Assembly: GCA_040882865.1 (NCBI GenBank)
Contig: JBBEAN010000003.1
Coordinates: 33,085 to 97,084 of the forward strand
DNA from: Gammaproteobacteria bacterium
GTDB lineage: Bacteria; Pseudomonadota; Gammaproteobacteria; Natronospirales; JAIVGZ01
DNA length: 64,000 nt
Reading direction: 5' to 3'
Shown here: positions 1 through 64,000 of the stretch, piece by piece
Layout: each line of letters starts with the position of its first letter
How positions within the stretch are numbered: position 1 is the first letter of the stretch
Notes under the pieces: model-generated
Told to the model about the DNA's origin: nothing
The model's input: the letters and a program-made list of their open reading frames with translations, nothing else
The model's database searches: none
Position numbers and translations under genes: made by a program

Positions 1-86
1 ACGAACAGCATGAACAGTCCGACCGAGCCGACGATCGGCCAAGGCGCGGAATGGGGGACGTAATAGCCGCCAGCGGGTGCCGCCAT
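1..86 (-). CDS. coxC: cytochrome c oxidase subunit III, N-terminal fragment (gene runs off the window start)
   Basis: Minus-strand ATG at 86 gives MAAPAGGYYVPHSAPWPIVGSVGLFMLF..., a typical subunit III N-terminus. It lies 4 nt downstream of ctaG in a coxB-coxA-ctaG-coxC order. Confidence 0.75.
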   Translation of the reverse strand, partial: MAAPAGGYYVPHSAPWPIVGSVGLFMLF

Positions 87-90
87 GGTC

Positions 91-606
91 TTATCCTCTC
101 GCATCAAAGAACGTGTAGCCGAGCGTCACCGTCGTCACTTCAGGCGGCAGCTCAGGGTCCACGATGAAGGTTACCGGCATGTCCTTCAGCTCGTTGCCCG
201 CGAATTCCTGGCGGGAGAAGCAGAAGCACTCGGTTTTCTGGAAATATTTCGCTGCGATGCCCGGCGAGACGCTCGGCACCGCCTGCCCGGCCATCGGCGC
301 ATCGCGCAGGTTCTTCGCGAGATAGCTGATGGTATAGAGCTGGCCCGGGTGGACCTGGATGTCGCGCTGCTTCGGGCTGAATGCCCACTCACCGCTGTTC
401 GCGACGCTCGAGATGAACTGAACCGTCACGGTGCGGCTTGTGTCAGGTTCGAGCGCGGTCGATGCTTGGACCTGGCCGCCGGTCTTACCGCCGAATCCCG
501 TGACCTCGCAGAACACATCGTACAGCGGCACGAGCAGGAAGCCGAAGCCGAACATCGCCACCGCGACAACGACCAGCTGCGTGACGAGTCTCCGGTTCTC
601 GTTCAT
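91..606 (-). CDS. ctaG: cytochrome c oxidase assembly protein CtaG/Cox11
   Basis: 171 aa with an N-terminal TM helix followed by the Cox11 core ([18 protein letters not shown] ... ECFCFSRQ). Its ATG overlaps the stop of the upstream small ORF (ATGA). Confidence 0.92.
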
Positions 607-731
607 CGGGCGAAATGGTTCATCAGTATGAATCCGAAATAGAACGCAACCGCGATCGCGGCGACAATGAGCGCCGTGCGCCGTGCCGCTGTGCGACGCG
701 CTTGTAAACGGCGGTCATCGTCCGCTGTCAT
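603..731 (-). CDS. small (42 aa) single-TM protein of the cox operon, cytochrome oxidase small assembly protein-like
   Basis: [42 protein letters not shown] has a basic N-terminus plus one TM helix. Its ATG overlaps the coxA stop (TGATG) and its stop overlaps the ctaG ATG (ATGA). The longer track ORF 603..1076 is a shadow extension antisense-free of any support. Confidence 0.55.
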
Positions 732-2317
732 CAACGGACCTCGGGCGGCGTGCTGAACGTGTGGTACGGCGCCGGCGACGGCAATGTCCACTCGAGGCCC
801 TCGGCGCCCTCCCATACCCGCGCCGTCGCTCTCTCGCCGCCGCGCACGCAGGCGATGACCACGCCGAGGAAAATCAACTGCGTCGCGCCGAACCCGAAGG
901 CACCGATCGAGGACATCATGTTGAAGTCCGCAAATTGCAATGCGTAGTCCGGGATGCGGCGCGGCATGCCCGCGAGGCCGAGGAAGTGCTGGGGAAAGAA
1001 CGTGATGTTCACGAAAATCGTGGACAGCCAGAAATGCGTCTTGCCCCAAAACTCGTTGTACATGTAGCCGGTCCATTTAGGCAGCCAGTAATACACGCCC
1101 GCGATGATCGCGAAGATCGCACCCGGCATCAGCACGTAGTGGAAGTGTGCGACGACGAAATACGAGTCGTGGTATTGGAAATCTGCCGGCACGATCGCGA
1201 GCATCAGCCCCGAGAATCCGCCGATCGTGAACTGGATCACGAACGCGAGCGCGAACAGCATCGGCGTCTCGAAAGTCATCGCGCCACGCCACATCGTCGC
1301 GACCCAGTTGAACACCTTCACGCCGGTCGGCACCGCGATCAACATCGTCACGAACATGAAGAACAGCTGGCCGGCCAGCGGCATACCGACGGTGAACATG
1401 TGGTGCGCCCAGACGATGAACGACAGGAAACCGATCGACGCCGTCGCGTACACCATTGCCTCGTACCCGAACAGGCGCTTGCGGGCGAAGGTCGGAATGA
1501 TCTGCGACACGATTCCGAACGCTGGCAGGATCAGGATGTACACCTCCGGGTGTCCGAAGAACCAGAAGATATGCTGGAACAGGACCGGGTCTCCGCCGCC
1601 TGCCGCGTCGAAGAATGTCGTGCCGAAATAGTTGTCGGTGAGCAGCATCGTGACGGCGCCCGCGAGCACCGGCATCACGGCGATGAGCAGATACGCGGTA
1701 ATGAGCCAGGTCCACGCGAACAGCGGCATTTTCAACAACGTCATTCCGGGGGCACGCAGGTTCATGATGGTCGCGATGATGTTGATCGCACCCATGATCG
1801 ACGACAGGCCCATCAGGTGGACGGAAAAGATCAGGAATGGGAATGCGTCGCCGGTCTGGAAAATCAGGGGCGGATACATCGTCCAACCACCGGCCGGCGC
1901 GCCACCATCCATGAAGAACGTCGACAGCAACATCATGAACGCAAATGGCAGAATCCAGAACGACCAATTGTTCATGCGCGGCAACGCCATGTCCGGCGCG
2001 CCGACCATCATCGGGACCATCCAGTTCGCGAGCCCGACGAACGCAGGCATCACGGCGCCGAAAATCATCACGAGCGCATGCATGGTCGTGAATGAATTGA
2101 ACAATTGCGGATCGACGAACTGGAGACCCGGCTGGAACAATTCGGCGCGCACGACCATCGCGAACGCACCACCGACGAAAAACATCACCAGCGCGAATAT
2201 CAAATAAAGGGTGCCGATGTCCTTGTGGTTGGTCGTTATGACCCACCGACGCCAGAAGCCGACCGGCTTATCGTCGTGGAGGTCGTGGTCGTGGATTGCC
2301 GTCGCAGTGCTGCTCAT
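731..2317 (-). CDS. coxA: cytochrome c oxidase subunit I (aa3 type)
   Basis: 528 aa with heme-copper oxidase subunit I signatures: WFFGHPEVYILILPAFG, HHMFTVG, VVAHFHYVL. Confidence 0.97.
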   Translation of the reverse strand: MSSTATAIHDHDLHDDKPVGFWRRWVITTNHKDIGTLYLIFALVMFFVGGAFAMVVRAELFQPGLQFVDPQLFNSFTTMHALVMIFGAVMPAFVGLANWMVPMMVGAPDMALPRMNNWSFWILPFAFMMLLSTFFMDGGAPAGGWTMYPPLIFQTGDAFPFLIFSVHLMGLSSIMGAINIIATIMNLRAPGMTLLKMPLFAWTWLITAYLLIAVMPVLAGAVTMLLTDNYFGTTFFDAAGGGDPVLFQHIFWFFGHPEVYILILPAFGIVSQIIPTFARKRLFGYEAMVYATASIGFLSFIVWAHHMFTVGMPLAGQLFFMFVTMLIAVPTGVKVFNWVATMWRGAMTFETPMLFALAFVIQFTIGGFSGLMLAIVPADFQYHDSYFVVAHFHYVLMPGAIFAIIAGVYYWLPKWTGYMYNEFWGKTHFWLSTIFVNITFFPQHFLGLAGMPRRIPDYALQFADFNMMSSIGAFGFGATQLIFLGVVIACVRGGERATARVWEGAEGLEWTLPSPAPYHTFSTPPEVR

Positions 2318-2331
2318 TTCATCTCCTCCGC

Positions 2332-3498
2332 TTACTGCTCACGCGCCGCGCCGATATCGCGCGGTTGCACTACGTCACCGGTCTCGTTGCCGAACGCATT
2401 GCGTTCGTACGTAATCACTGCGGCGATGTCGAGGTCGTTCAGTGTCCGACCGAATGCGGCCATCGCAGGGTTCACGCGGCTACCGTGCAGCACGATGTCG
2501 ATGTGCTCGGCGAGTCGTGTCGCGTCTGCCGACATGCTGTCGCCGGTCAGCGCCGGGAACCCCATAGCCGGCAGCCCCTGTCCGTTCGGCTGGTGGCACG
2601 CCGCGCACTGGGACATGTACACGCCCTCGCCGCGCGCCATCAGCTCACCCATTTCCCAATCACGGTCGGAAGCGAGCGCTTCCGCCTCGCCGGCCTGCTC
2701 CTCGCGGCGTTCGGCGAGCCATGCGTCGTAGTCGGCCTGCTCCATCGCGATGACGACGACCGGCATGAACGCGTGGTCGCGACCACAGAGCTCGGCGCAC
2801 TGGCCGCGGTACGTTCCGGGCACGTCGATTTTCGCCCAGACCTCGTTGATGTAACCGGGAATCGTGTCTTTCTTGACGGCGAGTTGCGGGACCCACCACG
2901 AGTGGATGACGTCGTTCGACGTCATCAGGAACCGAATCTTCTTCCCGATCGGCACGACCAGCGGGTTGTCGACGTTGAGGAGGTAATTGTCGACCTGCGC
3001 GAGGTCGATGCCCGAATCCATCTGGCGCGCCTCGTTGGAGTCCTGTGACAGGTTCGAGAAGTAGCCGAACCCCTCATCGACGTAATCGTAGCGCCAGCGC
3101 CACTGGAATCCGGTGACCTGGATCGTGACCTCGGCGTCGCCCGTGGCCTCCATCTTGATCAGGGTCTTCGCGGCCGGCACCGCCATGCCGACCAGGATCA
3201 CGAACGGGATGATCGTCCAGGCGATCTCTACGCGGAGATTGTCGTGGAAGTTCGCAGATTCGCGCTTGCCCTTGCGGTGATGGATCATCGACCAGATCAT
3301 CACGCCGAACACGATCGCGCCGATGACCACGCAGATCCAGAGGATCAGCATGTGCAAGCCGTACACCTCGTGGCTGATTTCGGTCACGCCTCGGGGCATG
3401 TTCAATTTCGATGGTGTGACCGCCCAAGCGGTACCCGCGAAGCTGGCCAACAGGCCAAACAAGCTGCACGAAGCTTGCTTCAACGTGCGATAGGACAT
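2332..3498 (-). CDS. coxB: cytochrome c oxidase subunit II with C-terminal cytochrome c domain
   Basis: Carries the CuA motif CAELCGRDHAFMP and a C-terminal heme c site CAACH. The track ORF begins at TTG 3531, but ATG 3498 gives a signal-like MSYRTLKQASCSLFGLLASFAGTAWA. Confidence 0.93.
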   Translation of the reverse strand: MSYRTLKQASCSLFGLLASFAGTAWAVTPSKLNMPRGVTEISHEVYGLHMLILWICVVIGAIVFGVMIWSMIHHRKGKRESANFHDNLRVEIAWTIIPFVILVGMAVPAAKTLIKMEATGDAEVTIQVTGFQWRWRYDYVDEGFGYFSNLSQDSNEARQMDSGIDLAQVDNYLLNVDNPLVVPIGKKIRFLMTSNDVIHSWWVPQLAVKKDTIPGYINEVWAKIDVPGTYRGQCAELCGRDHAFMPVVVIAMEQADYDAWLAERREEQAGEAEALASDRDWEMGELMARGEGVYMSQCAACHQPNGQGLPAMGFPALTGDSMSADATRLAEHIDIVLHGSRVNPAMAAFGRTLNDLDIAAVITYERNAFGNETGDVVQPRDIGAAREQ

Positions 3499-3543
3499 TC
3501 CTGGGTTGCTCCTGGGATGGTCGGCAAACAAACTCTGCGGATT

Positions 3544-4245
3544 TTAAGGTTTGGGCCCAGTCTGCGCAAATCCGAGTATTCCCAGGTTGAAACGGTGTGC
3601 ATTGGATTCCGGGGTCGCGCTGGGTTCCCACGGCAATGTGGCGACGAGCGGCGCTGGCAGGCGCTCGACCAACGCGGCTATGTTCTGCTCCAAACGGCGC
3701 ATTTCCGGGTCAATGCAGTTCGCGACCCAGCCCGAAATCGTGAGGCCGGTCGCGGAAACCGCCGACGCGGTGAGGAGCGCGTGGTTCAGGCAGCCGAGAC
3801 GCATCCCCACGACGAGCAGAACCGGTAGCTTCAGTACGCGCGCGATATCTGCCATCGTGCGCTCGGGCCCGACCGGGACCAGCCAGCCACCGGCGCCTTC
3901 GACGACCATGGCGTCGCTGCGTTCGGCGAGCTTGGCGAACGCGCCTTCAATCAACGTGATATCGATTTCCACGCCGGCGTCGGCGGCTGCAAGATGCGGC
4001 GCGACCGGTTCTTCGAAGAGGTACGGGTTCAGAAAGTCGTATTCAACGGGTTGCGCGGACGCCGCCGCGAGCGCGACTGCGTCATCGTTCCGCGGGCCGT
4101 GGTTGGTCGTGACGACGCCGGCCGCGACGGGCTTCATCACGCCAACGCGGTAGCCCGCGCTCCGAAGCGCGACGACGAGCGACACTGCGGTGTGCGTCTT
4201 GCCGACGCCCGTATCGGTGCCCGCGACGAAGACGCCCGCGGTCAT
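3544..4245 (-). CDS. bioD: dethiobiotin synthetase
   Basis: MTAGVFVAGTDTGVGKT P-loop typical of BioD. It is the last gene of bioBFHCD and has an ATGA overlap with bioC. Confidence 0.9.
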   Translation of the reverse strand: MTAGVFVAGTDTGVGKTHTAVSLVVALRSAGYRVGVMKPVAAGVVTTNHGPRNDDAVALAAASAQPVEYDFLNPYLFEEPVAPHLAAADAGVEIDITLIEGAFAKLAERSDAMVVEGAGGWLVPVGPERTMADIARVLKLPVLLVVGMRLGCLNHALLTASAVSATGLTISGWVANCIDPEMRRLEQNIAALVERLPAPLVATLPWEPSATPESNAHRFNLGILGFAQTGPKP

Positions 4246-5120
4246 CGGCCCCGTACCCGGATCGATTCGACGCTGACCCGCGCTTCGGCGGGTCCCTCAG
4301 GCGCGATGGCCGTGCCCGCAGGTGGCGCGACCGCGTACCCATAGACCACCTCCCAGGTCGCCGGCAGCTTGCCGTCAATGCGGCGGCGCTCGTAGGCGGT
4401 TTCCATCGCGCTCAGCCGTCGAGGACTCGTCAGACCCAGTGGACGGCCCGCGTTCACGTTGTGGGCGCCGATTGCCTTCAGGTCGCGCATCAGGGCCATG
4501 GTGTCCGGATAAGTCACGGCCATCCGTTCGGCGTCCATCACGGGGTTCCGGAAGCCGGCGCGCAGCAGCGCATCGCCGACATCGTGCATGTCCACGAACC
4601 GATTGACGTGTACGCGGTCGTCGACAGCCGCCCAGGCTTCGCGCAGCTCGCGCAGGGTGTCGGGGCCGAAGGTCGTGAACAGCAGGCGGCCGCCCGGCTT
4701 CAGCACGCGGACGAACTCGCGGAACACCGCGTCCGGTGGCCCGAGCCACTGCAGCATCAAGTTCGAAAACACCAAATCGACACTCGCGCTTCGAAGCGGT
4801 AGACGCGCGGCATCCGCGCACACCGCGTCGAACGCCCGGAACCAGCGGCGGTGGCGGCGCGAACGCGCGGCCATCGGCTCGGCGATGTCCAGAGCGATTA
4901 CGTGCGCATGTCGGTAGCGGTCGGAAAGCGAGGATGCGCCGCGACCGGTGCCACTGCCGGCGTCGAGCACGACACGGGGTTCGATGGCCACGGTATCGAG
5001 GCGCTCGATGAGGTTGTCGAGCACCTCGCGCTGCAGCACGGCGGCCGCGTCGTACGTCTCCGCGGCGCGCGCGAACGAGCGGCGCACCGCGTCATGCCGC
5101 AGTTCGAACTCATCGGTCAT
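4242..5120 (-). CDS. bioC: malonyl-ACP O-methyltransferase
   Basis: Class I SAM-methyltransferase motif VLDAGSGTG. It sits between bioH and bioD as in bioBFHCD operons. Confidence 0.85.
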   Translation of the reverse strand: MTDEFELRHDAVRRSFARAAETYDAAAVLQREVLDNLIERLDTVAIEPRVVLDAGSGTGRGASSLSDRYRHAHVIALDIAEPMAARSRRHRRWFRAFDAVCADAARLPLRSASVDLVFSNLMLQWLGPPDAVFREFVRVLKPGGRLLFTTFGPDTLRELREAWAAVDDRVHVNRFVDMHDVGDALLRAGFRNPVMDAERMAVTYPDTMALMRDLKAIGAHNVNAGRPLGLTSPRRLSAMETAYERRRIDGKLPATWEVVYGYAVAPPAGTAIAPEGPAEARVSVESIRVRGR

Positions 5121-5877
5121 GGATGAATTCCGTCACCTGCCGCACGAACGCCGCGGGCTCATTCAGGAACGGTGCGTGCGCGGCACCGGGCGTGATGACC
5201 ACGCGCGCATTGGGCGCGAGCGCTGCAATCGCGTGCGCGGCTCCGGGCGGCGTGAGGCGGTCACGCGCGCCCGCGATGACGAGCGTCGGCGGCGAGAGCG
5301 CCGCGAGTTCCGCGCGCAGGTCGGTGTCATGCAAAATTGCGAGGCCCGCGGCGAGCCCGCGCGGGTCCGGGTCCCCGTGCTCGAACAACAGCGGCCGGAT
5401 TGCGCGCACCTGCTCGCGCGCGTGGTCGTCGCCCAGAGACTGTAACGTCAAAAAGCTCTGCACTGTTTTTCTGAAATTTGCGACGAGTTCTCGCCCGAAC
5501 CGATCGACGACTGCGACGGGTTGCGCGTGCGGCCAACCAGCGGTCGCCGTGAAGCGCGGCGTCGCCCCCACGAGCACGAGGCTCGAAATGCGTTCGACAG
5601 CGTCGAGCGCCGTGCGCATCGCGAGCAGCGCCCCGAGCGACCAGCCGAGCCAAGCGGCGCGGTCCGGCACCGCGCGCTGCACGGCCTCGGCCCAGGCCCG
5701 CAGCCCCGGCCCACAGTCGAATGCGCTGCGGCCGTGCCCCGGCAAATCGACCACGTGCACGCGAAACGATTGCGCAAGCAGGGGTACGGCATCGCCGAAC
5801 ACACCCCCGTGCAAGCCCCAGCCGTGCACGAGCACGAGGTCTTCGCCCGCGCCCGATGAGGCGACCGAGACGCTCAC
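5110..5877 (-). CDS. bioH: pimeloyl-ACP methyl ester carboxylesterase
   Basis: Alpha/beta hydrolase with LVLVHGWG and the nucleophile elbow GWSLGA. It resembles E. coli BioH, and its GTG start overlaps the bioF stop. Confidence 0.8.
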   Translation of the reverse strand: MSVSVASSGAGEDLVLVHGWGLHGGVFGDAVPLLAQSFRVHVVDLPGHGRSAFDCGPGLRAWAEAVQRAVPDRAAWLGWSLGALLAMRTALDAVERISSLVLVGATPRFTATAGWPHAQPVAVVDRFGRELVANFRKTVQSFLTLQSLGDDHAREQVRAIRPLLFEHGDPDPRGLAAGLAILHDTDLRAELAALSPPTLVIAGARDRLTPPGAAHAIAALAPNARVVITPGAAHAPFLNEPAAFVRQVTEFIHDR

Positions 5878-7025
5878 CGAAACACCCCGGCCAGTGCGTC
5901 GAGCAGCGCGTCGACTTCGTCGTCCGTGTGGGCCGCGGACAGGGTCACGCGCAATCGCGCCGTACCGTCCGGAACGGTCGGCGGGCGGATCGGCGTGACC
6001 AGGAAGCCGGCATGTTCAAGCGCCTGCGCACACTTCAGAGCCTGCGCGGAGCCGCCGACCACGAGCGGTTGGATCGGTGTGGGCGAATCGGCAAGCGGCA
6101 ACCCAAGCTGTACCGCGCCCGCGCGGAAGCGCTTCACGAGCGCGAGCACGCGCTTTCGACGCCAGGACTCCCCGTCGCTCACGCGCAATGCGGTCAGCGC
6201 AGCTGCGGCGACGGCGGGCGGCAACGCAGTCGTATAGATGTAGGTACGTGCTTGCTGGATTAGCGTCTCGATGACCTCGGCGGGACCGGCGACGAACGCG
6301 CCGAAGACGCCGAACGCCTTGCCGAGCGTGCCCATGAGTACGGGAACCTCGTGCGCGTCGAGTCCAAACTGTTCGAGCGTGCCGCGCCCGGTGGCGCCGA
6401 CCACGCCGAGCCCATGCGCGTCGTCGACGACCAGCATCGCACCGTGCGCATCGCACGCTGCCGCTAGTGCCGGCAACGGCGCAATGTCACCATCCATGCT
6501 GAACACACCGTCGGTGACCAGCAGCTTCACCGGCGCGTCTTGGTCGAGCGCGGAGGCGGCAGCCGCCGCGTCCCCGTGCGTGTATCGCTTCAGCAAGACG
6601 CCAGCCCCGCGACCTGCGTCGATCAGCGACGCGTGGTTCAAGCGGTCCTCGACGACCAATGCACCCCGCCGCGCGAACGCGTGGCCGATGCCGAGATTCG
6701 CCATGTACCCGGTGGAAAAAAGCAGCGCGCGTTCGCGACCCGTGTAGGCGGCGAGCGCGTCCTCGAGTTCGTGGTGCAGATGGTGGTGTCCGGAAACCAG
6801 ATGTGCTGCGCCGGCGCCGACGCCGTGCTTCACGGCGGCGGCCGTGAACGCGGCCACGATCGCCGGATGCGCCGCGAGCCCGAGATAGTCGTTCGAACAG
6901 AACGCAACGAGTGGGCGGCCGTCCAGAGTCATTCGCGGGCCGGCGGCGGCGTCGACTACGCGCCGGCGGCGGTACAGGCCCGCGGCTTCTCGCTCCGCGA
7001 GCGCCGCCGCCAGCGCCGGAATCAT
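5874..7025 (-). CDS. bioF: 8-amino-7-oxononanoate synthase
   Basis: 383-aa PLP-dependent acyltransferase with a TLGKAFG lysine motif. It has an ATGA overlap with bioB. Confidence 0.92.
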
Positions 7026-8008
7026 TGCGCGATGCGGTGCTTGACGGGCGCCGCCGGCGCGCCCGGTTCCGGCGTGATGCCGAGCCGCTCGAACAACGCG
7101 CGGTCGGCTTCGGTGTCGGGATTACCCGTCGTCAGAAGCTTCTCACCATAGAAAATCGAATTCGCGCCGGCAAAGAAGCAGAGCGCCTGCTGCTCGTCGC
7201 TCATTTCACTGCGCCCCGCCGAGAGGCGTACGTGGGCATATGGCATCGCGATGCGCGCGACCGCGACGAGGCGGATGAAATCGAGCGGGTCCACCGGCGC
7301 CGCGTCGGCGAGTGGCGTGCCCGGCACCGGCACGAGCTGGTTGATCGGAACCGACTGTGGGTGCTCGGGGAGCGTTGCGAGCGCGTGCAAAAGTCCGATG
7401 CGGTCAGAATCCTGCTCACCCATGCCGACGATGCCGCCCGAGCAAACGTTGATTCCGGCTTCACGGACGGCCTCGAGCGTTTTAAGGCGGTGGCCGTAGT
7501 TGCGCGTCGTGATAACTTCGCCGTAGTACTCGGGTGACGTATCCAGGTTGTGATTGTAGTAGTCGAGGCCGGCCTCGGCGAGACGCCCGGCCTGTTCGGG
7601 CGTCAGCATGCCAAGCGTTGCGCAGGTCTCGAGGCCGAGTTCGCGCACGCCGCGCACCATGGCCTCGACGACCTCAAGCTGCTTGTCTTTCGGGCCGCGC
7701 CACGCGGCGCCCATACAAAACCGCGTCGCGCCATTTTCCTTCGCGATGCGCGCTTTCTCGAGGACGTCTTCGACCGCCATCAGGGCCTCGCGCTCGAGAC
7801 CGGTGTCATAGCGGACGCTTTGTGAGCAATACTTGCAGTCCTCGGGACAGGCGCCCGTCTTGATGCTCAGAAGCGTAGAAACCTGGACCTGGTTCGGATC
7901 AAACACCGCCCGGTGCACGGTGTGGGCCCGGAACAGCAAGTCATTGAAAGGAAGGTCAAACAGCGCCTGGAGTTCCACACGGGTCCAGTCGTGGCGGGAT
8001 TCGATCAT
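7022..8008 (-). CDS. bioB: biotin synthase
   Basis: Radical-SAM motif [11 protein letters not shown], and colinear with the E. coli BioB N-terminus from MIESRHDWT.... I trimmed the track ORF (to 8146) to ATG 8008 because the extension overlaps the operator and the comF start. Confidence 0.93.
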
Positions 8009-8015
8009 GGACCGA

Positions 8016-8044
8016 ACTATGCGAACCCGCTGACCGGCTGTCAA
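8016..8044 (-). promoter_or_regulatory. candidate sigma70 promoter of bioBFHCD (TTGACA-N17-CATAGT)
   Basis: On the minus strand, the -35 TTGACA (8044..8039) lies inside the operator half-site. A 17-nt spacer precedes the -10 CATAGT (8021..8016), which ends 7 nt before the bioB ATG. No Shine-Dalgarno sequence is present. Confidence 0.4.
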
Positions 8045-8070
8045 CCGTTCGGTACACATAAGGTTTACAA
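8038..8070. promoter_or_regulatory. BirA operator (bioO)-like inverted repeat
   Basis: Read on the minus strand this is TTGTAAACC-N15-GGTTGACAG. The left half is identical to the E. coli bioO half-site TTGTAAACC and the right half matches GGTTTACAA at 7/9. It lies 30-62 bp upstream of the bioB ATG. Confidence 0.65.
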
Positions 8071-8134
8071 GTGGCGTCAACCCGCGCGTCCCTTGAGCTT
8101 GACCCTCTGACGCGCCCCGGTCCCCACTAGCGCC

Positions 8135-8806
8135 ATGTTTCAACATTACTGCGTGCTTTGCGAGGGCCTCGCCGAGGGCCGGGACCTGTGCGTCGCGTGC
8201 CAGGCTGACCTGCCCTGGCTCGGCGCATCCTGTGTGCGGTGCGCACGCCCGCTCGCGACGGCCCCGGGCGCCGCCTGGTGCGGCCGCTGCCTCAGGCGTC
8301 CTACGTTACAGGCGGCCACGCGGGTCGCATTCCGCTATGCGTTTCCGATTGATCAGTTGCTGCAGAAGCTCAAGTTCGGCGGATCGCTGCCGCCCGGACG
8401 GGTGCTGGGTGAGTTGCTGGCGCAGGCGCTTTCGCGATGCGAAGCCGGCGTCGAAGCGCTGGTGCCGGTCCCGCTACATCCAAGGCGGATGCGCGAGCGT
8501 GGTTTCAACCAAGCCGTCGAAATCGCGCGCCCCATCGCGCGTGCGCTCGAACTGCCCCTGCTCACGCGCGCCTGTCGTCGCGTCCGCGACACACCGGCGC
8601 AAAGTGGCCTCGACGCGCGTGCGCGGCGGCGCAACCCCGTCGGCGCATTCACCGCAAGCGATACAGTGCATGGCAAGCGGATTGCAATCATCGACGATGT
8701 GTACACCAGCGGCAGCACGATTGCAGCCGTCACGCACGCGCTGCTGCACGCCGGAGCGACGCGCGTCGAAGCGTGGTGCGTCGCGCGGGGCGGCACCGGG
8801 TCTTGA
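8135..8806 (+). CDS. comF: ComF family protein (phosphoribosyltransferase domain)
   Basis: N-terminal Cys pairs (CVLC...CVAC...CVRC...CGRC) plus a C-terminal PRTase motif [13 protein letters not shown]. Confidence 0.85.
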
Positions 8807-8904
8807 ATCGCGGCGCAGAGCGCCGCTCCCACCTGACACTGCCACCGGCGGTGGTAGCAGCAGGTGGGAGCGACGCTCCGCGTCGCGAAAGGTCGGACCA
8901 CCGA
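8806..8904. repeat. pair of inverted REP-like elements forming a composite palindrome
   Basis: The reverse complement of 8806-8835 (CAGGTGGGAGCGGCGCTCTGCGCCGCGATT) matches 8861-8890 (CAGGTGGGAGCGACGCTCCGCGTCGCGAAA) at about 25/30. A central palindrome CCACCGGCGGTGG lies at 8842-8854. The element sits between the convergent genes comF and ubiA. Confidence 0.7.
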
Positions 8905-8972
8905 CATCAGCCCGGCGACGGGCATCTCGCCAGGCGAGATGGAAGTCGGAGTGTGACTTCCCACGAGCAGGC

Positions 8973-9839
8973 TCATTGCAGATAATGCAGCGCGAGTCCC
9001 AAAAAAATCGCGGCGCCGAACCAATTGTTGTTCATGAACGCACGAAAGCAAGCCGCCGGCTCGCGATGCCGTGTGAGCCACTGCTGATAAGCGAACAGCC
9101 CTGCGCCGACCAATACCGCAAGCGTGAACCAGCCGCCGAGCGCCGCCCGTTGCGCGACCAGCAACAAGCCGAACAGCACCGTCGCCTGCAGCACGCCGAG
9201 AATCACGCGATCCATGTCGCCGAACAGGATTGCCGTCGATTTCACGCCGATCCGCAGGTCGTCATCGCGGTCGACCATCGCGTACTGCGTGTCATACACC
9301 GTCGCCCACAGCACGTTCACGATGAACAGCAGCCACGCGACCGGCGGCACCGCGCCGGTCTGCGCGGCGAACGCCATCGGGATCGCCCAGCCGAACGCCA
9401 TGCCGAGATAGGGCTGCGGCAGCCACGTCCACCGCTTCATGAACGGATAACTCGCCGCCAGCCCCGCGCCGACGAACGACAACAGGATCGTGAGACGGTT
9501 CATCGTCAATACGAGCAGGAACGCGGAGGCGGCAAGTGCAGCAGCGACCGCGAGCGCCTCGCGCGGCTCAATCGAACCCGCGGCGAGCGGACGGGCGCGC
9601 GTGCGCGCGACATGCGGGTCAAAGTCGCGGTCCGCGTAGTCGTTGATCGCGCAGCCCGCTGCGCGCATCAGCACCACACCGAGCACGAATACAATCACGA
9701 CGCCGACGCGCGGGCTGCCTTCACCCGCAATACACAATGCCCACAGTGTCGGCCAAAGCAGGAGCAGGATGCCGATTGGCCGGTCGAAACGCGTGAGGCG
9801 TGCGTACTCGCGAATGCGCTCGACGATCACCGCGCGCAT
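8973..9839 (-). CDS. ubiA: 4-hydroxybenzoate octaprenyltransferase
   Basis: 288-aa polytopic UbiA prenyltransferase with a NDYADRDFD Asp-rich motif. It overlaps ubiC by 13 nt. Confidence 0.92.
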   Translation of the reverse strand: MRAVIVERIREYARLTRFDRPIGILLLLWPTLWALCIAGEGSPRVGVVIVFVLGVVLMRAAGCAINDYADRDFDPHVARTRARPLAAGSIEPREALAVAAALAASAFLLVLTMNRLTILLSFVGAGLAASYPFMKRWTWLPQPYLGMAFGWAIPMAFAAQTGAVPPVAWLLFIVNVLWATVYDTQYAMVDRDDDLRIGVKSTAILFGDMDRVILGVLQATVLFGLLLVAQRAALGGWFTLAVLVGAGLFAYQQWLTRHREPAACFRAFMNNNWFGAAIFLGLALHYLQ

Positions 9840-10336
9840 TCGGTCAGCCCTGGCAAAAAAAACTCACTGACAACCAATGGCTCACCGTCGAGGCGGAAGA
9901 CGGACCGTCGCCCCCAGAGCGGCGGTTCGCCTTCCCTGCATACGACCTCGATCGGTCCGCGCGTCATCGCGGGATGCGCGAACAATGCGTCGCCTAGCGG
10001 TCGCGTACCTAGGCTCGCAAGCGAGCGCCCCGCGCCGGCGAGCGTCGAGCGCGGAAGCACGGACCGCGCCGAAATCCACGCAGCGTCGCCGCACCGCAGT
10101 TCGACCTCGCGGATACGCGCAGGGGCGCCCGAGACCAGACCCATCGCCATCGCATCCTCGGCATCGAGCGAGCCGTCGCGCTCCGCAATCACGACGAGCG
10201 AGAAAGCGTGGCCGCACGCCGCCTTCACCCGCTCTGTCAGCGAACCGGTCTCGGCGAGCCACGACCACAGCTTCACGGGCACGTGGGAGCGGGCCGAGTC
10301 GTCGAGGGGGAACCAATGGTCACGCATCGCTGTCAT
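9827..10336 (-). CDS. ubiC: chorismate pyruvate-lyase
   Basis: 169 aa located immediately upstream of ubiA. It shows a UbiC-like pattern (WLAETGSLTERV ... PLVVSEFFLP). Confidence 0.8.
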   Translation of the reverse strand: MTAMRDHWFPLDDSARSHVPVKLWSWLAETGSLTERVKAACGHAFSLVVIAERDGSLDAEDAMAMGLVSGAPARIREVELRCGDAAWISARSVLPRSTLAGAGRSLASLGTRPLGDALFAHPAMTRGPIEVVCREGEPPLWGRRSVFRLDGEPLVVSEFFLPGLTECAR

Positions 10337-10354
10337 TCTATAAGCTTGTCTACC

Positions 10355-11641
10355 ATGACCGCGATGCTACAGCGCCTGTTCAACGTCCGTCGCGACGAGG
10401 TCATGCCCGTACTGCTGTCCGCCGCGTTCTTTTTCTGCGTGCTCACCGCGCTGATGGTGCTGCGGCCTGCCCGGGAGGCACTCGGCATGCAAAGCGGCAT
10501 CGAAACCGTGCGGTGGCTGTTCATGGGCACCGCGTTGGTCACGATGCTCGTGAATCCGGTGTTCGGACTCATGGTTGCCCGCTTCCGCCGCCTGCAGTTC
10601 ATCACCGGCACGTACGCGTTCTTCGGCGCGAGCCTGCTCGGCTTCTACGCGCTGCTCGTGTTTACGCCGGCCGCCGTCGGCGTGACCAGCGGCCAGGTTT
10701 TCTACGTGTGGTTCAGCGTATTCAACCTGTTCACGACGATGGTGTTCTGGGCGCTGATGGCCGACCGCTTCTCGGTCGAGCAGGCGAAGCGCTTCTTTGC
10801 GTTGATTGCGGCCGGCGGAACACTCGGCGCGATTGCGGGCCCCGCGCTCGCCGCGGTGCTCGCCCGCCCGCTCGGCACCGCGGCGCTGCTGCCGCTGGCA
10901 GCCGGCTTTCTCGCGCTCGCGGTCGTGTTCGCGTGGGCGGTCGTGCAAACCCAGACCGAGCGGCGCGACGATCCCGACGCGCCGCCGGCAATCGATGAGC
11001 GCGAAATCATCGGTGGGAGCGCGTGGGAGGGCTTCCGGGCGGTGTTCCGGTCGCGCTACCTGATGGGCATCGCGGGCTACATCGTGATCCTGACGATCAT
11101 CGCGACATTCATCTACTTCACGCGGCTGCAGATGGTCGCGGCGCTCGGCGAAGACCTCGATCTGCGCACGACCTGGTTCGCGCGCATCGACCTGATCACC
11201 CAGGTCACGACACTGGTCCTTCAGGCGGTGGTCGCCGGCCACCTGATGAAGCGATTCGGGGTGCACATCGTGTTGATGCTGCTGCCCCTGACCGCAGTGC
11301 TGGGCTTCGTCGGGCTCGCAATCGTCGGCTCCTTCACTGTACTGATCGCTTTCGAGGCTGCGTTCCGCGCGGTCCAGCGTGCGCTGACACGGCCGGCGCG
11401 GGAGACGCTGTTCACCGTGGTCGGCCGGGAAGACAAGTACAAGTCGAAAGCATTCATCGACACGTTCATCTACCGCGGCGGCGACGTGATTGGCGCGCAG
11501 ACTGAAGGCCTGTTGGCAAAGCTCGGCCTCGGTCTGGCGGGGCTCGCCAGCGTCGCGATTCCGCTCGCACTCGTATGGGCCGCGCTCGGGCTCTGGCTCG
11601 GCCGCGCACAAAACCGAAGGAAGGAGATACAAACGACATGA
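10355..11641 (+). CDS. MFS-type transporter of the TLC (ATP/ADP translocase, Npt1/Npt2)-like family
   Basis: About 428 aa and 11-12 TM helices. The N-terminus LFNVRRDEVMPVLLSAAFFFCVLTALMVLRPAREAL resembles the conserved start of TLC-family carriers. I trimmed it to ATG 10355 because the upstream part of the track ORF is antisense to ubiC. Confidence 0.55.
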   Translation: MTAMLQRLFNVRRDEVMPVLLSAAFFFCVLTALMVLRPAREALGMQSGIETVRWLFMGTALVTMLVNPVFGLMVARFRRLQFITGTYAFFGASLLGFYALLVFTPAAVGVTSGQVFYVWFSVFNLFTTMVFWALMADRFSVEQAKRFFALIAAGGTLGAIAGPALAAVLARPLGTAALLPLAAGFLALAVVFAWAVVQTQTERRDDPDAPPAIDEREIIGGSAWEGFRAVFRSRYLMGIAGYIVILTIIATFIYFTRLQMVAALGEDLDLRTTWFARIDLITQVTTLVLQAVVAGHLMKRFGVHIVLMLLPLTAVLGFVGLAIVGSFTVLIAFEAAFRAVQRALTRPARETLFTVVGREDKYKSKAFIDTFIYRGGDVIGAQTEGLLAKLGLGLAGLASVAIPLALVWAALGLWLGRAQNRRKEIQTT

Positions 11642-12603
11642 TCACCCGACGCGAATACCTGAAGCTGTCACTCGCCGCCGGCGCCGCACTCGCCGTCGGA
11701 CCCAGTCTGCTGCTCGCCAACCCCGGCCATGGCGCGCGCCGCGGCGAACTCATGACGCGCGTGATTCCGTCGTCGGGCGAGCGCATCTCCGTCGTGGGCC
11801 TCGGCAGTTCCGCGACCTTCGCGCAGGTGGCGCGTAGCGAGGACGTCAGCGCACTGCGCGAAGTGTTCAGCGCGATGCTCGAGAACGGTGGCACGGTGTT
11901 CGACACGGCGCCAGCGTACGGCGCATCCGAGGCGGTGTCCGGCCAGATCGCCAAGGAGCTCGGGTTGACCGACCGCATCTTCTGGGCGACGAAGTTGAAC
12001 GTCGCGCGAGGCCCTGGCGGCAACGCCGACCCGCTGGCCGCGCGTGCGCAACTGCAAACCTCGTTCGAGCGCATCGGCAAGGATCCGGTCGACCTCGTCC
12101 AGGTTCACAGCCTCGGAGACATCCCGACCCAGCTGCCGATTCTCAAGGAAGCAAAGGAAGCCGGCAAGTTGCGGTACGTCGGGGTGACGACGACGTCGCC
12201 CAGCCAGTACGACCAACTCATCGAGCTGATGCGCCGCGAGCGCCTTGACTTCATCGGCATCGATTACGCAATCGACAACCGCACCATCGAATCGACGATC
12301 CTGCCGCTCGCGCAGGAGCGTGGAACCGCGGTCATGGTGTACGTGCCGTTCGGTCGCACGCGCCTTTGGAACCGCGTCCGCGGGCGCGACGTGCCCGACT
12401 GGGCGGCCGAGTTCGACGCGACGTCGTGGGCACAGTTCTTCATCAAGTTTGCGCTGTCGCACGCGGCGGTCACGGTCGTCACACCGGCAACGAGCCAGGC
12501 GCGCCACATGGCGGACAACATGGGCGCTGCGTACGGGCGTCTCCCCGATCAGGCGATGCGCGCGCGGATGATTGCGCACATCGACGCGTTGCCCGCCGCA
12601 TAA
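11638..12603 (+). CDS. aldo/keto reductase with twin-arginine (Tat) signal
   Basis: MITRREYLKLSLAAGAALAVGPSLLLA is a Tat-type signal, followed by an AKR fold (FDTAPAYG ... VQVHSL). Its ATG overlaps the transporter stop (ATGA). Confidence 0.8.
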   Translation: MITRREYLKLSLAAGAALAVGPSLLLANPGHGARRGELMTRVIPSSGERISVVGLGSSATFAQVARSEDVSALREVFSAMLENGGTVFDTAPAYGASEAVSGQIAKELGLTDRIFWATKLNVARGPGGNADPLAARAQLQTSFERIGKDPVDLVQVHSLGDIPTQLPILKEAKEAGKLRYVGVTTTSPSQYDQLIELMRRERLDFIGIDYAIDNRTIESTILPLAQERGTAVMVYVPFGRTRLWNRVRGRDVPDWAAEFDATSWAQFFIKFALSHAAVTVVTPATSQARHMADNMGAAYGRLPDQAMRARMIAHIDALPAA

Positions 12604-12606
12604 ATC

Positions 12607-13219
12607 GTGCGCTTCTTAACGGTTGTCGCAACCTGCGTCGCGCTTGCGGGCTGCAGCGACGCGCCGCAGTACGAGCCGCTTCCGGCCGGCACGGTCGTTC
12701 TCGCGTTCGGCGACAGCGTGACGCACGGCACCGGCGCACGCGACGGCGAGGACTACCCGACGCATCTCGCGCAGCTCACCGGCTGGGAGGTCATCAATGC
12801 AGGCATCCCCGGCGACACGGCAAAACGGGCGGCCAACCGCATCCACGACGAGCTCGCGCGCATCCGGCCTGTCGTCGCCATCATCGAGCTGGGCGGCAAC
12901 GACTTCTTGCGCCGTCGACCCCAGTCGTTGGTGAAAGAGGACTTGCGCACGATCATCAACGCCACGCGGGCAGCGGGTGCGATTCCGGTTCTCGTCGCCG
13001 TGCCTGGGGCCTCTCTGTTCGGTGCCGCGACGGGCAGCCTCAGCGACGCGCCGATTTACGCGGAACTCGCTGACGAAGAACGCGTCCTGTTGATCGACGA
13101 CGTGTTCGTCGACGTGCTTTCAGACGACGCGCTGCGAGCGGATCGCATCCACCCGAATGCGGCCGGGTACCGCGTGTTCGCGACCGGCGTCGCCGACGCG
13201 CTCGCGCGCGCGGGCCTCG

Positions 13220-13230
<11 letters not shown>
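12607..13230 (+). CDS. SGNH/GDSL hydrolase lipoprotein (arylesterase/TesA-like)
   Basis: GTG start, lipobox VALAGC, block I FGDSVTHG, block II LGGNDF and block V DRIHP. Confidence 0.85.
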
Positions 13231-15304
<2,074 letters not shown>

Positions 15305-15307
15305 GCG

Positions 15308-15694
15308 TCAGCCCCGCGGCAGCACCATCACCGCGTCGACCTCGACTTGGGCGCCTTTCGGCAGCGCCGATACGCCGACCGCCGCGCGCGCCGGGTAGGG
15401 CTGCGCAAAATGCGCGGCCATGATTTCGTTGACCCTCGCGAAGTTCCCGAGATCCGTGAGGTACACGTTCAGCTTCACGATGTCGTTCAGCGACCCGCCG
15501 GCCGCCTTCGCGACCGCGTCGAGATTGTCGAAAACGCGCCGGATCTGGATGTCGATCGAACCCGTCACGAGTTCCATCGTCTTCGGATCGAGCGGAATCT
15601 GGCCCGATAGGTACACAGTGTCGCCGGCGCGCACGGCCTGTGAATAGGTGCCGATCGCCGCAGGCGCTTTATCGGTCTGAATTATTTTCTTCAT
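15308..15694 (-). CDS. ridA: RidA family reactive-intermediate/imine deaminase
   Basis: 128-aa YjgF/RidA pattern: [13 protein letters not shown] ... [22 protein letters not shown]. Confidence 0.92.
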
Positions 15695-16133
15695 GGGGTC
15701 CCGATATTACAGAATTTACGCACTGCGCCACCTGATGAGCACTCGTGCCTCCGCCGAGAATGATGCATCGCCGGACCGCGCCGGCATGACGCGCGAACGA
15801 CGCCTCGGTTTCCCCGCCGAAATGGGTCGAAGCCTCGATTGCCTCAGCCGTCTGCAGGGCAAGCTTCAACGACTCCGGGTCACGGACCCGTGCGTGGAGG
15901 TGGCCCACATTAACGGTCTGCAGATTGACGCGGCGGATTAGCTGTGCACGGACGGCCTCCGGCGGCTGGTCGACCAACAGCGCCACATCGGACGCCCAGC
16001 GAACAATCTCGTCGTCCCCCACATCGTGCCCCGCGCTCAGCCTCCAGAGCGTGGCGCCGCTGCCGATTGTAAGCCCGACAATTGCCCCAATAGCCGCGCA
16101 CATGACGTTGCGTTTAATTTGCGTATCGGCCAT
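15669..16133 (-). CDS. hypothetical membrane-anchored protein
   Basis: 154-aa ORF that fills the 448-bp gap between spoT and ridA. It has one N-terminal TM helix ([21 protein letters not shown]), and I recognise no family. Third-position GC is only moderate, and it overlaps the ridA start by 26 nt. Confidence 0.4.
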
Positions 16134-16142
16134 TCCTGCAAA

Positions 16143-18311
16143 TCAGCCTCGTGTCCTTTGGATTTTCAGCACCGAGGGCAGGTGCCGAATCCTTCGCATT
16201 ATATTCGCGAGGTGCTTTCGGTCACGGACTTCGAGCAGGAATACCATCGTCGCTGTCTGGTCGTCGTGCTCGTTGACCTGCACGCGCTCGATGTTCGAGC
16301 CGAAATCCGCGATTTCGGCCGCGACCGTCGCGAGTACGCCGCGCTGGTTCGCGGTATCGATGCGGATCTCGACCGGAAAGGTGCGGTCGATGTCCGTGTC
16401 CCATTGAACCTGCACCCACTTGTCGGGTTGCTTGCGGAATTCGGCGACGGCCGGACAGTCATCGTGGTGGATCACGATGCCCTTGCCCGACGACAGGAAG
16501 CCGAGGATCGGGTCGCCGGGAATCGGGCGGCAGCAGCCCGGGAAACTCACGACCATTCCTTCAGTGCCGCGGATCGACAGCGGCCCGGTTGCGCGGTTCG
16601 TGGCGCCGTCGCTGCCCTCGGTGACGGGCACCAGACGGCGCGCGACGAGCGCGGCGCTGCGCTCACCGAGCCCGATCGCTTCGAGCAGTTGCTCGACCGT
16701 GCCCATGCGCAACGACTGCAGCGTCTCGTCGAGCAGCGCGGGCGGGACTTTGTCGAACTTGACCTGATAATCAGCGAGCGCACGGTCGAGCAGCCGTCTG
16801 CCGAGCAATACCGCTTCGTCCCCGTGCAACTGTTTCAGGAAGTTGCGCACGTTCGCGCGCGCTTTTGCCGTCACGACGAAGTCGAGCCATTGCGGGTTCG
16901 GCCGCGCGAGCGTGTTCGTGATGATCTCGACCGTCTGGCCATTCACGAGTTGGGTGCGAAGCGGCACCAAACGGCGGTCGATTTTCGCCGCCACGCAAGT
17001 GTTGCCGATGTCGCTATGGACCGCGTACGCAAAATCGACCGCGGTCGCGCCGCGCGGCAGCCGGCGGATATCACCCTGCGGCGTGAATACGTAGACCTCG
17101 TCGGGAAACAGGTCCACACGCACGCTCTCGAGGAATTCCTGCGAAGTGCCCGCACCCTTCTGCATCTCGAGGAGGTTCTTCAGCCACTCGCGGGCGCGAA
17201 GCTGGGGCGCATGCGCGAGTTCGTCACCCTCTTTGTACTGCCAGTGCGCGGCGATTCCGGCTTCCGCGACGCGATCCATGTCTGTCGTCCGAATCTGGAC
17301 TTCAAGCGGTAGCCCCTGCGGGCCGAGCATCGTCGTGTGCAGCGCCTGATAGCCATTCGACTTAGGGATCGCGATGTAGTCCTTGAACCGGCCGGGAACC
17401 GGCTTGTACGTGCCGTGCACGAGCCCGAGCGCGCGGTAACAAGTGTCGACGCGGTCAACGACGAGGCGGAAACCGAAAACATCGAGCACCTCTTCGAACG
17501 CGAGGTTCTTCACCCGCATCTTCTCGTACAGCGACCACATATGCTTCTCGCGACCGAGCACCTGCGCGTCGATGCCCTCCTGCTTCAGCGTCTTCTTCAG
17601 CGTCGAACTGACCTTGCGCAACACTTCCTTCTGGTGGCCGCGCGCGCGCTTCACCGCGCGCTGCAATACCTTGTAGCGCACCGGGTACATCGAGCGGAAA
17701 CACAGGTCCTCGAGCTCGACGCGGACCTGGTGCATACCGAGCCGGTGCGCAATCGGTGCGTAGATATCGAGCGTCTCGCGAGCGATGCGGCGGCGCTTCG
17801 GCGGCGGCATCACGCCGAGCGTTCGCATGTTGTGCAAGCGGTCCGCGAGCTTTATCAGGATGACGCGCAGATCCTGCGTCATCGCGAGGACCATCTTGCG
17901 GAAGTTCTCGGCTTGCGCTTCGGCCTTGTCCCGGAACTTGATCTGCGTGAGCTTGCTCACGCCGTCAACGAGCTGCGCGACCTCGTCGCCGAACTCTTCA
18001 GCGACCTGTTCCTTCGCCGTCGGCGTGTCCTCAATCACGTCATGCAGGATTGCAGCGATGATGCTGCGGTGGTCCATGTGCAACTCGGCGAGGATGCCGG
18101 CGACCGCGATTGGATGGGAGATGTACGGCTCGCCCGACAACCGTTGCTGGCCCTCGTGCGCTTGTGCGCCGAACAGGTATGCACGATGGACTTCCTCGAC
18201 CTGTGCGGGGGTAAGGTAGGTCGAGAGCTTCGTCAGCAGGTCGTTTTCGCCCAGCGAGCGCCAGCCCGCGAAGCGCATCATCCTGCCGAGTTTTGAGGAG
18301 GTGGCGGACAT
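16143..18311 (-). CDS. spoT: bifunctional (p)ppGpp synthetase/hydrolase
   Basis: 722 aa with an HD hydrolase domain (HDVIEDT), a RelA/SpoT synthetase domain and TGS and ACT regions. It lies directly downstream of rpoZ. Confidence 0.95.
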   Translation of the reverse strand: MSATSSKLGRMMRFAGWRSLGENDLLTKLSTYLTPAQVEEVHRAYLFGAQAHEGQQRLSGEPYISHPIAVAGILAELHMDHRSIIAAILHDVIEDTPTAKEQVAEEFGDEVAQLVDGVSKLTQIKFRDKAEAQAENFRKMVLAMTQDLRVILIKLADRLHNMRTLGVMPPPKRRRIARETLDIYAPIAHRLGMHQVRVELEDLCFRSMYPVRYKVLQRAVKRARGHQKEVLRKVSSTLKKTLKQEGIDAQVLGREKHMWSLYEKMRVKNLAFEEVLDVFGFRLVVDRVDTCYRALGLVHGTYKPVPGRFKDYIAIPKSNGYQALHTTMLGPQGLPLEVQIRTTDMDRVAEAGIAAHWQYKEGDELAHAPQLRAREWLKNLLEMQKGAGTSQEFLESVRVDLFPDEVYVFTPQGDIRRLPRGATAVDFAYAVHSDIGNTCVAAKIDRRLVPLRTQLVNGQTVEIITNTLARPNPQWLDFVVTAKARANVRNFLKQLHGDEAVLLGRRLLDRALADYQVKFDKVPPALLDETLQSLRMGTVEQLLEAIGLGERSAALVARRLVPVTEGSDGATNRATGPLSIRGTEGMVVSFPGCCRPIPGDPILGFLSSGKGIVIHHDDCPAVAEFRKQPDKWVQVQWDTDIDRTFPVEIRIDTANQRGVLATVAAEIADFGSNIERVQVNEHDDQTATMVFLLEVRDRKHLANIMRRIRHLPSVLKIQRTRG

Positions 18312-18337
18312 GGCGTGTCTAGCCCGCCGTGGCGTGA

Positions 18338-18697
18338 TCAGTCGTCCGTCGAGTCGTCGTCGAGCTTAACGGCTGGCTTCGGCGCATCCTCGTCGTCGTC
18401 ATCGTCGGCGACCATCTGTCGCGCGAATTCGGCGGCAAGTTCGGCCGTAAGGTCGAGACCGGCGTCGGCGGCGGGCTGCTCCTGGACCGACGGACCATCC
18501 TGCTCGTTCAGCACGTCGCGGCCAACGAAGCCTTCGGCGACTTCGCGCAGCGCAAGCACCGTCGGCTTGTCATTCTCCCACGGCAGGTGCGCCTCAGCGC
18601 CCCGGCTCAGCTGGCGGGCGCGCTTGGTGGCGACCAGTACGAGCTGAAAACGGTTATCGACATTTTCCAGGCAATCTTCCACGGTAATACGGGCCAT
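18338..18697 (-). CDS. rpoZ: DNA-directed RNA polymerase subunit omega
   Basis: [30 protein letters not shown] is the canonical RpoZ N-terminus, followed by an acidic tail. Confidence 0.96.
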
Positions 18698-18735
18698 CTG
18701 GGCGTTTCTCTCAATCGTTGATGCGGCTGCGAATC

Positions 18736-19356
18736 TTAACCCGCAAGCAGTCCGGCCACCAGCCCCGGCAGGTCCGGCCGCTCGCGCCGGCTGGTTTCGC
18801 CATCGCCCGCGAGGATGCGCTCCAACGACTCCAGCGCGAGGTCGAAACGGTCATTGACGACCACATAATCGAACTCGTCCCAGTGGGCAATATCCGCCGA
18901 GGCGTCGCGGAGGCGCCGCGCGATCACGTCATCGGTGTCCTGGGCACGCTTACGCAGCCGCCGCTCGAGCTCCTGGCGCGACGGCGGCAGGATGAATATT
19001 CCCGTGCAATCCGGCATGCGCGCGCGCACTTGTCGCGCGCCCTGCCAGTCAATTTCGAGAATCACGTCGTGGCCGGCGTCCCGGAGCGTCTCAACCGCAG
19101 CGCGGGTCGTCCCGTACCAGTTGTCGAAGACCTGCGCATGCTCGAGGAACGCACCAGCGTCGACCATTGCCTGGAATTCGTCTTTGTTTACAAAGTGATA
19201 GTCGACACCATCGACTTCCAGCGGGCGCTTGGGTCGCGTGGTGGTGGACACCGAGAAGCGACGATTCTTGTCGGCGACGAGAAGCGCCTTCACAAGGCTG
19301 GTCTTGCCAGCGCCGGAGGGTGCGGCAATCACAAACAGCTGTCCCGCCTTACTCAA
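18736..19356 (-). CDS. gmk: guanylate kinase
   Basis: P-loop [10 protein letters not shown] and the [19 protein letters not shown] motif. The start codon in the track is TTG, and it overlaps the yicC end by 8 nt. Confidence 0.93.
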
Positions 19357-20215
19357 GATTCTGGACCTGTTCCCGGATCTGCTCGATCAGCACCTTCAAA
19401 TCGACCGCCGCGCGCGTCGTCTCGGCATCTTGGGCCTTCGAGCCGAGGGTATTCGCTTCGCGATTGAATTCCTGCAATAGGAAGTCGAGCCGTCGGCCGA
19501 CGGGCTCATCACGTCCCAGCACTGCATTCAGCTCGCTGACGTGGGCGTCGAGCCGGTCGAGCTCTTCGGCGACATCGAGCCTTTGCGCCAGGATGACCAA
19601 CTCCTGCTCGAGTCTTGCCGGGTCCGGTGTCGCACCCAGTTCGGCGATTCGCGCCAGAAGTTTGTCTCTTAGCCGTGCGTGCACGGCAGGTAGCCGCGCA
19701 CGCACGCCCTCGACGAGCGCGACGATCTCATCGCCCTTGTCGCGGATCGACGCAGCGATGTGAGCACCCTCGCGTTCCCGCCCCGCGACGAGGTCCGCGA
19801 GCGCCGCCTCGAGCAGCTCGAGCGCCGCCGCGTGCAGCGGCGTCGTGTCGAGCTCGGTCTCCCGCAGCACGCCCGGCCAACGCAACAAATCCAGCGGATT
19901 CAAGGCACCCGAGTCCCCCAACCGACGGGCAACTGCGCCCGCAGCGTCGATTAACTGGGCGAGCAATCCATCATCGAGCGCGAGCGCGGGCGCTTTCCCG
20001 TCGCGGCGGCGGAGGTGCAAACCGAGGTCGATCTTGCCGCGTTTGATGCGCGCCCCGACCACTTCACGGACGCGGGGTTCGAGCGCGCGGCACTCCTCCG
20101 GTAGGCGCAGGGCGAGGTCCAAATGCCGGTGATTGACCGTCCGGGCCTCCCACGAAAGGGTGCCGAACTCGGTGTCGGCTTCCGCTCTCGCGAAGCCAGT
20201 CATGGACAGGGTCAT
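19349..20215 (-). CDS. yicC: YicC family stress-induced protein
   Basis: MTLSMTGFARAE... matches the YicC start (MxxSMTGFAR), and the C-terminal region is DUF1732-like (EEL.RL..H). I trimmed the track ORF (TTG 20290) to ATG 20215. Confidence 0.88.
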   Translation of the reverse strand: MTLSMTGFARAEADTEFGTLSWEARTVNHRHLDLALRLPEECRALEPRVREVVGARIKRGKIDLGLHLRRRDGKAPALALDDGLLAQLIDAAGAVARRLGDSGALNPLDLLRWPGVLRETELDTTPLHAAALELLEAALADLVAGREREGAHIAASIRDKGDEIVALVEGVRARLPAVHARLRDKLLARIAELGATPDPARLEQELVILAQRLDVAEELDRLDAHVSELNAVLGRDEPVGRRLDFLLQEFNREANTLGSKAQDAETTRAAVDLKVLIEQIREQVQNLE

Positions 20216-20240
20216 AACGGGTAAGTTTAAATCAGCGGAC

Positions 20241-20969
20241 ATGGAGACCGAAACCAGCCTCGTTTCCCGCATCGGAAACCGAGAAAGCAATCAGGATCGA
20301 GCCGCCGTTTCCCGCAAAAACGGTGTGACGCTACTGGTGGTCGCCGACGGCATGGGCGGTCACGCGGACGGCGCCGCTGCTGCGCAGGCCGCGGTCGATG
20401 CCGTCGAAGGCGCATTCACCGGCCGCGGTGACCCCGCCAAATTCCTCGCCGACGCGCTACAGGCCGCACACGAGGCAGCCGTCGCTCTCGGTGTCGGCGT
20501 CGCAATCGAGTTGCGGCCGCGCACGACGTGCGTCGCCGCTGTCGTCACGAAGGGCACTGCCTGGTGGGCGCACGTGGGCGACAGTCGCGCGTATTTGGTT
20601 CGCGCGGGCACGACCGAAATCCGAACGCGCGACCACAGCCACGTCGAAGCGCTGATCCAAGCTGGCGAGATCAGCGAGGCCGAAAGCCGGAGCCACCCTT
20701 TGCGCAACCTCGTCGACCGCTGTATCGGCGGCGAGCCCGAGCCCGTCGAAGTGGACGTGCACGGACCCGTCGAGCTCGCCGTCGACGACCTGCTGCTGCT
20801 CTGCAGCGACGGATTCTGGGATGGCCTTAAAATCAGCGCAGCCGCACAATTGTTGGTCGAGGCGCCGTCTCTCGACGTCGCGCTCGAGTCGCTTGCCGAC
20901 GACGCGTGCGCTGCGGCAGCCCCCTACTCGGACAACGCCACCGCCGCCGCGCTCCGCGTGCGCGGCTGA
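20241..20969 (+). CDS. PP2C-family Ser/Thr protein phosphatase
   Basis: Shows RESNQDR ... LLVVADGMGGHADG ... LLLCSDGFWD motifs. I trimmed it to ATG 20241 because the upstream part of the track ORF is antisense to yicC. Confidence 0.85.
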   Translation: METETSLVSRIGNRESNQDRAAVSRKNGVTLLVVADGMGGHADGAAAAQAAVDAVEGAFTGRGDPAKFLADALQAAHEAAVALGVGVAIELRPRTTCVAAVVTKGTAWWAHVGDSRAYLVRAGTTEIRTRDHSHVEALIQAGEISEAESRSHPLRNLVDRCIGGEPEPVEVDVHGPVELAVDDLLLLCSDGFWDGLKISAAAQLLVEAPSLDVALESLADDACAAAAPYSDNATAAALRVRG

Positions 20970-20984
20970 CAACCGGAGTATCAA

Positions 20985-21698
20985 ATGCGACCAAGCAATA
21001 GGGCACCGGACGAACTCCGTCCGGTGAAAATCACCCGCGGGTACACGAAACATGCGGAGGGCTCGGTGCTCGTCGAGTTCGGGGAGACACGGGTGTTGTG
21101 CACCGCGTCCGTCGAATCGCGCACACCCGGTTTCCTGCGCGGGACCGGCCAGGGTTGGGTCACTGCCGAGTACGGGATGTTGCCGCGTGCAACGAACACG
21201 CGCAATGACCGAGAAGCATCACGCGGCAAGCAGGGTGGGCGTACGCTGGAAATCCAGCGCCTGATCGGTCGATCGCTGCGCGCGGTCGTCGATCGCTCGG
21301 CGCTCGGCGAGAACATGATCACGCTCGATTGCGACGTGCTACAGGCGGACGGTGGCACCCGCACCGCCGCGATCACAGGCGCCTACGTCGCGCTCGTGGA
21401 TGCGGTCGCTGCCATGCGCCAGCGCAAGCTGATCACCTCCGATCCGCTACATGGCGCGGTCGCGGCCGTCTCGGTCGGCATCTACCGTGGTGAGCCGGTG
21501 CTCGACCTCGACTACGCCGAGGACAGCGAGGCGGAAACCGACATGAACGTCGTCATGAACGACGCAGGGGGCTTCATCGAAATCCAGGGTACCGCCGAGG
21601 GCCACGCATTCCGGCGTGACGAACTGGACCGACTCCTCGCGCTCGCGACCGATGGCATCGCGAAGCTGATCGAGGCTCAGCGCGCCGCACTTGCATGA
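20985..21698 (+). CDS. rph: ribonuclease PH
   Basis: [33 protein letters not shown] ... is near-canonical RNase PH, and a GGAG lies upstream. Confidence 0.97.
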
Positions 21699-22285
21699 AC
21701 CGCATCGTCCTCGCGAGCGGCAATGCGAAGAAGTTGAAGGAACTGACCGCGGTGCTAGCGAACCTCGGTACCGAAGTGGTTCCGCAATCGGAATTCGGGG
21801 TCGCAGACGCGGTGGAGGACGGCGATTCGTTCGTCGCGAACGCATTGATCAAGGCGCGGCACGCGGCTCAGGCGACCGGCTTGCCCGCGGTCGCGGACGA
21901 CTCTGGACTGTGCGTCGATGCGCTCGATGGCGCGCCCGGCGTGTATTCAGCGCGGTATGCCGGGCCCGGCGCGGATGACGCGGCGAACAACGCGAAGCTC
22001 CTGCACGCGCTCGACGGCATCACGGACCGGCGGGCACATTACGTGTGCGTGATTGCTTTTGTGCGCGATGCAGACGACGACGAGCCAGTTCTGTGCGAGG
22101 GCCACTGGAATGGCGAGATCGGAATGGCGCCGGTGGGCGACGGCGGCTTCGGCTACGACCCACTGTTCTTCGTGCCGACGCACGGCTGCACCGCCGCGCA
22201 GCTCGACCCGGAGGAAAAGAACCGCCTCTCCCACCGCGGCCAGGCGCTCGCCGAATTCAAGCGCCGGTTCCACGTGGCCGGTTAA
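21695..22285 (+). CDS. rdgB: dITP/XTP pyrophosphatase (non-canonical purine NTP pyrophosphatase)
   Basis: [14 protein letters not shown] ... [21 protein letters not shown] ... FGYDPLF is the Ham1/RdgB pattern. It overlaps the rph stop. Confidence 0.94.
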
Positions 22286-22575
22286 CCGCGGCTTAGAACA
22301 TGGCTCTCTTGGCTCGTGAGGCCAAAGGGCCATGGCAACCTTGCAAGGACGGCAACCGCCTGCCTTTGGCCAATCTCGCCGCGAGAGATGTCCACGCCGC
22401 GGTACCGGGCTTGCGCGAGAAGCATGCCGCGAAGCTGCGTAGCGTGGCTCGCACCTCGAAAGTGAGTCGGGTTCCCGGAGGCCACCCGTTGATTTTAAGG
22501 ACTGACAGCGAACGGCTCGAGGTGCGCAGCCCGTAGCGGCCGCGGAAGCTTGAACAGATGCGCGATAATCGCGGG

Positions 22576-23739
22576 ATGGCGCCGCTCCCCCTGACCCTGT
22601 ACGTGCACCTGCCGTGGTGCGTGCGCAAATGTCCGTACTGCGACTTCAATTCGCACGCGCTGATTGGCGACCTCCCCGAGCATACGTACATCCCGTCGCT
22701 ACTCGCGGACCTCGACGCCGAAGCCGCACGCGCCGAGGGCCGGCCCGTGCACGCGATTTTCTTCGGCGGCGGCACTCCGAGCCTGTTTTCGGCGCAGGCG
22801 ATCGGTGCCGTACTGGACCGCGCGGCCAGCCAGCTCGCGCTGACCGAAGATTGCGAGGTCACGCTCGAAGCGAATCCCGGCGCATCGGAATTCGGACGCT
22901 TCGCCGGCTATCACACGGCAGGCGTTAACCGCCTGTCGCTCGGCATCCAGTCGTTCGACAACGCGATGCTGACCGCTCTCGGCCGCATCCACGACAGCGC
23001 GGAAGCGGGCCAGGCGATTGACGCTGCAGCCCGCGCGGGATTCGCCCGCATCAACCTCGACTTGATGCACGGTCTCCCGGGCCAGACGCCGGCCGGCGCA
23101 GCGGCCGACCTTGATCGCGCGCTTGCGTACGACACCGGCCACCAGTCGTGGTACCAGCTCACGCTCGAGCCGAATACGGCGTTCCACCACTCGCCACCCG
23201 CATTGCCGGACGACGACTCGCTCGCTAGGATTCAGGACGCTGGCACCGAGCGCCTGGCGGCCGCAGGCTACGCGCAATATGAGGTGTCCGCTTGGGCCCG
23301 GCCGGGCGAAGAGAGCCGGCACAATCTCAACTATTGGCGGTTCGGCGACTACCTCGGTGTCGGCGCTGGCGCCCACGGCAAGCTCACTGGCGTGGATGGC
23401 CGCGTGGTTCGGCGTTGGAAGCTGCGCCACCCGCGTGCGTGGGCAAATCCGGCGGCACCCAAAATCGACGGCGAACAACGCCTCGACGCGCAGACGCTGC
23501 GCTTCGAATTCATGCTGAACGCGCTGCGCCTGCGAGAGGGGTTTGAGGAATCTTTGTTTCACGAGCGTACCGGCCTCGAGATTCTTTCAGATGAAACGCC
23601 ATGGCGCGAAGCGCGGACCCGCGGGCTCCTCGAATGTGTCGATCGTCGGTGGCGAGCGACGGAGCTCGGCTGGCGCTTCCTCGATGACCTGCAAACGCTG
23701 TTCCTGCCTCACCCAACTCAGGGAAATACCCTAATCTGA
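22576..23739 (+). CDS. hemW: radical SAM family heme chaperone HemW
   Basis: MAPLPLTLYVHLPWCVRKCPYCDFNSHAL aligns with the E. coli YggW/HemW start. I prefer ATG 22576 over the track start 22558. Confidence 0.92.
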   Translation: MAPLPLTLYVHLPWCVRKCPYCDFNSHALIGDLPEHTYIPSLLADLDAEAARAEGRPVHAIFFGGGTPSLFSAQAIGAVLDRAASQLALTEDCEVTLEANPGASEFGRFAGYHTAGVNRLSLGIQSFDNAMLTALGRIHDSAEAGQAIDAAARAGFARINLDLMHGLPGQTPAGAAADLDRALAYDTGHQSWYQLTLEPNTAFHHSPPALPDDDSLARIQDAGTERLAAAGYAQYEVSAWARPGEESRHNLNYWRFGDYLGVGAGAHGKLTGVDGRVVRRWKLRHPRAWANPAAPKIDGEQRLDAQTLRFEFMLNALRLREGFEESLFHERTGLEILSDETPWREARTRGLLECVDRRWRATELGWRFLDDLQTLFLPHPTQGNTLI

Positions 23740-23770
23740 CCGGCACTTGCGTCATCTCAGGTGATTTCCT

Positions 23771-23779
23771 TTATACACA
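23771..23779 (+). promoter_or_regulatory. DnaA box (TTATACACA, fits TTATNCACA)
   Basis: Read directly from the sequence. It lies upstream of the AT-rich tract in the hemW-rpmE spacer. Confidence 0.5.
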
Positions 23780-23847
23780 ACGCATCGCCGTCGAGACGTC
23801 ATCCAGCCACGCGCGTTGCGTGGCCGCAACAGTTTCACGTAGCTCGT

Positions 23848-23910
23848 CATAACTGTTTGTAATTAGAAGATAAAAAATCGTGTCGATGTTTTGACCGTTC
23901 TAACACAAAT
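23848..23910. other. AT-rich tract (about 30% G+C by hand count) between DnaA boxes
   Basis: CATAACTGTTTGTAATTAGAAGATAAAAAATCGTGTCGATGTTTTGACCGTTCTAACACAAAT has 19 G/C of 63 nt, inside a window that is about two-thirds G+C. Confidence 0.6.
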
Positions 23911-23947
23911 GGCACGCGGACGCGGACTTAGCGCACCTTCGCAGGGA

Positions 23948-23982
23948 CTGTCCACAGAGATATCCACAGAAAATGTGGATAA
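23948..23982. promoter_or_regulatory. cluster of three DnaA boxes within 35 bp
   Basis: The boxes are CTGTCCACA (23948-56), ATATCCACA (23960-68) and TGTGGATAA (23974-82). The last is a perfect TTATCCACA on the other strand. The last two form TATCCACA-GAAAA-TGTGGATA. Confidence 0.7.
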
Positions 23983-24061
23983 ATCTGAACCTCGTGGCCC
24001 AGCAGGGACTTAGGGATTCTTCGTCACAAAACGCCTTATAGAGGAGCGGTAACTCTCCCAG

Positions 24062-24090
24062 TTGCTTCCCCTCGGCGCGGACCGTATCAT
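24062..24090 (+). promoter_or_regulatory. candidate sigma70 promoter of rpmE (TTGCTT-N17-TATCAT)
   Basis: The hexamers and 17-nt spacing were read from the sequence. GAGGTG lies 8 nt upstream of ATG 24118. Confidence 0.5.
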
Positions 24091-24117
24091 ACGCGGCTCT
24101 TTTCGAGGTGGTGGAAC

Positions 24118-24333
24118 ATGAAGGCCGACATTCATCCTGGGTATAAGCAAATCAACGTGACCTGCAGCTGCGGCGAGGCCTTTGTCACGCGGTCGACGCT
24201 GGGTCAGGACCTCCAAATCGAGGTGTGCTCGCAGTGTCACCCGTTCTACACCGGCAAGCAGAAAATCGTGGACACGGGCGGTCGCGTCGACAAGTTCCGT
24301 CGCCGCTATGGTGCGGGTGCGAAAAGCGCCTGA
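24118..24333 (+). CDS. rpmE: 50S ribosomal protein L31 (Zn-ribbon, C+ type)
   Basis: [49 protein letters not shown] is canonical L31 with both Cys pairs. Confidence 0.97.
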
Positions 24334-25121
24334 TGCCGTCAGGCACAGCCGTGCTGCACGCGACAGGCGCCTTCGGGCGCCTGTTTGCGTTATGGCTGTT
24401 AGGCTGCGCGGCCGTCGTCGCCGACCCGTGTCTCGCGCCCCCGATGGCCGAGACTGTCGAGGTTCGGCGTGTCGTGGACGGTGACACGCTGCTGCTCAAC
24501 GATGGTCGCCGCGTGCGCATGGTCGGTCTCGACGCTCCGGAGCTCGGGCGCGACGGCACGCCACACGCACCTTACGCCCTCGAAGCGCGTGCGCACCTCG
24601 TTACGCTCGTCGAACTCGCGAACGGCCAAGTCTTTCTGAGTGGTGACGCGCTCGATCGCTATGGTCGCGTACTCGCCGTCGCGTACAGCGAGCGTCACGG
24701 TGACCTCGCGGCGCACCTGCTGCGCAATGGGTTTGCGTTTGTCGCGCCGGTGCCACCGAACCTCACGGGGTCACCCTGCCAGCGAACCGCAGAGCGGCAA
24801 GCACGCGACGCGGGCGTTGGGGTGTGGCGCGACGGCGCTGTGCCGGTCGACGCTACGCAGCTGAACGCCACGGGTTTCGCGGTTGTCCGCGGCCGGAGCG
24901 GCGACTGGACGGTGCGCCGCGAAGATCGCCTGTTGTCATTCCGAGGCGGCTTCAGGGTTCGTATCCGCAACACCGATGCCGAGCGCTGGTTCAACGACAT
25001 CGATTTCGAGCGATACGCGCGCGCGCAGGTCGAAGTACGGGGATGGGTCCATCCGTGGGGTCGCGGCGGTCGTGCGATCACCGTCCAGCATCCGGCCGCA
25101 ATTGAAGTGGTCACCGACTGA
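24333..25121 (+). CDS. thermonuclease (staphylococcal nuclease-like) family protein, secreted
   Basis: Signal-like N-terminus followed by the SNase core VVDGDTLLLNDGRRVRMVGLDAPE ... DRYGRVLA ... LLRNGFA. ATG 24333 overlaps the rpmE TGA, and an extra C-terminal domain of about 110 aa is present. Confidence 0.8.
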   Translation: MPSGTAVLHATGAFGRLFALWLLGCAAVVADPCLAPPMAETVEVRRVVDGDTLLLNDGRRVRMVGLDAPELGRDGTPHAPYALEARAHLVTLVELANGQVFLSGDALDRYGRVLAVAYSERHGDLAAHLLRNGFAFVAPVPPNLTGSPCQRTAERQARDAGVGVWRDGAVPVDATQLNATGFAVVRGRSGDWTVRREDRLLSFRGGFRVRIRNTDAERWFNDIDFERYARAQVEVRGWVHPWGRGGRAITVQHPAAIEVVTD

Positions 25122-25129
25122 CATATAAT
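25102..25129 (+). promoter_or_regulatory. candidate sigma70 promoter of gltA (TTGAAG-N16-TATAAT)
   Basis: A perfect -10 TATAAT lies at 25124-25129 with -35 TTGAAG at 25102-25107. It sits in the last codons of the nuclease gene. Confidence 0.5.
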
Positions 25130-25163
25130 CGGTTTTTTGCATTTCTCAAGGGAGTTTCCACGC

Positions 25164-26459
25164 GTGAGCGAGAAGCGATTTGTGCTGACCAATCCGGCCG
25201 ACGGTAAAAACGTCGATCTGCCGCTCCGCGAAGGCACCGTGGGTCCCGCCGCCGTCGAAATCGGCGCGCTCTACCGACAGCAGGGGATTTTTACGTACGA
25301 CCCCGGCTTCGTGTCCACCGCGAGTTGCTCAAGCTCCATCACGTACATCGACGGCGAGCAAGGCATCCTGCTCTATCGCGGCTACCCCGTCGAGCAGCTC
25401 GCGCAGAAAAGCTCATTCATCGAGGTCACCTACCTGCTGCTGAACGGCGAACTTCCCACCAAGGCCCAGCTCGACGAATTCACGCACACGATTCAGTACC
25501 ACACGATGATCAAGGAAACGCTGAAGTACTTCTTCCGCGGCTTCCATCATGACGCACATCCGATGGCGATGCTGTCGTCCGTCGTGAGTTCACTGTCGGC
25601 GTTCTACCACGACACCACAGACATCTATGACCCGGTCGACCGTGACCTTTTTGCGTACCGCATCATCGCGAAAATGCCAACCATCGCGGCGGCCGCTTAC
25701 AAGCACAATGTCGGCCAGCCGTTTATCTACCCGCGCAACGATCTCGATTACTGCAGCAACCTCCTTCACATGTTCTTCTCCGTCCCAGCGGAGTCATATC
25801 AGATCGATCCCGTCGCGGCGGAAGCGCTCGACCTCCTGTTCATCCTGCACGCGGACCACGAACAGAACGCCTCGACATCGACGGTGCGCCTCGCAGGCAG
25901 CTCCGGCACCAACCCGTACGCGGCAATCGCCGCGGGTATCTCGACGCTGTGGGGACCGGCACACGGCGGGGCGAATGAAGCGGTCCTCGAGATGCTGGAC
26001 GAAATCGGCTCCGTGCAGAACATCGAGAAATTCATCGCCCGGGCGAAGGATAAGAACGACTCGTTCCGACTGATGGGCTTCGGCCACCGCGTGTACAAAA
26101 ACTACGACCCGCGCGCGAAAATCATCCGGACGATGTGCTACAAAGTGCTCGAGAAACTGGGCAAACAGGACGACCCGCTGCTCGAACTTGCGCTGCGCCT
26201 TGAGGAAATCGCGCTCAAGGACGACTACTTCGTCGAGAAAAAACTGTATCCGAACGTGGACTTCTATTCGGGCATCATCTACAAGGCACTCGGCATTCCG
26301 ACCAACATGTTCACGGTGATGTTCGCAATCGCCCGCTGCGTCGGCTGGGTCGCGCACTGGCGGGAAATGTTGTCCGACCCCGAAATGCGCATTGGACGTC
26401 CGCGCCAGATCTACACCGGCGCGCCATCACGCGACTATCAGCCCATCACCAAACGCTGA
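25164..26459 (+). CDS. gltA: citrate synthase (type II)
   Basis: Colinear with E. coli GltA ([31 protein letters not shown] ... [14 protein letters not shown]). GTG 25164 is preceded by AGGGAG, and the track TTG 25137 would sit at the predicted transcription start. Confidence 0.96.
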
Positions 26460-26469
26460 GAACCGCGTC

Positions 26470-26498
26470 GTGAGAGCGACGCTCTCGGCGTCGCGATT
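26470..26498. repeat. REP-like element (single copy)
   Basis: GTGAGAGCGACGCTCTCGGCGTCGCGATT has the same GAGCGRCGC...GCGYCGCGA core with an internal GCGACGC/GCGTCGC stem as at 8861 and 41288. It lies between the convergent gene ends of gltA and the 26497 ORF. Confidence 0.6.
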
Positions 26499-27114
26499 AA
26501 GACCGCGCCACCAGTGCTTCAACCTCGCGTAGACCTGCCCGCGGCATCGGTCGCCCGTCAACGGCGCTCAGCGGCGCCTGCCTGATTTCCACAGTCGGAA
26601 AAATCGTGGCCTCGACCCGCACGTCGCCGGCAACGAACCGCAGCGCCGGGTAATCCGCGGCCCGTCCGTCGCCGTGTTTCACACGGTGGTTGGTTTCCTC
26701 ATACGGAATGCCGGTGCCCATAAGAAAGACCACGACGCGCTCGGGCGCATCGCTGAACAGGTGCAGCGTGACGGGCGACTCGGGGCTTGCGGTCCCTCGC
26801 AGCACGGGCCCGACGAGTCGCGGGTCGAACTCGGCGAATAGCGTCATCGCCTCTAGGGCGGCCTCGCGCAGATGCTGCAACCCACGCTCGAAGCCGTCAC
26901 CGCCGAACAGGCGCTGGTGCGCTTCAAGTGCTTCGTCGATTTCCCGGTTCGTCGGCATCGACTGGCCGCCCGGCGCCGCGCCGAGGCGCGCGGCCGCTTT
27001 TCGCTTCGCGGTGAGGAAATCGCGCACGCCCTCTTCGGCCATGATGCGAGCAGCCTCCTGCGCAATGGTCTGGCGCAGCGCTGCGCTGCGGATTGTGGGC
27101 TGGCGGCGCGTCAA
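26497..27114 (-). CDS. conserved hypothetical protein co-transcribed with mrcA
   Basis: 205-aa ORF with good GC3. Its TTG start overlaps the mrcA stop (TTGA). I cannot assign a family from the sequence alone. Confidence 0.6.
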   Translation of the reverse strand: MTRRQPTIRSAALRQTIAQEAARIMAEEGVRDFLTAKRKAAARLGAAPGGQSMPTNREIDEALEAHQRLFGGDGFERGLQHLREAALEAMTLFAEFDPRLVGPVLRGTASPESPVTLHLFSDAPERVVVFLMGTGIPYEETNHRVKHGDGRAADYPALRFVAGDVRVEATIFPTVEIRQAPLSAVDGRPMPRAGLREVEALVARS

Positions 27115-29558
27115 AACAGGATATCTTCGTCGCGTTCGCGGTCCTCGCTGCGATCGGCCGCCCGCGTTTCGGCCTCAAGGCGTTCGAGATCCTGGGCGCG
27201 GAAGTACTCGAAAATCGCCGCGGCGTCGCCGTTGGTCGCGAGGAGACCGGTTTCTGCGGAGATTCGTGCGGTGATGAGCCCGGGTGGTTGCACTTGGGGC
27301 GTTTCGGGGGCGCCGTCGGTCGAAACACGCATATAGTCGATCCACATCGGCAGCGCGGCGCGCCCGCCGTATTCGTTGGCGCCCATCGGTTGCGGCGTGT
27401 CATAGCCGACCCACGCGACCGCGACAACGCCGCCGCCGTATCCGGCGAACCAGGCGTCCGTATGGTCGTTTGTCGACCCGGTTTTGCCGGCGAGGTCGTT
27501 GCGCCCGAGCACAAGCGCCGCGCGGCCCGTGCCGCGGCTCACGACGTCGCGCAACATGTCGTCGGTGAGGAACGCGTTGTCGGCGCTGATGGCCCGCTCA
27601 GCTGGGCGAGTCGCGGGTTCCTCGGGCTCGACCAGCACGAATATCGGGTCCGGTTCGGCCGCGACAAGGGTCTCCGCCGCTGGCTCGGCCTCGCACTCAG
27701 GGCAGGCGGTCAATGGCCGATGCTCGAAGAGCACGACACCGTGCTGGTCTTCGATACGGGCGACGAGCCACGGTTCAACTTTGAAGCCGCCGTTCGCGAA
27801 GACTGAGTATGCGGTCGCCATCTCGAGCGGAGTGAACACCGCGGACCCCAATGCAAGGGACAAATCGCGGGGCATGCGGTCGCGCGGAAATCCGAACCGA
27901 CGCAGATGATTGATCGCGTTGCCGACGCCGATTGCGCGCAGGACCCGGATGGAGACGAGGTTTCGCGAGAACGTGAGCGCCTCCCGCAATCGTGTTGGCC
28001 CGTAGAACCGCCCGCTGTCATTGCTGGGCCGCCAGTCGCGTTCGAGCGCTTCATCCTCCTCGAAGACGACCGGCGCATCGTTGACGACGGTCGCGGCCGT
28101 GAAGCCACGCTCCAACGCGGCGGAGTAGATGAATGGCTTCAACGAGGAACCCGGCTGGCGCGTCGCCTGGGCCGCGCGGTTGTACTGGCTCACATAAAAG
28201 TCGTACCCGCCGATCAGCGCGAGTACCGCGCCGTCCTTCGCATCGAGTGATACAAGCGCCGCCTGCGCCTGCGGCAGCTGTGCGAGCCGCCAGCCCGAGC
28301 TGCCGCCCGCGTCGAGCATGTAGACGACATCTCCGACTGCAACGACCTCCGAGGCGGTCGTCGGAGGCGCGCCGATTCCTGCCTCGCCCACCGGGCGTGC
28401 CCACTCGAGCGACGGCCATGGCAGCTCCTGATACCGGCCGCCGCCAAGATATGCGCGCGCGCTTTGCGCCTCGACCGACACGATGAGGGCGGGAATCAAT
28501 AAGCCGGGCGCGCGCTGATCGACCAGAATCGCATCCCAAGCCGCTTCGTCGACCTCAGCGCCAAGTTCGACCGTGCGGACCGGGCCGCGATAGCCATGGC
28601 GGAAGTCGTAGTCGTGCAGGGCCTGACGCAGCGAGCGGTTCGCGGCGGCCTGGTAGTCGGCGTCGATGGTCGCGTAGACACGCAGGCCGCGCGTGTACGC
28701 GTCGGCGCCGTAGCGGGCGAGCATGTCGGAGCGCACCATCTCGGCGACGTACGGGGCCTCGATTTCCGCACCGGCAGTATGCAGGCGCGCTTCGAGCGGC
28801 TCCGCGAGCGCCGCTGTGTATTCTTCCTCGGAAATCCACCCGAGATGACGAAGGCGGCCGAGCACGTACGCGCGACGCTCCAGCAGCCGAGGCGTGTTGC
28901 TGACCGGGTTCGTCGCAGAGGGCCGCTGAGCAGTCGCCGCGAGAGATGCGACCTGCGCGATGGTCAACTCGTGGACATCGGCGTCGAAATACGTGCGGGC
29001 GGCGGCCGCTACTCCGTAAGCGCGGTTACCAAGAAAAATCTTGTTCAAATAAAGTGTCAGGATTTCCTGTTTCGTGAGCTCCCGCTCGATACGGAACGCC
29101 AGGAAAATCTCGCGGATCTTGCGGATGTAGGTCTTCTCGCGCGTCAGGAAGAATTCTCGCGTCAGCTGCATCGTGATCGTGCCGCCGCCCTGGCTCCTGT
29201 CTCCGGTCAGCAGGTGGTTCATGCCCGCTCGGAGCAGGCCTTGGTAATCGACACCCGGGTGCTGGAAAAAACGGTCGTCCTCAGCCGCGAGAAACGCGTC
29301 GACCACCCGCTGCGGGACCTCGTCCCAGTCCAACGGTTGTCGCTTCTGATCGCCAAATTCCGCAATGAGGCGACCGTCCCGCGTGAATACCCGCATCGGT
29401 TCCTGGAGCTGGACGTCCTTGAGGACCTCGACGGACGGCAGGCTCGGGGCCACATATAGGTACGCCCCAAGGACGGCCAGGAGACCGAGCACGCCCATGG
29501 CGAGCAGGCCCGTCAGCGCTAGGGTCCAAGGACGGCGGGGGAATTTCATCGCGCGCAT
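27111..29558 (-). CDS. mrcA: penicillin-binding protein 1A (bifunctional glycosyltransferase/transpeptidase)
   Basis: TM anchor, a GT51 domain (AEDDRFFQHPGVD ... GGGTITMQL) and a transpeptidase domain (SSLKP, SRN, KTGST). Start options are ATG 29558 or 29549, and the track start 29732 would overlap pilM. Confidence 0.95.
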   Translation of the reverse strand: MRAMKFPRRPWTLALTGLLAMGVLGLLAVLGAYLYVAPSLPSVEVLKDVQLQEPMRVFTRDGRLIAEFGDQKRQPLDWDEVPQRVVDAFLAAEDDRFFQHPGVDYQGLLRAGMNHLLTGDRSQGGGTITMQLTREFFLTREKTYIRKIREIFLAFRIERELTKQEILTLYLNKIFLGNRAYGVAAAARTYFDADVHELTIAQVASLAATAQRPSATNPVSNTPRLLERRAYVLGRLRHLGWISEEEYTAALAEPLEARLHTAGAEIEAPYVAEMVRSDMLARYGADAYTRGLRVYATIDADYQAAANRSLRQALHDYDFRHGYRGPVRTVELGAEVDEAAWDAILVDQRAPGLLIPALIVSVEAQSARAYLGGGRYQELPWPSLEWARPVGEAGIGAPPTTASEVVAVGDVVYMLDAGGSSGWRLAQLPQAQAALVSLDAKDGAVLALIGGYDFYVSQYNRAAQATRQPGSSLKPFIYSAALERGFTAATVVNDAPVVFEEDEALERDWRPSNDSGRFYGPTRLREALTFSRNLVSIRVLRAIGVGNAINHLRRFGFPRDRMPRDLSLALGSAVFTPLEMATAYSVFANGGFKVEPWLVARIEDQHGVVLFEHRPLTACPECEAEPAAETLVAAEPDPIFVLVEPEEPATRPAERAISADNAFLTDDMLRDVVSRGTGRAALVLGRNDLAGKTGSTNDHTDAWFAGYGGGVVAVAWVGYDTPQPMGANEYGGRAALPMWIDYMRVSTDGAPETPQVQPPGLITARISAETGLLATNGDAAAIFEYFRAQDLERLEAETRAADRSEDRERDEDILF

Positions 29559-29564
29559 TATCCT

Positions 29565-29583
29565 GCTAAATATTTGATTTAGC
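29565..29583. promoter_or_regulatory. AT-rich inverted repeat GCTAAAT-N5-ATTTAGC in the mrcA/pilM divergent region
   Basis: Perfect 7-bp arms read from the sequence. It lies 7 bp from the mrcA start and 85 bp upstream of pilM. Confidence 0.35.
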
Positions 29584-29667
29584 CAACCCGTGGTATATAG
29601 TTGGTCCGGGGTCTTAAAGCGTCTACACACAAATGGCTTCCAAGGTGCGGGTAGAGAACGAAAAATA

Positions 29668-30732
29668 ATGATGCCATTCGGCCGAAAATCGAAGCCGTTG
29701 ATCGGGCTGGACATCAGCTCGTCGGCGGTCAAGCTCGTGGAGCTCAGCCGTCAGGGGAATAGCTTCCGCGTCGAGGCGTATGCGGCGGAAGGCATGCCCG
29801 CGGGCGCCATCAACGAAAAATCGATTGTCGACGTCGACGCGGCAGCGGAAGCGGTCCGCAGGACGGTCAAGCGCGCCGGCACCAAGGTCAAGAACGCAGC
29901 AATCGCCATCGGCGGTGCGGCAGTCATCACGAAGGTCATCACCATGCCCGGCAATCTCAAAGATGCCGAGATGGGCGAGCAAATCGAGATGCAGGCGGAC
30001 CAGTACATCCCGTTCCCGCTCGAGGAAGTCAGCTACGACTACGAAATCATGGGTCCGTCGCGCGGGGACGGCGACCTCGTCGACGTTTTGCTCGCGGCGA
30101 CCCGTTCCGAGAACGTCGAACAACGCCAGGCGGTGCTTGACGCCGCTGGTCTGACCGCGAAAGTCGTGGACATCGAAGCGTATGCGCTCGAAAACGCGTG
30201 TCGGTTGCTCACTTGGCAAATGCCGGATCTCGGTGTCGAACGCACCATCGCAATCGTGGATTTCGGCGCGACGACAACCACCTTCAGCGTACTGAACGAC
30301 CTTCGGATCATCTACACGCGCGACCAGGCTTTCGGCGGGCGCCAACTGACCGAAGAAATCATGCGTCATTACGGCCTGAACTTCGAAGAAGCCGGCAAGG
30401 CGAAGAAGCATGGCGGCCTACCGGACAGCTACAACGAGGAGTTGTTGAACCCGTTCATGGAGGACATGGCTCAGCAGGTCAATCGCTCGCTGCAGTTTTT
30501 CCTCTCGTCGAACAGCGATTACGAGACGCTCGACCAGGTCATCATCTGCGGCGGCTGCTCTGCGATCAAAGGTGTCGACGACCTCATCGCTGAGCGGACG
30601 GGCGTCCCGACACTCGTCGGCAACCCGTTCGGCGAGATGAAGGTTTCGTCGGGTGCGAAAGCGCAGCTCGCGGAGAGCGATGCGGGAGCGCTGATGATTG
30701 CTTGCGGGCTCGCGCTGCGGAGCTTCGACTGA
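29668..30732 (+). CDS. pilM: type IV pilus assembly protein PilM
   Basis: PLIGLDISSSAVKLVEL... shows an actin-like ATPase fold. It is the first gene of pilMNOPQ. Confidence 0.94.
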   Translation: MMPFGRKSKPLIGLDISSSAVKLVELSRQGNSFRVEAYAAEGMPAGAINEKSIVDVDAAAEAVRRTVKRAGTKVKNAAIAIGGAAVITKVITMPGNLKDAEMGEQIEMQADQYIPFPLEEVSYDYEIMGPSRGDGDLVDVLLAATRSENVEQRQAVLDAAGLTAKVVDIEAYALENACRLLTWQMPDLGVERTIAIVDFGATTTTFSVLNDLRIIYTRDQAFGGRQLTEEIMRHYGLNFEEAGKAKKHGGLPDSYNEELLNPFMEDMAQQVNRSLQFFLSSNSDYETLDQVIICGGCSAIKGVDDLIAERTGVPTLVGNPFGEMKVSSGAKAQLAESDAGALMIACGLALRSFD

Positions 30733-31298
30733 TGCCGCGGATTAACCTACTGCCATGGCGCGAAGAGCGGCTCAAGGAACAGCAGAAATCGTTCGGTATC
30801 GCCGCCATCGTGGTGGTCGCCACCGGCGCATTGGTCGTCTATGTCGCGATGCAGACGGTGAGCGGCATGATCGAGCACCAGCAGGCGCGAAACGCTTACC
30901 TGCAAAATGAGATCAAGGCACTCGACGCGCGTATCGCGGAAATCCGCGAATTGGAGCAGCGAAAAGCCGCATTGCTCGCACGCATGAACATCATCGAACA
31001 ACTTCAAACGAGCCGGCCCGAGATTGTGCACCTGTTCGAGGAGTTGGTGGTGACTCTGCCGGACGGCGTCCACGTCACGTCTGTCGCCCAGACCGGATCG
31101 AACCTGGAAATCAAGGGTGTCGCCCAATCAAGCGCGCGCGTCAGCGCGTATATGCGCGCGATCGAGGGATCAGACTACCTGTCTATCGGACGACTCGACG
31201 TGATCCAGCGCGTCGGCGGGGCCGCTGATCGCGCACAGGAGTTCACGCTGCAGGCGCGGCAAATCAGCCCCGGCGCAACGCCCGAGGCCGAGCAATGA
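30732..31298 (+). CDS. pilN: type IV pilus assembly protein PilN
   Basis: MPRINLLPWREERLKEQQ followed by a TM helix. Its ATG overlaps the pilM TGA. Confidence 0.92.
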   Translation: MPRINLLPWREERLKEQQKSFGIAAIVVVATGALVVYVAMQTVSGMIEHQQARNAYLQNEIKALDARIAEIRELEQRKAALLARMNIIEQLQTSRPEIVHLFEELVVTLPDGVHVTSVAQTGSNLEIKGVAQSSARVSAYMRAIEGSDYLSIGRLDVIQRVGGAADRAQEFTLQARQISPGATPEAEQ

Positions 31299-31936
31299 AC
31301 CTCGATGAACTCCGCAAGCTAGACCCCAACCAAATTGGTGCTTGGCCGTGGCCGCTGCGGGCAATTGTGCTTGCCGTGATTTTCGTTGGCGTCCTCGTCG
31401 CGGGCTATATGTTCGTGATCAAGGACATGCTGGTCGAGAAGGACGCAGTCGTCGCCGAGGAAGCCACGCTTCGCGCGCAGCTCGACACGAAGCAGCGCCG
31501 GGCCGCGGCATTGGATCAATACCGGGCGCAAATCGACGAGATGGAACGCACCTTCGGCGCGATGCTGCGGCAGTTGCCGGGCGAGACCGAAGTCGAAAAC
31601 CTGCTGGTCGACATCTCCCAGTCGGCGCTCGCCGCCGGCCTCGAGCAGGAGCTGTTCCAGCCGCAGCGCGAGGTCACGCGAGACTTCTATGCGGAACTGC
31701 CAATCCAGATGCGCTTGACCGGCGGCTTTCACGAATTTGCAACGTTCGCCAGCAACGTCGCTGCGCTGCCGCGAATCGTTACGCTGCATGACATCAAGAT
31801 TTCACCAGCGGGCTCAACCCGAGGCGCCGCGGCGACGAAGGGCGGCCTGACGATGGTCCTGACAGCGAAGACCTATCGCTATCTCGACGAATCGCAGGCA
31901 CCGGCACGGCCGGCGCCTCAGCGAGGCCGCCGATGA
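31295..31936 (+). CDS. pilO: type IV pilus assembly protein PilO
   Basis: TM helix, a coiled coil and the PilO core (ELPIQMRLTGGFHEFATF). It overlaps the pilN stop. Confidence 0.9.
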   Translation: MNLDELRKLDPNQIGAWPWPLRAIVLAVIFVGVLVAGYMFVIKDMLVEKDAVVAEEATLRAQLDTKQRRAAALDQYRAQIDEMERTFGAMLRQLPGETEVENLLVDISQSALAAGLEQELFQPQREVTRDFYAELPIQMRLTGGFHEFATFASNVAALPRIVTLHDIKISPAGSTRGAAATKGGLTMVLTAKTYRYLDESQAPARPAPQRGRR

Positions 31937-32457
31937 ACGCACCCCTGCGTATCGCGTTGATTACGGCTGGCGCCGCGGTGCTGCTGTCGGGCTGTACCCG
32001 CGACATGAGCGACCTCGAAGCGTGGGTCGAAGAAATCAAACGCCGCCCAGCCATACGAATCGAACCGCTACCCCAGGTGAAGCCGTACGAAACGTTCGCG
32101 TACACGGCGCACGAACACCGTTCGCCGTTCGTACCCAGCGCACCGGTGCGCCAGCAGGTTGCGGACGATGGCACCGGCGGGGTTCGTCCGGACGCGGACC
32201 GCAATCGAGAATACCTCGAGGACTTCCCGCTCGATACACTGCGCATGGTCGGCACGGTCACGATGGGCGGCGAAACTTACGCATTGATCCGCAACAGCGA
32301 CGGATCGGTGCATCGCGTCAGGGTCGGAAATTATCTTGGCCAGAACCACGGCCGCATAACCGCAATCAGCGAGATCTCAGTCACGCTGATTGAAATCATT
32401 CCGGACGGCACGGGCGGTTGGACCGAACGCGCCGCCGCCGTTGCGCTGAGCGAATAG
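31933..32457 (+). CDS. pilP: type IV pilus assembly lipoprotein PilP
   Basis: Lipobox LLSGC and a PilP beta-sandwich C-terminus (YALIRNSDGSVHRVRVGNYLG). Confidence 0.9.
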   Translation: MNAPLRIALITAGAAVLLSGCTRDMSDLEAWVEEIKRRPAIRIEPLPQVKPYETFAYTAHEHRSPFVPSAPVRQQVADDGTGGVRPDADRNREYLEDFPLDTLRMVGTVTMGGETYALIRNSDGSVHRVRVGNYLGQNHGRITAISEISVTLIEIIPDGTGGWTERAAAVALSE

Positions 32458-32475
32458 GCGTACGAGGATACTGCG

Positions 32476-34596
32476 ATGAACAGAATAGTCCTACTCATGC
32501 TGCTTGCGGCAATCGCGTTTCCCGCGCCCGCGCTCTCGCAGGCGAGTTCTTCTCTCCAGTCCATCGAAGCGTCGGGACTCCCTGGTGACGGGGTTCAGGT
32601 CCGTATGAAATTGTCGGGTCCGCCAGCCGATCCGCTGAGCTTCACGATCGATCGTCCGGCGCGCATCTCGTTCGACCTCCCTGGCACAACGAACGCACTA
32701 CAGCAACGGCGCCAGGACGTCGGCATCGGGCCGCTGACCACCATCACCAGCGCGGAAGCGCAGGGTCGTACGCGTGTCGTGTTCAACCTGACCGAAGTCA
32801 CTCCCTACGAGACCCGCATCGAGGGCAACGACATCGTCGTGATGCTGCGCCCGACGGCGACCGCTGGACGCGCGACCCAATTCACGTCGGTCACGCCGCG
32901 CGAAGATGCGCCGAGGCGCGCGACACACGAGATCGAGAATGTCGACTTTCGCCGTGGGCCCGCGGGCGAAGGCCGTGTGGTCGTACATCTCTCGGACCCG
33001 TCGGTCATTGTCGCGCTCCGCGAAGACGGGAGCCGCGTCTTGGTCGATTTCCGTAACGCGAGTGTCGCTGATGAACTGATACGGCAGCTCGACGTGACCG
33101 ATTTTGCGACACCGGTCGAATCGATCGAGACGCGTCGCGTCGGTTCCAGCGTGCAACTCACCATCAACGGCACCGGGCGTTTCAACCAGATTGCGTACCA
33201 ATCGGATAATTTGTTCACGGTGGAGCTCAAGCCAGTCACGGAGGCGGAACTCGCGCAGCAACGCCGCACCGAGCAGGAGTTCGACGGCGAGCGTCTGACG
33301 CTCAACTTCCAGGATATCGAGACGCGCGCGGTCCTCCAGATCATCGCCGACATCTCGGGGTTGAACCTCGTCGTCAGCGACAGCGTCGGTGGCAACCTCA
33401 CGCTACGCTTGCAGAACGTGCCATGGGATCAGGCACTCGACATCATCCTGCGCACCAAAGGGCTCGGCATGCGCCAGACCGGCAACGTGATGCTGGTGGC
33501 GCCCGCGGAAGAAATCGCGGCGCGCGAGCGTACCCAGCTCCAGTCGCAACAGGACGTACAGGAACTCGCACCGCTACGCTCGGAGTTCATCCAGATCAAT
33601 TACGCGAAAGCATCTGAGCTCGCGTCGCTGCTACGCTCCGAGGGCACAAGCCTCATGTCCGCGCGCGGCAACGTCTCCATCGACGAACGCACGAACACGC
33701 TGCTCGTCCAGGATACTGACGACCGCCTCGAGGATATCCGGCGCATGGTCCGACTGCTCGACGTGCCGATTCGGCAGGTCCTGATTGAGTCGCGCATCGT
33801 GGTTGCGAACAGCGACTTCACGAAGGAGCTCGGCGCGCGCTTCGGCACCACTCACGTCCGTCGACACGGCGATAGCGGCATCATCGGTACGACCGGTAGC
33901 CTCGCGGCATCGGATATCATGGCGGCCTCCGCTATCAGCAACGTCGGCAATACCGGACAACCATTCCCGGTACAGATTCCGACCGGCAACCCCGCTGACC
34001 GCCTGAACGTTAACCTGCCGGTCGCGGGCGCCGCCGGTCGCGCAGCATTCGCGATCCTCGGCTCCGACTACCTCGTCGACCTCGAATTGTCTGCCCTGCA
34101 GGCGGAGGGACGCGGCGAAGTCGTGTCGAGCCCACGGGTGCTTACAGCGAACCAGCGCGAAGGTTCCATCGAACAGGGCGTCCAAATCCCCTACCAAGAG
34201 GCGTCATCGAGTGGCGCGACCACCACCAACTTCCAGGAAGCGGTGCTGAGCTTGCGCGTGACCCCGCAAATCACGCCCGACAATCGGGTGATCATGGACC
34301 TCGAAGTGCGCAACGACACCGTCGGCCAACAGGTTCCGAGCGCGACGGGCGGGTTCGTACCCAGTATCGACACGCGTAGCATCGTCACGCAAGTACTCGT
34401 TGACGACGGCGAAACCGTCGTACTCGGCGGCATTTATGAAACTCAACGTCGCGAGGCAGAGACCAAAGTCCCCTTGCTCGGCGATATTCCTGTGCTCGGC
34501 ATGATGTTCCGAACACGTAGCTCGATCACCGACAAGGCCGAACTTCTGATCTTCGTCACGCCGAAGATCGTCAAGGAAGGCATGCGGTTGAACTGA
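32476..34596 (+). CDS. pilQ: type IV pilus secretin PilQ
   Basis: 706 aa with AMIN-like N-terminal repeats, a secretin N domain and a secretin C domain (VPLLGDIPVLGMMFR). Confidence 0.95.
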   Translation: MNRIVLLMLLAAIAFPAPALSQASSSLQSIEASGLPGDGVQVRMKLSGPPADPLSFTIDRPARISFDLPGTTNALQQRRQDVGIGPLTTITSAEAQGRTRVVFNLTEVTPYETRIEGNDIVVMLRPTATAGRATQFTSVTPREDAPRRATHEIENVDFRRGPAGEGRVVVHLSDPSVIVALREDGSRVLVDFRNASVADELIRQLDVTDFATPVESIETRRVGSSVQLTINGTGRFNQIAYQSDNLFTVELKPVTEAELAQQRRTEQEFDGERLTLNFQDIETRAVLQIIADISGLNLVVSDSVGGNLTLRLQNVPWDQALDIILRTKGLGMRQTGNVMLVAPAEEIAARERTQLQSQQDVQELAPLRSEFIQINYAKASELASLLRSEGTSLMSARGNVSIDERTNTLLVQDTDDRLEDIRRMVRLLDVPIRQVLIESRIVVANSDFTKELGARFGTTHVRRHGDSGIIGTTGSLAASDIMAASAISNVGNTGQPFPVQIPTGNPADRLNVNLPVAGAAGRAAFAILGSDYLVDLELSALQAEGRGEVVSSPRVLTANQREGSIEQGVQIPYQEASSSGATTTNFQEAVLSLRVTPQITPDNRVIMDLEVRNDTVGQQVPSATGGFVPSIDTRSIVTQVLVDDGETVVLGGIYETQRREAETKVPLLGDIPVLGMMFRTRSSITDKAELLIFVTPKIVKEGMRLN

Positions 34597-34598
34597 CG

Positions 34599-35108
34599 AT
34601 GGGGCTGTTCCTCGTCGGGCCGATGGGTGCCGGCAAGAGCGCCATCGGACGCGAGCTCGCCCGCATGCTACGCCGCCCGTTTTTTGACTCTGATTCGGTA
34701 ATCCAGGAACGCACCGGCGCCGACATCGGCTTTATTTTCGACCGCGAAGGCGAGGTGGGCTTCCGCGCACGCGAGCGCCACGTCATTGACGAACTGACAT
34801 TGATTCCCGACGCCGTCGTCGCCACCGGTGGCGGTGCTGTGCTCGACACCGGCAGTCGCGACGCACTCGTGTCACGCGGCACGGTTGTCTACCTCTACAC
34901 GTCCATCGAATACCAACTTTCGCGTACGCGTGCCAGCACGACGCGACCGCTACTGGACACCGCGGATCCTGCCGACCGTCTCGCGTCACTCTATGCAGAG
35001 CGCGACCCGTTATACCGCGCAATCGCCGATTTCACGGTGTCGACGGATGGGCGCCGCGTGCGGACGGTTGCGCTTGAAATCGTGGGGTTACTCAAGTGCA
35101 ACGACTGA
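34599..35108 (+). CDS. aroK: shikimate kinase
   Basis: LVGPMGAGKSAIGRELA Walker A, in the conserved pilQ-aroK-aroB order. Confidence 0.93.
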   Translation: MGLFLVGPMGAGKSAIGRELARMLRRPFFDSDSVIQERTGADIGFIFDREGEVGFRARERHVIDELTLIPDAVVATGGGAVLDTGSRDALVSRGTVVYLYTSIEYQLSRTRASTTRPLLDTADPADRLASLYAERDPLYRAIADFTVSTDGRRVRTVALEIVGLLKCND

Positions 35109-36178
35109 CCGTCGACCTCGGATCACGCAGTTACTCGATCTTGATCGGCGCCGGGCTGCTCGGCGAGTCGACTGCCTACGACGGCGCACTCGGCGACCGC
35201 AGCTTGGTCGTGACCAGCGAGGCAGTCGCCGATTTGCACTTGGCATCCGTGCGCTCCGCGCTCGCGCAACATCCACACGAAGTTGTCGTCCTGCCCGACG
35301 GTGATGCCGCGAAAACGCTCGCGACCGTCGAACGGCTCTGCGGCGCCGCGGCTACCGCGGGGCTCGACCGCGGCGGCACGTTCATCGCGCTCGGTGGCGG
35401 CGCGATTGGCGACGTCACGGGGCTCGCTGCCTCGCTGTACCAGCGTGGTGTCCCGTACCTGCAACTGCCGACGACACTGCTCGCCCAGGTTGATTCGTCG
35501 GTCGGCGGAAAGACGGCGGTCAATCATGCCGTAGCCAAGAACCTGATCGGCACGTTCCACCAGCCATCGCGTGTGATCGCGGACGTCGCGACGTTGCGCA
35601 CCCTCCCCGCGCGCGAGTTGCGCTCTGGCCTCGGCGAAGTCATCAAATATGCGGTGCTTGAGGGTGAGGCATGGATGGCGGACCTGGAGCGAGAGATGGC
35701 GGGCCTGCTAGCGAGGGATGAAGACGCGCTGGCCGCGACCGTTGCGCGGTGTTGCGCCGCGAAATCCGCAGTGGTTGCGGCCGATGAGCGCGACGTGGGC
35801 GCACGGGTCAACCTGAATCTCGGCCATTCGTTTGGCCACGCGCTTGAGACGGCCTTTGAGGGCGCATTGCTGCACGGCGAGGCGGTCGCGCTTGGCTGCG
35901 TAATGGCCGCGCGGCTATCGCAGTCGCTCGGTTGGTTGCCTGCACGCGATGCGGCGCGCATTTCCGCCCTGACAAATGCGGCCGACCTGCCCGTCCTACT
36001 GCCGTCTCCGGCGCCCTCTGCGGAGCACCTGCTTGAAATCATGCAGCACGACAAGAAGGCCGCGCGCGGCGTGGTCCGACTGGTACTTCTGCGCGCGCTC
36101 GGCGAGCCGGTCTTCACGGGCGACTACCCGCATGCCGCGCTGGTATTGATGCTGCGGGACTTTACAATGCAGCCATGA
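35096..36178 (+). CDS. aroB: 3-dehydroquinate synthase
   Basis: 360-aa DHQS pattern ([10 protein letters not shown] ... [12 protein letters not shown]). Confidence 0.94.
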
Positions 36179-37317
36179 ATCCCTACGCCGCCGACCCGAC
36201 CCGAAGCCGCGGCCGGCGCCACGACGAGCCGGCGCCGACCGGTCGATCCGAGTTCCAACGCGACCGCGACCGCATCCTCCACTCAGGTGCGTTCCGCAGG
36301 CTCGAGTACAAGACGCAGGTCTTCGTGAACCACGAGGGGGACATGTTCCGTACGCGTCTGACGCATTCGCTCGAGGTCGCACAGATCGCGCGCACAGCCA
36401 CGCGTTCGCTCGGGCTCAACGAAGACCTGGTCGAGGCCATCGCGCTCGCGCACGATCTCGGGCACACACCGTTCGGCCACGCCGGTCAGGACGCACTCAA
36501 CGAGTGCATGAAGCCCTACGGTGGCTTCGAGCACAACCTCCAGTCGTTGCGGGTCGTGGACGAGCTCGAACAGAAATATGCGCAATTCAACGGCCTGAAC
36601 CTCACCTTCGAGACACGCGAGGGCATCCTGAAACACTGCGCGCTCGACGCGGCGCGCGCGCTCGGCGACGTCGGCCAACGGTTCATCGACAAGAGTTGGC
36701 CCGGCGCCGAAGCGCAGCTCGCGAACGTCGCCGACGAAATCGCGTACAACAATCACGACGTCGACGACGGCATCCGCGCCGGCTTAGTGACGATTGACGG
36801 GTTGCGCGAGACGCGATTGTTCCGAGAACAGCACGATGCCGTCATCAAGCGCTACCCCGACGCACCCTTGCGGCGCCAGGTCCACGAGACAATCCGGCGC
36901 ATGATCGACCGGCAGGTGACAGATCTCGTCTCCGCGAGCGGTGCGGCCCTTGCGGCGCGAGCGCCGGCCGACATCGACGCAGTCCGCACGGCGGGGTCAG
37001 CCTCCATCCATTTCAGCGACGAGATGCGTGAGATCAACCTCGAGCTGAAGCGCTTCCTCCGCAAGGAGCTGTACCAACACTACCGTGTCCACCGAATGAC
37101 GCTGAAGGCCCGCCGTGTGGTCCGCGTGCTGTTCGACGCGTTTTTTGGAGATACGCGCCTGTTGCCCCCTTCGTTCGCCACGCGGTCGCACGCGCTTGAG
37201 GCCGACCAGGGTGCCAACGGCCGAGCACGCGCCACCGCGGATTACATCGCGGGAATGACCGACCGCTATGCAATCGCGGAATATGAGCGCATCCAAGACC
37301 CCGCGCGCTCCGGCTAA
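36175..37317 (+). CDS. dgt: deoxyguanosinetriphosphate triphosphohydrolase-like protein
   Basis: HD domain ([13 protein letters not shown] ... [10 protein letters not shown]) and a dGTPase-type N-terminus ([16 protein letters not shown]). Confidence 0.88.
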
Positions 37318-37432
37318 CTTTATGTAACGCCTTGCGAGTTGGCCAAATATACTTGTTTTCGTTAGGAATACGACCTAGAATCCAACGCATAAAAGGACCA
37401 ATGCCCGCGCAGTCGCGGGCCGGGAGTCGAGT

Positions 37433-39382
37433 ATGGCGTGGGGACCGAAGACCAGAATCGCAGCGGTGTTTGTTTTCGCACTGCTGGCATCCTGTAACAG
37501 CGACGATGCGTTTGTCGGACCCGGTGGTGGTGGCGGTGGGGGCGGCCCCGGCGATCCGGTCGACCCTGTCGCAGCCAACATCGTTCTGCTCGCGGATCCT
37601 CCGGTCCTGGCGTCGAACGCAATCAACGATGAAAACGGCGTCACTATTACGGCGATTGTCCGTGACACGTCGAATAACGTCGTCCCGAACGTGCCGCTGA
37701 CCTTTTCGGCCGACTCCGGTGCGTTGACCGTGTTGGACAATGTCACCAACGAGAATGGGCGCGCCACTGCGACGCTCACCACCGGCGGCGACCCGCAAAA
37801 CCGGACCACCACCGTGACCGTTTCGGCGGGCGAGGTTGAAAGCACGATTACCATCGACGTCACCGGTACCCGGATCAGTGTCTCGGGCGCGACGTCGCTC
37901 GAGGCCGGCGAGACCGAGACCTATACGGTATCCCTGATTCACTCAGGCGGCGCCGGCATCCGCGACGTTACGGTGCAAGCGACATCCGAGAACGGCAACA
38001 CCATCTCACCGGCAACCGCCGTCACCGCCGTGGACGGGACCGCCGAGTTCGATGTCACGGGAACGGCCGGCGGCGAGGACACGCTGACGTTCACCGGCCT
38101 CGGCCTATCGGTGTCGACCGACGTGCTCGTTTCGTCGTATGGCATCACATTTTCGGCACCGGCCGCGAATGCCGAAATTGCATTCGGCGACAGCGTGACG
38201 GTGAATATCGTGCTTCGCCAGGACGGCACACCGCTCGATGGTGAAGAAATATTGTTCAGCACGACCCGCGGCACTTTGTCCTCGTTTACGCAAACGACCG
38301 CTGGTGGTGGCCTCGCGTCCGTCACGCTCACGGCCACGGGCTCTGACGGCGCCGGCCCGGTCATCGTCACGGCGCGCGGCCCCGAGGACGTGACCCGTCG
38401 GCTCGCGCTCGAATTCGTGTCGACGACCCCGACCGCGATCGAGGTCCAGGCGTCACCGTCGACGATCGCGCCCGAAGGGACGGCAGCCATCACCGCGGTC
38501 GTGACCGACCCGGATGGTAATCCCGTCAAGGGGGAGGCGGTCCGCTTTTCGTTGAGCGACCTGTCGGGCGGTCAGCTGTTGTCCTCGACCGACGTCACCG
38601 ACAGCCAGGGCGTGGCGCGCTCTACTTATCAGGCCGGCACGGCGTCGTCGGCCCTGAACGGCGTAGAAATCAACGCGGATTTCGGCGACCCTGTAATTTC
38701 GAGCGACGTCGCGACAGTGACGGTCGCGGCGCCGACGGTGTTCATGGTGCTCGGCACCGACAACCAAATAGAAAAACACGATGAAGACGCGACCTACTCG
38801 AAAGTATTCAACGCCCTCATCACCGACTCAGCGGGTAATCCGGCCTCGCCGGATACCGTGTTCCGCCTCACGCTGCGCTCGCTCGAGTACCAGAAAGGGT
38901 TTATGGCCCTGCCTGCGCCGCCAGACACCGGCGACTGGGTACCGGTTTGGTTGGTCTCCGACACCGATCCATTCTTCGGCATGCCGAACGGCAGTCCGCC
39001 GCCGACCTTCGGACCGTACTACGGTTATGGCCCGTTCGGCTGCCGCAGCGAAGACCCACTGGGGACGGGCAACATCAACCTCGCGGCGTTCGGCGATTAC
39101 AACAACAATGGCCAAATCGACCCGCCCAGCGTCGCATCGGTACCATCGACCGTAGAAATCAACGAAGACGGTATCGCGTCGTTCAGGATTCGCTGGCCGC
39201 AAAACTACGCGCTTTGGGTGCTCGTACGGCTCACCGCGACGGCGTCGGTCGACGGCACGGAGTCGACACGCAACCTGGACTTCGTCCTCCCGATTGCGGT
39301 CGAAGACCTGAACGCAAACGCGTTCCCGCCGAACCAAGTGAGCCCCTTCGGCGTCGCGGCGGATTGCACAAACCCGACCTGA
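37433..39382 (+). CDS. lipoprotein with tandem bacterial Ig-like (Big_1/invasin-type) repeats and an unassigned C-terminal domain
   Basis: Lipobox FALLASC and a Gly-rich linker GPGGGGGGGGPG. At least four repeats of about 90 aa are present (e.g. ITAIVRDTSNNVVPNVPLTF, ITAVVTDPDGNPVKGEAVRFS). I do not recognise the last ~220 aa. Confidence 0.75.
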   Translation: MAWGPKTRIAAVFVFALLASCNSDDAFVGPGGGGGGGGPGDPVDPVAANIVLLADPPVLASNAINDENGVTITAIVRDTSNNVVPNVPLTFSADSGALTVLDNVTNENGRATATLTTGGDPQNRTTTVTVSAGEVESTITIDVTGTRISVSGATSLEAGETETYTVSLIHSGGAGIRDVTVQATSENGNTISPATAVTAVDGTAEFDVTGTAGGEDTLTFTGLGLSVSTDVLVSSYGITFSAPAANAEIAFGDSVTVNIVLRQDGTPLDGEEILFSTTRGTLSSFTQTTAGGGLASVTLTATGSDGAGPVIVTARGPEDVTRRLALEFVSTTPTAIEVQASPSTIAPEGTAAITAVVTDPDGNPVKGEAVRFSLSDLSGGQLLSSTDVTDSQGVARSTYQAGTASSALNGVEINADFGDPVISSDVATVTVAAPTVFMVLGTDNQIEKHDEDATYSKVFNALITDSAGNPASPDTVFRLTLRSLEYQKGFMALPAPPDTGDWVPVWLVSDTDPFFGMPNGSPPPTFGPYYGYGPFGCRSEDPLGTGNINLAAFGDYNNNGQIDPPSVASVPSTVEINEDGIASFRIRWPQNYALWVLVRLTATASVDGTESTRNLDFVLPIAVEDLNANAFPPNQVSPFGVAADCTNPT

Positions 39383-39390
39383 CCGAGTAA

Positions 39391-39420
39391 CGCGCGGGCC
39401 GCCTAGCGCGGGCCCGCGCG
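39391..39420 (+). terminator. GC-rich hairpin after the Ig-repeat gene
   Basis: CGCGCGGGCC (39391-400) is perfectly complementary to GGCCCGCGCG (39411-20) around a 10-nt loop. No U tract follows. Confidence 0.4.
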
Positions 39421-39433
39421 GTATAATTCGTCG

Positions 39434-40144
39434 ATGAAATCCATCGACTCCCGCGACCGCCTCATCTTCGCGCTCGACGTGCCCGATGCCGCGGCCGCTC
39501 GCGCGCTCGTCGAACGGCTCGGCGATTCCGTCCGTTTCTACAAACTCGGCCTTGAGCTCTTCATGTCCGGCGGTTACTTCGAGCTGCTCGACTGGCTGAC
39601 TGCGCGCGACAAGCTCGTGTTCGTGGACCTGAAGTTCTTCGATGTCCCCGCAACCGTCGCCGCGGCAGTACGGAGCCTGCGCGACCGTGGCGCGACGTTC
39701 GCGACGGTCCACGGCAACCAGTCAATCATGGAAGCGGCGGCGGCCGAGAAGGGGAATCTCAAAATACTCGCAGTGACGGTTCTCACCAGCCTCGACCGCG
39801 GCGACCTCGATGACCTCGGGTTTACCTGTGATGTCGAAAAACTGGTCGTGTCGCGCGCACGCCGGGCGCTCGAAGCCGGTTGTGACGGCGTCGTGTCGTC
39901 AGGGCTTGAGATTCCGATGCTGCGCCGCGAGGTCAGTGACCGCCTGTTCGTGGTTTCACCAGGCATCCGCCCCGTGGACAACCGGCCCGACGATGACCAG
40001 AAGCGGGTCGTGACCGTCGCGCAGGCGTTCGAGAATGGCGCTGACTACATCGTGGTCGGCAGGCCGATCCGGAACGCGCCAGACCCGCGCGCGGCTGCAG
40101 AAGCAATCCAGGATACGATCGCGGAGGTGGTCGGTGCGCGCTGA
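39434..40144 (+). CDS. pyrF: orotidine 5'-phosphate decarboxylase
   Basis: LIFALDV ... FYKLGLELF ... [13 protein letters not shown] (DxKxxD) ... VVGRPI. Confidence 0.94.
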
Positions 40145-41198
40145 CACACCGCTGCACAACGACAACCTGTTACGCGCACTCGCGCGCGAACCGGTCAAGC
40201 GCCGGCCGGTATGGATCATGCGGCAAGCGGGTCGCTATCTACCCGAGTACAAGGCGAGCCGCGAGCGCGCGGGCAGCTTCATGCAGCTTTGTTCGACGCC
40301 GGAGCTCGCGTGCGAGGTCACGCTCCAACCGCTTGCGCGGTTCGATCTCGACGCCGCGATCCTGTTCTCCGACATCCTGACCATTCCTGACGCGATGGGC
40401 CTCGGACTTCGGTTCGTCGAGGGCGAGGGGCCGGTGTTCGACCATCCGGTCCGCAGTCGTAGCGAGATCCTGAAGCTCGGCGCGCCCGACCCGGAAGTCG
40501 AGTTGCGCTACGTGACCGATGCAGTACGGTTGATCCGCCGTGAGCTCGACGGTCGCGTTCCCTTGATTGGATTTTCCGGCAGCCCGTGGACGCTCGCCAC
40601 CTACATGGTTGAAGGTAAGTCGACGCGCGAATTCGCGCGTATCAAAGCGCTCGCGTACACCGACCCGGAGGCCTTACGCGCACTGCTCGCGACGCTTGTG
40701 ACTTCGGTCACGCGCTACCTGAACGCGCAGGTCGAGGCCGGCGCGCAAGCGCTGATGATTTTCGACACGTGGGGCGGAGCGTTGACCCCGGCCGGCTACC
40801 GGCGCTGGTCGCTCGGCCCGATGCGCGAAATCGTCTCGGGGCTACGCCGCGAGCACGAGGGCCGGCGCGTGCCGATCGTGTTGTTCACGAAGGGCGGCGG
40901 CCAGTGGCTCGAAGCGATGGCCGACAGTGGCGCGGACGCCCTCGGTGTCGATTGGACCACAGACCTCGGCGAGGCCCGTCGGCGCGTGGGCGACCGCGTC
41001 GCGCTGCAGGGTAATTTGGACCCGTCAATCCTGTACGCGGAACCGAATGACATCCGACGCGAAGTTCGCGCCGTCATCGACAGCTACGGCCCAGGTCCCG
41101 GCCATGTGTTCAATCTCGGGCACGGCATCCACCAGTGGGTGAATCCTGACCACCTTGGCGTGCTCGTCGACGAAGTCCACGCTTACAACCCGACCTGA
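40134..41198 (+). CDS. hemE: uroporphyrinogen decarboxylase
   Basis: [15 protein letters not shown] signature. In-frame GTG 40134 aligns with the E. coli HemE N-terminus, and the upstream part of the track ORF (from 40035) overlaps pyrF. Confidence 0.93.
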
Positions 41199-41205
41199 CT
41201 TACCC

Positions 41206-41330
41206 GCAGGACCGCGCGCTCCGCGCCGCGATTGCTTCGGTGGCGGCCTGCTGCGACGGCCGGACCGAACGCGCCGCTGGCCGGTCACTGTAGGAGCGGC
41301 GCCTTCGCGCCGCGACGGTCGGACCGCCGA
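41206..41330. repeat. REP-like elements (one good copy, one degenerate copy) between hemE and fadD
   Basis: 41288-41330 reads CTGTAGGAGCGGCGCCTTCGCGCCGCGACGGTCGGACCGCCGA. It shares the GAGCGRCGC-loop-GCGYCGCGA core and the trailing GGTCGGACCRCCGA with 8861-8904. 41206-41234 is a degenerate direct copy. Confidence 0.6.
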
Positions 41331-41379
41331 GGCGAACACGCCATGCCCGGCGCTGGGGAATGGTGTATCACAGGGAGGT

Positions 41380-43038
41380 TCAGTCGCGCAGTTTTCGCCG
41401 AAGAATCTTGCCGACGTTGGTCTTCGGGAGCTCGTCGCGGAATTCGACGGACTTCGGCCGCTTGTATCCCGTGAGACTCTTCGAGCAGTGCTCGATGACG
41501 TCGGCCTCGGTCAGGTTCTTATCCTTGAGTACGACGAACAATTTCACCACTTCGCCGGACTCGTCGTCCGGCACGCCGATCGCAGCCGCCTCGAGGATGC
41601 CCGGGTGTTCGACGGCGACGCTCTCAATCTCGTTCGGGTACACATTGAACCCGGAGACCAGAATCATGTCCTTCTTGCGATCGACGATGCGCGTGTAGCC
41701 GCGTTCGTCCATTTCGCCCATGTCGCCGGTTTTCAGCCAGCCGTCACCGGGCAATACATTGCGCGTTTCGTCCGGGCGGTTCCAGTAGCCCTTCATCACC
41801 TGCGGACCCCGGATCCAAATCTCACCGACCGCGCCAGTCAGAACCGGCTGGCCATCCTCATCGCGGATGGAGAGTTCGGTCGACGGCAATGGCAGCCCGA
41901 TTGAGCCCGTGTAATCCGTGTTGTCGAGCGGGTTCACGGTTGCCACAGGCGACGTTTCCGTGAGGCCAAAGCCCTCGAGCAGTGGCGTCCCCGTGACGCG
42001 CTTCCAATGTTCCGCGACCGCGCGTTGGACCGCCATGCCTCCGCCAAGCGACAACTTCAACGGCGAAAAATCAAGCTTGTCGAAACCGGGCGTGTGCAGC
42101 AGACCATTGAACAACGTGTTCACGCCCGTGATGACCGTGAAACGATGCTTGGACAGTTCCTTGACGAATCCCGGCATATCCCGCGGATTCGTAATCAGCA
42201 CATTGCAGCCACCCAGCTTCAGGAATTGCAGACAATTACAGGTCAGCGAAAAAATGTGGTACATCGGCAGCGCCGTGATCACCATCTCGCCGCCCGCCGC
42301 CGTTCGCGTTCCGAACCACGCTTTGACCTGCTCGAGATTCGCGACCATGTTCCGGTGCGTGAGTTCAGCGCCCTTCGAGACGCCCGTCGTTCCGCCGGTG
42401 TACTGGAGAAATGCGGTGTCGTCGGGTGCGATCTCGACGTCTTGAAGCACCTGCCACTTGCCGTGGGCGATCGCTTTTCGCAAGTCATGTGCACCCGGAA
42501 TGTGCCACGCGGGTACCAGTTTCTTGACGTGTTTGACCACGAAATTGACGAGCTGGCGTTTCGGCGACCGCAACATGTCGCCCATCCGGGTCGTCACGAC
42601 CGTCTTGACCTTGGTCTTGTCCAGCACTTGCGCGACCGTGTGCGCAAAGTTCTCGACGACCACAATCGCGGTTGCGCCCGAGTCGACGAGCTGGTGCTCG
42701 AGTTCGCGCGCGGTATACAGCGGATTCACGTTCACGACGATCACCCCGGACCGCAGTGCGCCATAAAGCACCACCGGATATTGGAGCAAGTTCGGCATCA
42801 TGATTGCGAGGCGGTCGCCGCGTTTCAGGCCGGCGACCTGTTGCAGCCACGCGGCGAAGTACCGACTGCACTGGTCGATCTCGGCGAACGTGAGCGTAGT
42901 GCCCATGTTCTTGAACGCAGGCAGGTCTCGGAACTCGACGAAGCAGTCGTCGATCACTTTCTTGAGCGTGGCGTCGGGCCCGAGTTCGATGTCGGCCGGA
43001 ACGCCCTGCGGATAGTGTTTAAGCCAAGGTTTGTCCAC
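41380..43038 (-). CDS. fadD: long-chain-fatty-acid--CoA ligase
   Basis: 552 aa, near-colinear with E. coli FadD (MPNLLQYPV...[20 protein letters not shown]), with the AMP-binding motif [12 protein letters not shown]. Confidence 0.93.
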
Positions 43039-43047
43039 GGTTCAATA

Positions 43048-43656
43048 CTACACGGTACACTTGAGCAATGGGCGTAGCGCTTCCCAGACGAGGTCGAGCA
43101 TCCATGGCTGGGCAGCCGCCGTCGGGTGGACGCCGTCGTCCTGGAGCATGCCTGGACGGTCCGCGACCTCCTCGATCGCAAACCGCACGAGCGGCAGCCG
43201 ATGCTCAGCCGCGAGCGCGTCGAACACCCCGGTGAAGCCGCGACGGTAATCGGGCCCATAATTTGGCGGGATGGTCACACCAATCAGCACCACCTTCGCG
43301 CCCGCGCGCGTCGCAGCCGTTATCATGGCGTCGAGATTGCGCTGCATCTCGGTGAGGGGATAGCCGCGCAAGCCGTCGTTGCCACCGAGGCCGATGATGA
43401 CAATCGAAGGCTGGTGGACGCTCAGCGCGCGCGGCAGCCGGGCAAGCCCGCTGCTCGTCGTGTCGCCGCTGATGCTCGCGTTCACGACGCGGCCGCCCTC
43501 ACCGAGCCGCTGCTCGAGAAGGGCGACCCAGCCTTCGGGACGGGGAACGCCATAGGACGCACTGAGGCTGTCTCCGACCACCAGCACTACGGGTTCCGCG
43601 GCGCGGGTGGGCGCGAGGAAGAACAACAATACCAACAACAGGATGACTCGATACAT
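43048..43656 (-). CDS. tesA: acyl-CoA thioesterase I / arylesterase (SGNH hydrolase)
   Basis: MYRVILLLVLLFFLAPTRA signal peptide, GDSLS, GGNDG and DGVHP blocks. It is divergent from ybbA-ybbP as in E. coli. The N-terminal 133 codons of the track ORF are antisense to ybbA and were removed. Confidence 0.9.
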   Translation of the reverse strand: MYRVILLLVLLFFLAPTRAAEPVVLVVGDSLSASYGVPRPEGWVALLEQRLGEGGRVVNASISGDTTSSGLARLPRALSVHQPSIVIIGLGGNDGLRGYPLTEMQRNLDAMITAATRAGAKVVLIGVTIPPNYGPDYRRGFTGVFDALAAEHRLPLVRFAIEEVADRPGMLQDDGVHPTAAAQPWMLDLVWEALRPLLKCTV

Positions 43657-44326
43657 GGGTGACACGATTCTCCAAGCGGACCGGCTGGTCAAAAAGGTTA
43701 CCAGCCCGGAAGGCCTGCTCACCATACTCGATGACGTATCGCTCGCGGTGTCCGAGGGCGAATCGGTCGCTATCATGGGTGCGTCGGGCTCGGGAAAGTC
43801 CACGTTGTTAGGGCTGCTCGCGGGGCTTGATGCCCCCACCTCGGGCACGGTAATCCTCGCCGGCACCGAACTCACCGCCCTCGACGAGGATGGCCGGGCG
43901 AAACTGCGCGGGACACACGTCGGCTTCGTGTTCCAGTCATTCCACTTGCTCGCGAGCCTCACGGCGCTCGAGAACGTCATGCTTCCGCTCGAGCTCGCTG
44001 ACCACGACGACCCCGTTATCGCCGCCCGCGAGAACCTGTCCGCCGTCGGGCTCACAGAGCGGGAAGCCCATTATCCGCACCAGCTTTCCGGCGGCGAGCA
44101 GCAGCGCGTCGCCCTTGCGCGCGCATTTGCACCCCGGCCGGCGATTCTTTTCGCCGACGAGCCGACAGGCAACCTCGATGCCGCGACCGGCGCCCGCGTG
44201 ATTGACCTGTTGTTTGGTCTGAACACCACCACCCTGGTGCTCGTAACGCACGACCCGGCACTCGCGAATCGGTGCTCGCGGATTATTGAAATTTCTGCGG
44301 GTCGGATCAGCAGGCACGCCGCGTGA
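43655..44326 (+). CDS. ybbA: ABC transporter ATP-binding protein (YbbA/LolD-like)
   Basis: Walker A GASGSGKST, signature LSGGEQQR and Walker B ILFADEPT. I chose ATG 43655 by alignment to the E. coli YbbA length. Confidence 0.9.
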   Translation: MGDTILQADRLVKKVTSPEGLLTILDDVSLAVSEGESVAIMGASGSGKSTLLGLLAGLDAPTSGTVILAGTELTALDEDGRAKLRGTHVGFVFQSFHLLASLTALENVMLPLELADHDDPVIAARENLSAVGLTEREAHYPHQLSGGEQQRVALARAFAPRPAILFADEPTGNLDAATGARVIDLLFGLNTTTLVLVTHDPALANRCSRIIEISAGRISRHAA

Positions 44327-46812
44327 CCGAGCTGCGTTTCGCTTTGCGCGCGCTCGCGCGGGAATTCCGCTCTGGCGAGCTCGCGATCCTTGGGCTCGCG
44401 CTCGTCATTGCGGTCGCGGCCGTGAGCTCGGTCGGGCTCTTCACGGACCGCGTCGCGCGCGCGATGGAACGACAAGCGGGCGACATTCTCGCGGCAGACC
44501 TCGTGGTCGTTTCTCGCGACCGCCCGACGGATGTGTTCGCGATGGAGGCCGCGCAACGCGGGCTGCGCACCAGCACACGTTGGTCGCTCGCGAGTGTGAT
44601 TGTCGCGGGCGACGCGAACGCACTCGCGAACGTCAATGCGGTCGCAGAGGGTTACCCGTTGCGCGGCGCGGTCTCCGTGTCCGATGAACTCTTTGGGGAG
44701 CGGCGCAGTGCGTCGTCGATCCCGGCGCCGGGCATCGCTTGGCTCGACACTCGGCTGTTCGCACAACTCGGTATCGAACCCGGCGATACGATCCGAATCG
44801 GTGAATCCGCGTTCGTTGCATCGCACGTGCTCGAGTCGATTCCGGACGCCGGATTCGGGTTCACCAGCATGGCCCCGACGGCGTTGATGAATCTCGCAGA
44901 TATTGAATCGACTGGGCTGATTCAGCCCGGGAGCCGCGTACGCTACCGTAGCCTGTTCGCTGGAGGCACGGAAGAAATCGACGCGTTCGGGTTGTGGGCC
45001 GCCGAGCGCCTAGAAAGGGGTGCGGAGCTCGTCGACGTGCGCGAAGCCCGTCCAGAGCTCGGTGCAGCGCTGAACAGGGCCGAGCGATTCCTCGGCCTCG
45101 CAGCGATTGTTGCCGTGCTGTTGTCGTCGATTTCTGTTGCGATGGCCGCACGCCGATATGCCGCGCGACACCTCGACGCAATCGCAATCATCAAGTGCGT
45201 CGGCGGTACGCAGGCGTTCGTGCTCCGTGCATACACGTTACAAGTCCTGCTGATCGGCCTTGCCGGCGGCGCCGTCGGCGTCGCCATCGGCTGGTTGGCC
45301 CAGCTCGGTCTTGTGGAGCTGATGGCCGGCCTGCTCGCGGTGGACGACCTGCCAGCCGCGCGCCTGATGTCGGCGGCCACCGGCGTCGCGACCGGCATGA
45401 TTGTACTGGCCGGATTCGCGGTTCCGCCCCTACTGCCGCTGCGGCGCGTTTCACCGGCACGCGTATTGCGTCGCGACCTGGATCCGCCGCCCGTCGCCGG
45501 CTGGGTCGCATACGGTGCCGCAGTCGGCGCAATCGCGCTACTGCTGTACGCGCAGACACGCGACGCGGAACTCACGTTGCTGACCGGCGGCGGCGCCGCA
45601 TTCGCCGCGCTCGCATTTGCGGGCGCAGCTTGGGGTCTGCTACGCATTCTTGGTGGCTTACGCGGTCGGGTCGGCGTCGCCTGGCGATACGGTCTCGCAA
45701 ACATCGTGCGCCGCCGTCGGGAGAGCATCGCCCAACTCGTCGCGTTCGGGCTTGGCTTGATGGTGTTGTTGTTGCTCGGAATCGTGCGCGCGGACTTGAT
45801 GAGTGGCTGGCAGCGAACGCTGAGTACGGACGCGCCGAATCACTTCATGATCAACATCCAGACCGACGAACGCGCCGCCCTCTCCGGCGTATTCGAGCAA
45901 GCGGGTCTCACGCCGCCCACGCTTTACCCGATGGTTCGCGCACGGCTCACGCAAATCGGGGGTACGCCGGTTGCCGACATTGATTTTTCGGGACGCGGGC
46001 GCGGCTTCGCGGACCGAGAGCAAAACCTGAGCTGGGCCGCACAACCGCAGCGTGACAATCGTGTTGTCGCGGGCGAGTGGTGGAGTGAAGCAGAGCATGG
46101 ACAGCCCCTGATCTCTCTTGAGACGGAGGCGGCGGAACGGCTCGGTGTGGGCACCGGCGATGTGCTTGAATTCGACGTTGCTGGCGAGTCGCTCCAAGTG
46201 ACCGTACACAATCTGCGCACGGTCGATTGGGACTCGTTCAACCCCAACTTCTTCATGGTGCTGCCGCCCGGTGTACTCGACGGCCTGCCCGCATCGTGGG
46301 TCGGCGCCGCGTTCGTCCCGCGCGACGAACGCGGCGTGTTCATCGAATTGTTGCGTACGCTGCCGACGGTCACGGTAATCGACATCGAGGCCATTCTCGA
46401 CCAAGTTCGAGGTGTAGTCGCGCAAGCTTCACGCGCCGTCGAATTCGTATTCCTGTTCACGCTCGCGGCGGGTATCGCCGTGATGCTGGCCGCGATCAAC
46501 GCGAGCCGCGACGAGCGGCGTCGGGAGACTGCGATGCTGCGTACTTTCGGCGCGGCGCGCACCACCGTACTCAAGGGGCTCGCAGCCGAGTTCGTGGTGC
46601 TCGGGGCGCTCGCGGGATTGCTCGCTGCGCTTGCGGCGAGCGTCATCGGGGCCGTCCTCGCGGTACAGGTGTTCGACTTTGCTTATGGAGGCAGTCCGTG
46701 GGTCTGGGCCGCCGGCCTGCTAGGGGGGGGCGTCGGTATCGGATCGATTGGCCTCCTCGCAACCCGGAAGACGCTCGACGAATCGCCGTTGGTGGTGCTG
46801 CGCCGTGCCTGA
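44323..46812 (+). CDS. ybbP: ABC transporter permease with two FtsX-like domains (YbbP-like)
   Basis: 829 aa, about 10 TM helices, with a duplicated FtsX/MacB-type permease architecture. It overlaps the ybbA stop. Confidence 0.88.
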   Translation: MTELRFALRALAREFRSGELAILGLALVIAVAAVSSVGLFTDRVARAMERQAGDILAADLVVVSRDRPTDVFAMEAAQRGLRTSTRWSLASVIVAGDANALANVNAVAEGYPLRGAVSVSDELFGERRSASSIPAPGIAWLDTRLFAQLGIEPGDTIRIGESAFVASHVLESIPDAGFGFTSMAPTALMNLADIESTGLIQPGSRVRYRSLFAGGTEEIDAFGLWAAERLERGAELVDVREARPELGAALNRAERFLGLAAIVAVLLSSISVAMAARRYAARHLDAIAIIKCVGGTQAFVLRAYTLQVLLIGLAGGAVGVAIGWLAQLGLVELMAGLLAVDDLPAARLMSAATGVATGMIVLAGFAVPPLLPLRRVSPARVLRRDLDPPPVAGWVAYGAAVGAIALLLYAQTRDAELTLLTGGGAAFAALAFAGAAWGLLRILGGLRGRVGVAWRYGLANIVRRRRESIAQLVAFGLGLMVLLLLGIVRADLMSGWQRTLSTDAPNHFMINIQTDERAALSGVFEQAGLTPPTLYPMVRARLTQIGGTPVADIDFSGRGRGFADREQNLSWAAQPQRDNRVVAGEWWSEAEHGQPLISLETEAAERLGVGTGDVLEFDVAGESLQVTVHNLRTVDWDSFNPNFFMVLPPGVLDGLPASWVGAAFVPRDERGVFIELLRTLPTVTVIDIEAILDQVRGVVAQASRAVEFVFLFTLAAGIAVMLAAINASRDERRRETAMLRTFGAARTTVLKGLAAEFVVLGALAGLLAALAASVIGAVLAVQVFDFAYGGSPWVWAAGLLGGGVGIGSIGLLATRKTLDESPLVVLRRA

Positions 46813-46883
46813 CTAGGGGGTTTCCTGCCTGCCCGTACGGTGTTCACCGGATGGGCGATGTGTGCCGAATCGCATAGCCTGAT

Positions 46884-47618
46884 TTGGCCATGCCTGACTT
46901 TCCGAAGCCTGATCATAACCAGCTCCTCTCGACGCTCACCGCGGCAGAGCGCGAACGTCTGTATCCGCACATGGAACTCGCGACCGTTTCATTGGGCCAA
47001 GTGCTACACCAACGCGGCGCCGACATAGAAGATGTCTATTTTCCGACAGACTCAATCGTTTCATTGCTGTACGTGATGGACGATGGTGCCTCCGCCGAAA
47101 TCTCAGTGGTCGGGCACGAGGGTGTCACGGGCGTCGGTCTGTGTATGGGCGCCGATATCTCCGCGAGCCAGGCGGTCGTCCAAAGCGCCGGCTATGCGTA
47201 TCGACTGCCGGGCAGCGTCCTGCGCGATGAGTTCCGCCGTAACGGCAGCCTCCATGACTGGATTCTGCGCTACTCACAAGCGCTGCTCGCGCAGATCGCG
47301 CAGACCGCGGTCTGCAACCGCCACCATACGGTCGACCAGCAACTGTGTCGCTGGGTGTTGTTGTCGCTCGACCGGCTGCCGACCAACAAACTGATCATGA
47401 CGCAACAACTCATCGCGAATATGTTGGGCGTACGTCGCGAGGGTGTCACCGAAGCGGCTGGCAAGTTGCAGAAGCTCGGCGTCATCCGATACAGCAGAGG
47501 ACGCATCACGGTGATCGACCGACCCCAGCTCGAAGCACTCTCATGCGAGTGTTACTCGGTGGTGAAGCGAGAGTTCGACCGGCTCGTCGCCACCCCGTAT
47601 ATCCGACAATCCGCCTGA
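46884..47618 (+). CDS. Crp/Fnr family transcriptional regulator (paralog 1)
   Basis: cNMP-binding-like barrel (VYFPTDSIVSLLYVMDDGASAEISVVGHEGVTG) plus a C-terminal HTH (MTQQLIANMLGVRREGVTEAAGKLQKLGVI). It ends with SCECY. Confidence 0.88.
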   Translation: MAMPDFPKPDHNQLLSTLTAAERERLYPHMELATVSLGQVLHQRGADIEDVYFPTDSIVSLLYVMDDGASAEISVVGHEGVTGVGLCMGADISASQAVVQSAGYAYRLPGSVLRDEFRRNGSLHDWILRYSQALLAQIAQTAVCNRHHTVDQQLCRWVLLSLDRLPTNKLIMTQQLIANMLGVRREGVTEAAGKLQKLGVIRYSRGRITVIDRPQLEALSCECYSVVKREFDRLVATPYIRQSA

Positions 47619-47628
47619 GGAAGATTCG

Positions 47629-48354
47629 ATGCCATCACATTCTCCCCACAATCACTTGCTCGATGCGCTGACAATCGACGAGAAGGACCGCCTGTTTCCG
47701 CACCTGGAATGGGTGCCGCTCGGACTCAGTGAGGTCCTGTATGAAACGAATAAGAAGCAGCACTGCGTCTATTTTCCGACCAGCGCAATCATCTCGCTGC
47801 TTTACGTGACCGAGGACGGTGCCTCGGCGGAAATCTCGATGGTCGGTAGCGAGGGCATGATTGGCATCGCACAGCTGACCGGTGACGGCACCATGCCGAA
47901 CCGTGCGGTCGTGCACAGCGCGGGCCATGCTTACCGCATCAAGGGTCACCTGTTGAAGCGAGAATTCTCCCGCAAAGGTCGGTTGCACGACATGTTGCTC
48001 CGCTACTCACAAACGCTGTTCGCTCAGACCGCGCAAACCGCCATGTGCAACCGTTTCCATACGGTGGACCAGCAACTCTGCCGCTGGCTGTTACTGTCAT
48101 TTGACCGGCTCGGCACCGATGAAATGGTCATGACCCAGGAGTTGATCGCAAACATGCTTGGCGTTCGCCGCGAGGGCGTCACGGAAGCGGCCGGCAGACT
48201 GCAGAAGGCGAACGTGATTCGCTATCGACGCGGACATATCCAGATGCTCGACCGTCTGCGGCTGGAGAAAAACTGCTGTGAGTGTTACGAGGCCGTCAAA
48301 GTCCAGACCGCGCGCTTGCTCGACATGAATCTACTGGACATGACTCAGCAGTAG
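47629..48354 (+). CDS. Crp/Fnr family transcriptional regulator (paralog 2)
   Basis: Colinear with paralog 1 and roughly half identical by eye. It has the same HTH and a CCECY motif near the C-terminus. Confidence 0.88.
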   Translation: MPSHSPHNHLLDALTIDEKDRLFPHLEWVPLGLSEVLYETNKKQHCVYFPTSAIISLLYVTEDGASAEISMVGSEGMIGIAQLTGDGTMPNRAVVHSAGHAYRIKGHLLKREFSRKGRLHDMLLRYSQTLFAQTAQTAMCNRFHTVDQQLCRWLLLSFDRLGTDEMVMTQELIANMLGVRREGVTEAAGRLQKANVIRYRRGHIQMLDRLRLEKNCCECYEAVKVQTARLLDMNLLDMTQQ

Positions 48355-48410
48355 CAACTTCGTTCGATACCGTACTGACAGCGACTGCCGCGCGGGGTAA
48401 TAAGCACATC

Positions 48411-49835
48411 ATGAAGCCAATACTCGCATTCGCGCTCGCCGCGACACTCCTTTTCGCCGCCTCCTGCTCGACGAACCCGGTCACGGGCCAAAGCCAGCTC
48501 GCACTTGTTTCAGAGAGCCAGGAAATCGAAATCGGTCGTCAAACCGCGGCGGCGGCCGAGGCCCAGATGGGCCTGGTCGATGACCCTGCTCTGCAGGAAT
48601 ACGTTCAGCGCATCGGCATGGTGATGGCGCGGGCGTCCGAGCGTCCTGAGCTGCCATGGCACTTCGGCGTCATCGACGACCCGACGCCCAACGCGTTCGC
48701 TGCGCCAGGTGGGTTCATCTATGTGACACGCGGCATGCTTTCCCTGATGAACAACGAGGCGGAGCTTGCGACTGTAATCGGACACGAGATTGGTCACGTG
48801 ACCGCGCGCCACTCTGTTGCCATGATCAGTCGGCAACAACTCGCACAAATCGGCCTCGGACTGGGCTCGGTGCTGAGCCCAGAAATCGCACAACTCGGCG
48901 AGCTCGCAAGCGCCGGGCTGTCGATGCTGTTCATGAGCTACGGTCGCGATGCGGAACGCCAGGCCGACGATCTGGGTTTCGGCTACGCGCTCGCGCAAGG
49001 CTACGACGTCTCACAGATGACCGATGTATTCGCATCGCTGCAACGTATCGGCGAGGCATCCGGCCGAAGCCCGGTACCCGCGTGGATGTCGACGCACCCG
49101 TACCCGGAAGAGCGCATCGTGCGTATCCAGAATCGTCTCGCGGGCGCAACTCTGCCGCTCGGCGCACGCGCGGGCGAAGACGAATACATGGCGCGTGTCG
49201 ATGGCCTGCCGTATGGCGAGAACCCGCGCAACGGTTACTTCGAAAACACCCGCTTCGTCCATCCAGACATGCGTTTCCAGGTCAATTTCCCGCAAGGTTG
49301 GATGACCCAAAACATGGCGCAGGCCGTAATGGCGGGCAGCCCGGACCAGGATGCCATCGTGCAACTTTCGCTCGCAAAAGGCACTCCCCAGGAGGCCGCG
49401 GCCGCGTTTCTCGGCCAGCAGGGGATTACGGCCGGCCCGGTGAATACGCGCTCGGTTAACGGCCTCAATGCCGCAACGGCGGAGTTCCAGGCACAGACCG
49501 AGCAAGGCGCGCTCGCCGGCGCTGTCAGCTTCATCACGCTCGACGAGCATACGTTCGGGATCGTTGCATACACCGGTGCGGATCGCCTCCCAAAGTACGC
49601 TGCTGCGTTCCAGGGTGTGTTTGATTCCTTCGGACGTCTGACCGACCCGCAGGCACTCGCGGTGCAAGCACCGCGCCTCTCGGTGATGCGCACGCCGAGG
49701 GCGATGTCGCTGCAGCAATTCAACGCGAGCTACCCATCGACCATTCCGCTCGACGAGCTTGCGCTCGTGAACCAACTCGTCGACGGCTCTGCGCTGATTC
49801 CCGCGGGCGCTCACGTAAAACGCGTGGTCAATTAA
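48411..49835 (+). CDS. M48 family zinc metallopeptidase lipoprotein
   Basis: Lipobox LLFAASC and the zinc motif VIGHEIGHVTARH. I trimmed it to ATG 48411 because the track ORF start overlaps the upstream regulator gene. Confidence 0.88.
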   Translation: MKPILAFALAATLLFAASCSTNPVTGQSQLALVSESQEIEIGRQTAAAAEAQMGLVDDPALQEYVQRIGMVMARASERPELPWHFGVIDDPTPNAFAAPGGFIYVTRGMLSLMNNEAELATVIGHEIGHVTARHSVAMISRQQLAQIGLGLGSVLSPEIAQLGELASAGLSMLFMSYGRDAERQADDLGFGYALAQGYDVSQMTDVFASLQRIGEASGRSPVPAWMSTHPYPEERIVRIQNRLAGATLPLGARAGEDEYMARVDGLPYGENPRNGYFENTRFVHPDMRFQVNFPQGWMTQNMAQAVMAGSPDQDAIVQLSLAKGTPQEAAAAFLGQQGITAGPVNTRSVNGLNAATAEFQAQTEQGALAGAVSFITLDEHTFGIVAYTGADRLPKYAAAFQGVFDSFGRLTDPQALAVQAPRLSVMRTPRAMSLQQFNASYPSTIPLDELALVNQLVDGSALIPAGAHVKRVVN

Positions 49836-49912
49836 GTGGGCCACCGCACGATTCTCCGCCGCGGAAATCGCTAAGGTTGGACTCCTCCCAATAAATCTAC
49901 CGGAGTTCAATC

Positions 49913-50215
49913 ATGCGCACGACCCCCTCTGCACAGAACGGCGAGCAACTCGACAGAAAGGTCGACCGTGCAGCCGACCAAGCCCACGACAAGATCGACC
50001 AGGCCTCGAATGCGGCACAACCGGCTGTCGATCGGCTCGCCGGAAAGGCCCACAACATGGTCGACAAGCTCGAAGCGAAAGGCGAGCAGTGGATGGAAGC
50101 CGAAGAAGAGATGATGGGCGAGATTCAGGCCTACGTCCGCCAACATCCGCTCCAGTCAGTCGGTATTGCCGTGGCCGGCGGCTTCCTCCTGAGCCGCATC
50201 CTCAGCTCAAGATGA
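49913..50215 (+). CDS. DUF883 (ElaB/YqjD/YgaM) family membrane-anchored stress protein
   Basis: 100 aa with a hydrophilic helical N-terminal part plus the C-terminal TM PLQSVGIAVAGGFLLSRIL. GGAG lies 9 nt upstream. Confidence 0.85.
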   Translation: MRTTPSAQNGEQLDRKVDRAADQAHDKIDQASNAAQPAVDRLAGKAHNMVDKLEAKGEQWMEAEEEMMGEIQAYVRQHPLQSVGIAVAGGFLLSRILSSR

Positions 50216-50565
50216 CCCCCGCACACCCCGGGCTTCTCGACGAAGCCCGGTTGCTGTTCACGGAAGCCCGTGGCCTCGCCCACGATCGGCTGAAGCTCGC
50301 CGCACTCGAGACCCGCCTCGCCGGGCAGAGTGTCGTCAGGATGCTCATCGCCGGGGTCGTCGCGGCGGTGATGGTAATCAGCACCTGGCTCGCGTTGGTG
50401 GGTATGGGCGTCGTCGCGCTCGTGGTCTACGGCGGCCTGACCGCGATCGCCGCGCTGGGCATCGCAGCGGTAGTCAACGCCGCCGCCGCCGCCGCGCTTT
50501 ATTTCGCGATCCGCAAGATGTCCCAGAACCTCGCTTTCCCACGAACCGTCGGAGGGCCGCACTGA
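50212..50565 (+). CDS. YqjE-like (phage holin family / DUF1469) membrane protein
   Basis: 117 aa and 2 TM helices, with an ATGA overlap to the DUF883 gene. The order matches E. coli yqjD-yqjE-yqjK. Confidence 0.75.
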   Translation: MTPAHPGLLDEARLLFTEARGLAHDRLKLAALETRLAGQSVVRMLIAGVVAAVMVISTWLALVGMGVVALVVYGGLTAIAALGIAAVVNAAAAAALYFAIRKMSQNLAFPRTVGGPH

Positions 50566-50981
50566 TGGGCCTGAAACACGAAGTCGCCGAGGCCGAACGT
50601 CAGGTCGAGATTCGTAGCGCACAACTGCAGGAGCACCTCTACGAGCTGCGGCACTCCTGGCGTTCGCGCATCAATCCCCGCGCGCTGGTGCTTGTGGGTG
50701 CCGCGGCCGGCGTCGTACTTGAGCAGTTCATCCGATATCGGAGCCACAAGCCCGTTGTCTACGAGTTGGCCCCCGGCGATGACCGACCACCACAGAAGCG
50801 CAGCAAGCACCGCATTTCGAGGGCCGCGCGCGCGCTACACTTATTGCCCATCGCGCAGCTCGCGGTGAGGAAATGGCTGTCGCGCGAAGCCGAACGCGAC
50901 GAGCGCGATCAGAGCCCGCGCTCGATCAACTTCGCGGACCATTCCATTACGCGCAAGGGTAACGGTCTCTCGCGCCATTGA
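50565..50981 (+). CDS. YqjK-like protein
   Basis: 138 aa with a coiled-coil N-terminus and one TM (ALVLVGAAAGVVL). It is the third gene of the yqjDEK-like unit, and its last 73 nt overlap the convergent cls gene. Confidence 0.6.
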   Translation: MGLKHEVAEAERQVEIRSAQLQEHLYELRHSWRSRINPRALVLVGAAAGVVLEQFIRYRSHKPVVYELAPGDDRPPQKRSKHRISRAARALHLLPIAQLAVRKWLSREAERDERDQSPRSINFADHSITRKGNGLSRH

Positions 50982-52378
50982 GCTAGCGGAACTCGGTCCG
51001 AATGCGCTAAATCGTCCGCGAACATCGCTTCCATTTCTCCCGCGAATTCGCGCCCAAGGATGACGGCATTCAGTTCGTCATTGTAGAGAAAGCTGCGCCA
51101 GTCGATGTTGCTTGAACCCACGGTCGACCAGACGCCGTCAATGACGGCGGTTTTCGCATGCATCACGGAGCCACGTCGTTCGAAAATTCTTACGCCGGCC
51201 TCCAGCAACTCCTCATAATAAGAACGACCGACGTGGAAAATGGGCCAACTGTCGCTGTTTGCCGGCATGATCAACTTGACGTCCACGCCCCGCGCCGCCG
51301 CTCCCTTCAACGCGTCGAGAAACTGTTCGTCCGGTGCGAAGTAAGCGATGGTAAGGTAAACGCTGTGCTCCGCGGACTGGATCGCCGCGAGCAAAGTCAA
51401 ATAAATAACACTGCGCTCGTCGTCCGGGGTGCTGCCAATCGCACGCACAATCTCGTCGCCGTGCGCGCGGAGCTCGGGGAAATAGGCACGATCGGGCAGG
51501 GGAGGCCCGTCCTGTTCAGTCCAGGTCTCGTGGAACAGCCGCTGAAACTCCGCTACAACGGGGCCGCTGATTTGCAGATGCGTGTCCCGCCATCCGGCAG
51601 GCCGTGCTGACGGCTTCCGTGAGCGGCTCATGAAGCTGCCGCTCGAGTACACCTCACTGATGTTGATGCCCCCGACGAACGCCGTGGCACCGTCGATGAC
51701 GAGCAACTTGCGATGGCCGCGGTGATTGAACTTCAGCGAGCGGGACTTCGGCGACAGCGGATTGATTGGGTTGAACTCGACGAGCCGAATACCGCCGTCG
51801 CGCAAGCGGTCGAAGAATTCTGTCGGCGTCTCGAGCGTAGCGAAACTGTCGTAAATGAGATTCACTTGGACGCCGTCGGCTTGTCGCTCGAGCAACAGGT
51901 CGGCGAACTCGCGCCCGACGTCGTCATCCTCGAAGATGTAGGTCTGCAGATTGATGTGGTCGGTTGCGGCCCGGATAGCTTTCATCATCGCCGCATACGT
52001 TGCGGGCCCGTCCTTCAGCAGACGGAGACGGTTACCACCGACGAGCGGACTGTCGGCGTTGATCGCCTGCTCGACCAACATGTGGCGGCCGAGAATGCCG
52101 CCCCCTTCTTCGGACTCTGTGACGATTTTCGGTGCAAGATGGGCCACGCGAAATTCCTTTTCGGCGTCAGGGAGCGCGGCGCAACCGTTGGTGGTCAACA
52201 ACAGCGCCACGACAAACGTGCCGACAACGCCGCAGAACCAGTAAGCCAGGGAGAGCCACCATCGGCGGCCCTCCCCGGACCGGACCGGTACCTCAGCTGA
52301 TCGTGAGCCCGCTTGCGTCCACGTTGCGGACACCACGGATGTTTTCCGCGAGGTCAATTGCGAGTTCCTTCTCATCAT
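50909..52378 (-). CDS. cls: phospholipase D family cardiolipin synthase
   Basis: Two HKD motifs (HRKLLVIDGATAFVGGIN and HAKTAVIDGVWSTVGSSN) and an N-terminal TM helix. No alternative start lies downstream of the BON stop. Confidence 0.88.
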   Translation of the reverse strand: MMRRNSQLTSRKTSVVSATWTQAGSRSAEVPVRSGEGRRWWLSLAYWFCGVVGTFVVALLLTTNGCAALPDAEKEFRVAHLAPKIVTESEEGGGILGRHMLVEQAINADSPLVGGNRLRLLKDGPATYAAMMKAIRAATDHINLQTYIFEDDDVGREFADLLLERQADGVQVNLIYDSFATLETPTEFFDRLRDGGIRLVEFNPINPLSPKSRSLKFNHRGHRKLLVIDGATAFVGGINISEVYSSGSFMSRSRKPSARPAGWRDTHLQISGPVVAEFQRLFHETWTEQDGPPLPDRAYFPELRAHGDEIVRAIGSTPDDERSVIYLTLLAAIQSAEHSVYLTIAYFAPDEQFLDALKGAAARGVDVKLIMPANSDSWPIFHVGRSYYEELLEAGVRIFERRGSVMHAKTAVIDGVWSTVGSSNIDWRSFLYNDELNAVILGREFAGEMEAMFADDLAHSDRVPLAQWRERPLPLRVMEWSAKLIERGL

Positions 52379-53261
52379 CGTTGTTGACTTCGCCGCTCAG
52401 CTTGACGACGCCCTCATCGACGTCCACGTCGATGTCGAACGCGCTCACCCAGCGCGACGTCATCAGGCTCGCTTTCACCTTCGTCGTGATCCAGGTATCG
52501 GACACTTCGTTGGTCAGGCTGTCCTCTTGTTCCGGTTCGTTCGCCTGCACGGTCTGGTCGACGATCGGGGCGCCGGACGATACCGTGCCGCTCGCGCCTG
52601 CCTGGGCGAGCGAGGTCGCACCCGCGTCTTCGTGGAAGTCGGCGTCAACTTCGATTTCGTTCACGACTGAACGGACACCGTCCGTGTTCGATGCGAGCTC
52701 CTCTGCGGACTGCTTCGCCTCTTCCGTCGTCGCGACGCCTGACAGCGTGACGACGCCGGCCTCGGTGGTGACGTTGGTGTTCAGCGCCTCAGCATCACGG
52801 CTCCAGAGAAGCTTGCCTTTCACCGATGCGGTGAGTACTGCGTCGTCGACGCGGTCACCGAAACTGCGGTCACCGTCTGCGCGGACCTCGGCCGTGTACT
52901 CCTCGTCGACTTCGATCTGGTTGTCGACCTCGTCGATTCCGTCGGCATTCATCGCGAGCGACTCCGCGAGATCCTTGTGGACCTCATCGCTCACCGTTCC
53001 GGACAGCGTCGCGGTGTTCTCCTCGACCTTGACGTCGATGTCACTTGACCGCAGCTGACGGTTCAGCGCGAAGGTGGTGGAAATCTGGCTCTCCTTACGC
53101 GCGGCGCTGACCTTACTGTCGGTTTCCACCGACACCCGGGCTTCGTCGCCCTTGTGGCGCTTGTCGCGTTTGTCGTCGTCACCTGCGAAGGCGTTGCCGG
53201 CGAGCGCCGTTGCCAACACCAGGCATGACGCCGCGGCTGCGCTGCGTGTGTAGATAGTCAT
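52293..53261 (-). CDS. secreted BON domain-containing protein (OsmY-like, three BON repeats)
   Basis: Signal peptide AASCLVLATALAGNAFA and three BON units (e.g. VKVEENTATLSGTV, VTTEAGVVTLSGVA, VDVDEGVVKLSGEV). GGAGG lies 6 nt upstream of the ATG. Confidence 0.88.
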   Translation of the reverse strand: MTIYTRSAAAASCLVLATALAGNAFAGDDDKRDKRHKGDEARVSVETDSKVSAARKESQISTTFALNRQLRSSDIDVKVEENTATLSGTVSDEVHKDLAESLAMNADGIDEVDNQIEVDEEYTAEVRADGDRSFGDRVDDAVLTASVKGKLLWSRDAEALNTNVTTEAGVVTLSGVATTEEAKQSAEELASNTDGVRSVVNEIEVDADFHEDAGATSLAQAGASGTVSSGAPIVDQTVQANEPEQEDSLTNEVSDTWITTKVKASLMTSRWVSAFDIDVDVDEGVVKLSGEVNNDDEKELAIDLAENIRGVRNVDASGLTIS

Positions 53262-53289
53262 GTTGTACCTCCATATGGTTGGAAATAAT

Positions 53290-53327
53290 CCTTGCCCGGT
53301 ACACGCCGTAGTGGCGGCCGGGCAAGG
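53290..53327 (-). terminator. strong hairpin between the PRC-barrel gene and the BON gene
   Basis: CCTTGCCCGG (53290-99) pairs with CCGGGCAAGG (53318-27), a perfect 10-bp stem. On the minus strand it is followed by AUUAUUUCC. It ends only 17 nt before the BON Shine-Dalgarno sequence. Confidence 0.5.
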
Positions 53328-53452
53328 AGGTTTTCAGGACGTTCGACTGGCGGGCGGACACCCTCGCGGCTGATTGCGCAGCGCGCCTGGATGCGTGCCG
53401 CCAGTCTTTTCGCTGTACCCTTGATCACGTCCTTGATCATGTGGGTCGTGGT

Positions 53453-53845
53453 TCAGTGGTGGGTGGCGGTTCCGTAATACGAGCGAACCTTGTTGGCCCA
53501 CACTTCGTCCCGCATATTGGGCCAGTCATCCTTGTCGAAACCCGGCGCATCCTTCAGCCGGTCCTTTTCCACGTTGAGCAGAAAGCGTTTGTTCCGCGTA
53601 TCGAGTATCAGCGCGCTCCACGGTACAGCGAACAGCTTGTCCGCCATGCCGAGGAAGCCGCCGAATGACAGGACCGCATAGGCGACGGAGCCATCGCTCA
53701 TGTCGAGCATGATCTCCTTGATATCACCGAGACCTTCTTCCTTATGGTTGAAGACGTCGGTGCCTATGAGGGTATCCGCGCCCATCAACTCCGGACCAGG
53801 GCCCTCATCGCGGCGCTTGTACATGCCGTGCGCGTCGCGGTCCAT
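53453..53845 (-). CDS. PRC-barrel domain-containing protein
   Basis: LIGTDVFNHKEEGLGDIKEIMLDMSDGSVAYAVLSFGGFLGMADKLFAVPW is a typical PRC-barrel stress protein. I prefer ATG 53845 over the track GTG 53854. Confidence 0.85.
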   Translation of the reverse strand: MDRDAHGMYKRRDEGPGPELMGADTLIGTDVFNHKEEGLGDIKEIMLDMSDGSVAYAVLSFGGFLGMADKLFAVPWSALILDTRNKRFLLNVEKDRLKDAPGFDKDDWPNMRDEVWANKVRSYYGTATHH

Positions 53846-53850
53846 GTAGT

Positions 53851-54030
53851 TCACCGCCGCTCCTCGCGGAACTCTTCCTTGGCATCGCCGTAACCCTTGC
53901 GAACACTGCCGGCAGTTTTCTCGACCTTACCTTTCGCTTCAAGGCTACGATCTCCGGTCACCCGGCCGGTGACCTCTTTGGTCTTGCCTTTCGCTTTTTG
54001 AAGGGTGCCTTTACCTTGCTGCTTGTTCAT
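53851..54030 (-). CDS. CsbD family general stress protein (59 aa, below the ORF-track cutoff)
   Basis: Hand translation gives MNKQQGKGTLQKAKGKTKEVTGRVTGDRSLEAKGKVEKTAGSVRKGYGDAKEEFREERR. GGAGG lies 4 nt upstream, and the stop is 5 nt before the PRC-barrel ATG. Confidence 0.8.
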   Translation of the reverse strand: MNKQQGKGTLQKAKGKTKEVTGRVTGDRSLEAKGKVEKTAGSVRKGYGDAKEEFREERR

Positions 54031-54106
54031 TTTGCCTCCAGATGTTCGAGCTTGACGTTCATGATGGCCGCGTCAGGGCGACGGGTCGGTACGAAAGCTA
54101 ACAGTG

Positions 54107-54319
54107 CTATTCCATCTCCTCGTCGGCGTCTCTTGCGGAAGCTTGGCGGCCCGCGAGGTTCTCGCCGCGATCACGTGACTGCTGGTTCTCGCGCTGGTTT
54201 TCGTGCTGCGTGCCAGCTTGCTGCTGCTGCTTGCCGGGCTGTGCGGGCTGGTCCGTCTGGCCCGGTTTGCCCTGCTGTTGCTGGTTCGGGTTCTGCGTAT
54301 TGTTGTTGCGGTCTTTCAT
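54107..54319 (-). CDS. Gln/Asn-rich hydrophilic, probably disordered small protein (70 aa)
   Basis: MKDRNNNTQNPNQQQQGKPGQTDQPAQPGKQQQQAGTQHENQRENQQSRDRGENLAGRQASARDADEEME. GGAGG lies 8 nt upstream of ATG 54319. It has no hydrophobic core, and I recognise no family. Confidence 0.6.
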   Translation of the reverse strand: MKDRNNNTQNPNQQQQGKPGQTDQPAQPGKQQQQAGTQHENQRENQQSRDRGENLAGRQASARDADEEME

Positions 54320-54492
54320 TGTTGCGCCCTCCTTCAAGGGTTGCGTATGTGGATGCGAATCAAGAGTGTTCCCGGCGGGGATTGTCGTCGGTTCGTCAGG
54401 TCACATTCGTTGCCTTGCGAACTGAACGGTGGCGGGCATATTTGAGATGCTCAACCAATTCACCTGCACCAAATAGAGGGCAATGCACGATC

Positions 54493-55119
54493 ATGGAAAC
54501 AGCAAAGCACAAATTGCCACAGCTCTCGTATGCGTACGACGCGCTGGAGCCACACATCGATGCACAGACGATGTCTGTACACCACGGCAAGCACCATGCG
54601 TCCTATGTCTCGAAGTTGAACGAGTCGTTGGACAAAGCGCCCGAACTGAAATCGAAGTCCCTCGAATGGCTGCTCACGCACCTGGACGAAGTGCCGTCCC
54701 GACTAAGGACGTCCGTGCGCAACAACGGCGGCGGGCATTTGAACCACACGATGTTTTGGCAACTGATGTCACCCGACGGTGGTGGCGATCCGGCAGGTGC
54801 GCTCGCGGAGGCAATCACCCGCGATTTCGGAAGCGTTGATGATTTTCGCGGCGAGTTTGAGGCGCTCGGCGCGAAAGTTTTCGGATCAGGATGGGTGTGG
54901 CTCGCGACTGGGCCTGACGGCAAGCTCAGCATCGTCACGACCGGCGGTCACGACAACCCCCTCATGGATGGGCTGACGCCGGTCTTGGTGAACGACGTCT
55001 GGGAACATGCGTACTACTTGAAGCATCAGAACCGTAGACCCGACTACCTGTCCGGCTGGTGGGCCGTTGCCGATTGGCACGCAGCCGGTGAGCACTACCA
55101 GCGCGCTTCAGCCCAATAA
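54493..55119 (+). CDS. Fe/Mn-family superoxide dismutase
   Basis: LPQLSYAYDALEPHIDAQTMSVHHGKHH ... NNGGGHLNHTMFW ... DVWEHAYYLKHQNRRPDYL. I trimmed it to ATG 54493 because the long track ORF from 53998 has no support upstream. Confidence 0.93.
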   Translation: METAKHKLPQLSYAYDALEPHIDAQTMSVHHGKHHASYVSKLNESLDKAPELKSKSLEWLLTHLDEVPSRLRTSVRNNGGGHLNHTMFWQLMSPDGGGDPAGALAEAITRDFGSVDDFRGEFEALGAKVFGSGWVWLATGPDGKLSIVTTGGHDNPLMDGLTPVLVNDVWEHAYYLKHQNRRPDYLSGWWAVADWHAAGEHYQRASAQ

Positions 55120-55122
55120 AAT

Positions 55123-55148
55123 GGGCCAGGGCGGCGACGCCCTGGCCC
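55123..55148. terminator. bidirectional intrinsic terminator between sod and the sortase operon
   Basis: GGGCCAGGGCG-GCGA-CGCCCTGGCCC forms an 11-bp perfect stem. On the minus strand it is followed by AUUUUAUU. Confidence 0.7.
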
Positions 55149-55166
55149 TACATCACGATTGCCCGT

Positions 55167-55850
55167 TTACTTGGCTTGGAAGCGACGGCGCAGGCCGACA
55201 CCGATGCCGCCGAGTAGCGACAGTGCACCACCGATCGCGAGCCACGGAAGCGGGCCGGCGGTCGCCGGAAGCTGCGCAAGCACCGGGTCTGCGTCATCCG
55301 GACTTGCGGAACGCTGTGAGCTGCCGCTGCCCGCCTGCGCATACATGCTGGAACGGGCGCCGGGGTCGCCATCCGAACTGACCCCCGCGACCTGGTTCAT
55401 CGGGGCGCCGGGCAAGCTGGCGAAACCGTAATGCCCTTCTGGTACATAAAGGTTCACACGCTGGCCGCGCGTGAGTTGGTCGAACGGCGTCCGGCGCTCG
55501 TTGATGTAGGCGACCTGACCGGGGGCCGGCTCGATCGTGACGTCGCCGAGATTCCCGCTGTACCGATTGCGGATCTGGAACCGCACTTCACCGTCTTCCT
55601 CGACTTCCTCGAAGCTCGCCGAGAAGCGCGCCCAAGTTTTGCCGTCGACGACGACGGCTTCTTGACACGCGTCCACGATGTTCGGGTAGGCGGCTTTGAG
55701 TTCATCGCTCCACTCGACTTCGTTGCAGGTCGCCGGACGCGTGCGTTCTGGCGGCAGTTCCTCGACGGGTAGCTGCTGGGCGACAACTGCGCCCGCGCAG
55801 GCCAATCCGACGAGCGTCGCCACAGTCTTGACTCCAGTTTTTCTCTTCAT
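55167..55850 (-). CDS. secreted protein with C-terminal LPXTG-like sortase sorting signal
   Basis: Signal peptide TLVGLACAGAVVAQQ. The C-terminus is LPATAG, a hydrophobic stretch PLPWLAIGGALSLLGGIGVGL and the basic tail RRRFQAK. It lies 12 nt downstream of a sortase gene. Confidence 0.8.
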   Translation of the reverse strand: MKRKTGVKTVATLVGLACAGAVVAQQLPVEELPPERTRPATCNEVEWSDELKAAYPNIVDACQEAVVVDGKTWARFSASFEEVEEDGEVRFQIRNRYSGNLGDVTIEPAPGQVAYINERRTPFDQLTRGQRVNLYVPEGHYGFASLPGAPMNQVAGVSSDGDPGARSSMYAQAGSGSSQRSASPDDADPVLAQLPATAGPLPWLAIGGALSLLGGIGVGLRRRFQAK

Positions 55851-55862
55851 ATCCCTCTCCTC

Positions 55863-56456
55863 TCAGTTGATGGCGACCGCGCGCACGATATATCGCTGTG
55901 GCGCACTGCCGACGAAATAAAATGGATAGCAGGTGACGAGCGTCAACGCAGGTTCATCGGTTGGGTACAGCGAGGACACATCCGTTGGCTCGACCACGGC
56001 CAGATCGGTGATCCGGTAGCGGCGCGTACCTGCCTGATGCTCGACTTCAATCTCGTCGCCGAGCACGACGTCCTTGAGTCCGCGAAAATGTCCATCACGG
56101 TGTGCAGCGATGCCGGCGTTGCCATTGCTGCCCGGCGCCGCGGTCCCCTCGATCGCGCCGGCGCCCCGGTTGAGGTTGCGCTCGCTCGTATCGCTGAAGA
56201 CCGGCACTTCGATTCCGGCGCTCGGTACGCGCAATACCGCGAGGGGTATCCCCGCGCTCGCATCACGGTAGGCTGCAACACGCGATTCGGACCAAGCGGA
56301 CTGGTCGGGTATGCCGACTTCGAGGGTGCGCCGGTCATCAAAGGCCTCGAGTGCGTCGCGTCGCTCGACTTCGCCGTGGGTACGGGCACCCGCATAGGTG
56401 GCAAGCAGGCCTATCCCAACGACTATGAGGACAATTTCGAGCAGTTTCGTTCGCAT
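55863..56456 (-). CDS. sortase (Gram-negative / class GN type)
   Basis: N-terminal TM anchor, catalytic His (GIAAHRDGHF), the TLVTC Cys motif (LTLVTCYPF) and a conserved Arg (RYIVRA). Confidence 0.85.
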   Translation of the reverse strand: MRTKLLEIVLIVVGIGLLATYAGARTHGEVERRDALEAFDDRRTLEVGIPDQSAWSESRVAAYRDASAGIPLAVLRVPSAGIEVPVFSDTSERNLNRGAGAIEGTAAPGSNGNAGIAAHRDGHFRGLKDVVLGDEIEVEHQAGTRRYRITDLAVVEPTDVSSLYPTDEPALTLVTCYPFYFVGSAPQRYIVRAVAIN

Positions 56457-56569
56457 CGGTCTGCTACTTTGACGGCCGCGCGGCTGAGCTTCCGTGCGGT
56501 ATCGCCCCTAAGGTGAGTGCGTGTGGTCCCGTACATACTGGGCGTCTGCTTCGGAGGTAGCGTGACCCC

Positions 56570-57277
56570 ATGCAGAACCGCCTGTTAGCAGCCCTGCCGC
56601 CGGATGAGTCCGCGCGTCTAGATCCGCACCTCACACTGGTGCCCATGACGCAGGGCATGGTCATCGACGACGCCGAGGACCATCTGTACTTCCCGGTCGA
56701 CTGCGTGGTCGCACTCCTTTACGAGCTCAGCGACGGCGCGAGCGCAGAGATTTCCTTGGTCGGCAATGAGGGCGTTGCGGGCATTGGATTATCGATCGGC
56801 GGAATCCCGACCCTGAACCGCGCCGTGGTCCAGACCGCCGGACACGCGCAAAAAGTCCGTGCGACAGTGCTGCACGAAGAATTCAACCGGGACGACAAAC
56901 TGCAACGACTCCTCTTTGGCTACACGCGCGCATTGTTCGCACAGATGGCCCAAACCGCCGCATGCAACTTGAGCCACCCGGTCCATCAACGCATGTGTCG
57001 CTGGATGCTGCTCACGCTCGACCGCGTTGTGTCGGACCGGCTCGTGATGGAACGTGACCTCGTCGCGTCCATCCTCGGCGTGCCGACGCATGAGGTCGAC
57101 GACGCGGTCGCGAAGCTCGCGCGCCTCGGCGCAGTCAGCGGTTCGCGCTCGCAAATGACCGTCCTCAACCGACCGCAACTCGAACGGCTCTGCTGCGAGT
57201 GTTATGCGCTCGTGAAGCACGAATCAGAGCGACTGTTGCACCCGGTCTCCCACCACAAACTTCGATCGATTATCTGA
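56570..57277 (+). CDS. Crp/Fnr family transcriptional regulator (paralog 3)
   Basis: MQNRLLAALPPDE... has the same architecture as paralogs 1 and 2 and carries a CCECY motif. Confidence 0.88.
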   Translation: MQNRLLAALPPDESARLDPHLTLVPMTQGMVIDDAEDHLYFPVDCVVALLYELSDGASAEISLVGNEGVAGIGLSIGGIPTLNRAVVQTAGHAQKVRATVLHEEFNRDDKLQRLLFGYTRALFAQMAQTAACNLSHPVHQRMCRWMLLTLDRVVSDRLVMERDLVASILGVPTHEVDDAVAKLARLGAVSGSRSQMTVLNRPQLERLCCECYALVKHESERLLHPVSHHKLRSII

Positions 57278-57279
57278 CC

Positions 57280-58026
57280 GTGAACAGACCCAGCGACAAT
57301 CCAGATTTCAGGCAATCAACGGCGACACCGCCGCCCCGTTTCGGGGGCGAGACATCGTCCTCGACGCTCTTGAACGAGCGCCTCGCCGCGCTGCCGCGCC
57401 ATGACCGTGACGCGATGCTCGAGCAATCCACGACCGTCGAATTGAAACTCGGCGAGGTACTCGCCGAGGCGGGCCAACCCGCGGCTTACGCCTACTTTCC
57501 CGTCGGCGGAATAATTTCGTTACTTGCGTCGGTCGACAAGAAGACCACGCTTGAAGTGGCCCTGGTCGGCTTCGAAGGGATGCTGGGGCTGTCGCTCGCA
57601 TTGGGCGCCGAGGGCGCTCCGTTGCGGGCGCGGGTCCGCGCCGCGGGCACCGCGCTCCGGATCGACGCCGCGACGTTCAAGCGTCTATTGGAGAACAGTC
57701 CGGAGATGCGTGCCGACCTGAATCGCTACGCGTGTGCCCAGCTCGCCGCAATCGCGCAGACCGCCGTCTGCACGCGCTTCCACCTCGTCGAGGAGCGGCT
57801 CGCGCGCTGGTTGCTGATGATCCATGACCGCGCGGGCAGCGACCACCTCGAGCTCACGCACGGTCTTCTCGCTGAAATGCTCGGGGTCCGCCGCAGCGGC
57901 ATCACGACGGCCGCGGGCGTGCTCCGTCAACGCGGCTTCATTAAGTACACGCGCGGCGACATCACGATCGTTGATCGGGAGGGTCTTGAAGCCGCCAGCT
58001 GCGCCTGCTATCGAATTGTTCGTTAG
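57280..58026 (+). CDS. Crp/Fnr family transcriptional regulator (paralog 4)
   Basis: Same barrel plus HTH (LTHGLLAEMLGVRRSGITTAAGVLRQRGFI), ending in SCACY. The start is uncertain. GTG 57280 lies right after the paralog 3 stop, and the track ATG 57199 would overlap it by 79 nt. Confidence 0.8.
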   Translation: MNRPSDNPDFRQSTATPPPRFGGETSSSTLLNERLAALPRHDRDAMLEQSTTVELKLGEVLAEAGQPAAYAYFPVGGIISLLASVDKKTTLEVALVGFEGMLGLSLALGAEGAPLRARVRAAGTALRIDAATFKRLLENSPEMRADLNRYACAQLAAIAQTAVCTRFHLVEERLARWLLMIHDRAGSDHLELTHGLLAEMLGVRRSGITTAAGVLRQRGFIKYTRGDITIVDREGLEAASCACYRIVR

Positions 58027-58092
58027 CGCACGGACCGCCCAAGTCTGCTGCCGTACCTTCTAAAACGTCAAAACAATTGAAGGGCGAGCGTC

Positions 58093-58239
58093 ATGTTAGA
58101 AACGATTGTCATCATCCTGTTGGTTCTCTGGGTGCTCGGGCTCGTCTCGTCATACACGATGGGCGGACTCATCCACATCCTGTTGGTGATCGCCATCGTG
58201 ATCTTTTTGCTGCGGGTCATCCGCGGACGGAGGGTTTGA
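58093..58239 (+). CDS. lmo0937 family small membrane protein (48 aa, below the ORF-track cutoff)
   Basis: Hand translation gives MLETIVIILLVLWVLGLVSSYTMGGLIHILLVIAIVIFLLRVIRGRRV, which matches the family pattern (GGLIHILLVIA...RGRRV). Confidence 0.75.
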   Translation: MLETIVIILLVLWVLGLVSSYTMGGLIHILLVIAIVIFLLRVIRGRRV

Positions 58240-58240
58240 A

Positions 58241-58462
58241 ATGGATGGATTACGGATACTCGCAATCGCGCTGTTGATCGGCGGTACGCTCGCGCTCGTT
58301 TACGGCGGTTTCACGTACACGAAAGACCGGGATACTGCAGACCTTGGGCCCCTCGAGATCTCGGTCGAAGACCGTGAACGCGTGAATGTCCCGGTCTGGG
58401 CGGGCGTAGCGGCAATCGTAGCCGGTGGGCTGATTCTCGTGGGGGCTGGCCGCAGACGGTGA
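58241..58462 (+). CDS. small two-TM membrane protein
   Basis: 73 aa with two hydrophobic helices flanking an acidic loop. It starts 2 nt after the lmo0937-like stop. Confidence 0.6.
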   Translation: MDGLRILAIALLIGGTLALVYGGFTYTKDRDTADLGPLEISVEDRERVNVPVWAGVAAIVAGGLILVGAGRRR

Positions 58463-58478
58463 TGCTAGAATCTGGCGG

Positions 58479-59090
58479 ATGAAATCCCTTCCCCGCCTGC
58501 TGTTGACCGGCCTGCTCACGCTGCTGCCGGTCGTCGTCACAATCGCAATCCTCGCTTGGCTCGCCTCGTCTCTCGAGGCGATGCTGGGCGGCCTCATCGC
58601 ATGGCTGCTTCCGGACGGCGCGTACCGCGCCGGCATGGGACTCTTCGCCAGCCTCTTCCTGATACTCGCGCTAGGCGCGATCATGACCACGTGGCTCGCA
58701 CAGCAATTGCTCGTGATGTTCGAGCGTGCGATGTTGCGCCTGCCGGTCATCAACAGCCTGTACGGTGCGGTGAAGGACGTGACCGCCTTGTTCTCCCCAG
58801 AGAGCAAGCGCCAGTTCAATTTGGTCGTGACTTTCACGCTGCCGGGCACCGACTCGAAATTGATTGGTTTCGTGACGCGGGAGGACTGCTCCGACCTGCC
58901 GACCGGGCTCAATGACCTCGGGATGGTCGCGGTCTACTTGCCCATGAGCTATCAGGTCGGCGGGTACATGCTATTCCTGCCGCGCGACCAACTCGAGCCA
59001 CTGAACATGCCCACCTCAGACGCATTGCGGTTCGTACTCACCGCCGGCGTCACGCGCTCAGCGAAGCCCACCGCGTCGAGCGACGGTTAG
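58479..59090 (+). CDS. DUF502 domain-containing membrane protein
   Basis: LLTGLLTLLPVVVTIAILAWL ... GFVT ... VYLPMSYQVGGYMLFLPRD is a typical DUF502 layout. Confidence 0.8.
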   Translation: MKSLPRLLLTGLLTLLPVVVTIAILAWLASSLEAMLGGLIAWLLPDGAYRAGMGLFASLFLILALGAIMTTWLAQQLLVMFERAMLRLPVINSLYGAVKDVTALFSPESKRQFNLVVTFTLPGTDSKLIGFVTREDCSDLPTGLNDLGMVAVYLPMSYQVGGYMLFLPRDQLEPLNMPTSDALRFVLTAGVTRSAKPTASSDG

Positions 59091-59156
59091 CGAACAGACT
59101 CGCTGCGCGGCGATTCCTATCGTGGTCCTTGTTGCATAACCTAAACGAGGGCTTTC

Positions 59157-59699
59157 GTGATGAAAAATATCAAGTCTTTCCCGGTCACCGCGGTGTGTGC
59201 GTTGGCGGTCACGCTCGTCGCCGGCTGCGCGAACCTGCCCGGGACGAATGAAGAACAGGGCGTGGTCATCGGTGGCGTCACCGGCGCCGCTGCGGGTGCA
59301 GCTGTGGCCGGAAGCGGCCACCGCACACTGGGTGCGCTTCTCGGCGGCATCATCGGTGCGGGCAGCGGATACATGATCGGAGCGCGCCGCGACCGTATCC
59401 AGGGCACCCCCGAGGACCAGCAGGCCGCGCAAGCCGCCATCAGCCGGGCCCAGGCGGATCCGGCGACCGTCGCGGACGTACACACGTCCACGACGGCCGA
59501 CCTCAACAAAGATGGTTTCGTGACGGCCGATGAGGTCATCGCGATGTCCGACGCCGGCTTGCGGGACGACGAAATCGTCACCCGCCTCCGGGCGACCGGG
59601 CAGGTGTTCGAACTCACCTCTACCGAGCGCCAGCACCTGTTGAACAACGGCGTGCCGCTTGAGGTCGTTGAGGAGATGAATACCATCAACATTGCATGA
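59157..59699 (+). CDS. lipoprotein with glycine-zipper segment and an EF-hand-like loop
   Basis: Lipobox LVAGC and a Gly-zipper (GGVTGAAAGAAVAGSG...GALLGGIIGAGSGYMIG). The loop DLNKDGFVTADE fits the 12-residue EF-hand pattern DxNxDGxVxxxE. Confidence 0.7.
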   Translation: MMKNIKSFPVTAVCALAVTLVAGCANLPGTNEEQGVVIGGVTGAAAGAAVAGSGHRTLGALLGGIIGAGSGYMIGARRDRIQGTPEDQQAAQAAISRAQADPATVADVHTSTTADLNKDGFVTADEVIAMSDAGLRDDEIVTRLRATGQVFELTSTERQHLLNNGVPLEVVEEMNTINIA

Positions 59700-59780
59700 A
59701 GCGGATGAGGCTGGACAGGGCGGCCTGTGAGGGCGTCCTGTTCAGCCAAGCTTCAGCTTCGCCGCGGTACGGTGTGAGCC

Positions 59781-60962
59781 ATGAACGCACTCACTCGATT
59801 GCTCTGCACCGCGGCGCTCGTCGCCGTGACCGTGTTCGCGAACTCCGCGGCGGCGGCCGACGAACCCATTTACACACAGGCCGAGCTCGACCAGATGCTC
59901 GCGCCCGTCGCACTGTATCCCGACACGGTCCTCACCCACGTACTGATCGCAGCGACCTACCCCGTGCAGGTCGTGAGGGCTGCGCGCTGGTCGGCCGAGA
60001 ATCCCGGGCTCGAGGGTGATGCCGCGCTCGCTGCGGTCGACGACCGCGACTGGGATGCTAGTGTGAAGGCGCTCGTCGCATTTCCGGAACTGCTCGCACG
60101 GATGAACGAAGACCTCGAGTGGACGCAGCGCATCGGCGATGCGTTCCTCGTGCAGGAAGCTGCTGTGTTGGATACTGTCCAGACATTACGCACGCGTGCG
60201 TACAACGCCGGCAACCTGAAGTCGTCGGAGCAAATTCGCGTGGTCCGCGAGCGTGAAACCATCGTGATCCAACCGACGGTCGAGCGAATCGTCTATGTGC
60301 CAGTGTACGACACTCGTGTCGTGTATGGCCCTTGGTGGTGGTCGGCGCATCCTCCGGTTCATTGGTCGTGGCCGGGCCGTCATTACAGTTCAGTCGGGTT
60401 CTACTGGGGTCATGGTGTGCATGTGCGGCCAGCGTTCTACTACAGCTCATTCCATTGGACGAACCGCCACATCGTCCGTGGCGGCGGCCATCGCTGGCAT
60501 CACCAACCTCGGTATCGCCAGCCGCACTACCGCCAGAGCTACGACCGTCCACGCGTGCGGGCGAACAAGCCGCCGGTTCGTCGCGGCGTCGTGGGCGCCC
60601 AGGATGGATTGCAACGACCGCCAGTGACGGCAGAGCGTCGTGCGACGAGCAGCCGCCCGTTCGTCCAGCAACGGCGTGCGACGAGCAGCCGTCCGGTCGT
60701 CACGAGTGCGCCGCGGTCGGTGAGTCGACCCGTGTCGTCGCCGGCGCGATCGGCGACACCTCGAGCTGCTGTGCCACGTGCGGTTACCCCTCGTGCTGCG
60801 ACGCCGCGTGCACCGCGCGCGTCGGTCAGAAGCCCCGCTGCGGGGAACGCGGTTCCGATGGCGAAGCCGACGGCACGCGCGCCGGCGCCGTCGAACCGAA
60901 GCGCGCCGGCCGCCGCGCCGCGCCAACAAACCAGTCGTCCGGCGCGTCAGAAGGACCGCTGA
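59781..60962 (+). CDS. DUF3300 domain-containing secreted protein with Arg/Pro-rich repetitive tail
   Basis: Signal peptide followed by LDQMLAPVALYPDTVLTHVLIAATYP, a DUF3300 hallmark. The tail carries RRATSSRPFVQQ / RRATSSRPVVTS and TPRA-type repeats. Confidence 0.8.
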   Translation: MNALTRLLCTAALVAVTVFANSAAAADEPIYTQAELDQMLAPVALYPDTVLTHVLIAATYPVQVVRAARWSAENPGLEGDAALAAVDDRDWDASVKALVAFPELLARMNEDLEWTQRIGDAFLVQEAAVLDTVQTLRTRAYNAGNLKSSEQIRVVRERETIVIQPTVERIVYVPVYDTRVVYGPWWWSAHPPVHWSWPGRHYSSVGFYWGHGVHVRPAFYYSSFHWTNRHIVRGGGHRWHHQPRYRQPHYRQSYDRPRVRANKPPVRRGVVGAQDGLQRPPVTAERRATSSRPFVQQRRATSSRPVVTSAPRSVSRPVSSPARSATPRAAVPRAVTPRAATPRAPRASVRSPAAGNAVPMAKPTARAPAPSNRSAPAAAPRQQTSRPARQKDR

Positions 60963-63150
60963 CGCCACCACTCCGGTCCAACTGTTGCAGCAGTCTTCGG
61001 ACCGCGGGGGGGCCTGAGAGATGGAACCGCGCAGCGGTCTCGGCGAGCCCGACGCGTACGGTATACGCAGATGACGGCATTACCCGGAACATGTCTTCGT
61101 CCGTCCAGTCGTCGCCGACACACAGCACGAATTCATGTGATTTTCCTTCGAGCCAATCAACCGCCGCGCTGCCTTTGTTCACGCCGGCCGCGCGCACCTC
61201 GATGACCTTGTTACCCTCAATGACCTGTACGTCGATGTTGCGCGTGAATCCGGTCAAGTCGTCGAGCAGTTCACGCGTGCGCATCGCGGCCTGCTCCGGA
61301 TCCGCCCGGCGGTAGTGCCACGCGAGTGAGAATTCTTTCTGCTCGAGGAGCGCGCCGGGTAGCCGATCGACGTATCGCTCGAGAATCGTTCGAATCCGGT
61401 CTTTCCATTCCGTCTCGATTGGTCGGCGCAAACGCCATTCACCGTCGACCGACCGCATCCACGCACCGTGCTCGGCGATCAGCGAGACGGGTAAATCACC
61501 GAACCATCGCTCCAGGTCGGCGCGCGGGCGGCCGCTGATGATGACCGCGTCGTTGCTCGGCCGGCGCCCAATGGCTTCAAGAAGTTCCAGTAGTTCGTCG
61601 TCCGGCGCCGCATTCGCTGGCTTGTCGGAGAACGGCACCAGCGTGCCATCGTAATCAAGCAGCAGCGCGCGTCGGTGTGCGCTGTCGAACGACTGAACCA
61701 ACTGCGCGCGCGTCTCTCCGGTCAGCCGCGTCGCACGACGCTCTGCGTCCCCCTTTTCCGAATCCGCCATTGCACCAGTGAAGTCTGCCGCCCATCGGTT
61801 GACGTCGTAGCGTCGCAAGCGGTCCTGCATCAATGCATTCCGCCGGACCTGCTCGTCGATGGGCATCTCCAGCGCGCGCGCAATCGCATCTGCGAATTCA
61901 TCTCCGTGGTACGGGTTGACCGTCAGCGCTTCAGGCATCTCCTTCGCTGCGCCCGCCATCTCGCTGAGCACAAGCACACCGGTCCGGTCGATGCGCGAAG
62001 CTACGAATTCTTTTGCGACGAGGTTCATCCCGTCGCGCAGCGGCGTAATCAACGCAACGTCGCACGCGCGATAGAGCGGGATGATTTCGTCGAACGGGAG
62101 ATTGCGGTACTGATAGACCAATGGCGTCCAATCGACCGTGCCGAACTCACCGATGATCGATCCGACGGTCTGCTCAATCTCCCGCTTCATCTGCCGATAG
62201 CTCTCTACCCCCGTGCGCGAAGGTGCGACCGAGACGAGAAACGTCACCTTGCCATGCCACTCCGGGTTCTGACGCAGAAATCGCTCGTATCCTCGCAATC
62301 GGTTGATCAGACCCTTCGTGTAGTCAAGCCGGTCGACGGAGAAAATCAGCTTCTGCCCGTGGCATTGTTCGCGCAACTTCGCGACCCGCTGCTCCGTTTC
62401 CTCGGATGCCGCCGACTCCGCGATGCGTGCATAGTCGATGCCCATCGGGAAACTATCGACACGCACCGCGCGGTCACCGATGGCGAGGCGTCCGAGCTTG
62501 TGCTCGTGGCCGACCGTTCTGAGCACGGACGTCAGGAAGTCGCGTGTGTAATCGTGCGTGTGAAAGCCAACGAGGCTCGCCCCAAGAACGCCGTTGATAA
62601 GCTCCGCGCGCCACGTCTCCGGCAAAAGCCGGAACAGCTCATACGACGGAAACGGAATGTGCAGGAAAAAGCCAATGGGCAGCGTCGGGAACCGCTGCCG
62701 GAGCATTTCGGGGAGCAGCATCAACTGATAGTCGTGCACCCATACGTGGTCGCCCGGCTCGAGCACGCCCGTCAGATGATCGGCAAACGCCTCGTTCACC
62801 CGCCGGTATTCCGCCCAGCCCTCGTCATCGTAATGAACCAGATTCTGGAAATAGTGGAAAAGCGGCCAGAGGGTCTTGTTGCAGAACCCGTGGTAAAAAC
62901 GCTCGATACTCTCCGGAGCCAGAAACACCGGCGACGCGTTGTACCCGCGCGCGTGCTCGCGCACGGCGTCGCGCTGATTCTGTGCGACGTGCGCGCCGGG
63001 CCAGCCGACCCAGAGGAATGGTTGCTCTGCCTGTTGCATATAGCTCCAGAGACCCGTCGAGAGGCCACCCGCACTCATTGTGAACTTCGGGGTCCGCCGT
63101 TCGAATGCCGTCGTGAACGGCAGGCGGTTTGAGACGACAACGAGGCGCAT
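60826..63150 (-). CDS. otsA: bifunctional trehalose-6-phosphate synthase (GT20) / trehalose-phosphatase fusion
   Basis: The N-terminus is [12 protein letters not shown]... with an OtsA core ([21 protein letters not shown]). The C-terminal HAD phosphatase has [11 protein letters not shown] and [10 protein letters not shown]. The last ~45 codons overlap the DUF3300 gene. Confidence 0.92.
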
Positions 63151-63632
63151 CAGGCGATTGTGTGTTTCTTGAGCGAACTCGGCGCATCAAGATGCGCGCC
63201 ATCGTGTACGCCAACACCCAGCCGATCGACAAGCTCGCCGCCGAGCCACGCAGTCACGGTCGCGACCGCACCGCCGCAGAGTGCCAGCAACAGCGCAATC
63301 ACACCGGGATCGGCGGGAACCTCACGCCGCAGTGCCCAGCTTCCGAGAAATAGAATGATGACGAGCACATTGCCGACACCGTGCATCGCCCCGACCGATT
63401 TCGCGCGCGTACCGGCCGGTATCGAAAGCCAATCGATCGTGCCGAACGGCGCGGCCACGAGGCCGCCGATAATGCCCGCCGAAATCAGCCAGAATGCGAC
63501 CACAGCCATGGTCTCGTTGCCGCCAACCGCGTGGATCACGTCGAATATGACCGCGGTCGCAAGCAGACCGACTGGGAAAACGACCAGCATCTGGTGGATA
63601 GGGTGGCCGAGGAGCTTCATTTTGCTGTCCAT
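63150..63632 (-). CDS. DUF2231 domain-containing membrane protein
   Basis: LLGHPIHQMLVVFPVGLL hallmark and 4 TM helices. Its stop overlaps the otsA ATG (TGATG). I prefer ATG 63632 (GGAGA upstream) to the track GTG 63677. Confidence 0.8.
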   Translation of the reverse strand: MDSKMKLLGHPIHQMLVVFPVGLLATAVIFDVIHAVGGNETMAVVAFWLISAGIIGGLVAAPFGTIDWLSIPAGTRAKSVGAMHGVGNVLVIILFLGSWALRREVPADPGVIALLLALCGGAVATVTAWLGGELVDRLGVGVHDGAHLDAPSSLKKHTIA

Positions 63633-63651
63633 TAGGGTTTTCTCCGCGGGT

Positions 63652-63819
63652 TTAGACCGGTGATTTTCGTACTTCACGCGGCGGGCTTATGTTCGGTGGA
63701 CCGCTTTGCGCGAGATCGCGGGTACAGCCCAAGGTCCAAGAGGGCGGATCGCTCGCCGGGAAGCTCTCCTCGAGGTTCTCATCGATTTCGGATTCGGTGA
63801 TGTCGAGTTCGCCGCTCAT
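63652..63819 (-). CDS. small acidic protein (55 aa) with SFPASDPPSW motif (below the ORF-track cutoff)
   Basis: Hand translation gives MSGELDITESEIDENLEESFPASDPPSWTLGCTRDLAQSGPPNISPPREVRKSPV. Its ATG overlaps the stop of the upstream gene (ATGA). Confidence 0.5.
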   Translation of the reverse strand: MSGELDITESEIDENLEESFPASDPPSWTLGCTRDLAQSGPPNISPPREVRKSPV

Positions 63820-64000
63820 GGCTGATGCCCCCGCAGGAATCTTGCCGTGACCTCGACGAGCCGCGTCGCCTGATGCCGGATTGCCGCCTTGTCCGCATCA
63901 CTGATGGGCTCATCGCCCGCGGTCACGCTCGTCCCGTACGGATTGCCGCCGGCGCCGTAGACCGCTTTGTCGGTATAGCCTGGAGGAACGATGATCGCGC
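63816..64000 (-). CDS. C-terminal fragment of an unidentified protein (gene starts beyond the window end)
   Basis: The open frame to the window edge ends ...AIIVPPGYTDKAVYGAGGNPYGTSVTAGDEPISDADKAAIRHQATRLVEVTARFLRGHQP. GC3 is high, and I recognise no family. Confidence 0.5.
   Translation of the reverse strand, partial: AIIVPPGYTDKAVYGAGGNPYGTSVTAGDEPISDADKAAIRHQATRLVEVTARFLRGHQP

Follow-up and report, generated by a model that had tools for sequence, protein, structure and literature searches.

A conserved module with a DARS-type DnaA-box core in the hemW–rpmE spacer of an uncultured gammaproteobacterium

The intergenic spacer between hemW and rpmE in a 64,000-nucleotide stretch of DNA from an uncultured gammaproteobacterium (the whole stretch is referred to below as the window) contains a non-coding module of about 215 bp, in which three DnaA boxes are arranged with the same core geometry, to the base pair, as in the DnaA-reactivating sequences (DARS) of E. 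coli. On the strength of its sequence, the module probably belongs to the DARS/datA class of DnaA-binding control elements. The reading we favour, at about even odds, is a DARS-type element in the strict sense, closest to DARS2 and located outside any origin. The original prediction had suggested a DARS/datA-like site or an origin-like element at this position; the former suggestion is supported and sharpened by the exact geometry of the core and by its conservation. The features of the module are listed in Table 1.

Table 1. Features of the module and its surroundings (positions in the window; offsets counted from the start of box II)
Feature	Position	Strand	Description
Whole non-coding module	23771–23982	+	Distal box, IHF-like site, Fis-like palindrome and DnaA-box trio
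Distal DnaA box TTATACACA	23771–23779	+	One mismatch; 189 bp upstream of the start of box II
Tract of 30% G+C	23848–23910	.	Carries the IHF-like and Fis-like sites
IHF-like site TAACTGTTTGTAA	23850–23862	+	At −110; two mismatches to TAAnnnnTTGATW; consensus match only
Fis-like palindrome GTCGATGTTTTGACC	23882–23896	.	At −78; one mismatch to GnnYAnnnnnTRnnC; consensus match only
CTTAGC	23927–23932	+	At −33; sub-family motif; partner CTTAGG at 24009–24014 (+49)
DnaA box III CTGTCCACA	23948–23956	+	Two mismatches; head-to-tail with box II, 3-bp spacer GAG
DnaA box II ATATCCACA	23960–23968	+	One mismatch; the same in the window and in relative L207
DnaA box I TGTGGATAA	23974–23982	-	Perfect TTATCCACA on the minus strand; head-to-head with box II, 5-bp spacer GAAAA
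Probable rpmE promoter	24062–24090	+	TTGCTT-17 nt-TATCAT, then a G+C-rich discriminator; kept in relatives L207 and L209

The spacer is 378 bp long and is bounded by hemW (22558–23739) and rpmE (24118–24333). The gene order is yicC (minus strand), a PP2C phosphatase gene, rph, rdgB, hemW, the spacer and rpmE, followed by an SNase-family gene, the citrate synthase gene, the PBP1A gene (minus strand) and pilMNOPQ. Among the matches listed, the HemW protein is at best 58% identical to that of any species representative. The G+C content is 64% for the window, 52% for the spacer and, as had been claimed from the first reading of the sequence, 30% for a 63-bp tract within it. This tract is a stretch of predicted IHF and Fis sites and no unwinding element. 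The probable rpmE promoter is a neighbour of the module and lies outside it, further downstream, with about 80 bp between the core and its −35 hexamer. A promoter scan at the stricter threshold of the tool listed no promoter, the rpmE candidate included, and a terminator scan gave a single weak terminator-like hairpin past hemW. The boxes and the promoter had originally been described as separate, and the relatives bear this out: among them the promoter lies anywhere from about 41 to 135 bp from the core and the rpmE start codon about 110 to 240 bp from it, whereas the element is constant in its internal spacing.

All four DnaA boxes proposed at the outset were verified by reading out the sequence at their coordinates, and no further box with up to two mismatches is present in the spacer. 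The trio reads CTGTCCACA-GAG-ATATCCACA-GAAAA-TGTGGATAA, that is, box III, 3 bp, box II, 5 bp and the inverted box I; the head-to-head pair I/II with its 5-bp gap and the head-to-tail pair II/III with its 3-bp gap together make up the DARS core arrangement. Boxes I and II, which are perfect or nearly perfect in the module, form a true palindrome, and in this they differ from those of DARS2. The claim that these boxes exceed chance holds for their clustering and not for the boxes taken singly. By exact calculation, a box-N3-box-N5-inverted box of the quality seen here is expected 3.5e-9 times per 64 kb. The arrangement is unique in the window even when the mismatch limits are relaxed, and across 536 kb of comparison loci the only further matches are in six related hemW–rpmE spacers. 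Single boxes with at most one mismatch occur 6 times in the whole window as against 3.4 expected from shuffles, which is no enrichment. Box II stays near consensus throughout: the mismatch seen in the window is absent from relative L209 and from six distant spacers of metagenome-assembled genomes (MAGs), all of which have a perfect TTATCCACA.

Beyond the trio, the module has three more blocks that keep their place. The 33 hemW–rpmE spacers were aligned first and then 82 modules from all contexts, with the offsets of the blocks counted from the start of box II. The trio spans −12 to +22 and was part of the pattern by which the modules had been searched for, whereas the distal box and the IHF and Fis consensus were absent from that pattern. 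A forward DnaA box (TTWTNCACA, at most one mismatch) lies at −194 to −187 in 58 of the 82 modules, and the IHF consensus TAAnnnnTTGATW (at most one mismatch) at −112 to −109 in 43. In the 33 hemW–rpmE spacers, TAA and TTG are the most conserved columns of the IHF-like site. The exact Fis consensus GnnYAnnnnnTRnnC is found at −79 to −76 in 35 of the 82 modules, where the family consensus is TGGtcAAAATTTgaCCAat.

The original prediction had proposed checking whether the box cluster is conserved upstream of rpmE, and it proved to be kept in both close and distant relatives with the same synteny. Retrieval by protein similarity is independent of the boxes and gave an unbiased sample of about ten spacers. 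The closest relatives share both synteny and element: L207 (HemW 86% identical), L208 (87%; the contig stops inside the core) and L209 (74%). In L207 and L209 the blocks are kept and the sequence between them has diverged. Among 80 loci retrieved with HemW, 8 have rpmE downstream. Six of these have an uninterrupted spacer, and all six, which come from MAGs of uncultured Gammaproteobacteria with HemW 52–58% identical, carry the trio and the distal box; the other two have extra genes inserted and possess neither. Thus every uninterrupted hemW–rpmE spacer obtained by the protein searches has the element, over a HemW identity range of 52–87%. The trio is also found in contigs whose L31 protein bears the label "Steroidobacteraceae bacterium". 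The element is absent from the complete genomes of Acidihalobacter ferrooxydans and of a Solemya symbiont.

A pattern scan of metagenome contigs with CCACA-N3-WTATCCACA-N5-TGTGGATAA gave at least 120 stretches, 80 of which were made into loci; since these matches were chosen for perfect boxes I and II, the conservation of the core among them is partly built in. About 30 of the 80 loci have the hemW–element–rpmE arrangement. In others the same module of about 215 bp has different neighbours, and the metagenomic loci that carry it number more than 80. Among the loci listed, it stands upstream of priA in 15 and between xseA and exbB-exbD-lpxK in 6, and further neighbours include proS, aroE, a gene for a UvrD-like helicase and one for an M48 peptidase. 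The xseA group belongs to the Burkholderiales: one of its XseA proteins matches, at 100% identity, a protein labelled Burkholderiales bacterium. The full module is present in a Burkholderiales-like contig of 3.81 Mb. The G+C content of the host contigs extends from 35% to 70%. According to rough gene calls, the orientation of the flanking genes is mixed: the 3′ end of a gene faces box I in 16 loci, and of about 60 loci that could be classified, 42 have a co-oriented gene past box I. The module is therefore independent of its neighbouring genes.

The DARS1 and DARS2 sequences were read from the MG1655 genome in the same orientation as the window. The core of DARS1 is TAATACACA-TGG-TTATCCACA-GGAAT-AGTGGATAA and that of DARS2 is TTCTTCACA-ACT-CTATCCACA-GAAAA-GGTGAATAA; in both, the III-N3-II-N5-I spacing is identical to that of the window to the base pair. 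Of five DnaA-bound regions of E. coli that were inspected, only DARS1 and DARS2 contain the trio (DARS2 twice), and datA, polA and purH have the head-to-tail pair without it. In E. coli, the head-to-head pair I/II with its 5-bp gap is the ADP-releasing part, and box III supports it in head-to-tail orientation (Sugiyama et al. 2019, PMC6868365). DARS1, located in the bioD-uvrB spacer, has a perfect consensus box II, and when the family profile was run against the E. coli test regions (about 14 kb) it was the element that scored best (E = 1e-7). Different from the module, DARS1 is active in the absence of both IHF and Fis, and a degenerate box III′ immediately adjoins its box III (PMC6868365), where the module has a distal box and a predicted bend site; the neighbouring genes differ as well. 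No DnaA boxes were found near the bioD gene of the window (3544–4245) or its bio operon.

DARS2 resembles the module more closely in its overall layout. It lies in the rppH-mutH spacer, non-coding and outside oriC, with its accessory region on the box III side, and its activity needs IHF and Fis sites (PMC4245941). The element of the window is likewise in non-coding DNA, with no skew switch and no origin-linked gene around it. The IHF site of DARS2 is at −99, in the same orientation as and one helical turn away from the IHF-like site of the module at −110. The Fis site of DARS2 is at −137 to −123, beyond the IHF site, whereas the Fis-like site of the module falls between the IHF-like site and the core, and the perfect DnaA box of DARS2 at −197 to −189 is inverted relative to the distal box of the module (−189). 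In other words, the parts predicted for the module are those of DARS2, but the two differ in the order of IHF and Fis and in the orientation of the distal box, which counts against the DARS reading. The element does not occupy the position of DARS1 or DARS2, its neighbours being hemW and rpmE. A tblastn search with E. coli MutH, RppH, PtsP, YgdQ, BioD and the N-terminus of UvrB gave no match in the 80 metagenome loci, so that the DARS2 neighbours mutH, rppH and ptsP adjoin none of them; the position of an element, it should be said, is a test of orthology and not of its kind. The hosts of the module also fall outside the Enterobacterales/Vibrio/Shewanella/Aeromonas group for which conservation of DARS2 has been reported.

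Two further observations count against a DARS assignment. The IHF-like site of the window itself has two mismatches and its Fis-like site one. In addition, the head-to-tail GAG pair is a general DnaA site rather than one specific to DARS: high-affinity DnaA binding is a general property of head-to-tail box pairs (Stringer et al. 2024, PMC11317965), and the GAG-spaced form is present in oriC, datA and DnaA-regulated promoters as well (PMC11317965). The pairs of nrdA, polA, purH and oriC are head-to-tail, 2–3 bp apart and often of the form nnnnnCACA-gag-TTATCCACA-g (PMC11317965). Different from the module, polA and purH have no inverted third box, the promoter pairs (nrdA, polA and purH) are each tied to one promoter, and oriC possesses an unwinding element and arrays of low-affinity boxes besides its pair.

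We propose how the module might work if it is a DARS-type element. As in the E. coli model, DnaA would first bind the near-consensus box II and then recruit a protomer to the inverted box I across the 5-bp gap, giving a head-to-head dimer; a third protomer would be recruited to box III in head-to-tail orientation. The DNA would fold at the IHF-like site around a bend with its centre some 104 bp upstream of box II, which could bring DnaA on the distal box (an arm of about 82 bp) beside box III (an arm of about 96 bp), with the Fis-like site on the inner arm, between the bend and the core. DnaA placed in this way would be comparable to that on box III′ of DARS1 or to the looped complex of datA. 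ADP would then leave the head-to-head pair, and the resulting apo-DnaA would rebind ATP, so that active initiator is regenerated; the effect would presumably be reactivation rather than inactivation. The host genes for DnaA, IHF and Fis were not found within the 64-kb window.

The layout of box, bend site and boxes also recalls datA, an element opposite in effect, where a complex of DnaA and IHF titrates DnaA, promotes the hydrolysis of ATP on DnaA and restrains initiation. A datA-like function for the module is unlikely in our view. The module has the kinds of parts that datA has, namely a single box, an IHF-like site 71 bp further on and boxes about 85 bp beyond that, and a family profile restricted to the upstream region aligns datA box 2 and its IHF site with the distal box and the IHF-like site. 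The order in datA is the box pair 7-GAG-2, 59 bp, the IHF site, 81 bp, box 3, 3 bp and the inverted box 4; the GAG head-to-tail pair, an IHF consensus site between that pair and a box 160–190 bp away, and a non-coding location are common to both. However, the corresponding spacings are 68 and 94 bp in datA and 80 and 98–110 bp in the module, and when the full family profile is used, alignment to datA is limited to the box pair, or to a weak one over box 2 and the IHF site. datA lacks a head-to-head pair with a 5-bp gap, the gap of its inverted pair (boxes 3 and 4) being 3 bp, while the invariant feature of the family is the very pair that defines the DARS core. To our knowledge, box 4 of datA is not among the boxes reported to be essential, and the conserved inverted box I has no equivalent among those boxes. 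An oligomer specific to ATP-DnaA would need additional low-affinity boxes, and the spacer, with its four boxes of up to two mismatches, shows no sign of them. An alternative interpretation is that DnaA at the module controls transcription of the gene next to it, which is rpmE in the window and priA or another gene at other loci, and so ties its expression to the replication cycle, as at nrdA, polA and purH in E. coli. In E. coli, strong DnaA sites are mostly box pairs upstream of genes (PMC11317965); the co-oriented gene past box I at most module loci makes such a role possible, which is a point against DARS, and at one locus (L140) box I ends only about 20 bp before the start codon of priA, itself a replication gene. 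We nevertheless consider this reading quite unlikely. The same 215-bp module stands beside many unrelated genes and sometimes at their 3′ ends, it keeps no fixed position relative to the promoter of any one gene, and the variable distance from core to promoter given above means that there is no constant helical phasing. Nor would simple promoter occlusion call for a bend site and a distal box at 189 bp.

The other half of the original prediction, a replication origin, must be judged very improbable, either as the chromosomal origin or as a second or cryptic one. It is true that DnaA boxes and an AT-rich tract are found together in intergenic DNA, and that dual origins have been reported or predicted in Pseudomonadaceae and Halomonadaceae (bioRxiv 10.1101/2025.08.05.668638). 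In the window, however, GC skew is −0.018 on either side of the element and the cumulative skew falls steadily and monotonically, with no switch of polarity. None of dnaA, dnaN, mnmG, parAB and rpmH lies in the 64 kb. The boxes number only four, with no array, and boxes II and III separate the AT-rich tract from the inverted box, at a distance of 65–125 bp, where an origin would have an R1-type box at about two turns of the helix; hemW is moreover transcribed towards the element. Box count, tract geometry and the direction of hemW run counter to criteria 2–4 of an origin-prediction paper, and the module is found at different loci in different lineages. The origin-like reading therefore fails on skew, on neighbouring genes and on the geometry of tract and boxes. 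Equally hard to credit is an RNA element, in which the hairpin TATCCACA/TGTGGATA would act in the 3′ region of hemW or in the rpmE leader. The hairpin has an 8-bp stem, and the minimum free energy of 23935–24000 is −19.8 kcal/mol (z = −2.2). A search of Rfam, over the whole window at gathering thresholds and over 23650–24200 at E up to 10, returned two chance-level matches only and thus no family, and there is no T-run past the stem. The conserved box III and distal box lie outside any helix. The arms of the stem are invariant in sequence, without compensatory changes, while the loop is free to vary, which is the pattern that a protein-binding site in DNA leaves.

The recycling of DnaA at DARS is central to the current model of the E. 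coli replication cycle, and the distribution of such elements is accordingly of interest. Conservation of DARS2 has been shown in Enterobacterales, Vibrio, Photorhabdus, Shewanella and Aeromonas at the E. coli position (Kasho 2014, Fig. S10), and as late as 2025 the conservation of DARS was summed up as "E. coli-related bacteria" (PMC11724364). In the literature searched, we found no report of a DARS-like element at hemW–rpmE, priA or xseA, of DARS outside the relatives of E. coli, or of DnaA boxes at rpmE or priA. The module thus suggests a member of the DARS group new to that literature, and its sequence points to a family that is much larger. A DARS core exact to the base pair, with predicted IHF- and Fis-type sites in register, is found here in an uncultured gammaproteobacterium of high G+C content, and it recurs in Steroidobacteraceae-like genomes, in Burkholderiales and in many marine contigs of low G+C content. 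A bolder proposal, which we put forward with reserve, is that the module of about 215 bp is ancient, is spread over Gamma- and Betaproteobacteria with loci that differ by lineage, and represents DARS in its general form. If so, DARS1 and DARS2 of E. coli would be derived versions, and regeneration of ATP-DnaA by chromosomal sites would be widespread in replication control and no speciality of the E. coli group. Control of the nucleotide state of DnaA through chromosomal DNA would become directly testable in non-enteric bacteria, and about 80 natural variants reveal which positions and spacings are constrained. The locus also carries a caution for origin-prediction tools, as a strong cluster of DnaA boxes beside AT-rich DNA may be something other than an origin.

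Two smaller sequence features remain to be described. The direct repeat GCAGGGACT that had been noticed around the cluster is indeed present, at 23941 and 24002, but it does not exceed chance: 143 pairs of 9-mers are repeated within 100 bp in the window. In L207 the first copy is intact and the second has one mismatch, and in L209 and more distant relatives the repeat is not kept; in view of the many comparable pairs and the poor conservation, it was rejected as a part of the element. As for the sub-family motif, 12 of 83 modules have CTTAG at exactly −33, and 9 of 83 have it at +49.

The DnaA-box trio of the hemW-rpmE spacer is flanked on both sides by a direct repeat, CTTAGC/CTTAGG, with a spacing of 82 bp. 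Among 83 related modules, CTTAG lies at exactly the upstream offset in 12 and at exactly the downstream offset in 9.

Features around the DnaA-box trio in the hemW-rpmE region (window coordinates; offsets counted from the start of box II)
Feature	Position	Offset	Remark
Terminator-like hairpin, weak	23744-23763		3' of the hemW stop, directly against the distal DnaA box
CTTAGC	23927-23932	-33	Upstream member of the direct repeat
CTTAGG	24009-24014	+49	Downstream member of the direct repeat
SNase-family (thermonuclease-like) gene	24333-25121 (1816-2604 of locus L082)		Start right at the rpmE stop codon

The arrangement of the trio itself, III-N3-II-N5-I, is found also on 14 viral or mobile-element contigs of IMG/VR (L216-L229), 10 of which are near-identical copies of one element, and in three contigs (L220, L221 and L227) it is embedded within long DnaA-box arrays. 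Judged from these sequences, the same DnaA-binding geometry may be used by mobile elements. The layout with the IHF-like site, the Fis-like palindrome and the distal box was present in none of the 14 contigs.

In the E. coli DARS2 region, the rppH-mutH spacer (L083), there are two clusters of the trio geometry, at 3136-3170 and 3452-3486, which lie about 316 bp apart with one perfect box in between. DARS1 of E. coli follows bioD. In contrast, the complete bioB-bioF-bioH-bioC-bioD operon of the window (3544-8146), which adjoins cox genes, contained no DnaA boxes when these were looked for.

Certain lineages, a Solemya symbiont genome among them, have up to three small genes (at least one) between hemW and rpmE, with products such as a zinc-ribbon protein and DUF3135 (comparison loci L018, L032 and L211), and the DnaA module is missing at these loci. 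Terminator-like sites, the hairpin next to hemW included, are not more numerous than in shuffled sequence. The pairing of rpmE with the SNase-family gene recurs in the relative whose HemW is 86% identical (L207). In the one at 74% (L209) the two genes are also paired, but a small gap separates them. Such a gene is an odd companion for that of a ribosomal protein.

Elsewhere in the window, no confident ORFs were obtained at 48.4-50.1 kb and 53.9-55.2 kb with the filter on third-codon-position G+C (GC3). Four genes for Crp/Fnr-family regulators are arranged as two tandem pairs, at 46884-48354 and 56570-58026.

Follow-up and report, generated by a model that had tools for sequence, protein, structure and literature searches.

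A Conserved Gammaproteobacterial Stress and Envelope Gene Cluster with Putative Operators for Its Own Crp/Fnr Paralogs

Are the stress and envelope genes that surround four Crp/Fnr-type regulators in a gammaproteobacterial contig controlled by those regulators? The window analyzed here is 64,000 nucleotides of contig JBBEAN010000003.1, and the cluster occupies positions 46884-63819. A sequence-only reading had proposed a 17-kb stress, dormancy and envelope island organized around two tandem regulator pairs. The reading we favor, at a probability of roughly 60%, is a vertically inherited general-stress, envelope and desiccation-type cluster, part of which would be the direct regulon of the Crp/Fnr paralogs encoded within it.

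Gene content

The cluster contains the following features.

46890..47618, + strand, crp1, 242 aa (HTH_Crp_2 E=2.8e-14, cNMP_binding E=3e-5)
47629..48354, + strand, crp2, a paralog with 57% identity to crp1
48411..49835, + strand, M48 peptidase lipoprotein (Peptidase_M48 E=1.4e-38)
49913..50981, + strand, yqjD/E/K-like unit of DUF883 (ElaB/YqjD-like), Holin-X-like membrane protein and 138-aa protein
50909-52336, - strand, PLD of cardiolipin-synthase type, cls (Pfam)
52293-53261, - strand, OsmY-like 3xBON protein (Pfam)
53453-53854, - strand, PRC-barrel protein, in an operon with CsbD (Pfam)
53851-54030, - strand, CsbD, in an operon with the PRC-barrel gene (Pfam)
54107..54319, - strand, Gln-rich disordered protein, 70 aa
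54493..55119, + strand, Fe/Mn superoxide dismutase, sod (Sod_Fe_N, Sod_Fe_C)
55123-55148, terminator hairpin
55167-55850, - strand, LPATAG-anchored sortase substrate
55863-56456, - strand, sortase (TLVTC)
56570..57277, + strand, crp3 (HTH_Crp_2 just 26.6 bits), 46% identity to crp1
57280..58026, + strand, crp4, start approximate, 39% identity to crp1
58093..59090, + strand, DUF5670 peptide, 73-aa membrane protein (orf73) and DUF502 (Pfam)
59160..63819, Gly-zipper lipoprotein (+), DUF3300 (+), OtsA-OtsB fusion (-), DUF2231 (-) and SFPASDPP small protein (-)

Nearly all gene families named in the sequence-only reading were confirmed by Pfam. The first half has Peptidase_M48, DUF883_C, two PLDc domains (cls), three BON domains, PRC and CsbD. 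The second half has Fe/Mn SOD, sortase, DUF5670 (the lmo0937 family), DUF502, Gly-zipper, DUF3300, a GT20 and trehalose-phosphatase fusion, and DUF2231. The yqjE analogue is Holin-X-like at 26.6 bits, under the Pfam cut-off. Direct reading of the sequences gave a lipoprotein signal (...LFAASC) in the M48 protein. A proposed Gly-zipper/EF-hand lipoprotein has its Gly-zipper by Pfam, but the EF-hand is a sequence motif only, DLNKDGFVTADE. The sortase and its substrate are present as a pair, but in the reverse of the order implied. The "yqjK", Gln-rich and SFPASDPP proteins have no Pfam or NCBIfam matches; their ORFs are real, as they are also called in public assemblies.

Regulators

Pfam detects HTH_Crp_2 and a weak cNMP_binding domain in all four paralogs and confirms their arrangement as two tandem pairs. 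The pairs are real but not special to this locus: tandem pairs occur at 39 of 81 family loci and are a general habit of the regulator subfamily. Crp1 is the canonical, most conserved type, with relatives from other phyla at 59-75% identity; its AF2 model (pLDDT 91) has the Crp/Fnr fold (TM 0.73). Crp2 retains the recognition helix VRREGVT. Crp4 represents a second widespread type; 35 of the 141 regulators at other loci match it best. Crp3 is fast-evolving: in the orthologue alignment its R-R-E recognition residues are gone (GVPTHEVD), but the Cys/His signature is retained.

The subfamily is very widespread, with 3,651 clusters at 50% identity (cut-off E<=1e-30). Searches found neither a characterized member nor an NCBIfam model, and no relative in the PDB exceeds 20% identity. 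Its hallmark is a C-x3-H that ends the dimerization helix and a C-E-C-Y past the wing. Among 97 cluster representatives, C142 and C221 are invariant, and H146, C219, Y222, R182, R183 and E184 are at least 90% conserved. This family-wide cysteine and histidine signature hints at a thiol- or metal-based (redox) switch instead of cAMP. At some loci, PAS-GGDEF-EAL genes adjoin subfamily members.

Proposed operator and promoter geometry

Searching for dyads in the 250 nt that precede each of 145 regulator genes returned a single palindrome. The resulting putative operator, derived from 80 loci of other genomes, is the 20-bp TaTGTnCG-N4-CGnACAtA, and 60 of 81 loci have it ahead of regulator genes. 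Scanning 1.32 Mb of loci with the PWM gives 282 sites of at least 14 bits, against 5.7 ± 2.0 in block shuffles and 6.4 ± 3.4 with column-permuted PWMs. Sites number 0.75/kb in the first 500 nt around a regulator and 0.035/kb past 8 kb, with counts near regulators partly circular because the PWM was trained on regulator-adjacent sites (97 of the 282).

Six matches of at least 10 bits occur in the window, every one in the intergenic DNA of the island, which totals 1,290 nt (shuffle mean 0.03, maximum 2 in 2,000), and positions 1-46800 have none. Motif discovery, suggested with the sequence-only reading, thus confines the conserved palindrome, at this threshold, to five intergenic regions of the island within the window. 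The sites, with a separate palindrome, are as follows.

46836..46851, separate palindrome TaCGGT-N4-ACCGGA, 45 nt upstream of the crp1 ATG
48359..48378, operator TTCGTTCGATACCGTACTGA before M48, 14.3 bits, centre 42.5 nt from the M48 ATG, TAATAA at +29.5, no SD
54086..54105, operator TCGGTACGAAAGCTAACAGT before CsbD, 12.3 bits, centre 65.5 nt before the CsbD ATG, CATCAT at +29.5, SD present
54388..54440, a pair of weak operator-like sites in the interval from the Gln-rich gene to sod, 6.7 bits at 54388 and 10.3 bits at 54421
56491..56537, operator pair with 27-bp spacing in the divergent sortase/crp3 region, 14.3 bits at 56491 and 13.9 bits at 56518
58015..58034, strongest operator ATTGTTCGTTAGCGCACGGA, 18.3 bits, TACCTT at +29.5, centre 68.5 nt from the DUF5670 ATG

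From the centre of the 56518 site to the crp3 ATG is 42.5 nt; TAGCGT falls at +30.5, and crp3 lacks an SD. Relatives of about 70-90% identity retain the sites that precede crp3 and M48 and the one that follows crp4; CsbD and SOD sites are weaker in the 70% relative. The M48 site scores 18.2 bits in relative L088. The CsbD site scores 13.0 bits in L088 and just 4.1 in L086, and the 58015 site 19.1 and 15.9 bits, respectively. The 56491/56518 pair recurs at 14.3/13.9 bits in L088 and 19.3/17.7 bits in L004/L086, and the position of the 54388 site is kept in relatives. The palindrome before crp1 has a perfect copy, TCCGGTAATGACCGGA, at the identical offset in L004. It recurs nowhere else in the window or the loci and is a candidate operator of different specificity.

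Of 132 oriented sites, 29 have a TANNNT -10 box that begins +29.5 nt from their centre, and 15 more have it one base to either side (background about 2 per position). This placement is, by spacing, the geometry of a class II Crp/Fnr activator. At the class II promoters of E. coli CRP and FNR, a 16-20 bp palindromic site at -41.5 replaces the -35 element. The homodimer fold, TGT...ACA arms, -41.5 site and R-E at the start of the recognition helix are shared with these systems. The present sites differ in their inner CG dinucleotides and 4-bp spacer core. The present paralogs lack the FNR Cys cluster, do not conserve the cAMP pocket (crp1 has Q at CRP R82) and carry an extra C-terminal helix with C-E-C-Y.

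The R-R-E/S recognition helix is intact in crp1, crp2 and crp4, and we infer that these three bind TGTnCG-N4-CGnACA as dimers, although another factor could bind it. Sites with their centre at -41.5 from the transcription start would allow class II-like activation of promoters with a -10 box and without a -35 box. Predicted direct targets are the M48 unit, CsbD-PRC, the Gln-rich gene, possibly sod, sortase-LPXTG and DUF5670-orf73-DUF502. The crp3-crp4 pair would be its own target, giving positive feedback. Crp3, because its DNA-reading residues are lost, is probably a modulator (heterodimer partner) or a reader of another site.

Repression, in which the paralogs would occupy promoters until stress frees them, is an unlikely alternative to activation. 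Autoregulatory sites ahead of regulator genes are a common trait of repressors too, and if the M48 and crp3 mRNAs had normal leaders, sites just 42.5 nt from their start codons would overlap the core promoter. However, window genes with a site at 42.5 nt have no SD, which fits leaderless starts at +1, whereas those 62-68 nt away have one; the M48 transcript is probably leaderless for this reason. The fixed -10 hexamer leaves the site in the -35 position, and no -35-containing promoters were found in the island (0 sigma-70 consensus promoters vs 3.5 expected). The -10 box is at the class II distance in just about one-third of oriented sites, so some may act otherwise (class I or repression).

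Extent of the predicted regulon

Control of the whole 17 kb by its own regulators was borne out in part. Operators precede five units (M48, CsbD-PRC, Qrich/SOD, sortase/crp3-crp4 and DUF5670-DUF502), but not DUF883, BON/cls, GlyZip, DUF3300 or otsAB-DUF2231. About half of the island intergenic regions (six of approximately eleven) have no convincing site by PWM. The best sub-threshold scores are 6.8 bits for crp1, 5.8 for DUF883, -1.5 for BON/cls, 5.5 for GlyZip and -6.2 for DUF3300, and the otsAB-DUF2231 unit has no upstream site within the window. Transcription of the DUF883 unit possibly reads through from M48. The stretch from Gly-zipper to SFPASDPP keeps its order in relatives, yet is without an operator.

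The loci in other genomes (80) come from Gamma- and Betaproteobacteria, Spirochaetota and one Rhodospirillales. Regulator neighbors there include CsbD, BON, DUF3309, DUF4398-OmpA, cls, PRC, DUF5670, SOD and ferritin-like genes, with DUF5670 and orf73 as repeated neighbors. Stress families are 5-10 times denser within 4 kb of a regulator than further out. Counted as loci with a site upstream over loci carrying the family, targets are CsbD (12/18), DUF4398 (5/6), BON (5/7 and 5/11), SPFH (4/5), DUF3309 (4/7), DUF5670 (4/5), cls (3/6), ferritin-like (3/4) and SOD (2/3). Independent PGAP annotation was also used for target families, with sites located.

In the general stress regulons of RpoS (Gammaproteobacteria), sigma-B (Firmicutes) and EcfG/PhyR (Alphaproteobacteria), an alternative sigma factor is what defines the regulon. 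They share target kinds with this cluster: CsbD/YjbJ, OsmY/BON, ElaB/YqjD (DUF883), YeaQ/Transgly_assoc, Dps/ferritin-like, OtsBA, SOD and PRC-barrel. It is conceivable, though improbable, that the cluster is an ordinary RpoS-type or ECF regulon, contiguous by happenstance, and that the paralogs autoregulate only or act elsewhere. The family match with E. coli, Bacillus and Alphaproteobacteria, the operator-free intergenic regions and the different conserved palindrome of the crp1-crp2 operon fit such a regulon. Operators kept in relatives before the non-regulator genes M48, CsbD and DUF5670 argue against it, as do sites before CsbD, BON, DUF3309, DUF4398 and ferritin-like genes in distant taxa. 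The two modes of control are not exclusive, because RpoS holoenzyme shares the -10 box. Partial direct control by the paralogs differs from the sigma-factor systems in implying a one-component activator with its own operator. The newly proposed operator and the uncharacterized regulator point to a sigma-factor-independent stress regulon, now open to testing.

Conservation and origin

The proposed linkage of regulators and stress genes held in the MAGs examined. Because the cluster order beside ybbA/ybbP is kept in MAGs with orthologues about 70% and about 90% identical, the clustering is not due to chance. All four crp paralogs have 1:1 orthologues.

Horizontal acquisition of a genomic island with its own regulators is very improbable. 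Plasmids and chromids do carry family members, with pKLC102 and replicons of Burkholderia, Cupriavidus and Rhizobium as examples. Mean GC3 in the island is 0.745 (crp2 0.74), slightly below the 0.776 of 37 upstream genes (Mann-Whitney p = 0.016); the visibly weaker GC bias noted earlier is marginal, at a difference of just 0.03. Against acquisition stand the orthology of all four paralogs and the identical order, flank included, at about 70% protein identity. No tRNA was found in the window and no integrase family in the region. With the flank conserved and the composition near-native as well, "island" does not apply here in the sense of acquired DNA.

Related systems

Cyanobacterial NtcA senses 2-oxoglutarate, controls nitrogen genes and recognizes GTA-N8-TAC. 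Its outer arms, TGTA...TACA, coincide with the present operator when n = A/T, and it is the best NCBIfam match of the regulators, at an insignificant score and approximately 20% identity. CprK, FLP and the c-di-GMP-responsive Clp/Bcam1349 are precedents for redox-active cysteines or non-cAMP ligands in the Crp/Fnr fold; their cysteine positions are unlike those of the present subfamily. E. coli YeiL is a Cys-containing, autoregulated, stationary-phase Crp/Fnr member. At 18% identity, and with an hhalign probability of 3% to the family profile, it is not a member of the subfamily.

Searches of the literature turned up no account of a system with this organization, in agreement with the sequence-only reading. 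That novelty is qualified by the low-oxygen-activated (lxa) locus of Burkholderia cenocepacia, which makes stress/dormancy clusters with Crp/Fnr regulators known in principle (Sass et al. 2013, PMC3721108). Both are large contiguous stress/persistence clusters that include BON-type phospholipid-binding proteins, internal Crp/Fnr-family regulators and a shared palindrome at many intergenic points (PMC3721108). The lxa locus has Anr-like regulators, an FNR-type TGA-N6-TCA box, many universal stress proteins and demonstrated induction by low oxygen (PMC3721108), whereas the present cluster has another regulator subfamily, the TGTnCG-N4-CGnACA box and no USPs. Despite the similar concept (PMC3721108) and a single FNR-like box with one mismatch at 54350, an FNR/Anr-type oxygen-sensing, low-oxygen dormancy locus is a most doubtful reading here, as the paralog sequences have no N-terminal Cys cluster and are at most 20% identical to FNR structures, and the enriched motif is TGTnCG-N4-CGnACA, not TTGAT-N4-ATCAA.

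Gene content

The 17-kb region downstream of ybbP is best read as a cluster of stress and envelope genes native to the chromosome, part of which would form a direct regulon of its own Crp/Fnr paralogs acting as class II activators. The following features are referred to by position in the window:

44323-46812, ybbP, FtsX-type permease, immediately upstream of the cluster
46890-47618 (+), crp1, Crp/Fnr paralog
47629-48354 (+), crp2, Crp/Fnr paralog
55167-55850, sortase substrate, adjoining the sortase
55863-56456, sortase
56570-57277 (+), crp3, Crp/Fnr paralog
57280-58026 (+), crp4, Crp/Fnr paralog
59160-59699, Gly-zipper lipoprotein

The window has 60-70% G+C and no RNA genes by Rfam and tRNA scans. 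A sequence-only reading had listed the stress and envelope families of the cluster and placed four Crp/Fnr-like genes in two tandem pairs. The pairs were recovered, with identities to crp1 of 57, 46, and 39%, and nearly all of the families were found by Pfam. These include Peptidase_M48, DUF883_C, a Holin-X-like membrane protein, a cardiolipin-synthase-type enzyme (cls) with two PLDc domains, a 3xBON protein, PRC-barrel, CsbD, Fe/Mn SOD, DUF5670, DUF502, DUF2231, the Gly-zipper lipoprotein, DUF3300, and a fused GT20 and trehalose-phosphatase. The "yqjK", Gln-rich, and SFPASDPP proteins have gene calls in the organism's public assemblies and match no family in Pfam or NCBIfam. The sortase (Sortase domain, E=1.9e-29) contains the TLxTC catalytic motif in LTLVTCYPF. 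Its neighbor carries LPATAG, a hydrophobic stretch, and RRR (C-terminal end ...LPATAGPLPWLAIGGALSLLGGIGVGLRRRFQAK). Domain, TLxTC motif, and LPxTG-like tail agree with a proteobacterial-type sortase-substrate pair.

The Gly-zipper lipoprotein includes a canonical EF-hand-like loop, DLNKDGFVTADE, that no Pfam model reports. Two convergent pairs overlap at their 3′ ends through low-complexity tails: the 138-aa protein and cls by 73 nt (50909-50981), and DUF3300 and otsAB by 137 nt (60826-60962). The latter overlap is also present in the ~90% relative (L088 13432-13586). A strong G+C hairpin between PRC and BON (53288-53330), kept in position in another relative (L004 16215-16250), is probably the CsbD-PRC terminator and leaves only ~30 nt for any BON/cls promoter.

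Predicted operator motif

The 250 nt preceding each of 145 regulator genes, drawn from 81 loci, were searched for inverted repeats. The two top dyad families, TGTGCG-N4-CGCACA and TATGT-N10-ACATA, are one 20-bp palindrome with the consensus T-a-T-G-T-n-C-G-c-T-A-g-C-G-n-A-C-A-t-A. A PWM was built from 97 sites, all from genomes other than that of the window. Across 1.32 Mb of loci it finds 282 sites of at least 14 bits, versus 5.7±2.0 in block-shuffled DNA and 6.4±3.4 with column-permuted palindromic matrices. Site density is 0.75/kb at <500 nt from a regulator gene but only 0.035/kb at distances over 8 kb, and sites lie upstream of regulator genes in 60/81 loci.

When sites were oriented towards their downstream gene (n=132), a TANNNT hexamer started at +29.5 nt from the site center in 29, with 9 more at +30.5 and 6 at +28.5, against a background of ~2 per position. 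Class II CRP/FNR activators bind a site centered at −41.5, replacing the −35 element. Because a −10 hexamer (−12 to −7) starts +29.5 from the center, motif and −10 box computationally place the palindrome at −41.5, a predicted geometry that fits class II activation. No sigma-70 consensus promoter was found in the region (46700-64000), versus 3.5 expected from shuffles, which is consistent with a site in place of the −35 element.

Motif discovery in the intergenic DNA of the cluster had been proposed from the sequence alone, and a conserved palindrome is what emerged. Six matches of at least 10 bits, the best six in the whole 64 kb, all lie in intergenic DNA of the cluster. None lies in 1-46800. 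Shuffling the 1,290 nt of cluster intergenic DNA gave a mean of 0.03 such matches (maximum 2 in 2,000 shuffles).

Predicted operators by start coordinate, with scores in PWM bits for the window, the ~90% relative L088, and the ~70% relative L086
58015, before DUF5670-orf73-DUF502 (after crp4): window 18.3; L088 19.1; L086 15.9
48359, before M48: window 14.3; L088 18.2; L086, genes overlap without an intergenic region
56491 and 56518, 27 bp apart, between sortase and crp3: window 14.3/13.9; L088 14.3/13.9; L086 19.3/17.7
54086, before CsbD-PRC: window 12.3; L088 13.0; L086 4.1
54421, between the Gln-rich gene and sod: window 10.3
54388-type, weak: window 6.7; L088 6.7; L086 7.2

DUF5670 has TACCTT at +29.5, a Shine-Dalgarno (SD) sequence, and its ATG 68.5 nt from the site center; CsbD has CATCAT at +29.5, an SD, and its ATG at 65.5 nt. 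M48 (TAATAA at +29.5) and crp3 (TAGCGT at +30.5) both have the ATG 42.5 nt from the center and no SD. Their −10-like hexamers end 6-7 nt before the ATG (48398-48413 and 56558-56572). This closeness and the missing SD suggest leaderless M48 and crp3 mRNAs.

Within the window, no convincing site precedes crp1 (6.8 bits), DUF883 (5.8), BON/cls (−1.5), GlyZip (5.5), DUF3300 (−6.2), or the ots unit. CCGTAC, which recurs in the intergenic regions, was considered as an ECF-type −10 element and rejected for lack of a consistent −35 element; the hexamer belongs either to the right half-site, CGnACA, or to the −10 box TACCTT (at 58054).

The predicted direct targets of the paralogs are M48, CsbD-PRC, the Gln-rich gene, sortase-LPXTG, crp3-crp4, and DUF5670-orf73-DUF502, and the DUF883 unit could be reached by read-through from M48. 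The paralogs would activate these units from class II positions and feed back positively on crp3-crp4. The same palindrome could instead serve repression, which is unlikely given the recurrent −10 box at a class II distance. Purely RpoS- or ECF-dependent control is similarly improbable; the lack of a convincing site before several units speaks for it, the palindrome before the other units against it.

Regulators

The HTH_Crp_2 domain was detected in crp1, crp2, and crp4 (E 1e-13 to 1e-16), as was the N-terminal cNMP_binding beta-barrel (E 3e-5 to 1e-6, near or below the Pfam cut-off). For crp3, HTH_Crp_2 falls just short of the 27-bit cut-off, at 26.6 bits. An AlphaFold (AF2) model (pLDDT 91) has the canonical Crp/Fnr fold, with TM 0.72-0.75 to CRP, GlxR, and FNR. 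It has strands at 29-107, a dimerization helix at 120-145, helices at 172-179 and 183-195, and a wing at 199-208. No solved structure is >20% identical to the regulators, the best PDB sequence match being limited to the HTH, and NCBIfam has no model specific to the subfamily.

A word-indexed search returned at least 8,000 matches, with ~68% identity in many taxa, and exhaustive phmmer gave 3,651 clusters at 50% identity (E≤1e-30). Genome matches at 59-75% identity are from Gamma- and Betaproteobacteria, Spirochaetota, and one Rhodospirillales. Closer relatives are on Pseudomonas aeruginosa pKLC102 and replicons of Burkholderia, Cupriavidus, and Ralstonia; weaker ones (30-40%) are on replicons of Rhizobium, Sinorhizobium, Microvirga, Nostoc, and Gemmatirosa. 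Judged by these comparisons, the regulators are a large, uncharacterized Crp/Fnr subfamily. Escherichia coli YeiL was compared with the family and rejected as a member. For Bcam1349, the c-di-GMP-binding Crp/Fnr protein of B. cenocepacia and a candidate member, 50 kb of chromosome 2 at its guessed position held no homolog.

C142 and C221 never vary among 97 representatives 43-61% identical to crp1, and conservation is at least 90% for H146, C219, and Y222 as well as for R182, R183, and E184 in the recognition helix. The model places C142 and H146 at the end of the dimerization helix and C219 and C221 at the junction between two extra C-terminal helices. CRP contacts cAMP through E72, R82, S83, T127, and S128. 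In alignments read by eye, E77-G78 aligns with E72; the cAMP-pocket Arg, present in crp2-4 and replaced by Q in crp1, is outside the columns conserved at ≥90%. The cAMP pocket appears not to be conserved, and the invariant Cys/His set argues for a putative thiol or metal switch.

Crp3 and its orthologs (including L086 9154-9903) keep the Cys/His signature and have GVPTHEVD or GVGADELA in place of VRRE/SG(V/I)T. They also evolve fastest: between the window and the ~70% relative, crp3 is only 55% identical, versus 73% for crp1, 77% for crp2, and 70% for crp4. With its DNA-reading residues gone and its rapid evolution, crp3 is most simply read as a modulator.

FNR/Anr sensors ligate [4Fe-4S] with an N-terminal Cys cluster and bind TTGAT-N4-ATCAA. 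An FNR-like oxygen switch is very improbable here: a near-match to the box, TGGATGCGAATCAA (one mismatch; 54350-54363), sits close upstream of the Gln-rich gene, but it is the only one in cluster intergenic DNA, where the FNR box is not enriched, and the window has no exact copy. Moreover, crp1, crp2, and crp4 have no Cys in the first ~80 residues, and crp3 has a single non-conserved one at about residue 45 (FPVDC), not an FNR-type cluster.

Conservation of the cluster

The same contig was found in three sequencing runs. Orthologs are ~70% identical in two MAGs labeled Xanthomonadaceae and ~90% identical in a closer one, with 1:1 orthologs of all four paralogs. All three keep the order ybbA-ybbP-crp1-crp2-M48-DUF883-holin-138aa-cls-BON-PRC-CsbD-small-SOD, followed by LPXTG-sortase-crp3-crp4-(DUF5670)-orf73-DUF502-...-DUF3300-ots. 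Regulators and stress genes are therefore linked in relatives, as the sequence-only reading expected. The lower GC3 bias it noted is barely true (0.745 versus 0.776 in upstream genes; crp2, 0.74), a difference too small to serve as an island signal. Its "island", taken as horizontally acquired DNA, is very unlikely: composition is near-native, the window contains no tRNA, Pfam shows no mobility gene family in the region, and order and flank are the same in relatives rather than patchily present. The cluster is a conserved, native chromosomal stress and envelope gene neighborhood. Past the part equivalent to the window, the cluster of L086 carries further genes for an S41 peptidase, an MscS channel, a cytochrome b, and an LEA_2 protein (16276-20694), so the neighborhood may extend beyond the window's end.

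The module in other genomes

All ORFs of the loci were clustered by all-against-all comparison. Recurrent regulator neighbors are CsbD-like, BON, DUF3309, DUF4398 + OmpA, cls, orf73-like, DUF5670, PRC, SPFH, ferritin-like, Transgly_assoc, DUF883, and SOD families. Their density is 1.2-2.0 per 10 kb at 0.5-4 kb from a regulator versus 0.1-0.4 further off, and 38/80 loci have at least one. The operator lies upstream of CsbD in 12/18 loci, DUF4398 in 5/6, BON in 5/7 and 5/11, SPFH in 4/5, DUF3309 in 4/7, DUF5670 in 4/5, cls in 3/6, ferritin-like in 3/4, and SOD in 2/3. On plasmid p2 of Burkholderia sp. FERM BP-3421, annotated independently, "BON domain-containing", "YSC84-related", "CsbD family", and "DUF3309 family" genes flank the regulator, with operator sites between them. 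Adjacent regulator pairs occur in 39/81 loci, most commonly crp1-type with crp4-type.

In some Beta- and Gammaproteobacteria, a PAS-GGDEF-EAL protein or a CHASE3-PAS hybrid kinase with a REC-PAS protein lies directly downstream of the regulators (L021 1138-2955; L026 10835-12667; L031 10198-12030; L061 12005-15612), which hints at c-di-GMP or phosphorelay input at these loci. The window has no such genes. A single-linkage "histidine kinase" cluster was rejected as heterogeneous, the two protein types having been joined via PAS domains. A ~2,800-aa GH94/glucoamylase-type protein, which may be a cyclic-glucan synthase or phosphorylase, adjoins family members in several loci (pKLC102, L090 207-8720; L080 7695-16058; L094 9292-14699).

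CsbD, BON/OsmY, DUF883, DUF3309, PRC-barrel, Transgly_assoc, and similar small-protein genes are among the commonest bacterial "general stress" genes. To our knowledge, a handful of model systems aside, their control is not understood, and in those it is known only through RpoS, sigma-B, or EcfG. The loci point to a predicted one-component Crp/Fnr-type activator with its own operator before these genes, in a subfamily of thousands of members, 60-70% identical across classes and often tandem-duplicated. Target content resembles the RpoS, sigma-B, and EcfG regulons, mechanism resembles CRP/FNR class II activation, and site shape resembles NtcA (GTA-N8-TAC).

The organization had been thought to be without a described counterpart. 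In the open-access full-text literature, no description of the subfamily, its operator, or its regulon was found, and nothing relevant links Crp/Fnr with CsbD, BON, PRC, DUF883, DUF3309, or desiccation. A cluster similar in kind is described, however: the closest analog is the B. cenocepacia lxa locus, where stress genes cluster with Crp/Fnr regulators encoded among them and share a box (PMC3721108). It differs in its Anr-like regulators, FNR-type box, and demonstrated low-oxygen induction (PMC3721108).

It is possible, if doubtful, that the subfamily is a master regulator of a sigma-factor-independent general stress/desiccation response common to many Beta-/Gammaproteobacteria and Spirochaetota, and probably also to Alphaproteobacteria and Cyanobacteria. 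Redox or metal status would be sensed via a new C-x3-H/C-E-C-Y site bridging hinge and C-terminal helix. Here, four paralogs would form a circuit in which DNA-blind crp3 tunes the others by heterodimerization and crp3-crp4 is a positive-feedback latch. If confirmed, the predicted one-component activator would bring to a classic transcription-factor family both a global stress regulator and a sensory variant that are new. Usable now are the DNA motif, for regulon prediction in any family-bearing genome, and the residues to mutate (C142, H146, C219, C221, and R182-E184). Cultured hosts include Burkholderia, Cupriavidus, Ralstonia, P. aeruginosa pKLC102, and Methylococcus.

A separate 6-4-6 palindrome, TaCGGT-GTTC-ACCGGA (46836-46851), sits 44-45 nt ahead of the start of crp1. 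A perfect copy, TCCGGT-AATG-ACCGGA, is at the same distance in a relative (L004 9950-9965). As a second island-wide motif, TCCGGT-N4-ACCGGA was rejected, having no other copy in the window or loci. It may serve as the binding site for another factor or for the divergent paralog crp3. Because the crp1-crp2 operon carries this different conserved palindrome, it may sit upstream in a cascade.

Follow-up and report, generated by a model that had tools for sequence, protein, structure and literature searches.

The window analysed here is the whole stretch of DNA, 64,000 nucleotides of one strand from a Gammaproteobacteria bacterium. Between positions 46884 and 58026 it contains four open reading frames (ORFs) that correspond to the four Crp/Fnr paralogs described in an initial annotation made from the sequence. 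We will refer to their products as regulators A to D:

46884..47618, + strand: regulator A, ORF of 244 aa, A-type, HTH_Crp_2 domain (Pfam, E 2.8e-14)
47629..48354, + strand: regulator B, ORF of 241 aa, A-like duplicate with 58% identity to A
56570..57277, + strand: regulator C, ORF of 235 aa, A-type-derived, with a degenerate recognition helix and wing
57370..58026, + strand: regulator D, ORF, D-type, with an ambiguous start (TTG at 57370, GTG at 57280 or GTG at 57199)

Regulator B starts 10 nt past the end of A. Each string quoted previously for a shared C-x-C-Y tail and a linker-helix cysteine was found in the four proteins, and the QQLCRW or QRMCRW string ascribed to three of them is present in A, B and C, with ERLARW in D. 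All four proteins therefore have in common a C-x3-H motif at the hinge and a C-x-C-Y motif after the DNA-binding domain, encoded as follows:

47313..47327, + strand: hinge motif C144-N-R-H-H148 of A (CNRHH); equivalents at 48046-48060 in B (CNRFH), 56963-56977 in C (CNLSH) and 57769-57783 in D (CTRFH)
47544..47555, + strand: C221-E-C223-Y224 of A, tail motif (S)CECY; equivalents at 48277-48288 in B, (C)CECY, 57194-57205 in C, (C)CECY, and 58000-58011 in D, (S)CACY

Pfam assigned an HTH_Crp_2 domain (PF13545) to each regulator, with E-values of 1e-13 to 1e-16 for A, B and D and a borderline score for C (26.6 bits, below the cut-off of 27). Matches to the cNMP_binding domain (PF00027) were weak (22-29 bits against a cut-off of 27.5); D lies just above the cut-off, and the domain is absent from C. 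The AF2 model of regulator A (pLDDT 86.6, pTM 0.83) contains beta-roll strands across residues 31-109, a long C-helix (122-144) followed by a helix at 150-162, an HTH at 174-197 with wing strands at 201-210, and C-terminal helices at 213-219 and 222-235, with a pLDDT of 89-96 around CxCY. Foldseek matched this model to GlxR, CRP, FNR and NtcA over 200-234 columns (TM 0.62-0.70, probability 1.00). Both Crp/Fnr hallmarks, the beta-roll and the dimerisation helix, hinge and winged HTH, are thus present by AF2, Foldseek and Pfam, and A to D are Crp/Fnr-fold proteins. A sequence search of the PDB returned only generic Crp/Fnr structures, the best of which (3DV8) matched in the HTH alone, and none of these matches reached the CxCY tail. 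NCBIfam gave sub-threshold matches only (NtcA, FtrB, PRK13918) and no curated equivalog.

The branch of the Crp/Fnr family that includes these proteins is both very large and unstudied. We found more than 8000 homologous clusters, and 6691 clusters (50% identity) score below 1e-30. Its hosts are Acidobacteria and beta- and gamma-proteobacteria from soil and water; in Burkholderia, Cupriavidus, Ralstonia and Pseudomonas, hundreds of plasmids and chromids also carry members. A literature search by literal term matching turned up no characterised member, which is weak evidence of absence. The idea that the Burkholderia homologues are the low-oxygen regulators of the B. cenocepacia lxa locus was rejected, as those are Anr-like with a TGA-N6-TCA motif (PMC3721108).

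We surveyed pairing among family members in 80 loci from other genomes, which include 54 members less than 60% identical to A. The A-type is the most conserved subtype (65-70% identity across beta- and gamma-proteobacteria), and the D-type, with the signatures C[TN]RFH, GVRR[VA]GVT and [AS]CxCY, accounts for 45 of these 54, none of which is a close orthologue of A. Two tandem duplications had been suggested for this locus. For A and B this description holds, as B is a lineage-specific duplicate with a single orthologue in the 80 loci (L001, a Pseudohongiellaceae MAG; 75% identity); C and D, in contrast, represent the widespread combination of an A-type with a D-type protein. The module that recurs across genomes therefore consists of one A-type and one D-type gene rather than of two plain duplications.

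The genes between and around the two regulator pairs form an island with the following content:

48411..55119: putative target block between the regulator pairs (Pfam and small ORFs)
start 48411, + strand: M48 peptidase (Pfam), first of the putative target block
start 49913: DUF883 (ElaB/YqjD-like) protein (Pfam), putative target
within 48411..55119: YqjE/holin-3_6-like protein and a 138-aa ORF, putative targets
within 48411..55119, - strand: PLD/cardiolipin-synthase-like, triple-BON and PRC-barrel proteins, putative targets
53851-54030, - strand: CsbD-like protein, a small ORF; CsbD by Pfam at the same position in loci L086 and L087
54107-54319, - strand: Q/N-rich hydrophilic 70-aa small ORF
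54493-55119, + strand: Fe/Mn superoxide dismutase (SOD; Pfam)
55167-55850, - strand: 227-aa secreted protein whose end carries LPATAG, a hydrophobic stretch and RRRF
55863-56456, - strand: sortase (Pfam Sortase, 1.9e-29), divergent from regulator C
58093..59090, + strand: a 48-aa membrane ORF (58093-58239), a 73-aa membrane ORF and a DUF502 protein, downstream of D

The neighbourhood of SOD and stress genes noted previously is genuine and is also found beside the regulators in L086 and L087, in both of which the target block is syntenic and the pair of sortase and LPATAG-protein genes adjoins the C orthologue (69% identical to C in L086). This exact island is not widespread: by single-sequence phmmer, SOD was found in 6, BON in 7, PLD in 7 and DUF883 in 3 of the 80 loci, and the neighbours across loci are a variable set of stress genes. 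We also noted trehalose synthesis near the island targets. An Rfam search over 44-64 kb and a sigma-70 promoter scan of the island gave no match.

The predicted operator of the family is a 16-bp palindrome, TGT[GAT]CG-N4-CG[CAT]ACA. The palindrome enriched in the upstream regions of family genes (24 versus 4.4) reads GT[GAT]CG-N4-CG[CAT]AC and does not match the FNR box TTGAT-N4-ATCAA; in other genomes, a site lies upstream of 97 of 133 family genes. Using these other genomes only, we built an operator PWM, which was then run on the 64-kb window. The six top matches (scores 10.3 to 19.8) all lie in the intergenic regions of the island, each 42-71 bp upstream of one of its genes, and the best match in the remaining 46 kb scores 10.2. 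The six predicted operators are:

48358..48379: CTTCGTTCGATACCGTACTGAC, PWM 18.2, centre 42.5 bp upstream of the M48 peptidase start (48411)
49832..49853: PWM 10.3, centre 70.5 bp upstream of the DUF883 (ElaB/YqjD-like) gene (49913)
54085..54106: PWM 11.9, centre 65.5 bp upstream of the CsbD-like gene (53851-54030, - strand)
56490-56511 and 56517-56538: two operators, PWM 16.2 and 14.1, in the divergent promoter region of sortase and regulator C, centres 69.5 and 42.5 bp from the C start
58014..58035: AATTGTTCGTTAGCGCACGGAC, PWM 19.8, overlapping the D stop codon, centre 68.5 bp upstream of the 48-aa membrane-protein ORF (58093-58239)

Both operators between sortase and C are kept at orthologous positions in L086 and L087, and the orthologous place of the CsbD-gene site scores 13.2 in L087. 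The score of AATTGTTCGTTAGCGCACGGAC is the best in the window and exceeds the maximum over all 20 shuffles (16.7). As the number of PWM matches of at least 12 bits in the window (four) is not far from that in the shuffles (0-3), the argument rests on the positions of the matches and on the two top scores. Likewise, the simple pattern GTGCG-N4-CGCAC, allowing one mismatch, showed no excess over the whole window (13 versus 13.6 in shuffles), so that only the PWM and the match positions are informative.

Regulator C departs from the other regulators in its DNA-reading segment. Its recognition helix reads GVPTHEVDD versus GVRREGVTE and its wing is also degenerate, with the Cys/His set intact; in the small clade of C orthologues (P0271-P0281), the DNA-contact positions are variable and C, H, C, C and Y are retained. 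Since C lacks the DNA-reading residues and has kept the Cys/His set, its sequence suggests that it is most likely a modulator of the other regulators, for example via mixed dimers with D. The heterodimers or regulatory cascade proposed in the initial annotation gain indirect support from this property of C-type proteins. The half-site base combinations fit independence (G/A, 27 observed and 24.6 expected) and revealed no heterodimer-specific asymmetric operators, a result that neither supports nor refutes heterodimers.

We then consider the Cys3-His set. In the AF2 model of A, C144 closes the C-helix, H148 lies in the hinge loop before the helix at 150-162, and C221 and C223 lie between the two C-terminal helices, both of which are modelled with confidence. 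The hinge motif, which aligns with CRP hinge residues 132-137 (hhalign), shows the highest conservation of any segment in the family (3.15 bits per column). C144, C221 and C223 (A numbering) are invariant among the 120 closest homologues, and H148 and Y224 are invariant in an alignment of 49 of these sequences. Among 150 representatives with pairwise identity of at most 50%, C144 is kept in 147, H148 in 148, and C221, C223 and Y224 in 144 each. The redox or metal-sensing idea had been said beforehand to fail if the cysteines were not conserved in orthologues; it withstood this check, and the full C-H-C-C-Y set was complete in 464 of 488 sampled proteins; Acidobacteria relatives with 34% identity retain it too. 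H148, which the earlier description had not singled out, is as conserved as the cysteines. By comparison, C155, the cysteine of QQLCRW, occurs in 114 of the 150 representatives, varies independently and is replaced by A, S or G in the rest, which places it outside the core set.

Loss of these residues is also informative. All four ligands are gone in 16 of the 488 proteins, two in 2 proteins, and exactly one in none; joint loss is seen in both halves of a fused protein (P0121) and in Rhizobium/Agrobacterium clades. The Cys3-His residues thus behave as one set, retained or lost together, a pattern behind which stand few independent evolutionary events. From this conservation, the three cysteines and the histidine probably hold a metal or iron-sulfur centre; alternatively, they could bridge subunits or have separate roles.

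Our main reading, to which we give a probability of about 0.4, is that these proteins are Crp/Fnr regulators of a stress island that use no cyclic nucleotide and carry a Cys3-His metal centre at the hinge that gates DNA binding. According to this model, A, B and D would act as dimeric Crp/Fnr-type transcription factors on TGT[GAT]CG-N4-CG[CAT]ACA sites 42-71 bp upstream of start codons, and their regulon would be a stress, desiccation and dormancy island (M48, DUF883, CsbD, BON, PRC, SOD, small membrane proteins and their own C-D operon). C144 and H148 at the hinge, together with C221 and C223 after the winged helix, would be the ligands of one metal centre, a Zn site or an Fe-S cluster, that anchors the extra C-terminal helix on the hinge and thereby holds the DNA-binding domain in a fixed orientation; when the centre is oxidised or lost, the clamp would be released and DNA binding switched. 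In the established topology of a winged helix, the chain leads from the last strand back to the N-terminal end of the first helix, here the hinge. We infer that the four ligands are close in space, as well as the presence and identity of the metal, its sensing role and the direction of regulation.

A purely structural Zn site, which would stabilise the junction of hinge and C-terminal helix, leave the protein permanently in a DNA-binding conformation and place control in regulator abundance (through autoregulation and induction by stress or in stationary phase) or a beta-roll ligand, is a somewhat doubtful reading that nevertheless accounts for several observations. Cys3-His is a common structural Zn ligand set, the predicted operators before the regulators' own genes would permit control by abundance, and retention of the set by C-type proteins that do not read DNA fits a role in folding. 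The beta-roll is conserved, with many invariant residues (for example F53-P54, G68, E72, G77, G80 and G83), as in a ligand pocket, and the real signal may be a small-molecule ligand of this domain. Against a structural role, Cys-less alphaproteobacterial relatives have the same operator boxes beside their own genes, which argues that fold and DNA binding are independent of the Cys3-His site, although this fits an added sensor and also a dispensable stabiliser. In addition, C-x-C spacing occurs more typically in Fe-S and Cu(I) sites (SoxR, NEET proteins, CopY) than in structural Zn knuckles, and the hinge, the allosteric pivot in every characterised member, would be an odd spot for an inert staple.

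A metal-free thiol switch is improbable. Here, oxidative stress would induce an intra- or intersubunit disulfide between C144 and either C221 or C223, turning DNA binding on or off much as in the oxidation of CprK, FLP or FixK2. The cysteines are conserved, the island includes SOD and stress genes, and thiol control has precedent in the Crp/Fnr family; however, this explanation does not account for the invariant His148, which P0121 and the Agrobacterium clade have lost along with the cysteines, and three cysteines with a histidine resemble a ligand set rather than a redox pair.

The absence of canonical cyclic-nucleotide contacts, proposed previously, was seen in two independent alignments: in a profile alignment, the G-E and R-T of GlxR correspond to G-V and T-P in the family, and in an hhalign comparison with E. 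coli CRP, Glu72 lies opposite a gap and Arg82/Ser83 opposite S/A. An ordinary nucleotide-responsive Crp protein, with a divergent pocket for cAMP, cGMP or c-di-GMP and incidental cysteines, would be in keeping with the weak PF00027 matches, the JGI label "CRP-like cAMP-binding protein" on relatives and the c-di-GMP binding of the Crp-fold proteins Clp and Bcam1349, but it is highly improbable given that the Glu and Arg-Ser/Thr of the phosphate-binding cassette are missing from the family and that three positions so nearly invariant for the rarest amino acid cannot hold it incidentally.

The Crp/Fnr fold has been adapted to sense cAMP, O2, CO, NO, 2-oxoglutarate and halogenated phenols. A broader form of our main reading, which we regard as unlikely, is that the family is a new sensory class in which a labile 3Cys-1His centre, such as a [2Fe-2S] cluster, clamps the family-specific C-terminal helix onto the hinge and serves as a redox, O2, NO or metal gate for a widespread, often plasmid-borne regulon of stress, desiccation and dormancy genes acting through TGTNCG-N4-CGNACA, with A/D pairs and C-type proteins as mixed-dimer modulators. 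If true, a metal or cluster at the hinge would represent a novel route by which a signal reaches the DNA-binding domain. The predicted operator and targets (CsbD, BON, PRC, DUF883, SOD and PLD) would also offer a handle on persistence and desiccation switching in non-sporulating environmental bacteria.

The proposed ligand set has the same composition as the labile or redox-responsive sites of IscR and the mitoNEET CDGSH domain, which are 3Cys-1His [2Fe-2S] centres, and of the RsrA ZAS motif, a Zn-thiolate redox switch. mitoNEET combines C-x-C with C-x3-H, and RsrA has H-x3-C-x2-C, with His and Cys three apart on a helix. These proteins have unrelated folds, and the half-motifs of the family are ~75 residues apart and in reverse order. 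The likeness is one of spacing only and serves as a lead rather than a test. CprK, FLP and FixK2 resemble the family in having cysteines outside the ligand pocket, one of them in the DNA-binding domain; in these thiol-controlled proteins, the redox state of the cysteines modulates activity, and the disulfide pair of CprK is Cys11-Cys200. They differ in using one or two cysteines elsewhere and no histidine, whereas the family has four co-conserved, ligand-like residues. SdrP of Thermus thermophilus (2ZCW) is likewise a Crp/Fnr protein of stress and stationary-phase genes without a cyclic nucleotide, and its HTH is weakly similar to that of the family (E 0.003), but the sequence match covers the HTH only and ends before the CxCY tail. 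SdrP is considered to adopt its active conformation constitutively, and abundance-based control has been described for it.

FNR and ANR are [4Fe-4S] oxygen sensors, and the FNR cluster is held by C20, C23, C29 and Cys122. The family shares with them the overall fold (Foldseek TM 0.65-0.70 to A. fischeri FNR), the lack of cyclic-nucleotide contacts, a palindrome-binding dimeric HTH and cysteine ligands proposed to control the regulator. In contrast to the N-terminal C-x2-C-x5-C plus Cys122 of FNR, the family has C-x3-H at the hinge and C-x-C at the C-terminus, and A to D have no cysteine in the first 45 residues. The family box is TGTNCG-N4-CGNACA, that of FNR is TTGAT-N4-ATCAA, and identity is only 16-18%. 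Similarity to the haem-based DNR is weak (E 2e-5, by sequence). With CRP, GlxR and M. tuberculosis CRP, the family shares the fold and the HTH, with R185-E186 equivalent to CRP R180-E181 (hhalign), and its box has the length of a CRP site, 16 bp, and the same outer bases, TGT...ACA. It differs from CRP and GlxR in lacking Glu72 and Arg82/Ser83 and in having CG rather than the GA of CRP in the inner half-site, and from CRP in possessing the extra C-terminal helix that bears CxCY.

The best-supported reading of this DNA is that four paralogs, here A through D, are Crp/Fnr-type regulators controlling a mobile set of stress and persistence genes. ORF coordinates established in the window agree with the initial annotation that there are four Crp/Fnr ORFs, all of which are real:

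Regulator ORFs
46884-47618, regulator A
47629-48354, regulator B
56570-57277, regulator C
57199, 57280 or 57370 to 58026, regulator D (candidate starts GTG, GTG and TTG, respectively)

The TTG at 57370 gives the best alignment with the N-termini of A, B, and C. The longest D ORF, starting at 57199, shares 79 nt with the end of C, the GTG at 57280 lies 3 nt past the C stop codon, and there is no ATG candidate. Pfam matched a Crp-type helix-turn-helix (HTH) in all four proteins (C slightly below the cut-off) and gave only weak matches to the cNMP-binding domain, and NCBIfam contained no equivalog for these regulators. The hinge motifs (CNRHH, CNRFH, CNLSH, and CTRFH) and tail motifs (CECY, CECY, CECY, and CACY) quoted initially were all found, and the QQLCRW/QRMCRW cysteine ascribed to three of the four proteins is present in A, B, and C and absent from D.

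Both regulator pairs lie in a stress-gene island (~46600-58600). Between and around them are genes for a YqjE-like protein, a PLD-type enzyme, a triple-BON protein, a PRC-barrel protein, an Fe/Mn superoxide dismutase (SOD), and a glycine-zipper lipoprotein. The island also encodes an M48 peptidase and a DUF883 protein, downstream of predicted boxes at 48358-48379 and 49832-49853, respectively, and a DUF502 protein is encoded downstream of two small membrane ORFs.

Other genes in and beside the island
53851-54030, minus strand, CsbD-like protein (59 aa), between the PRC-barrel gene and SOD
54107-54319, minus strand, Q/N/E-rich, very hydrophilic ORF (~70 aa), between the PRC-barrel gene and SOD
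55167-56456, minus strand, sortase and a 227-aa secreted, LPATAG-tailed substrate
58093-58239, plus strand, small membrane ORF (48 aa)
58241-58462, plus strand, small membrane ORF (73 aa)
59781-60962, plus strand, DUF3300 protein with a Pro/Ala/Arg-rich tail
60826-63150, minus strand, OtsA-OtsB fusion (trehalose-6-phosphate synthase/phosphatase, 774 aa)

The composition of the Q/N/E-rich ORF resembles that of a hydrophilin- or desiccation-type protein, and a predicted operator separates it from the CsbD-like ORF. At its C-terminus the sortase substrate carries LPATAG, then a hydrophobic helix and RRRF; the pair has a high-GC proteobacterial context and recurs beside C-type regulators at two loci in other genomes (L086 and L087). 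The two small membrane ORFs are directly 3' of the strongest predicted operator and 5' of the DUF502 gene, and the 48-aa product presumably resembles the small stress membrane proteins of the lmo0937 type. The 3' end of the OtsA-OtsB gene overlaps the convergent DUF3300 tail by ~135 nt, so one end is probably miscalled.

From 80 loci in other genomes we collected the sequences upstream of family genes, 133 regions in all. The palindrome GTGCG-N4-CGCAC occurred in 24 of them, where control regions led us to expect 4.4, and related half-sites were likewise enriched. Allowing one mismatch to GT[GAT]CG-N4-CG[CAT]AC, 97 of the 133 regions contained a site, often two, giving the consensus TGT[GAT]CG-N4-CG[CAT]ACA. 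A weight matrix made from these foreign sites only was then scanned across the window.

Predicted boxes (score; downstream gene; distance from box centre to nearest start codon)
58014-58035 (19.8; 48-aa membrane ORF; 68.5 bp)
48358-48379 (18.2; M48 peptidase; 42.5 bp)
56490-56511 (16.2; regulator C, divergent from sortase; 69.5 bp)
56517-56538 (14.1; regulator C, divergent from sortase; 42.5 bp)
54085-54106 (11.9; CsbD-like gene; 65.5 bp)
49832-49853 (10.3; DUF883 gene; 70.5 bp)

These six best matches all fall in intergenic DNA of the island. In the 46 kb outside it the best match scored 10.2, and none of 20 shuffles reached either of the two highest scores. Both boxes before C and the CsbD box are kept at the same positions in L086 and L087; the C orthologue is 69% identical at the first of these loci and 90% at the second. 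A scan of the 12-kb island (46600-58600) found no sigma-70 consensus promoter where 2.7 were expected in shuffles, consistent with promoters that depend on an activator or use an alternative sigma factor. We propose that A, B, and D would bind this CRP-like box near stress genes, and assign the box and local regulon a probability of about 0.8.

Boxes of the same type flank Cys-less regulators on A. fabrum pAtC58, near an ECF-type sigma factor and catalase C, indicating that this DNA specificity is older than, or independent of, the cysteine/histidine residues described below. At this locus (L084, 3753-7840), two Cys-less relatives adjoin the sigma factor and catalase genes, a 'general stress protein' and a ferritin-like protein are also encoded, and strong GTACG-N4-CGTAC boxes (16.3-17.0) precede one regulator, the sigma factor, and a small hypothetical gene.

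At 49 of the 80 loci, two or three family members occur within 12 kb, mostly adjacent to one another. Among members less than 60% identical to A, 45 of 54 are D-type, with the signatures C[TN]RFH, GVRR[VA]GVT, and [AS]CxCY. The partner gene is thus D-type in nearly every case, which makes the conserved module an A-type plus D-type pair, from which the window departs. B is a recent A-like duplicate, with an orthologue at only one of the 80 loci (L001), and C occupies the A-type position beside D. C falls in a small clade (sampled proteins P0271-P0281) in which the RREGVTE recognition helix is replaced by a variable P-x-x-x-V-D-D and the RYSRG wing by SGSRS or similar, with the beta-roll, C144, H148, C155, C221, C223, and Y224 (A numbering) retained. 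Recognition of the box has probably been lost in C, which would work through protein-protein contacts. No heterodimer-specific asymmetric sites were evident in the half-site statistics.

Neighbors vary across other genomes but share one functional pool (OmpA-like, cyclic-glucan synthase-like, desaturases, CsbD, BON, PLD, and SOD). The family is large, with more than 8000 clusters at 90% identity matching A and 6691 clusters at 50% identity with E < 1e-30 in a search with a profile of A-D, and is often found on plasmids or chromids (345 plasmid records, 150 conjugative). A 68% identical A-type gene lies at 93782-94489 of NC_019202.1, a 103.5-kb plasmid or ICE-like element of a P. aeruginosa CF airway isolate, and further copies are on Burkholderia, Ralstonia, and Cupriavidus replicons. 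Such copies across replicons suggest horizontal spread of the family.

No characterized member was found in PDB sequence or fold searches, NCBIfam, or the literature searched. We rejected an identification with the low-oxygen lxa regulators of B. cenocepacia, as these are Anr-like and have a different box (PMC3721108). The four proteins represent a large uncharacterized branch of the Crp/Fnr family, marked by a distinctive predicted cofactor site, a defined operator, and a conserved two-type gene pair.

An AlphaFold2 model of A from a 49-sequence alignment (pLDDT 86.6, pTM 0.83) has the standard architecture of beta-roll, long helix (122-144), short loop, and helix 150-162, followed by the HTH (174-197), a two-strand wing (201-210), and two extra, confidently modeled C-terminal helices (213-219 and 222-235; pLDDT 89-96). 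Foldseek matched this fold to GlxR, M. tuberculosis CRP, A. fischeri FNR, NtcA, and Clr (TM 0.62-0.70) at just 12-20% sequence identity. The proposed absence of obvious cNMP contacts held in two independent alignments: the cAMP receptor GlxR has G-E and R-T where the family has G-V and T-P, and Glu72 of E. coli CRP lies opposite a gap and Arg82/Ser83 opposite Ser/Ala. The latter alignment places C144-H148 on the CRP hinge, residues 132-137.

The shared cysteines C144, C221, and C223, noted at the outset, are invariant in the 120 nearest homologues, as are H148 and Y224 in an alignment of 49 sequences taken from this set. Among 150 mutually diverse representatives, C144 was present in 147, H148 in 148, and C221, C223, and Y224 in 144 each, the exceptions being mostly truncated proteins; C155 was present in only 114. 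Conservation along the entire protein peaks at the hinge (3.15 bits/column). The full set occurred in 464 of 488 sampled proteins, with all four ligands absent in 16, two absent in 2, and exactly one absent in none. Joint losses arose in several separate cases, including alphaproteobacterial relatives and P0121, a 522-aa tandem fusion of two family domains from a metagenomic representative. P0121 lost all four ligands in both halves (C->G, H->S, C->G, C->W or T), its first half retaining C155. The protein may represent a 'dimer' with covalently joined subunits, or else gene calling may have merged a tandem pair. A Rhizobium/Agrobacterium clade shows joint loss with the pattern A-Y-x-T, and proteins of R. 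etli, S. meliloti, and A. fabrum lack the three cysteines, with the histidine present in two. Acidobacteria relatives at 34% identity retain the whole set. Because the four residues are conserved together, lost together, and kept in Acidobacteria, they behave as one functional unit, to which H148, overlooked initially, belongs with the three cysteines.

Winged-helix topology carries the chain, after its last strand, back towards the N-terminal end of the first helix. In these proteins that return point is the hinge, so this topology would bring C221 and C223 close to C144 and H148. It is fairly probable that the four residues form one site, a predicted Cys3-His centre at the hinge in place of cyclic-nucleotide control; a sensing role for this site, as opposed to that of a staple, is a tentative proposal, at slightly under even odds. 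Its chief competitor is a structural Zn site, in which case regulator abundance or some beta-roll ligand would exert control. A metal-free disulfide switch would leave the conserved histidine unexplained, and the lack of the contacts contradicts a nucleotide sensor. For the predicted Cys3-His centre, the C-x-C plus C-x3-H spacing presumably recalls mitoNEET and its composition IscR, and we take the set to be reminiscent also of Zn-thiolate switches such as RsrA.
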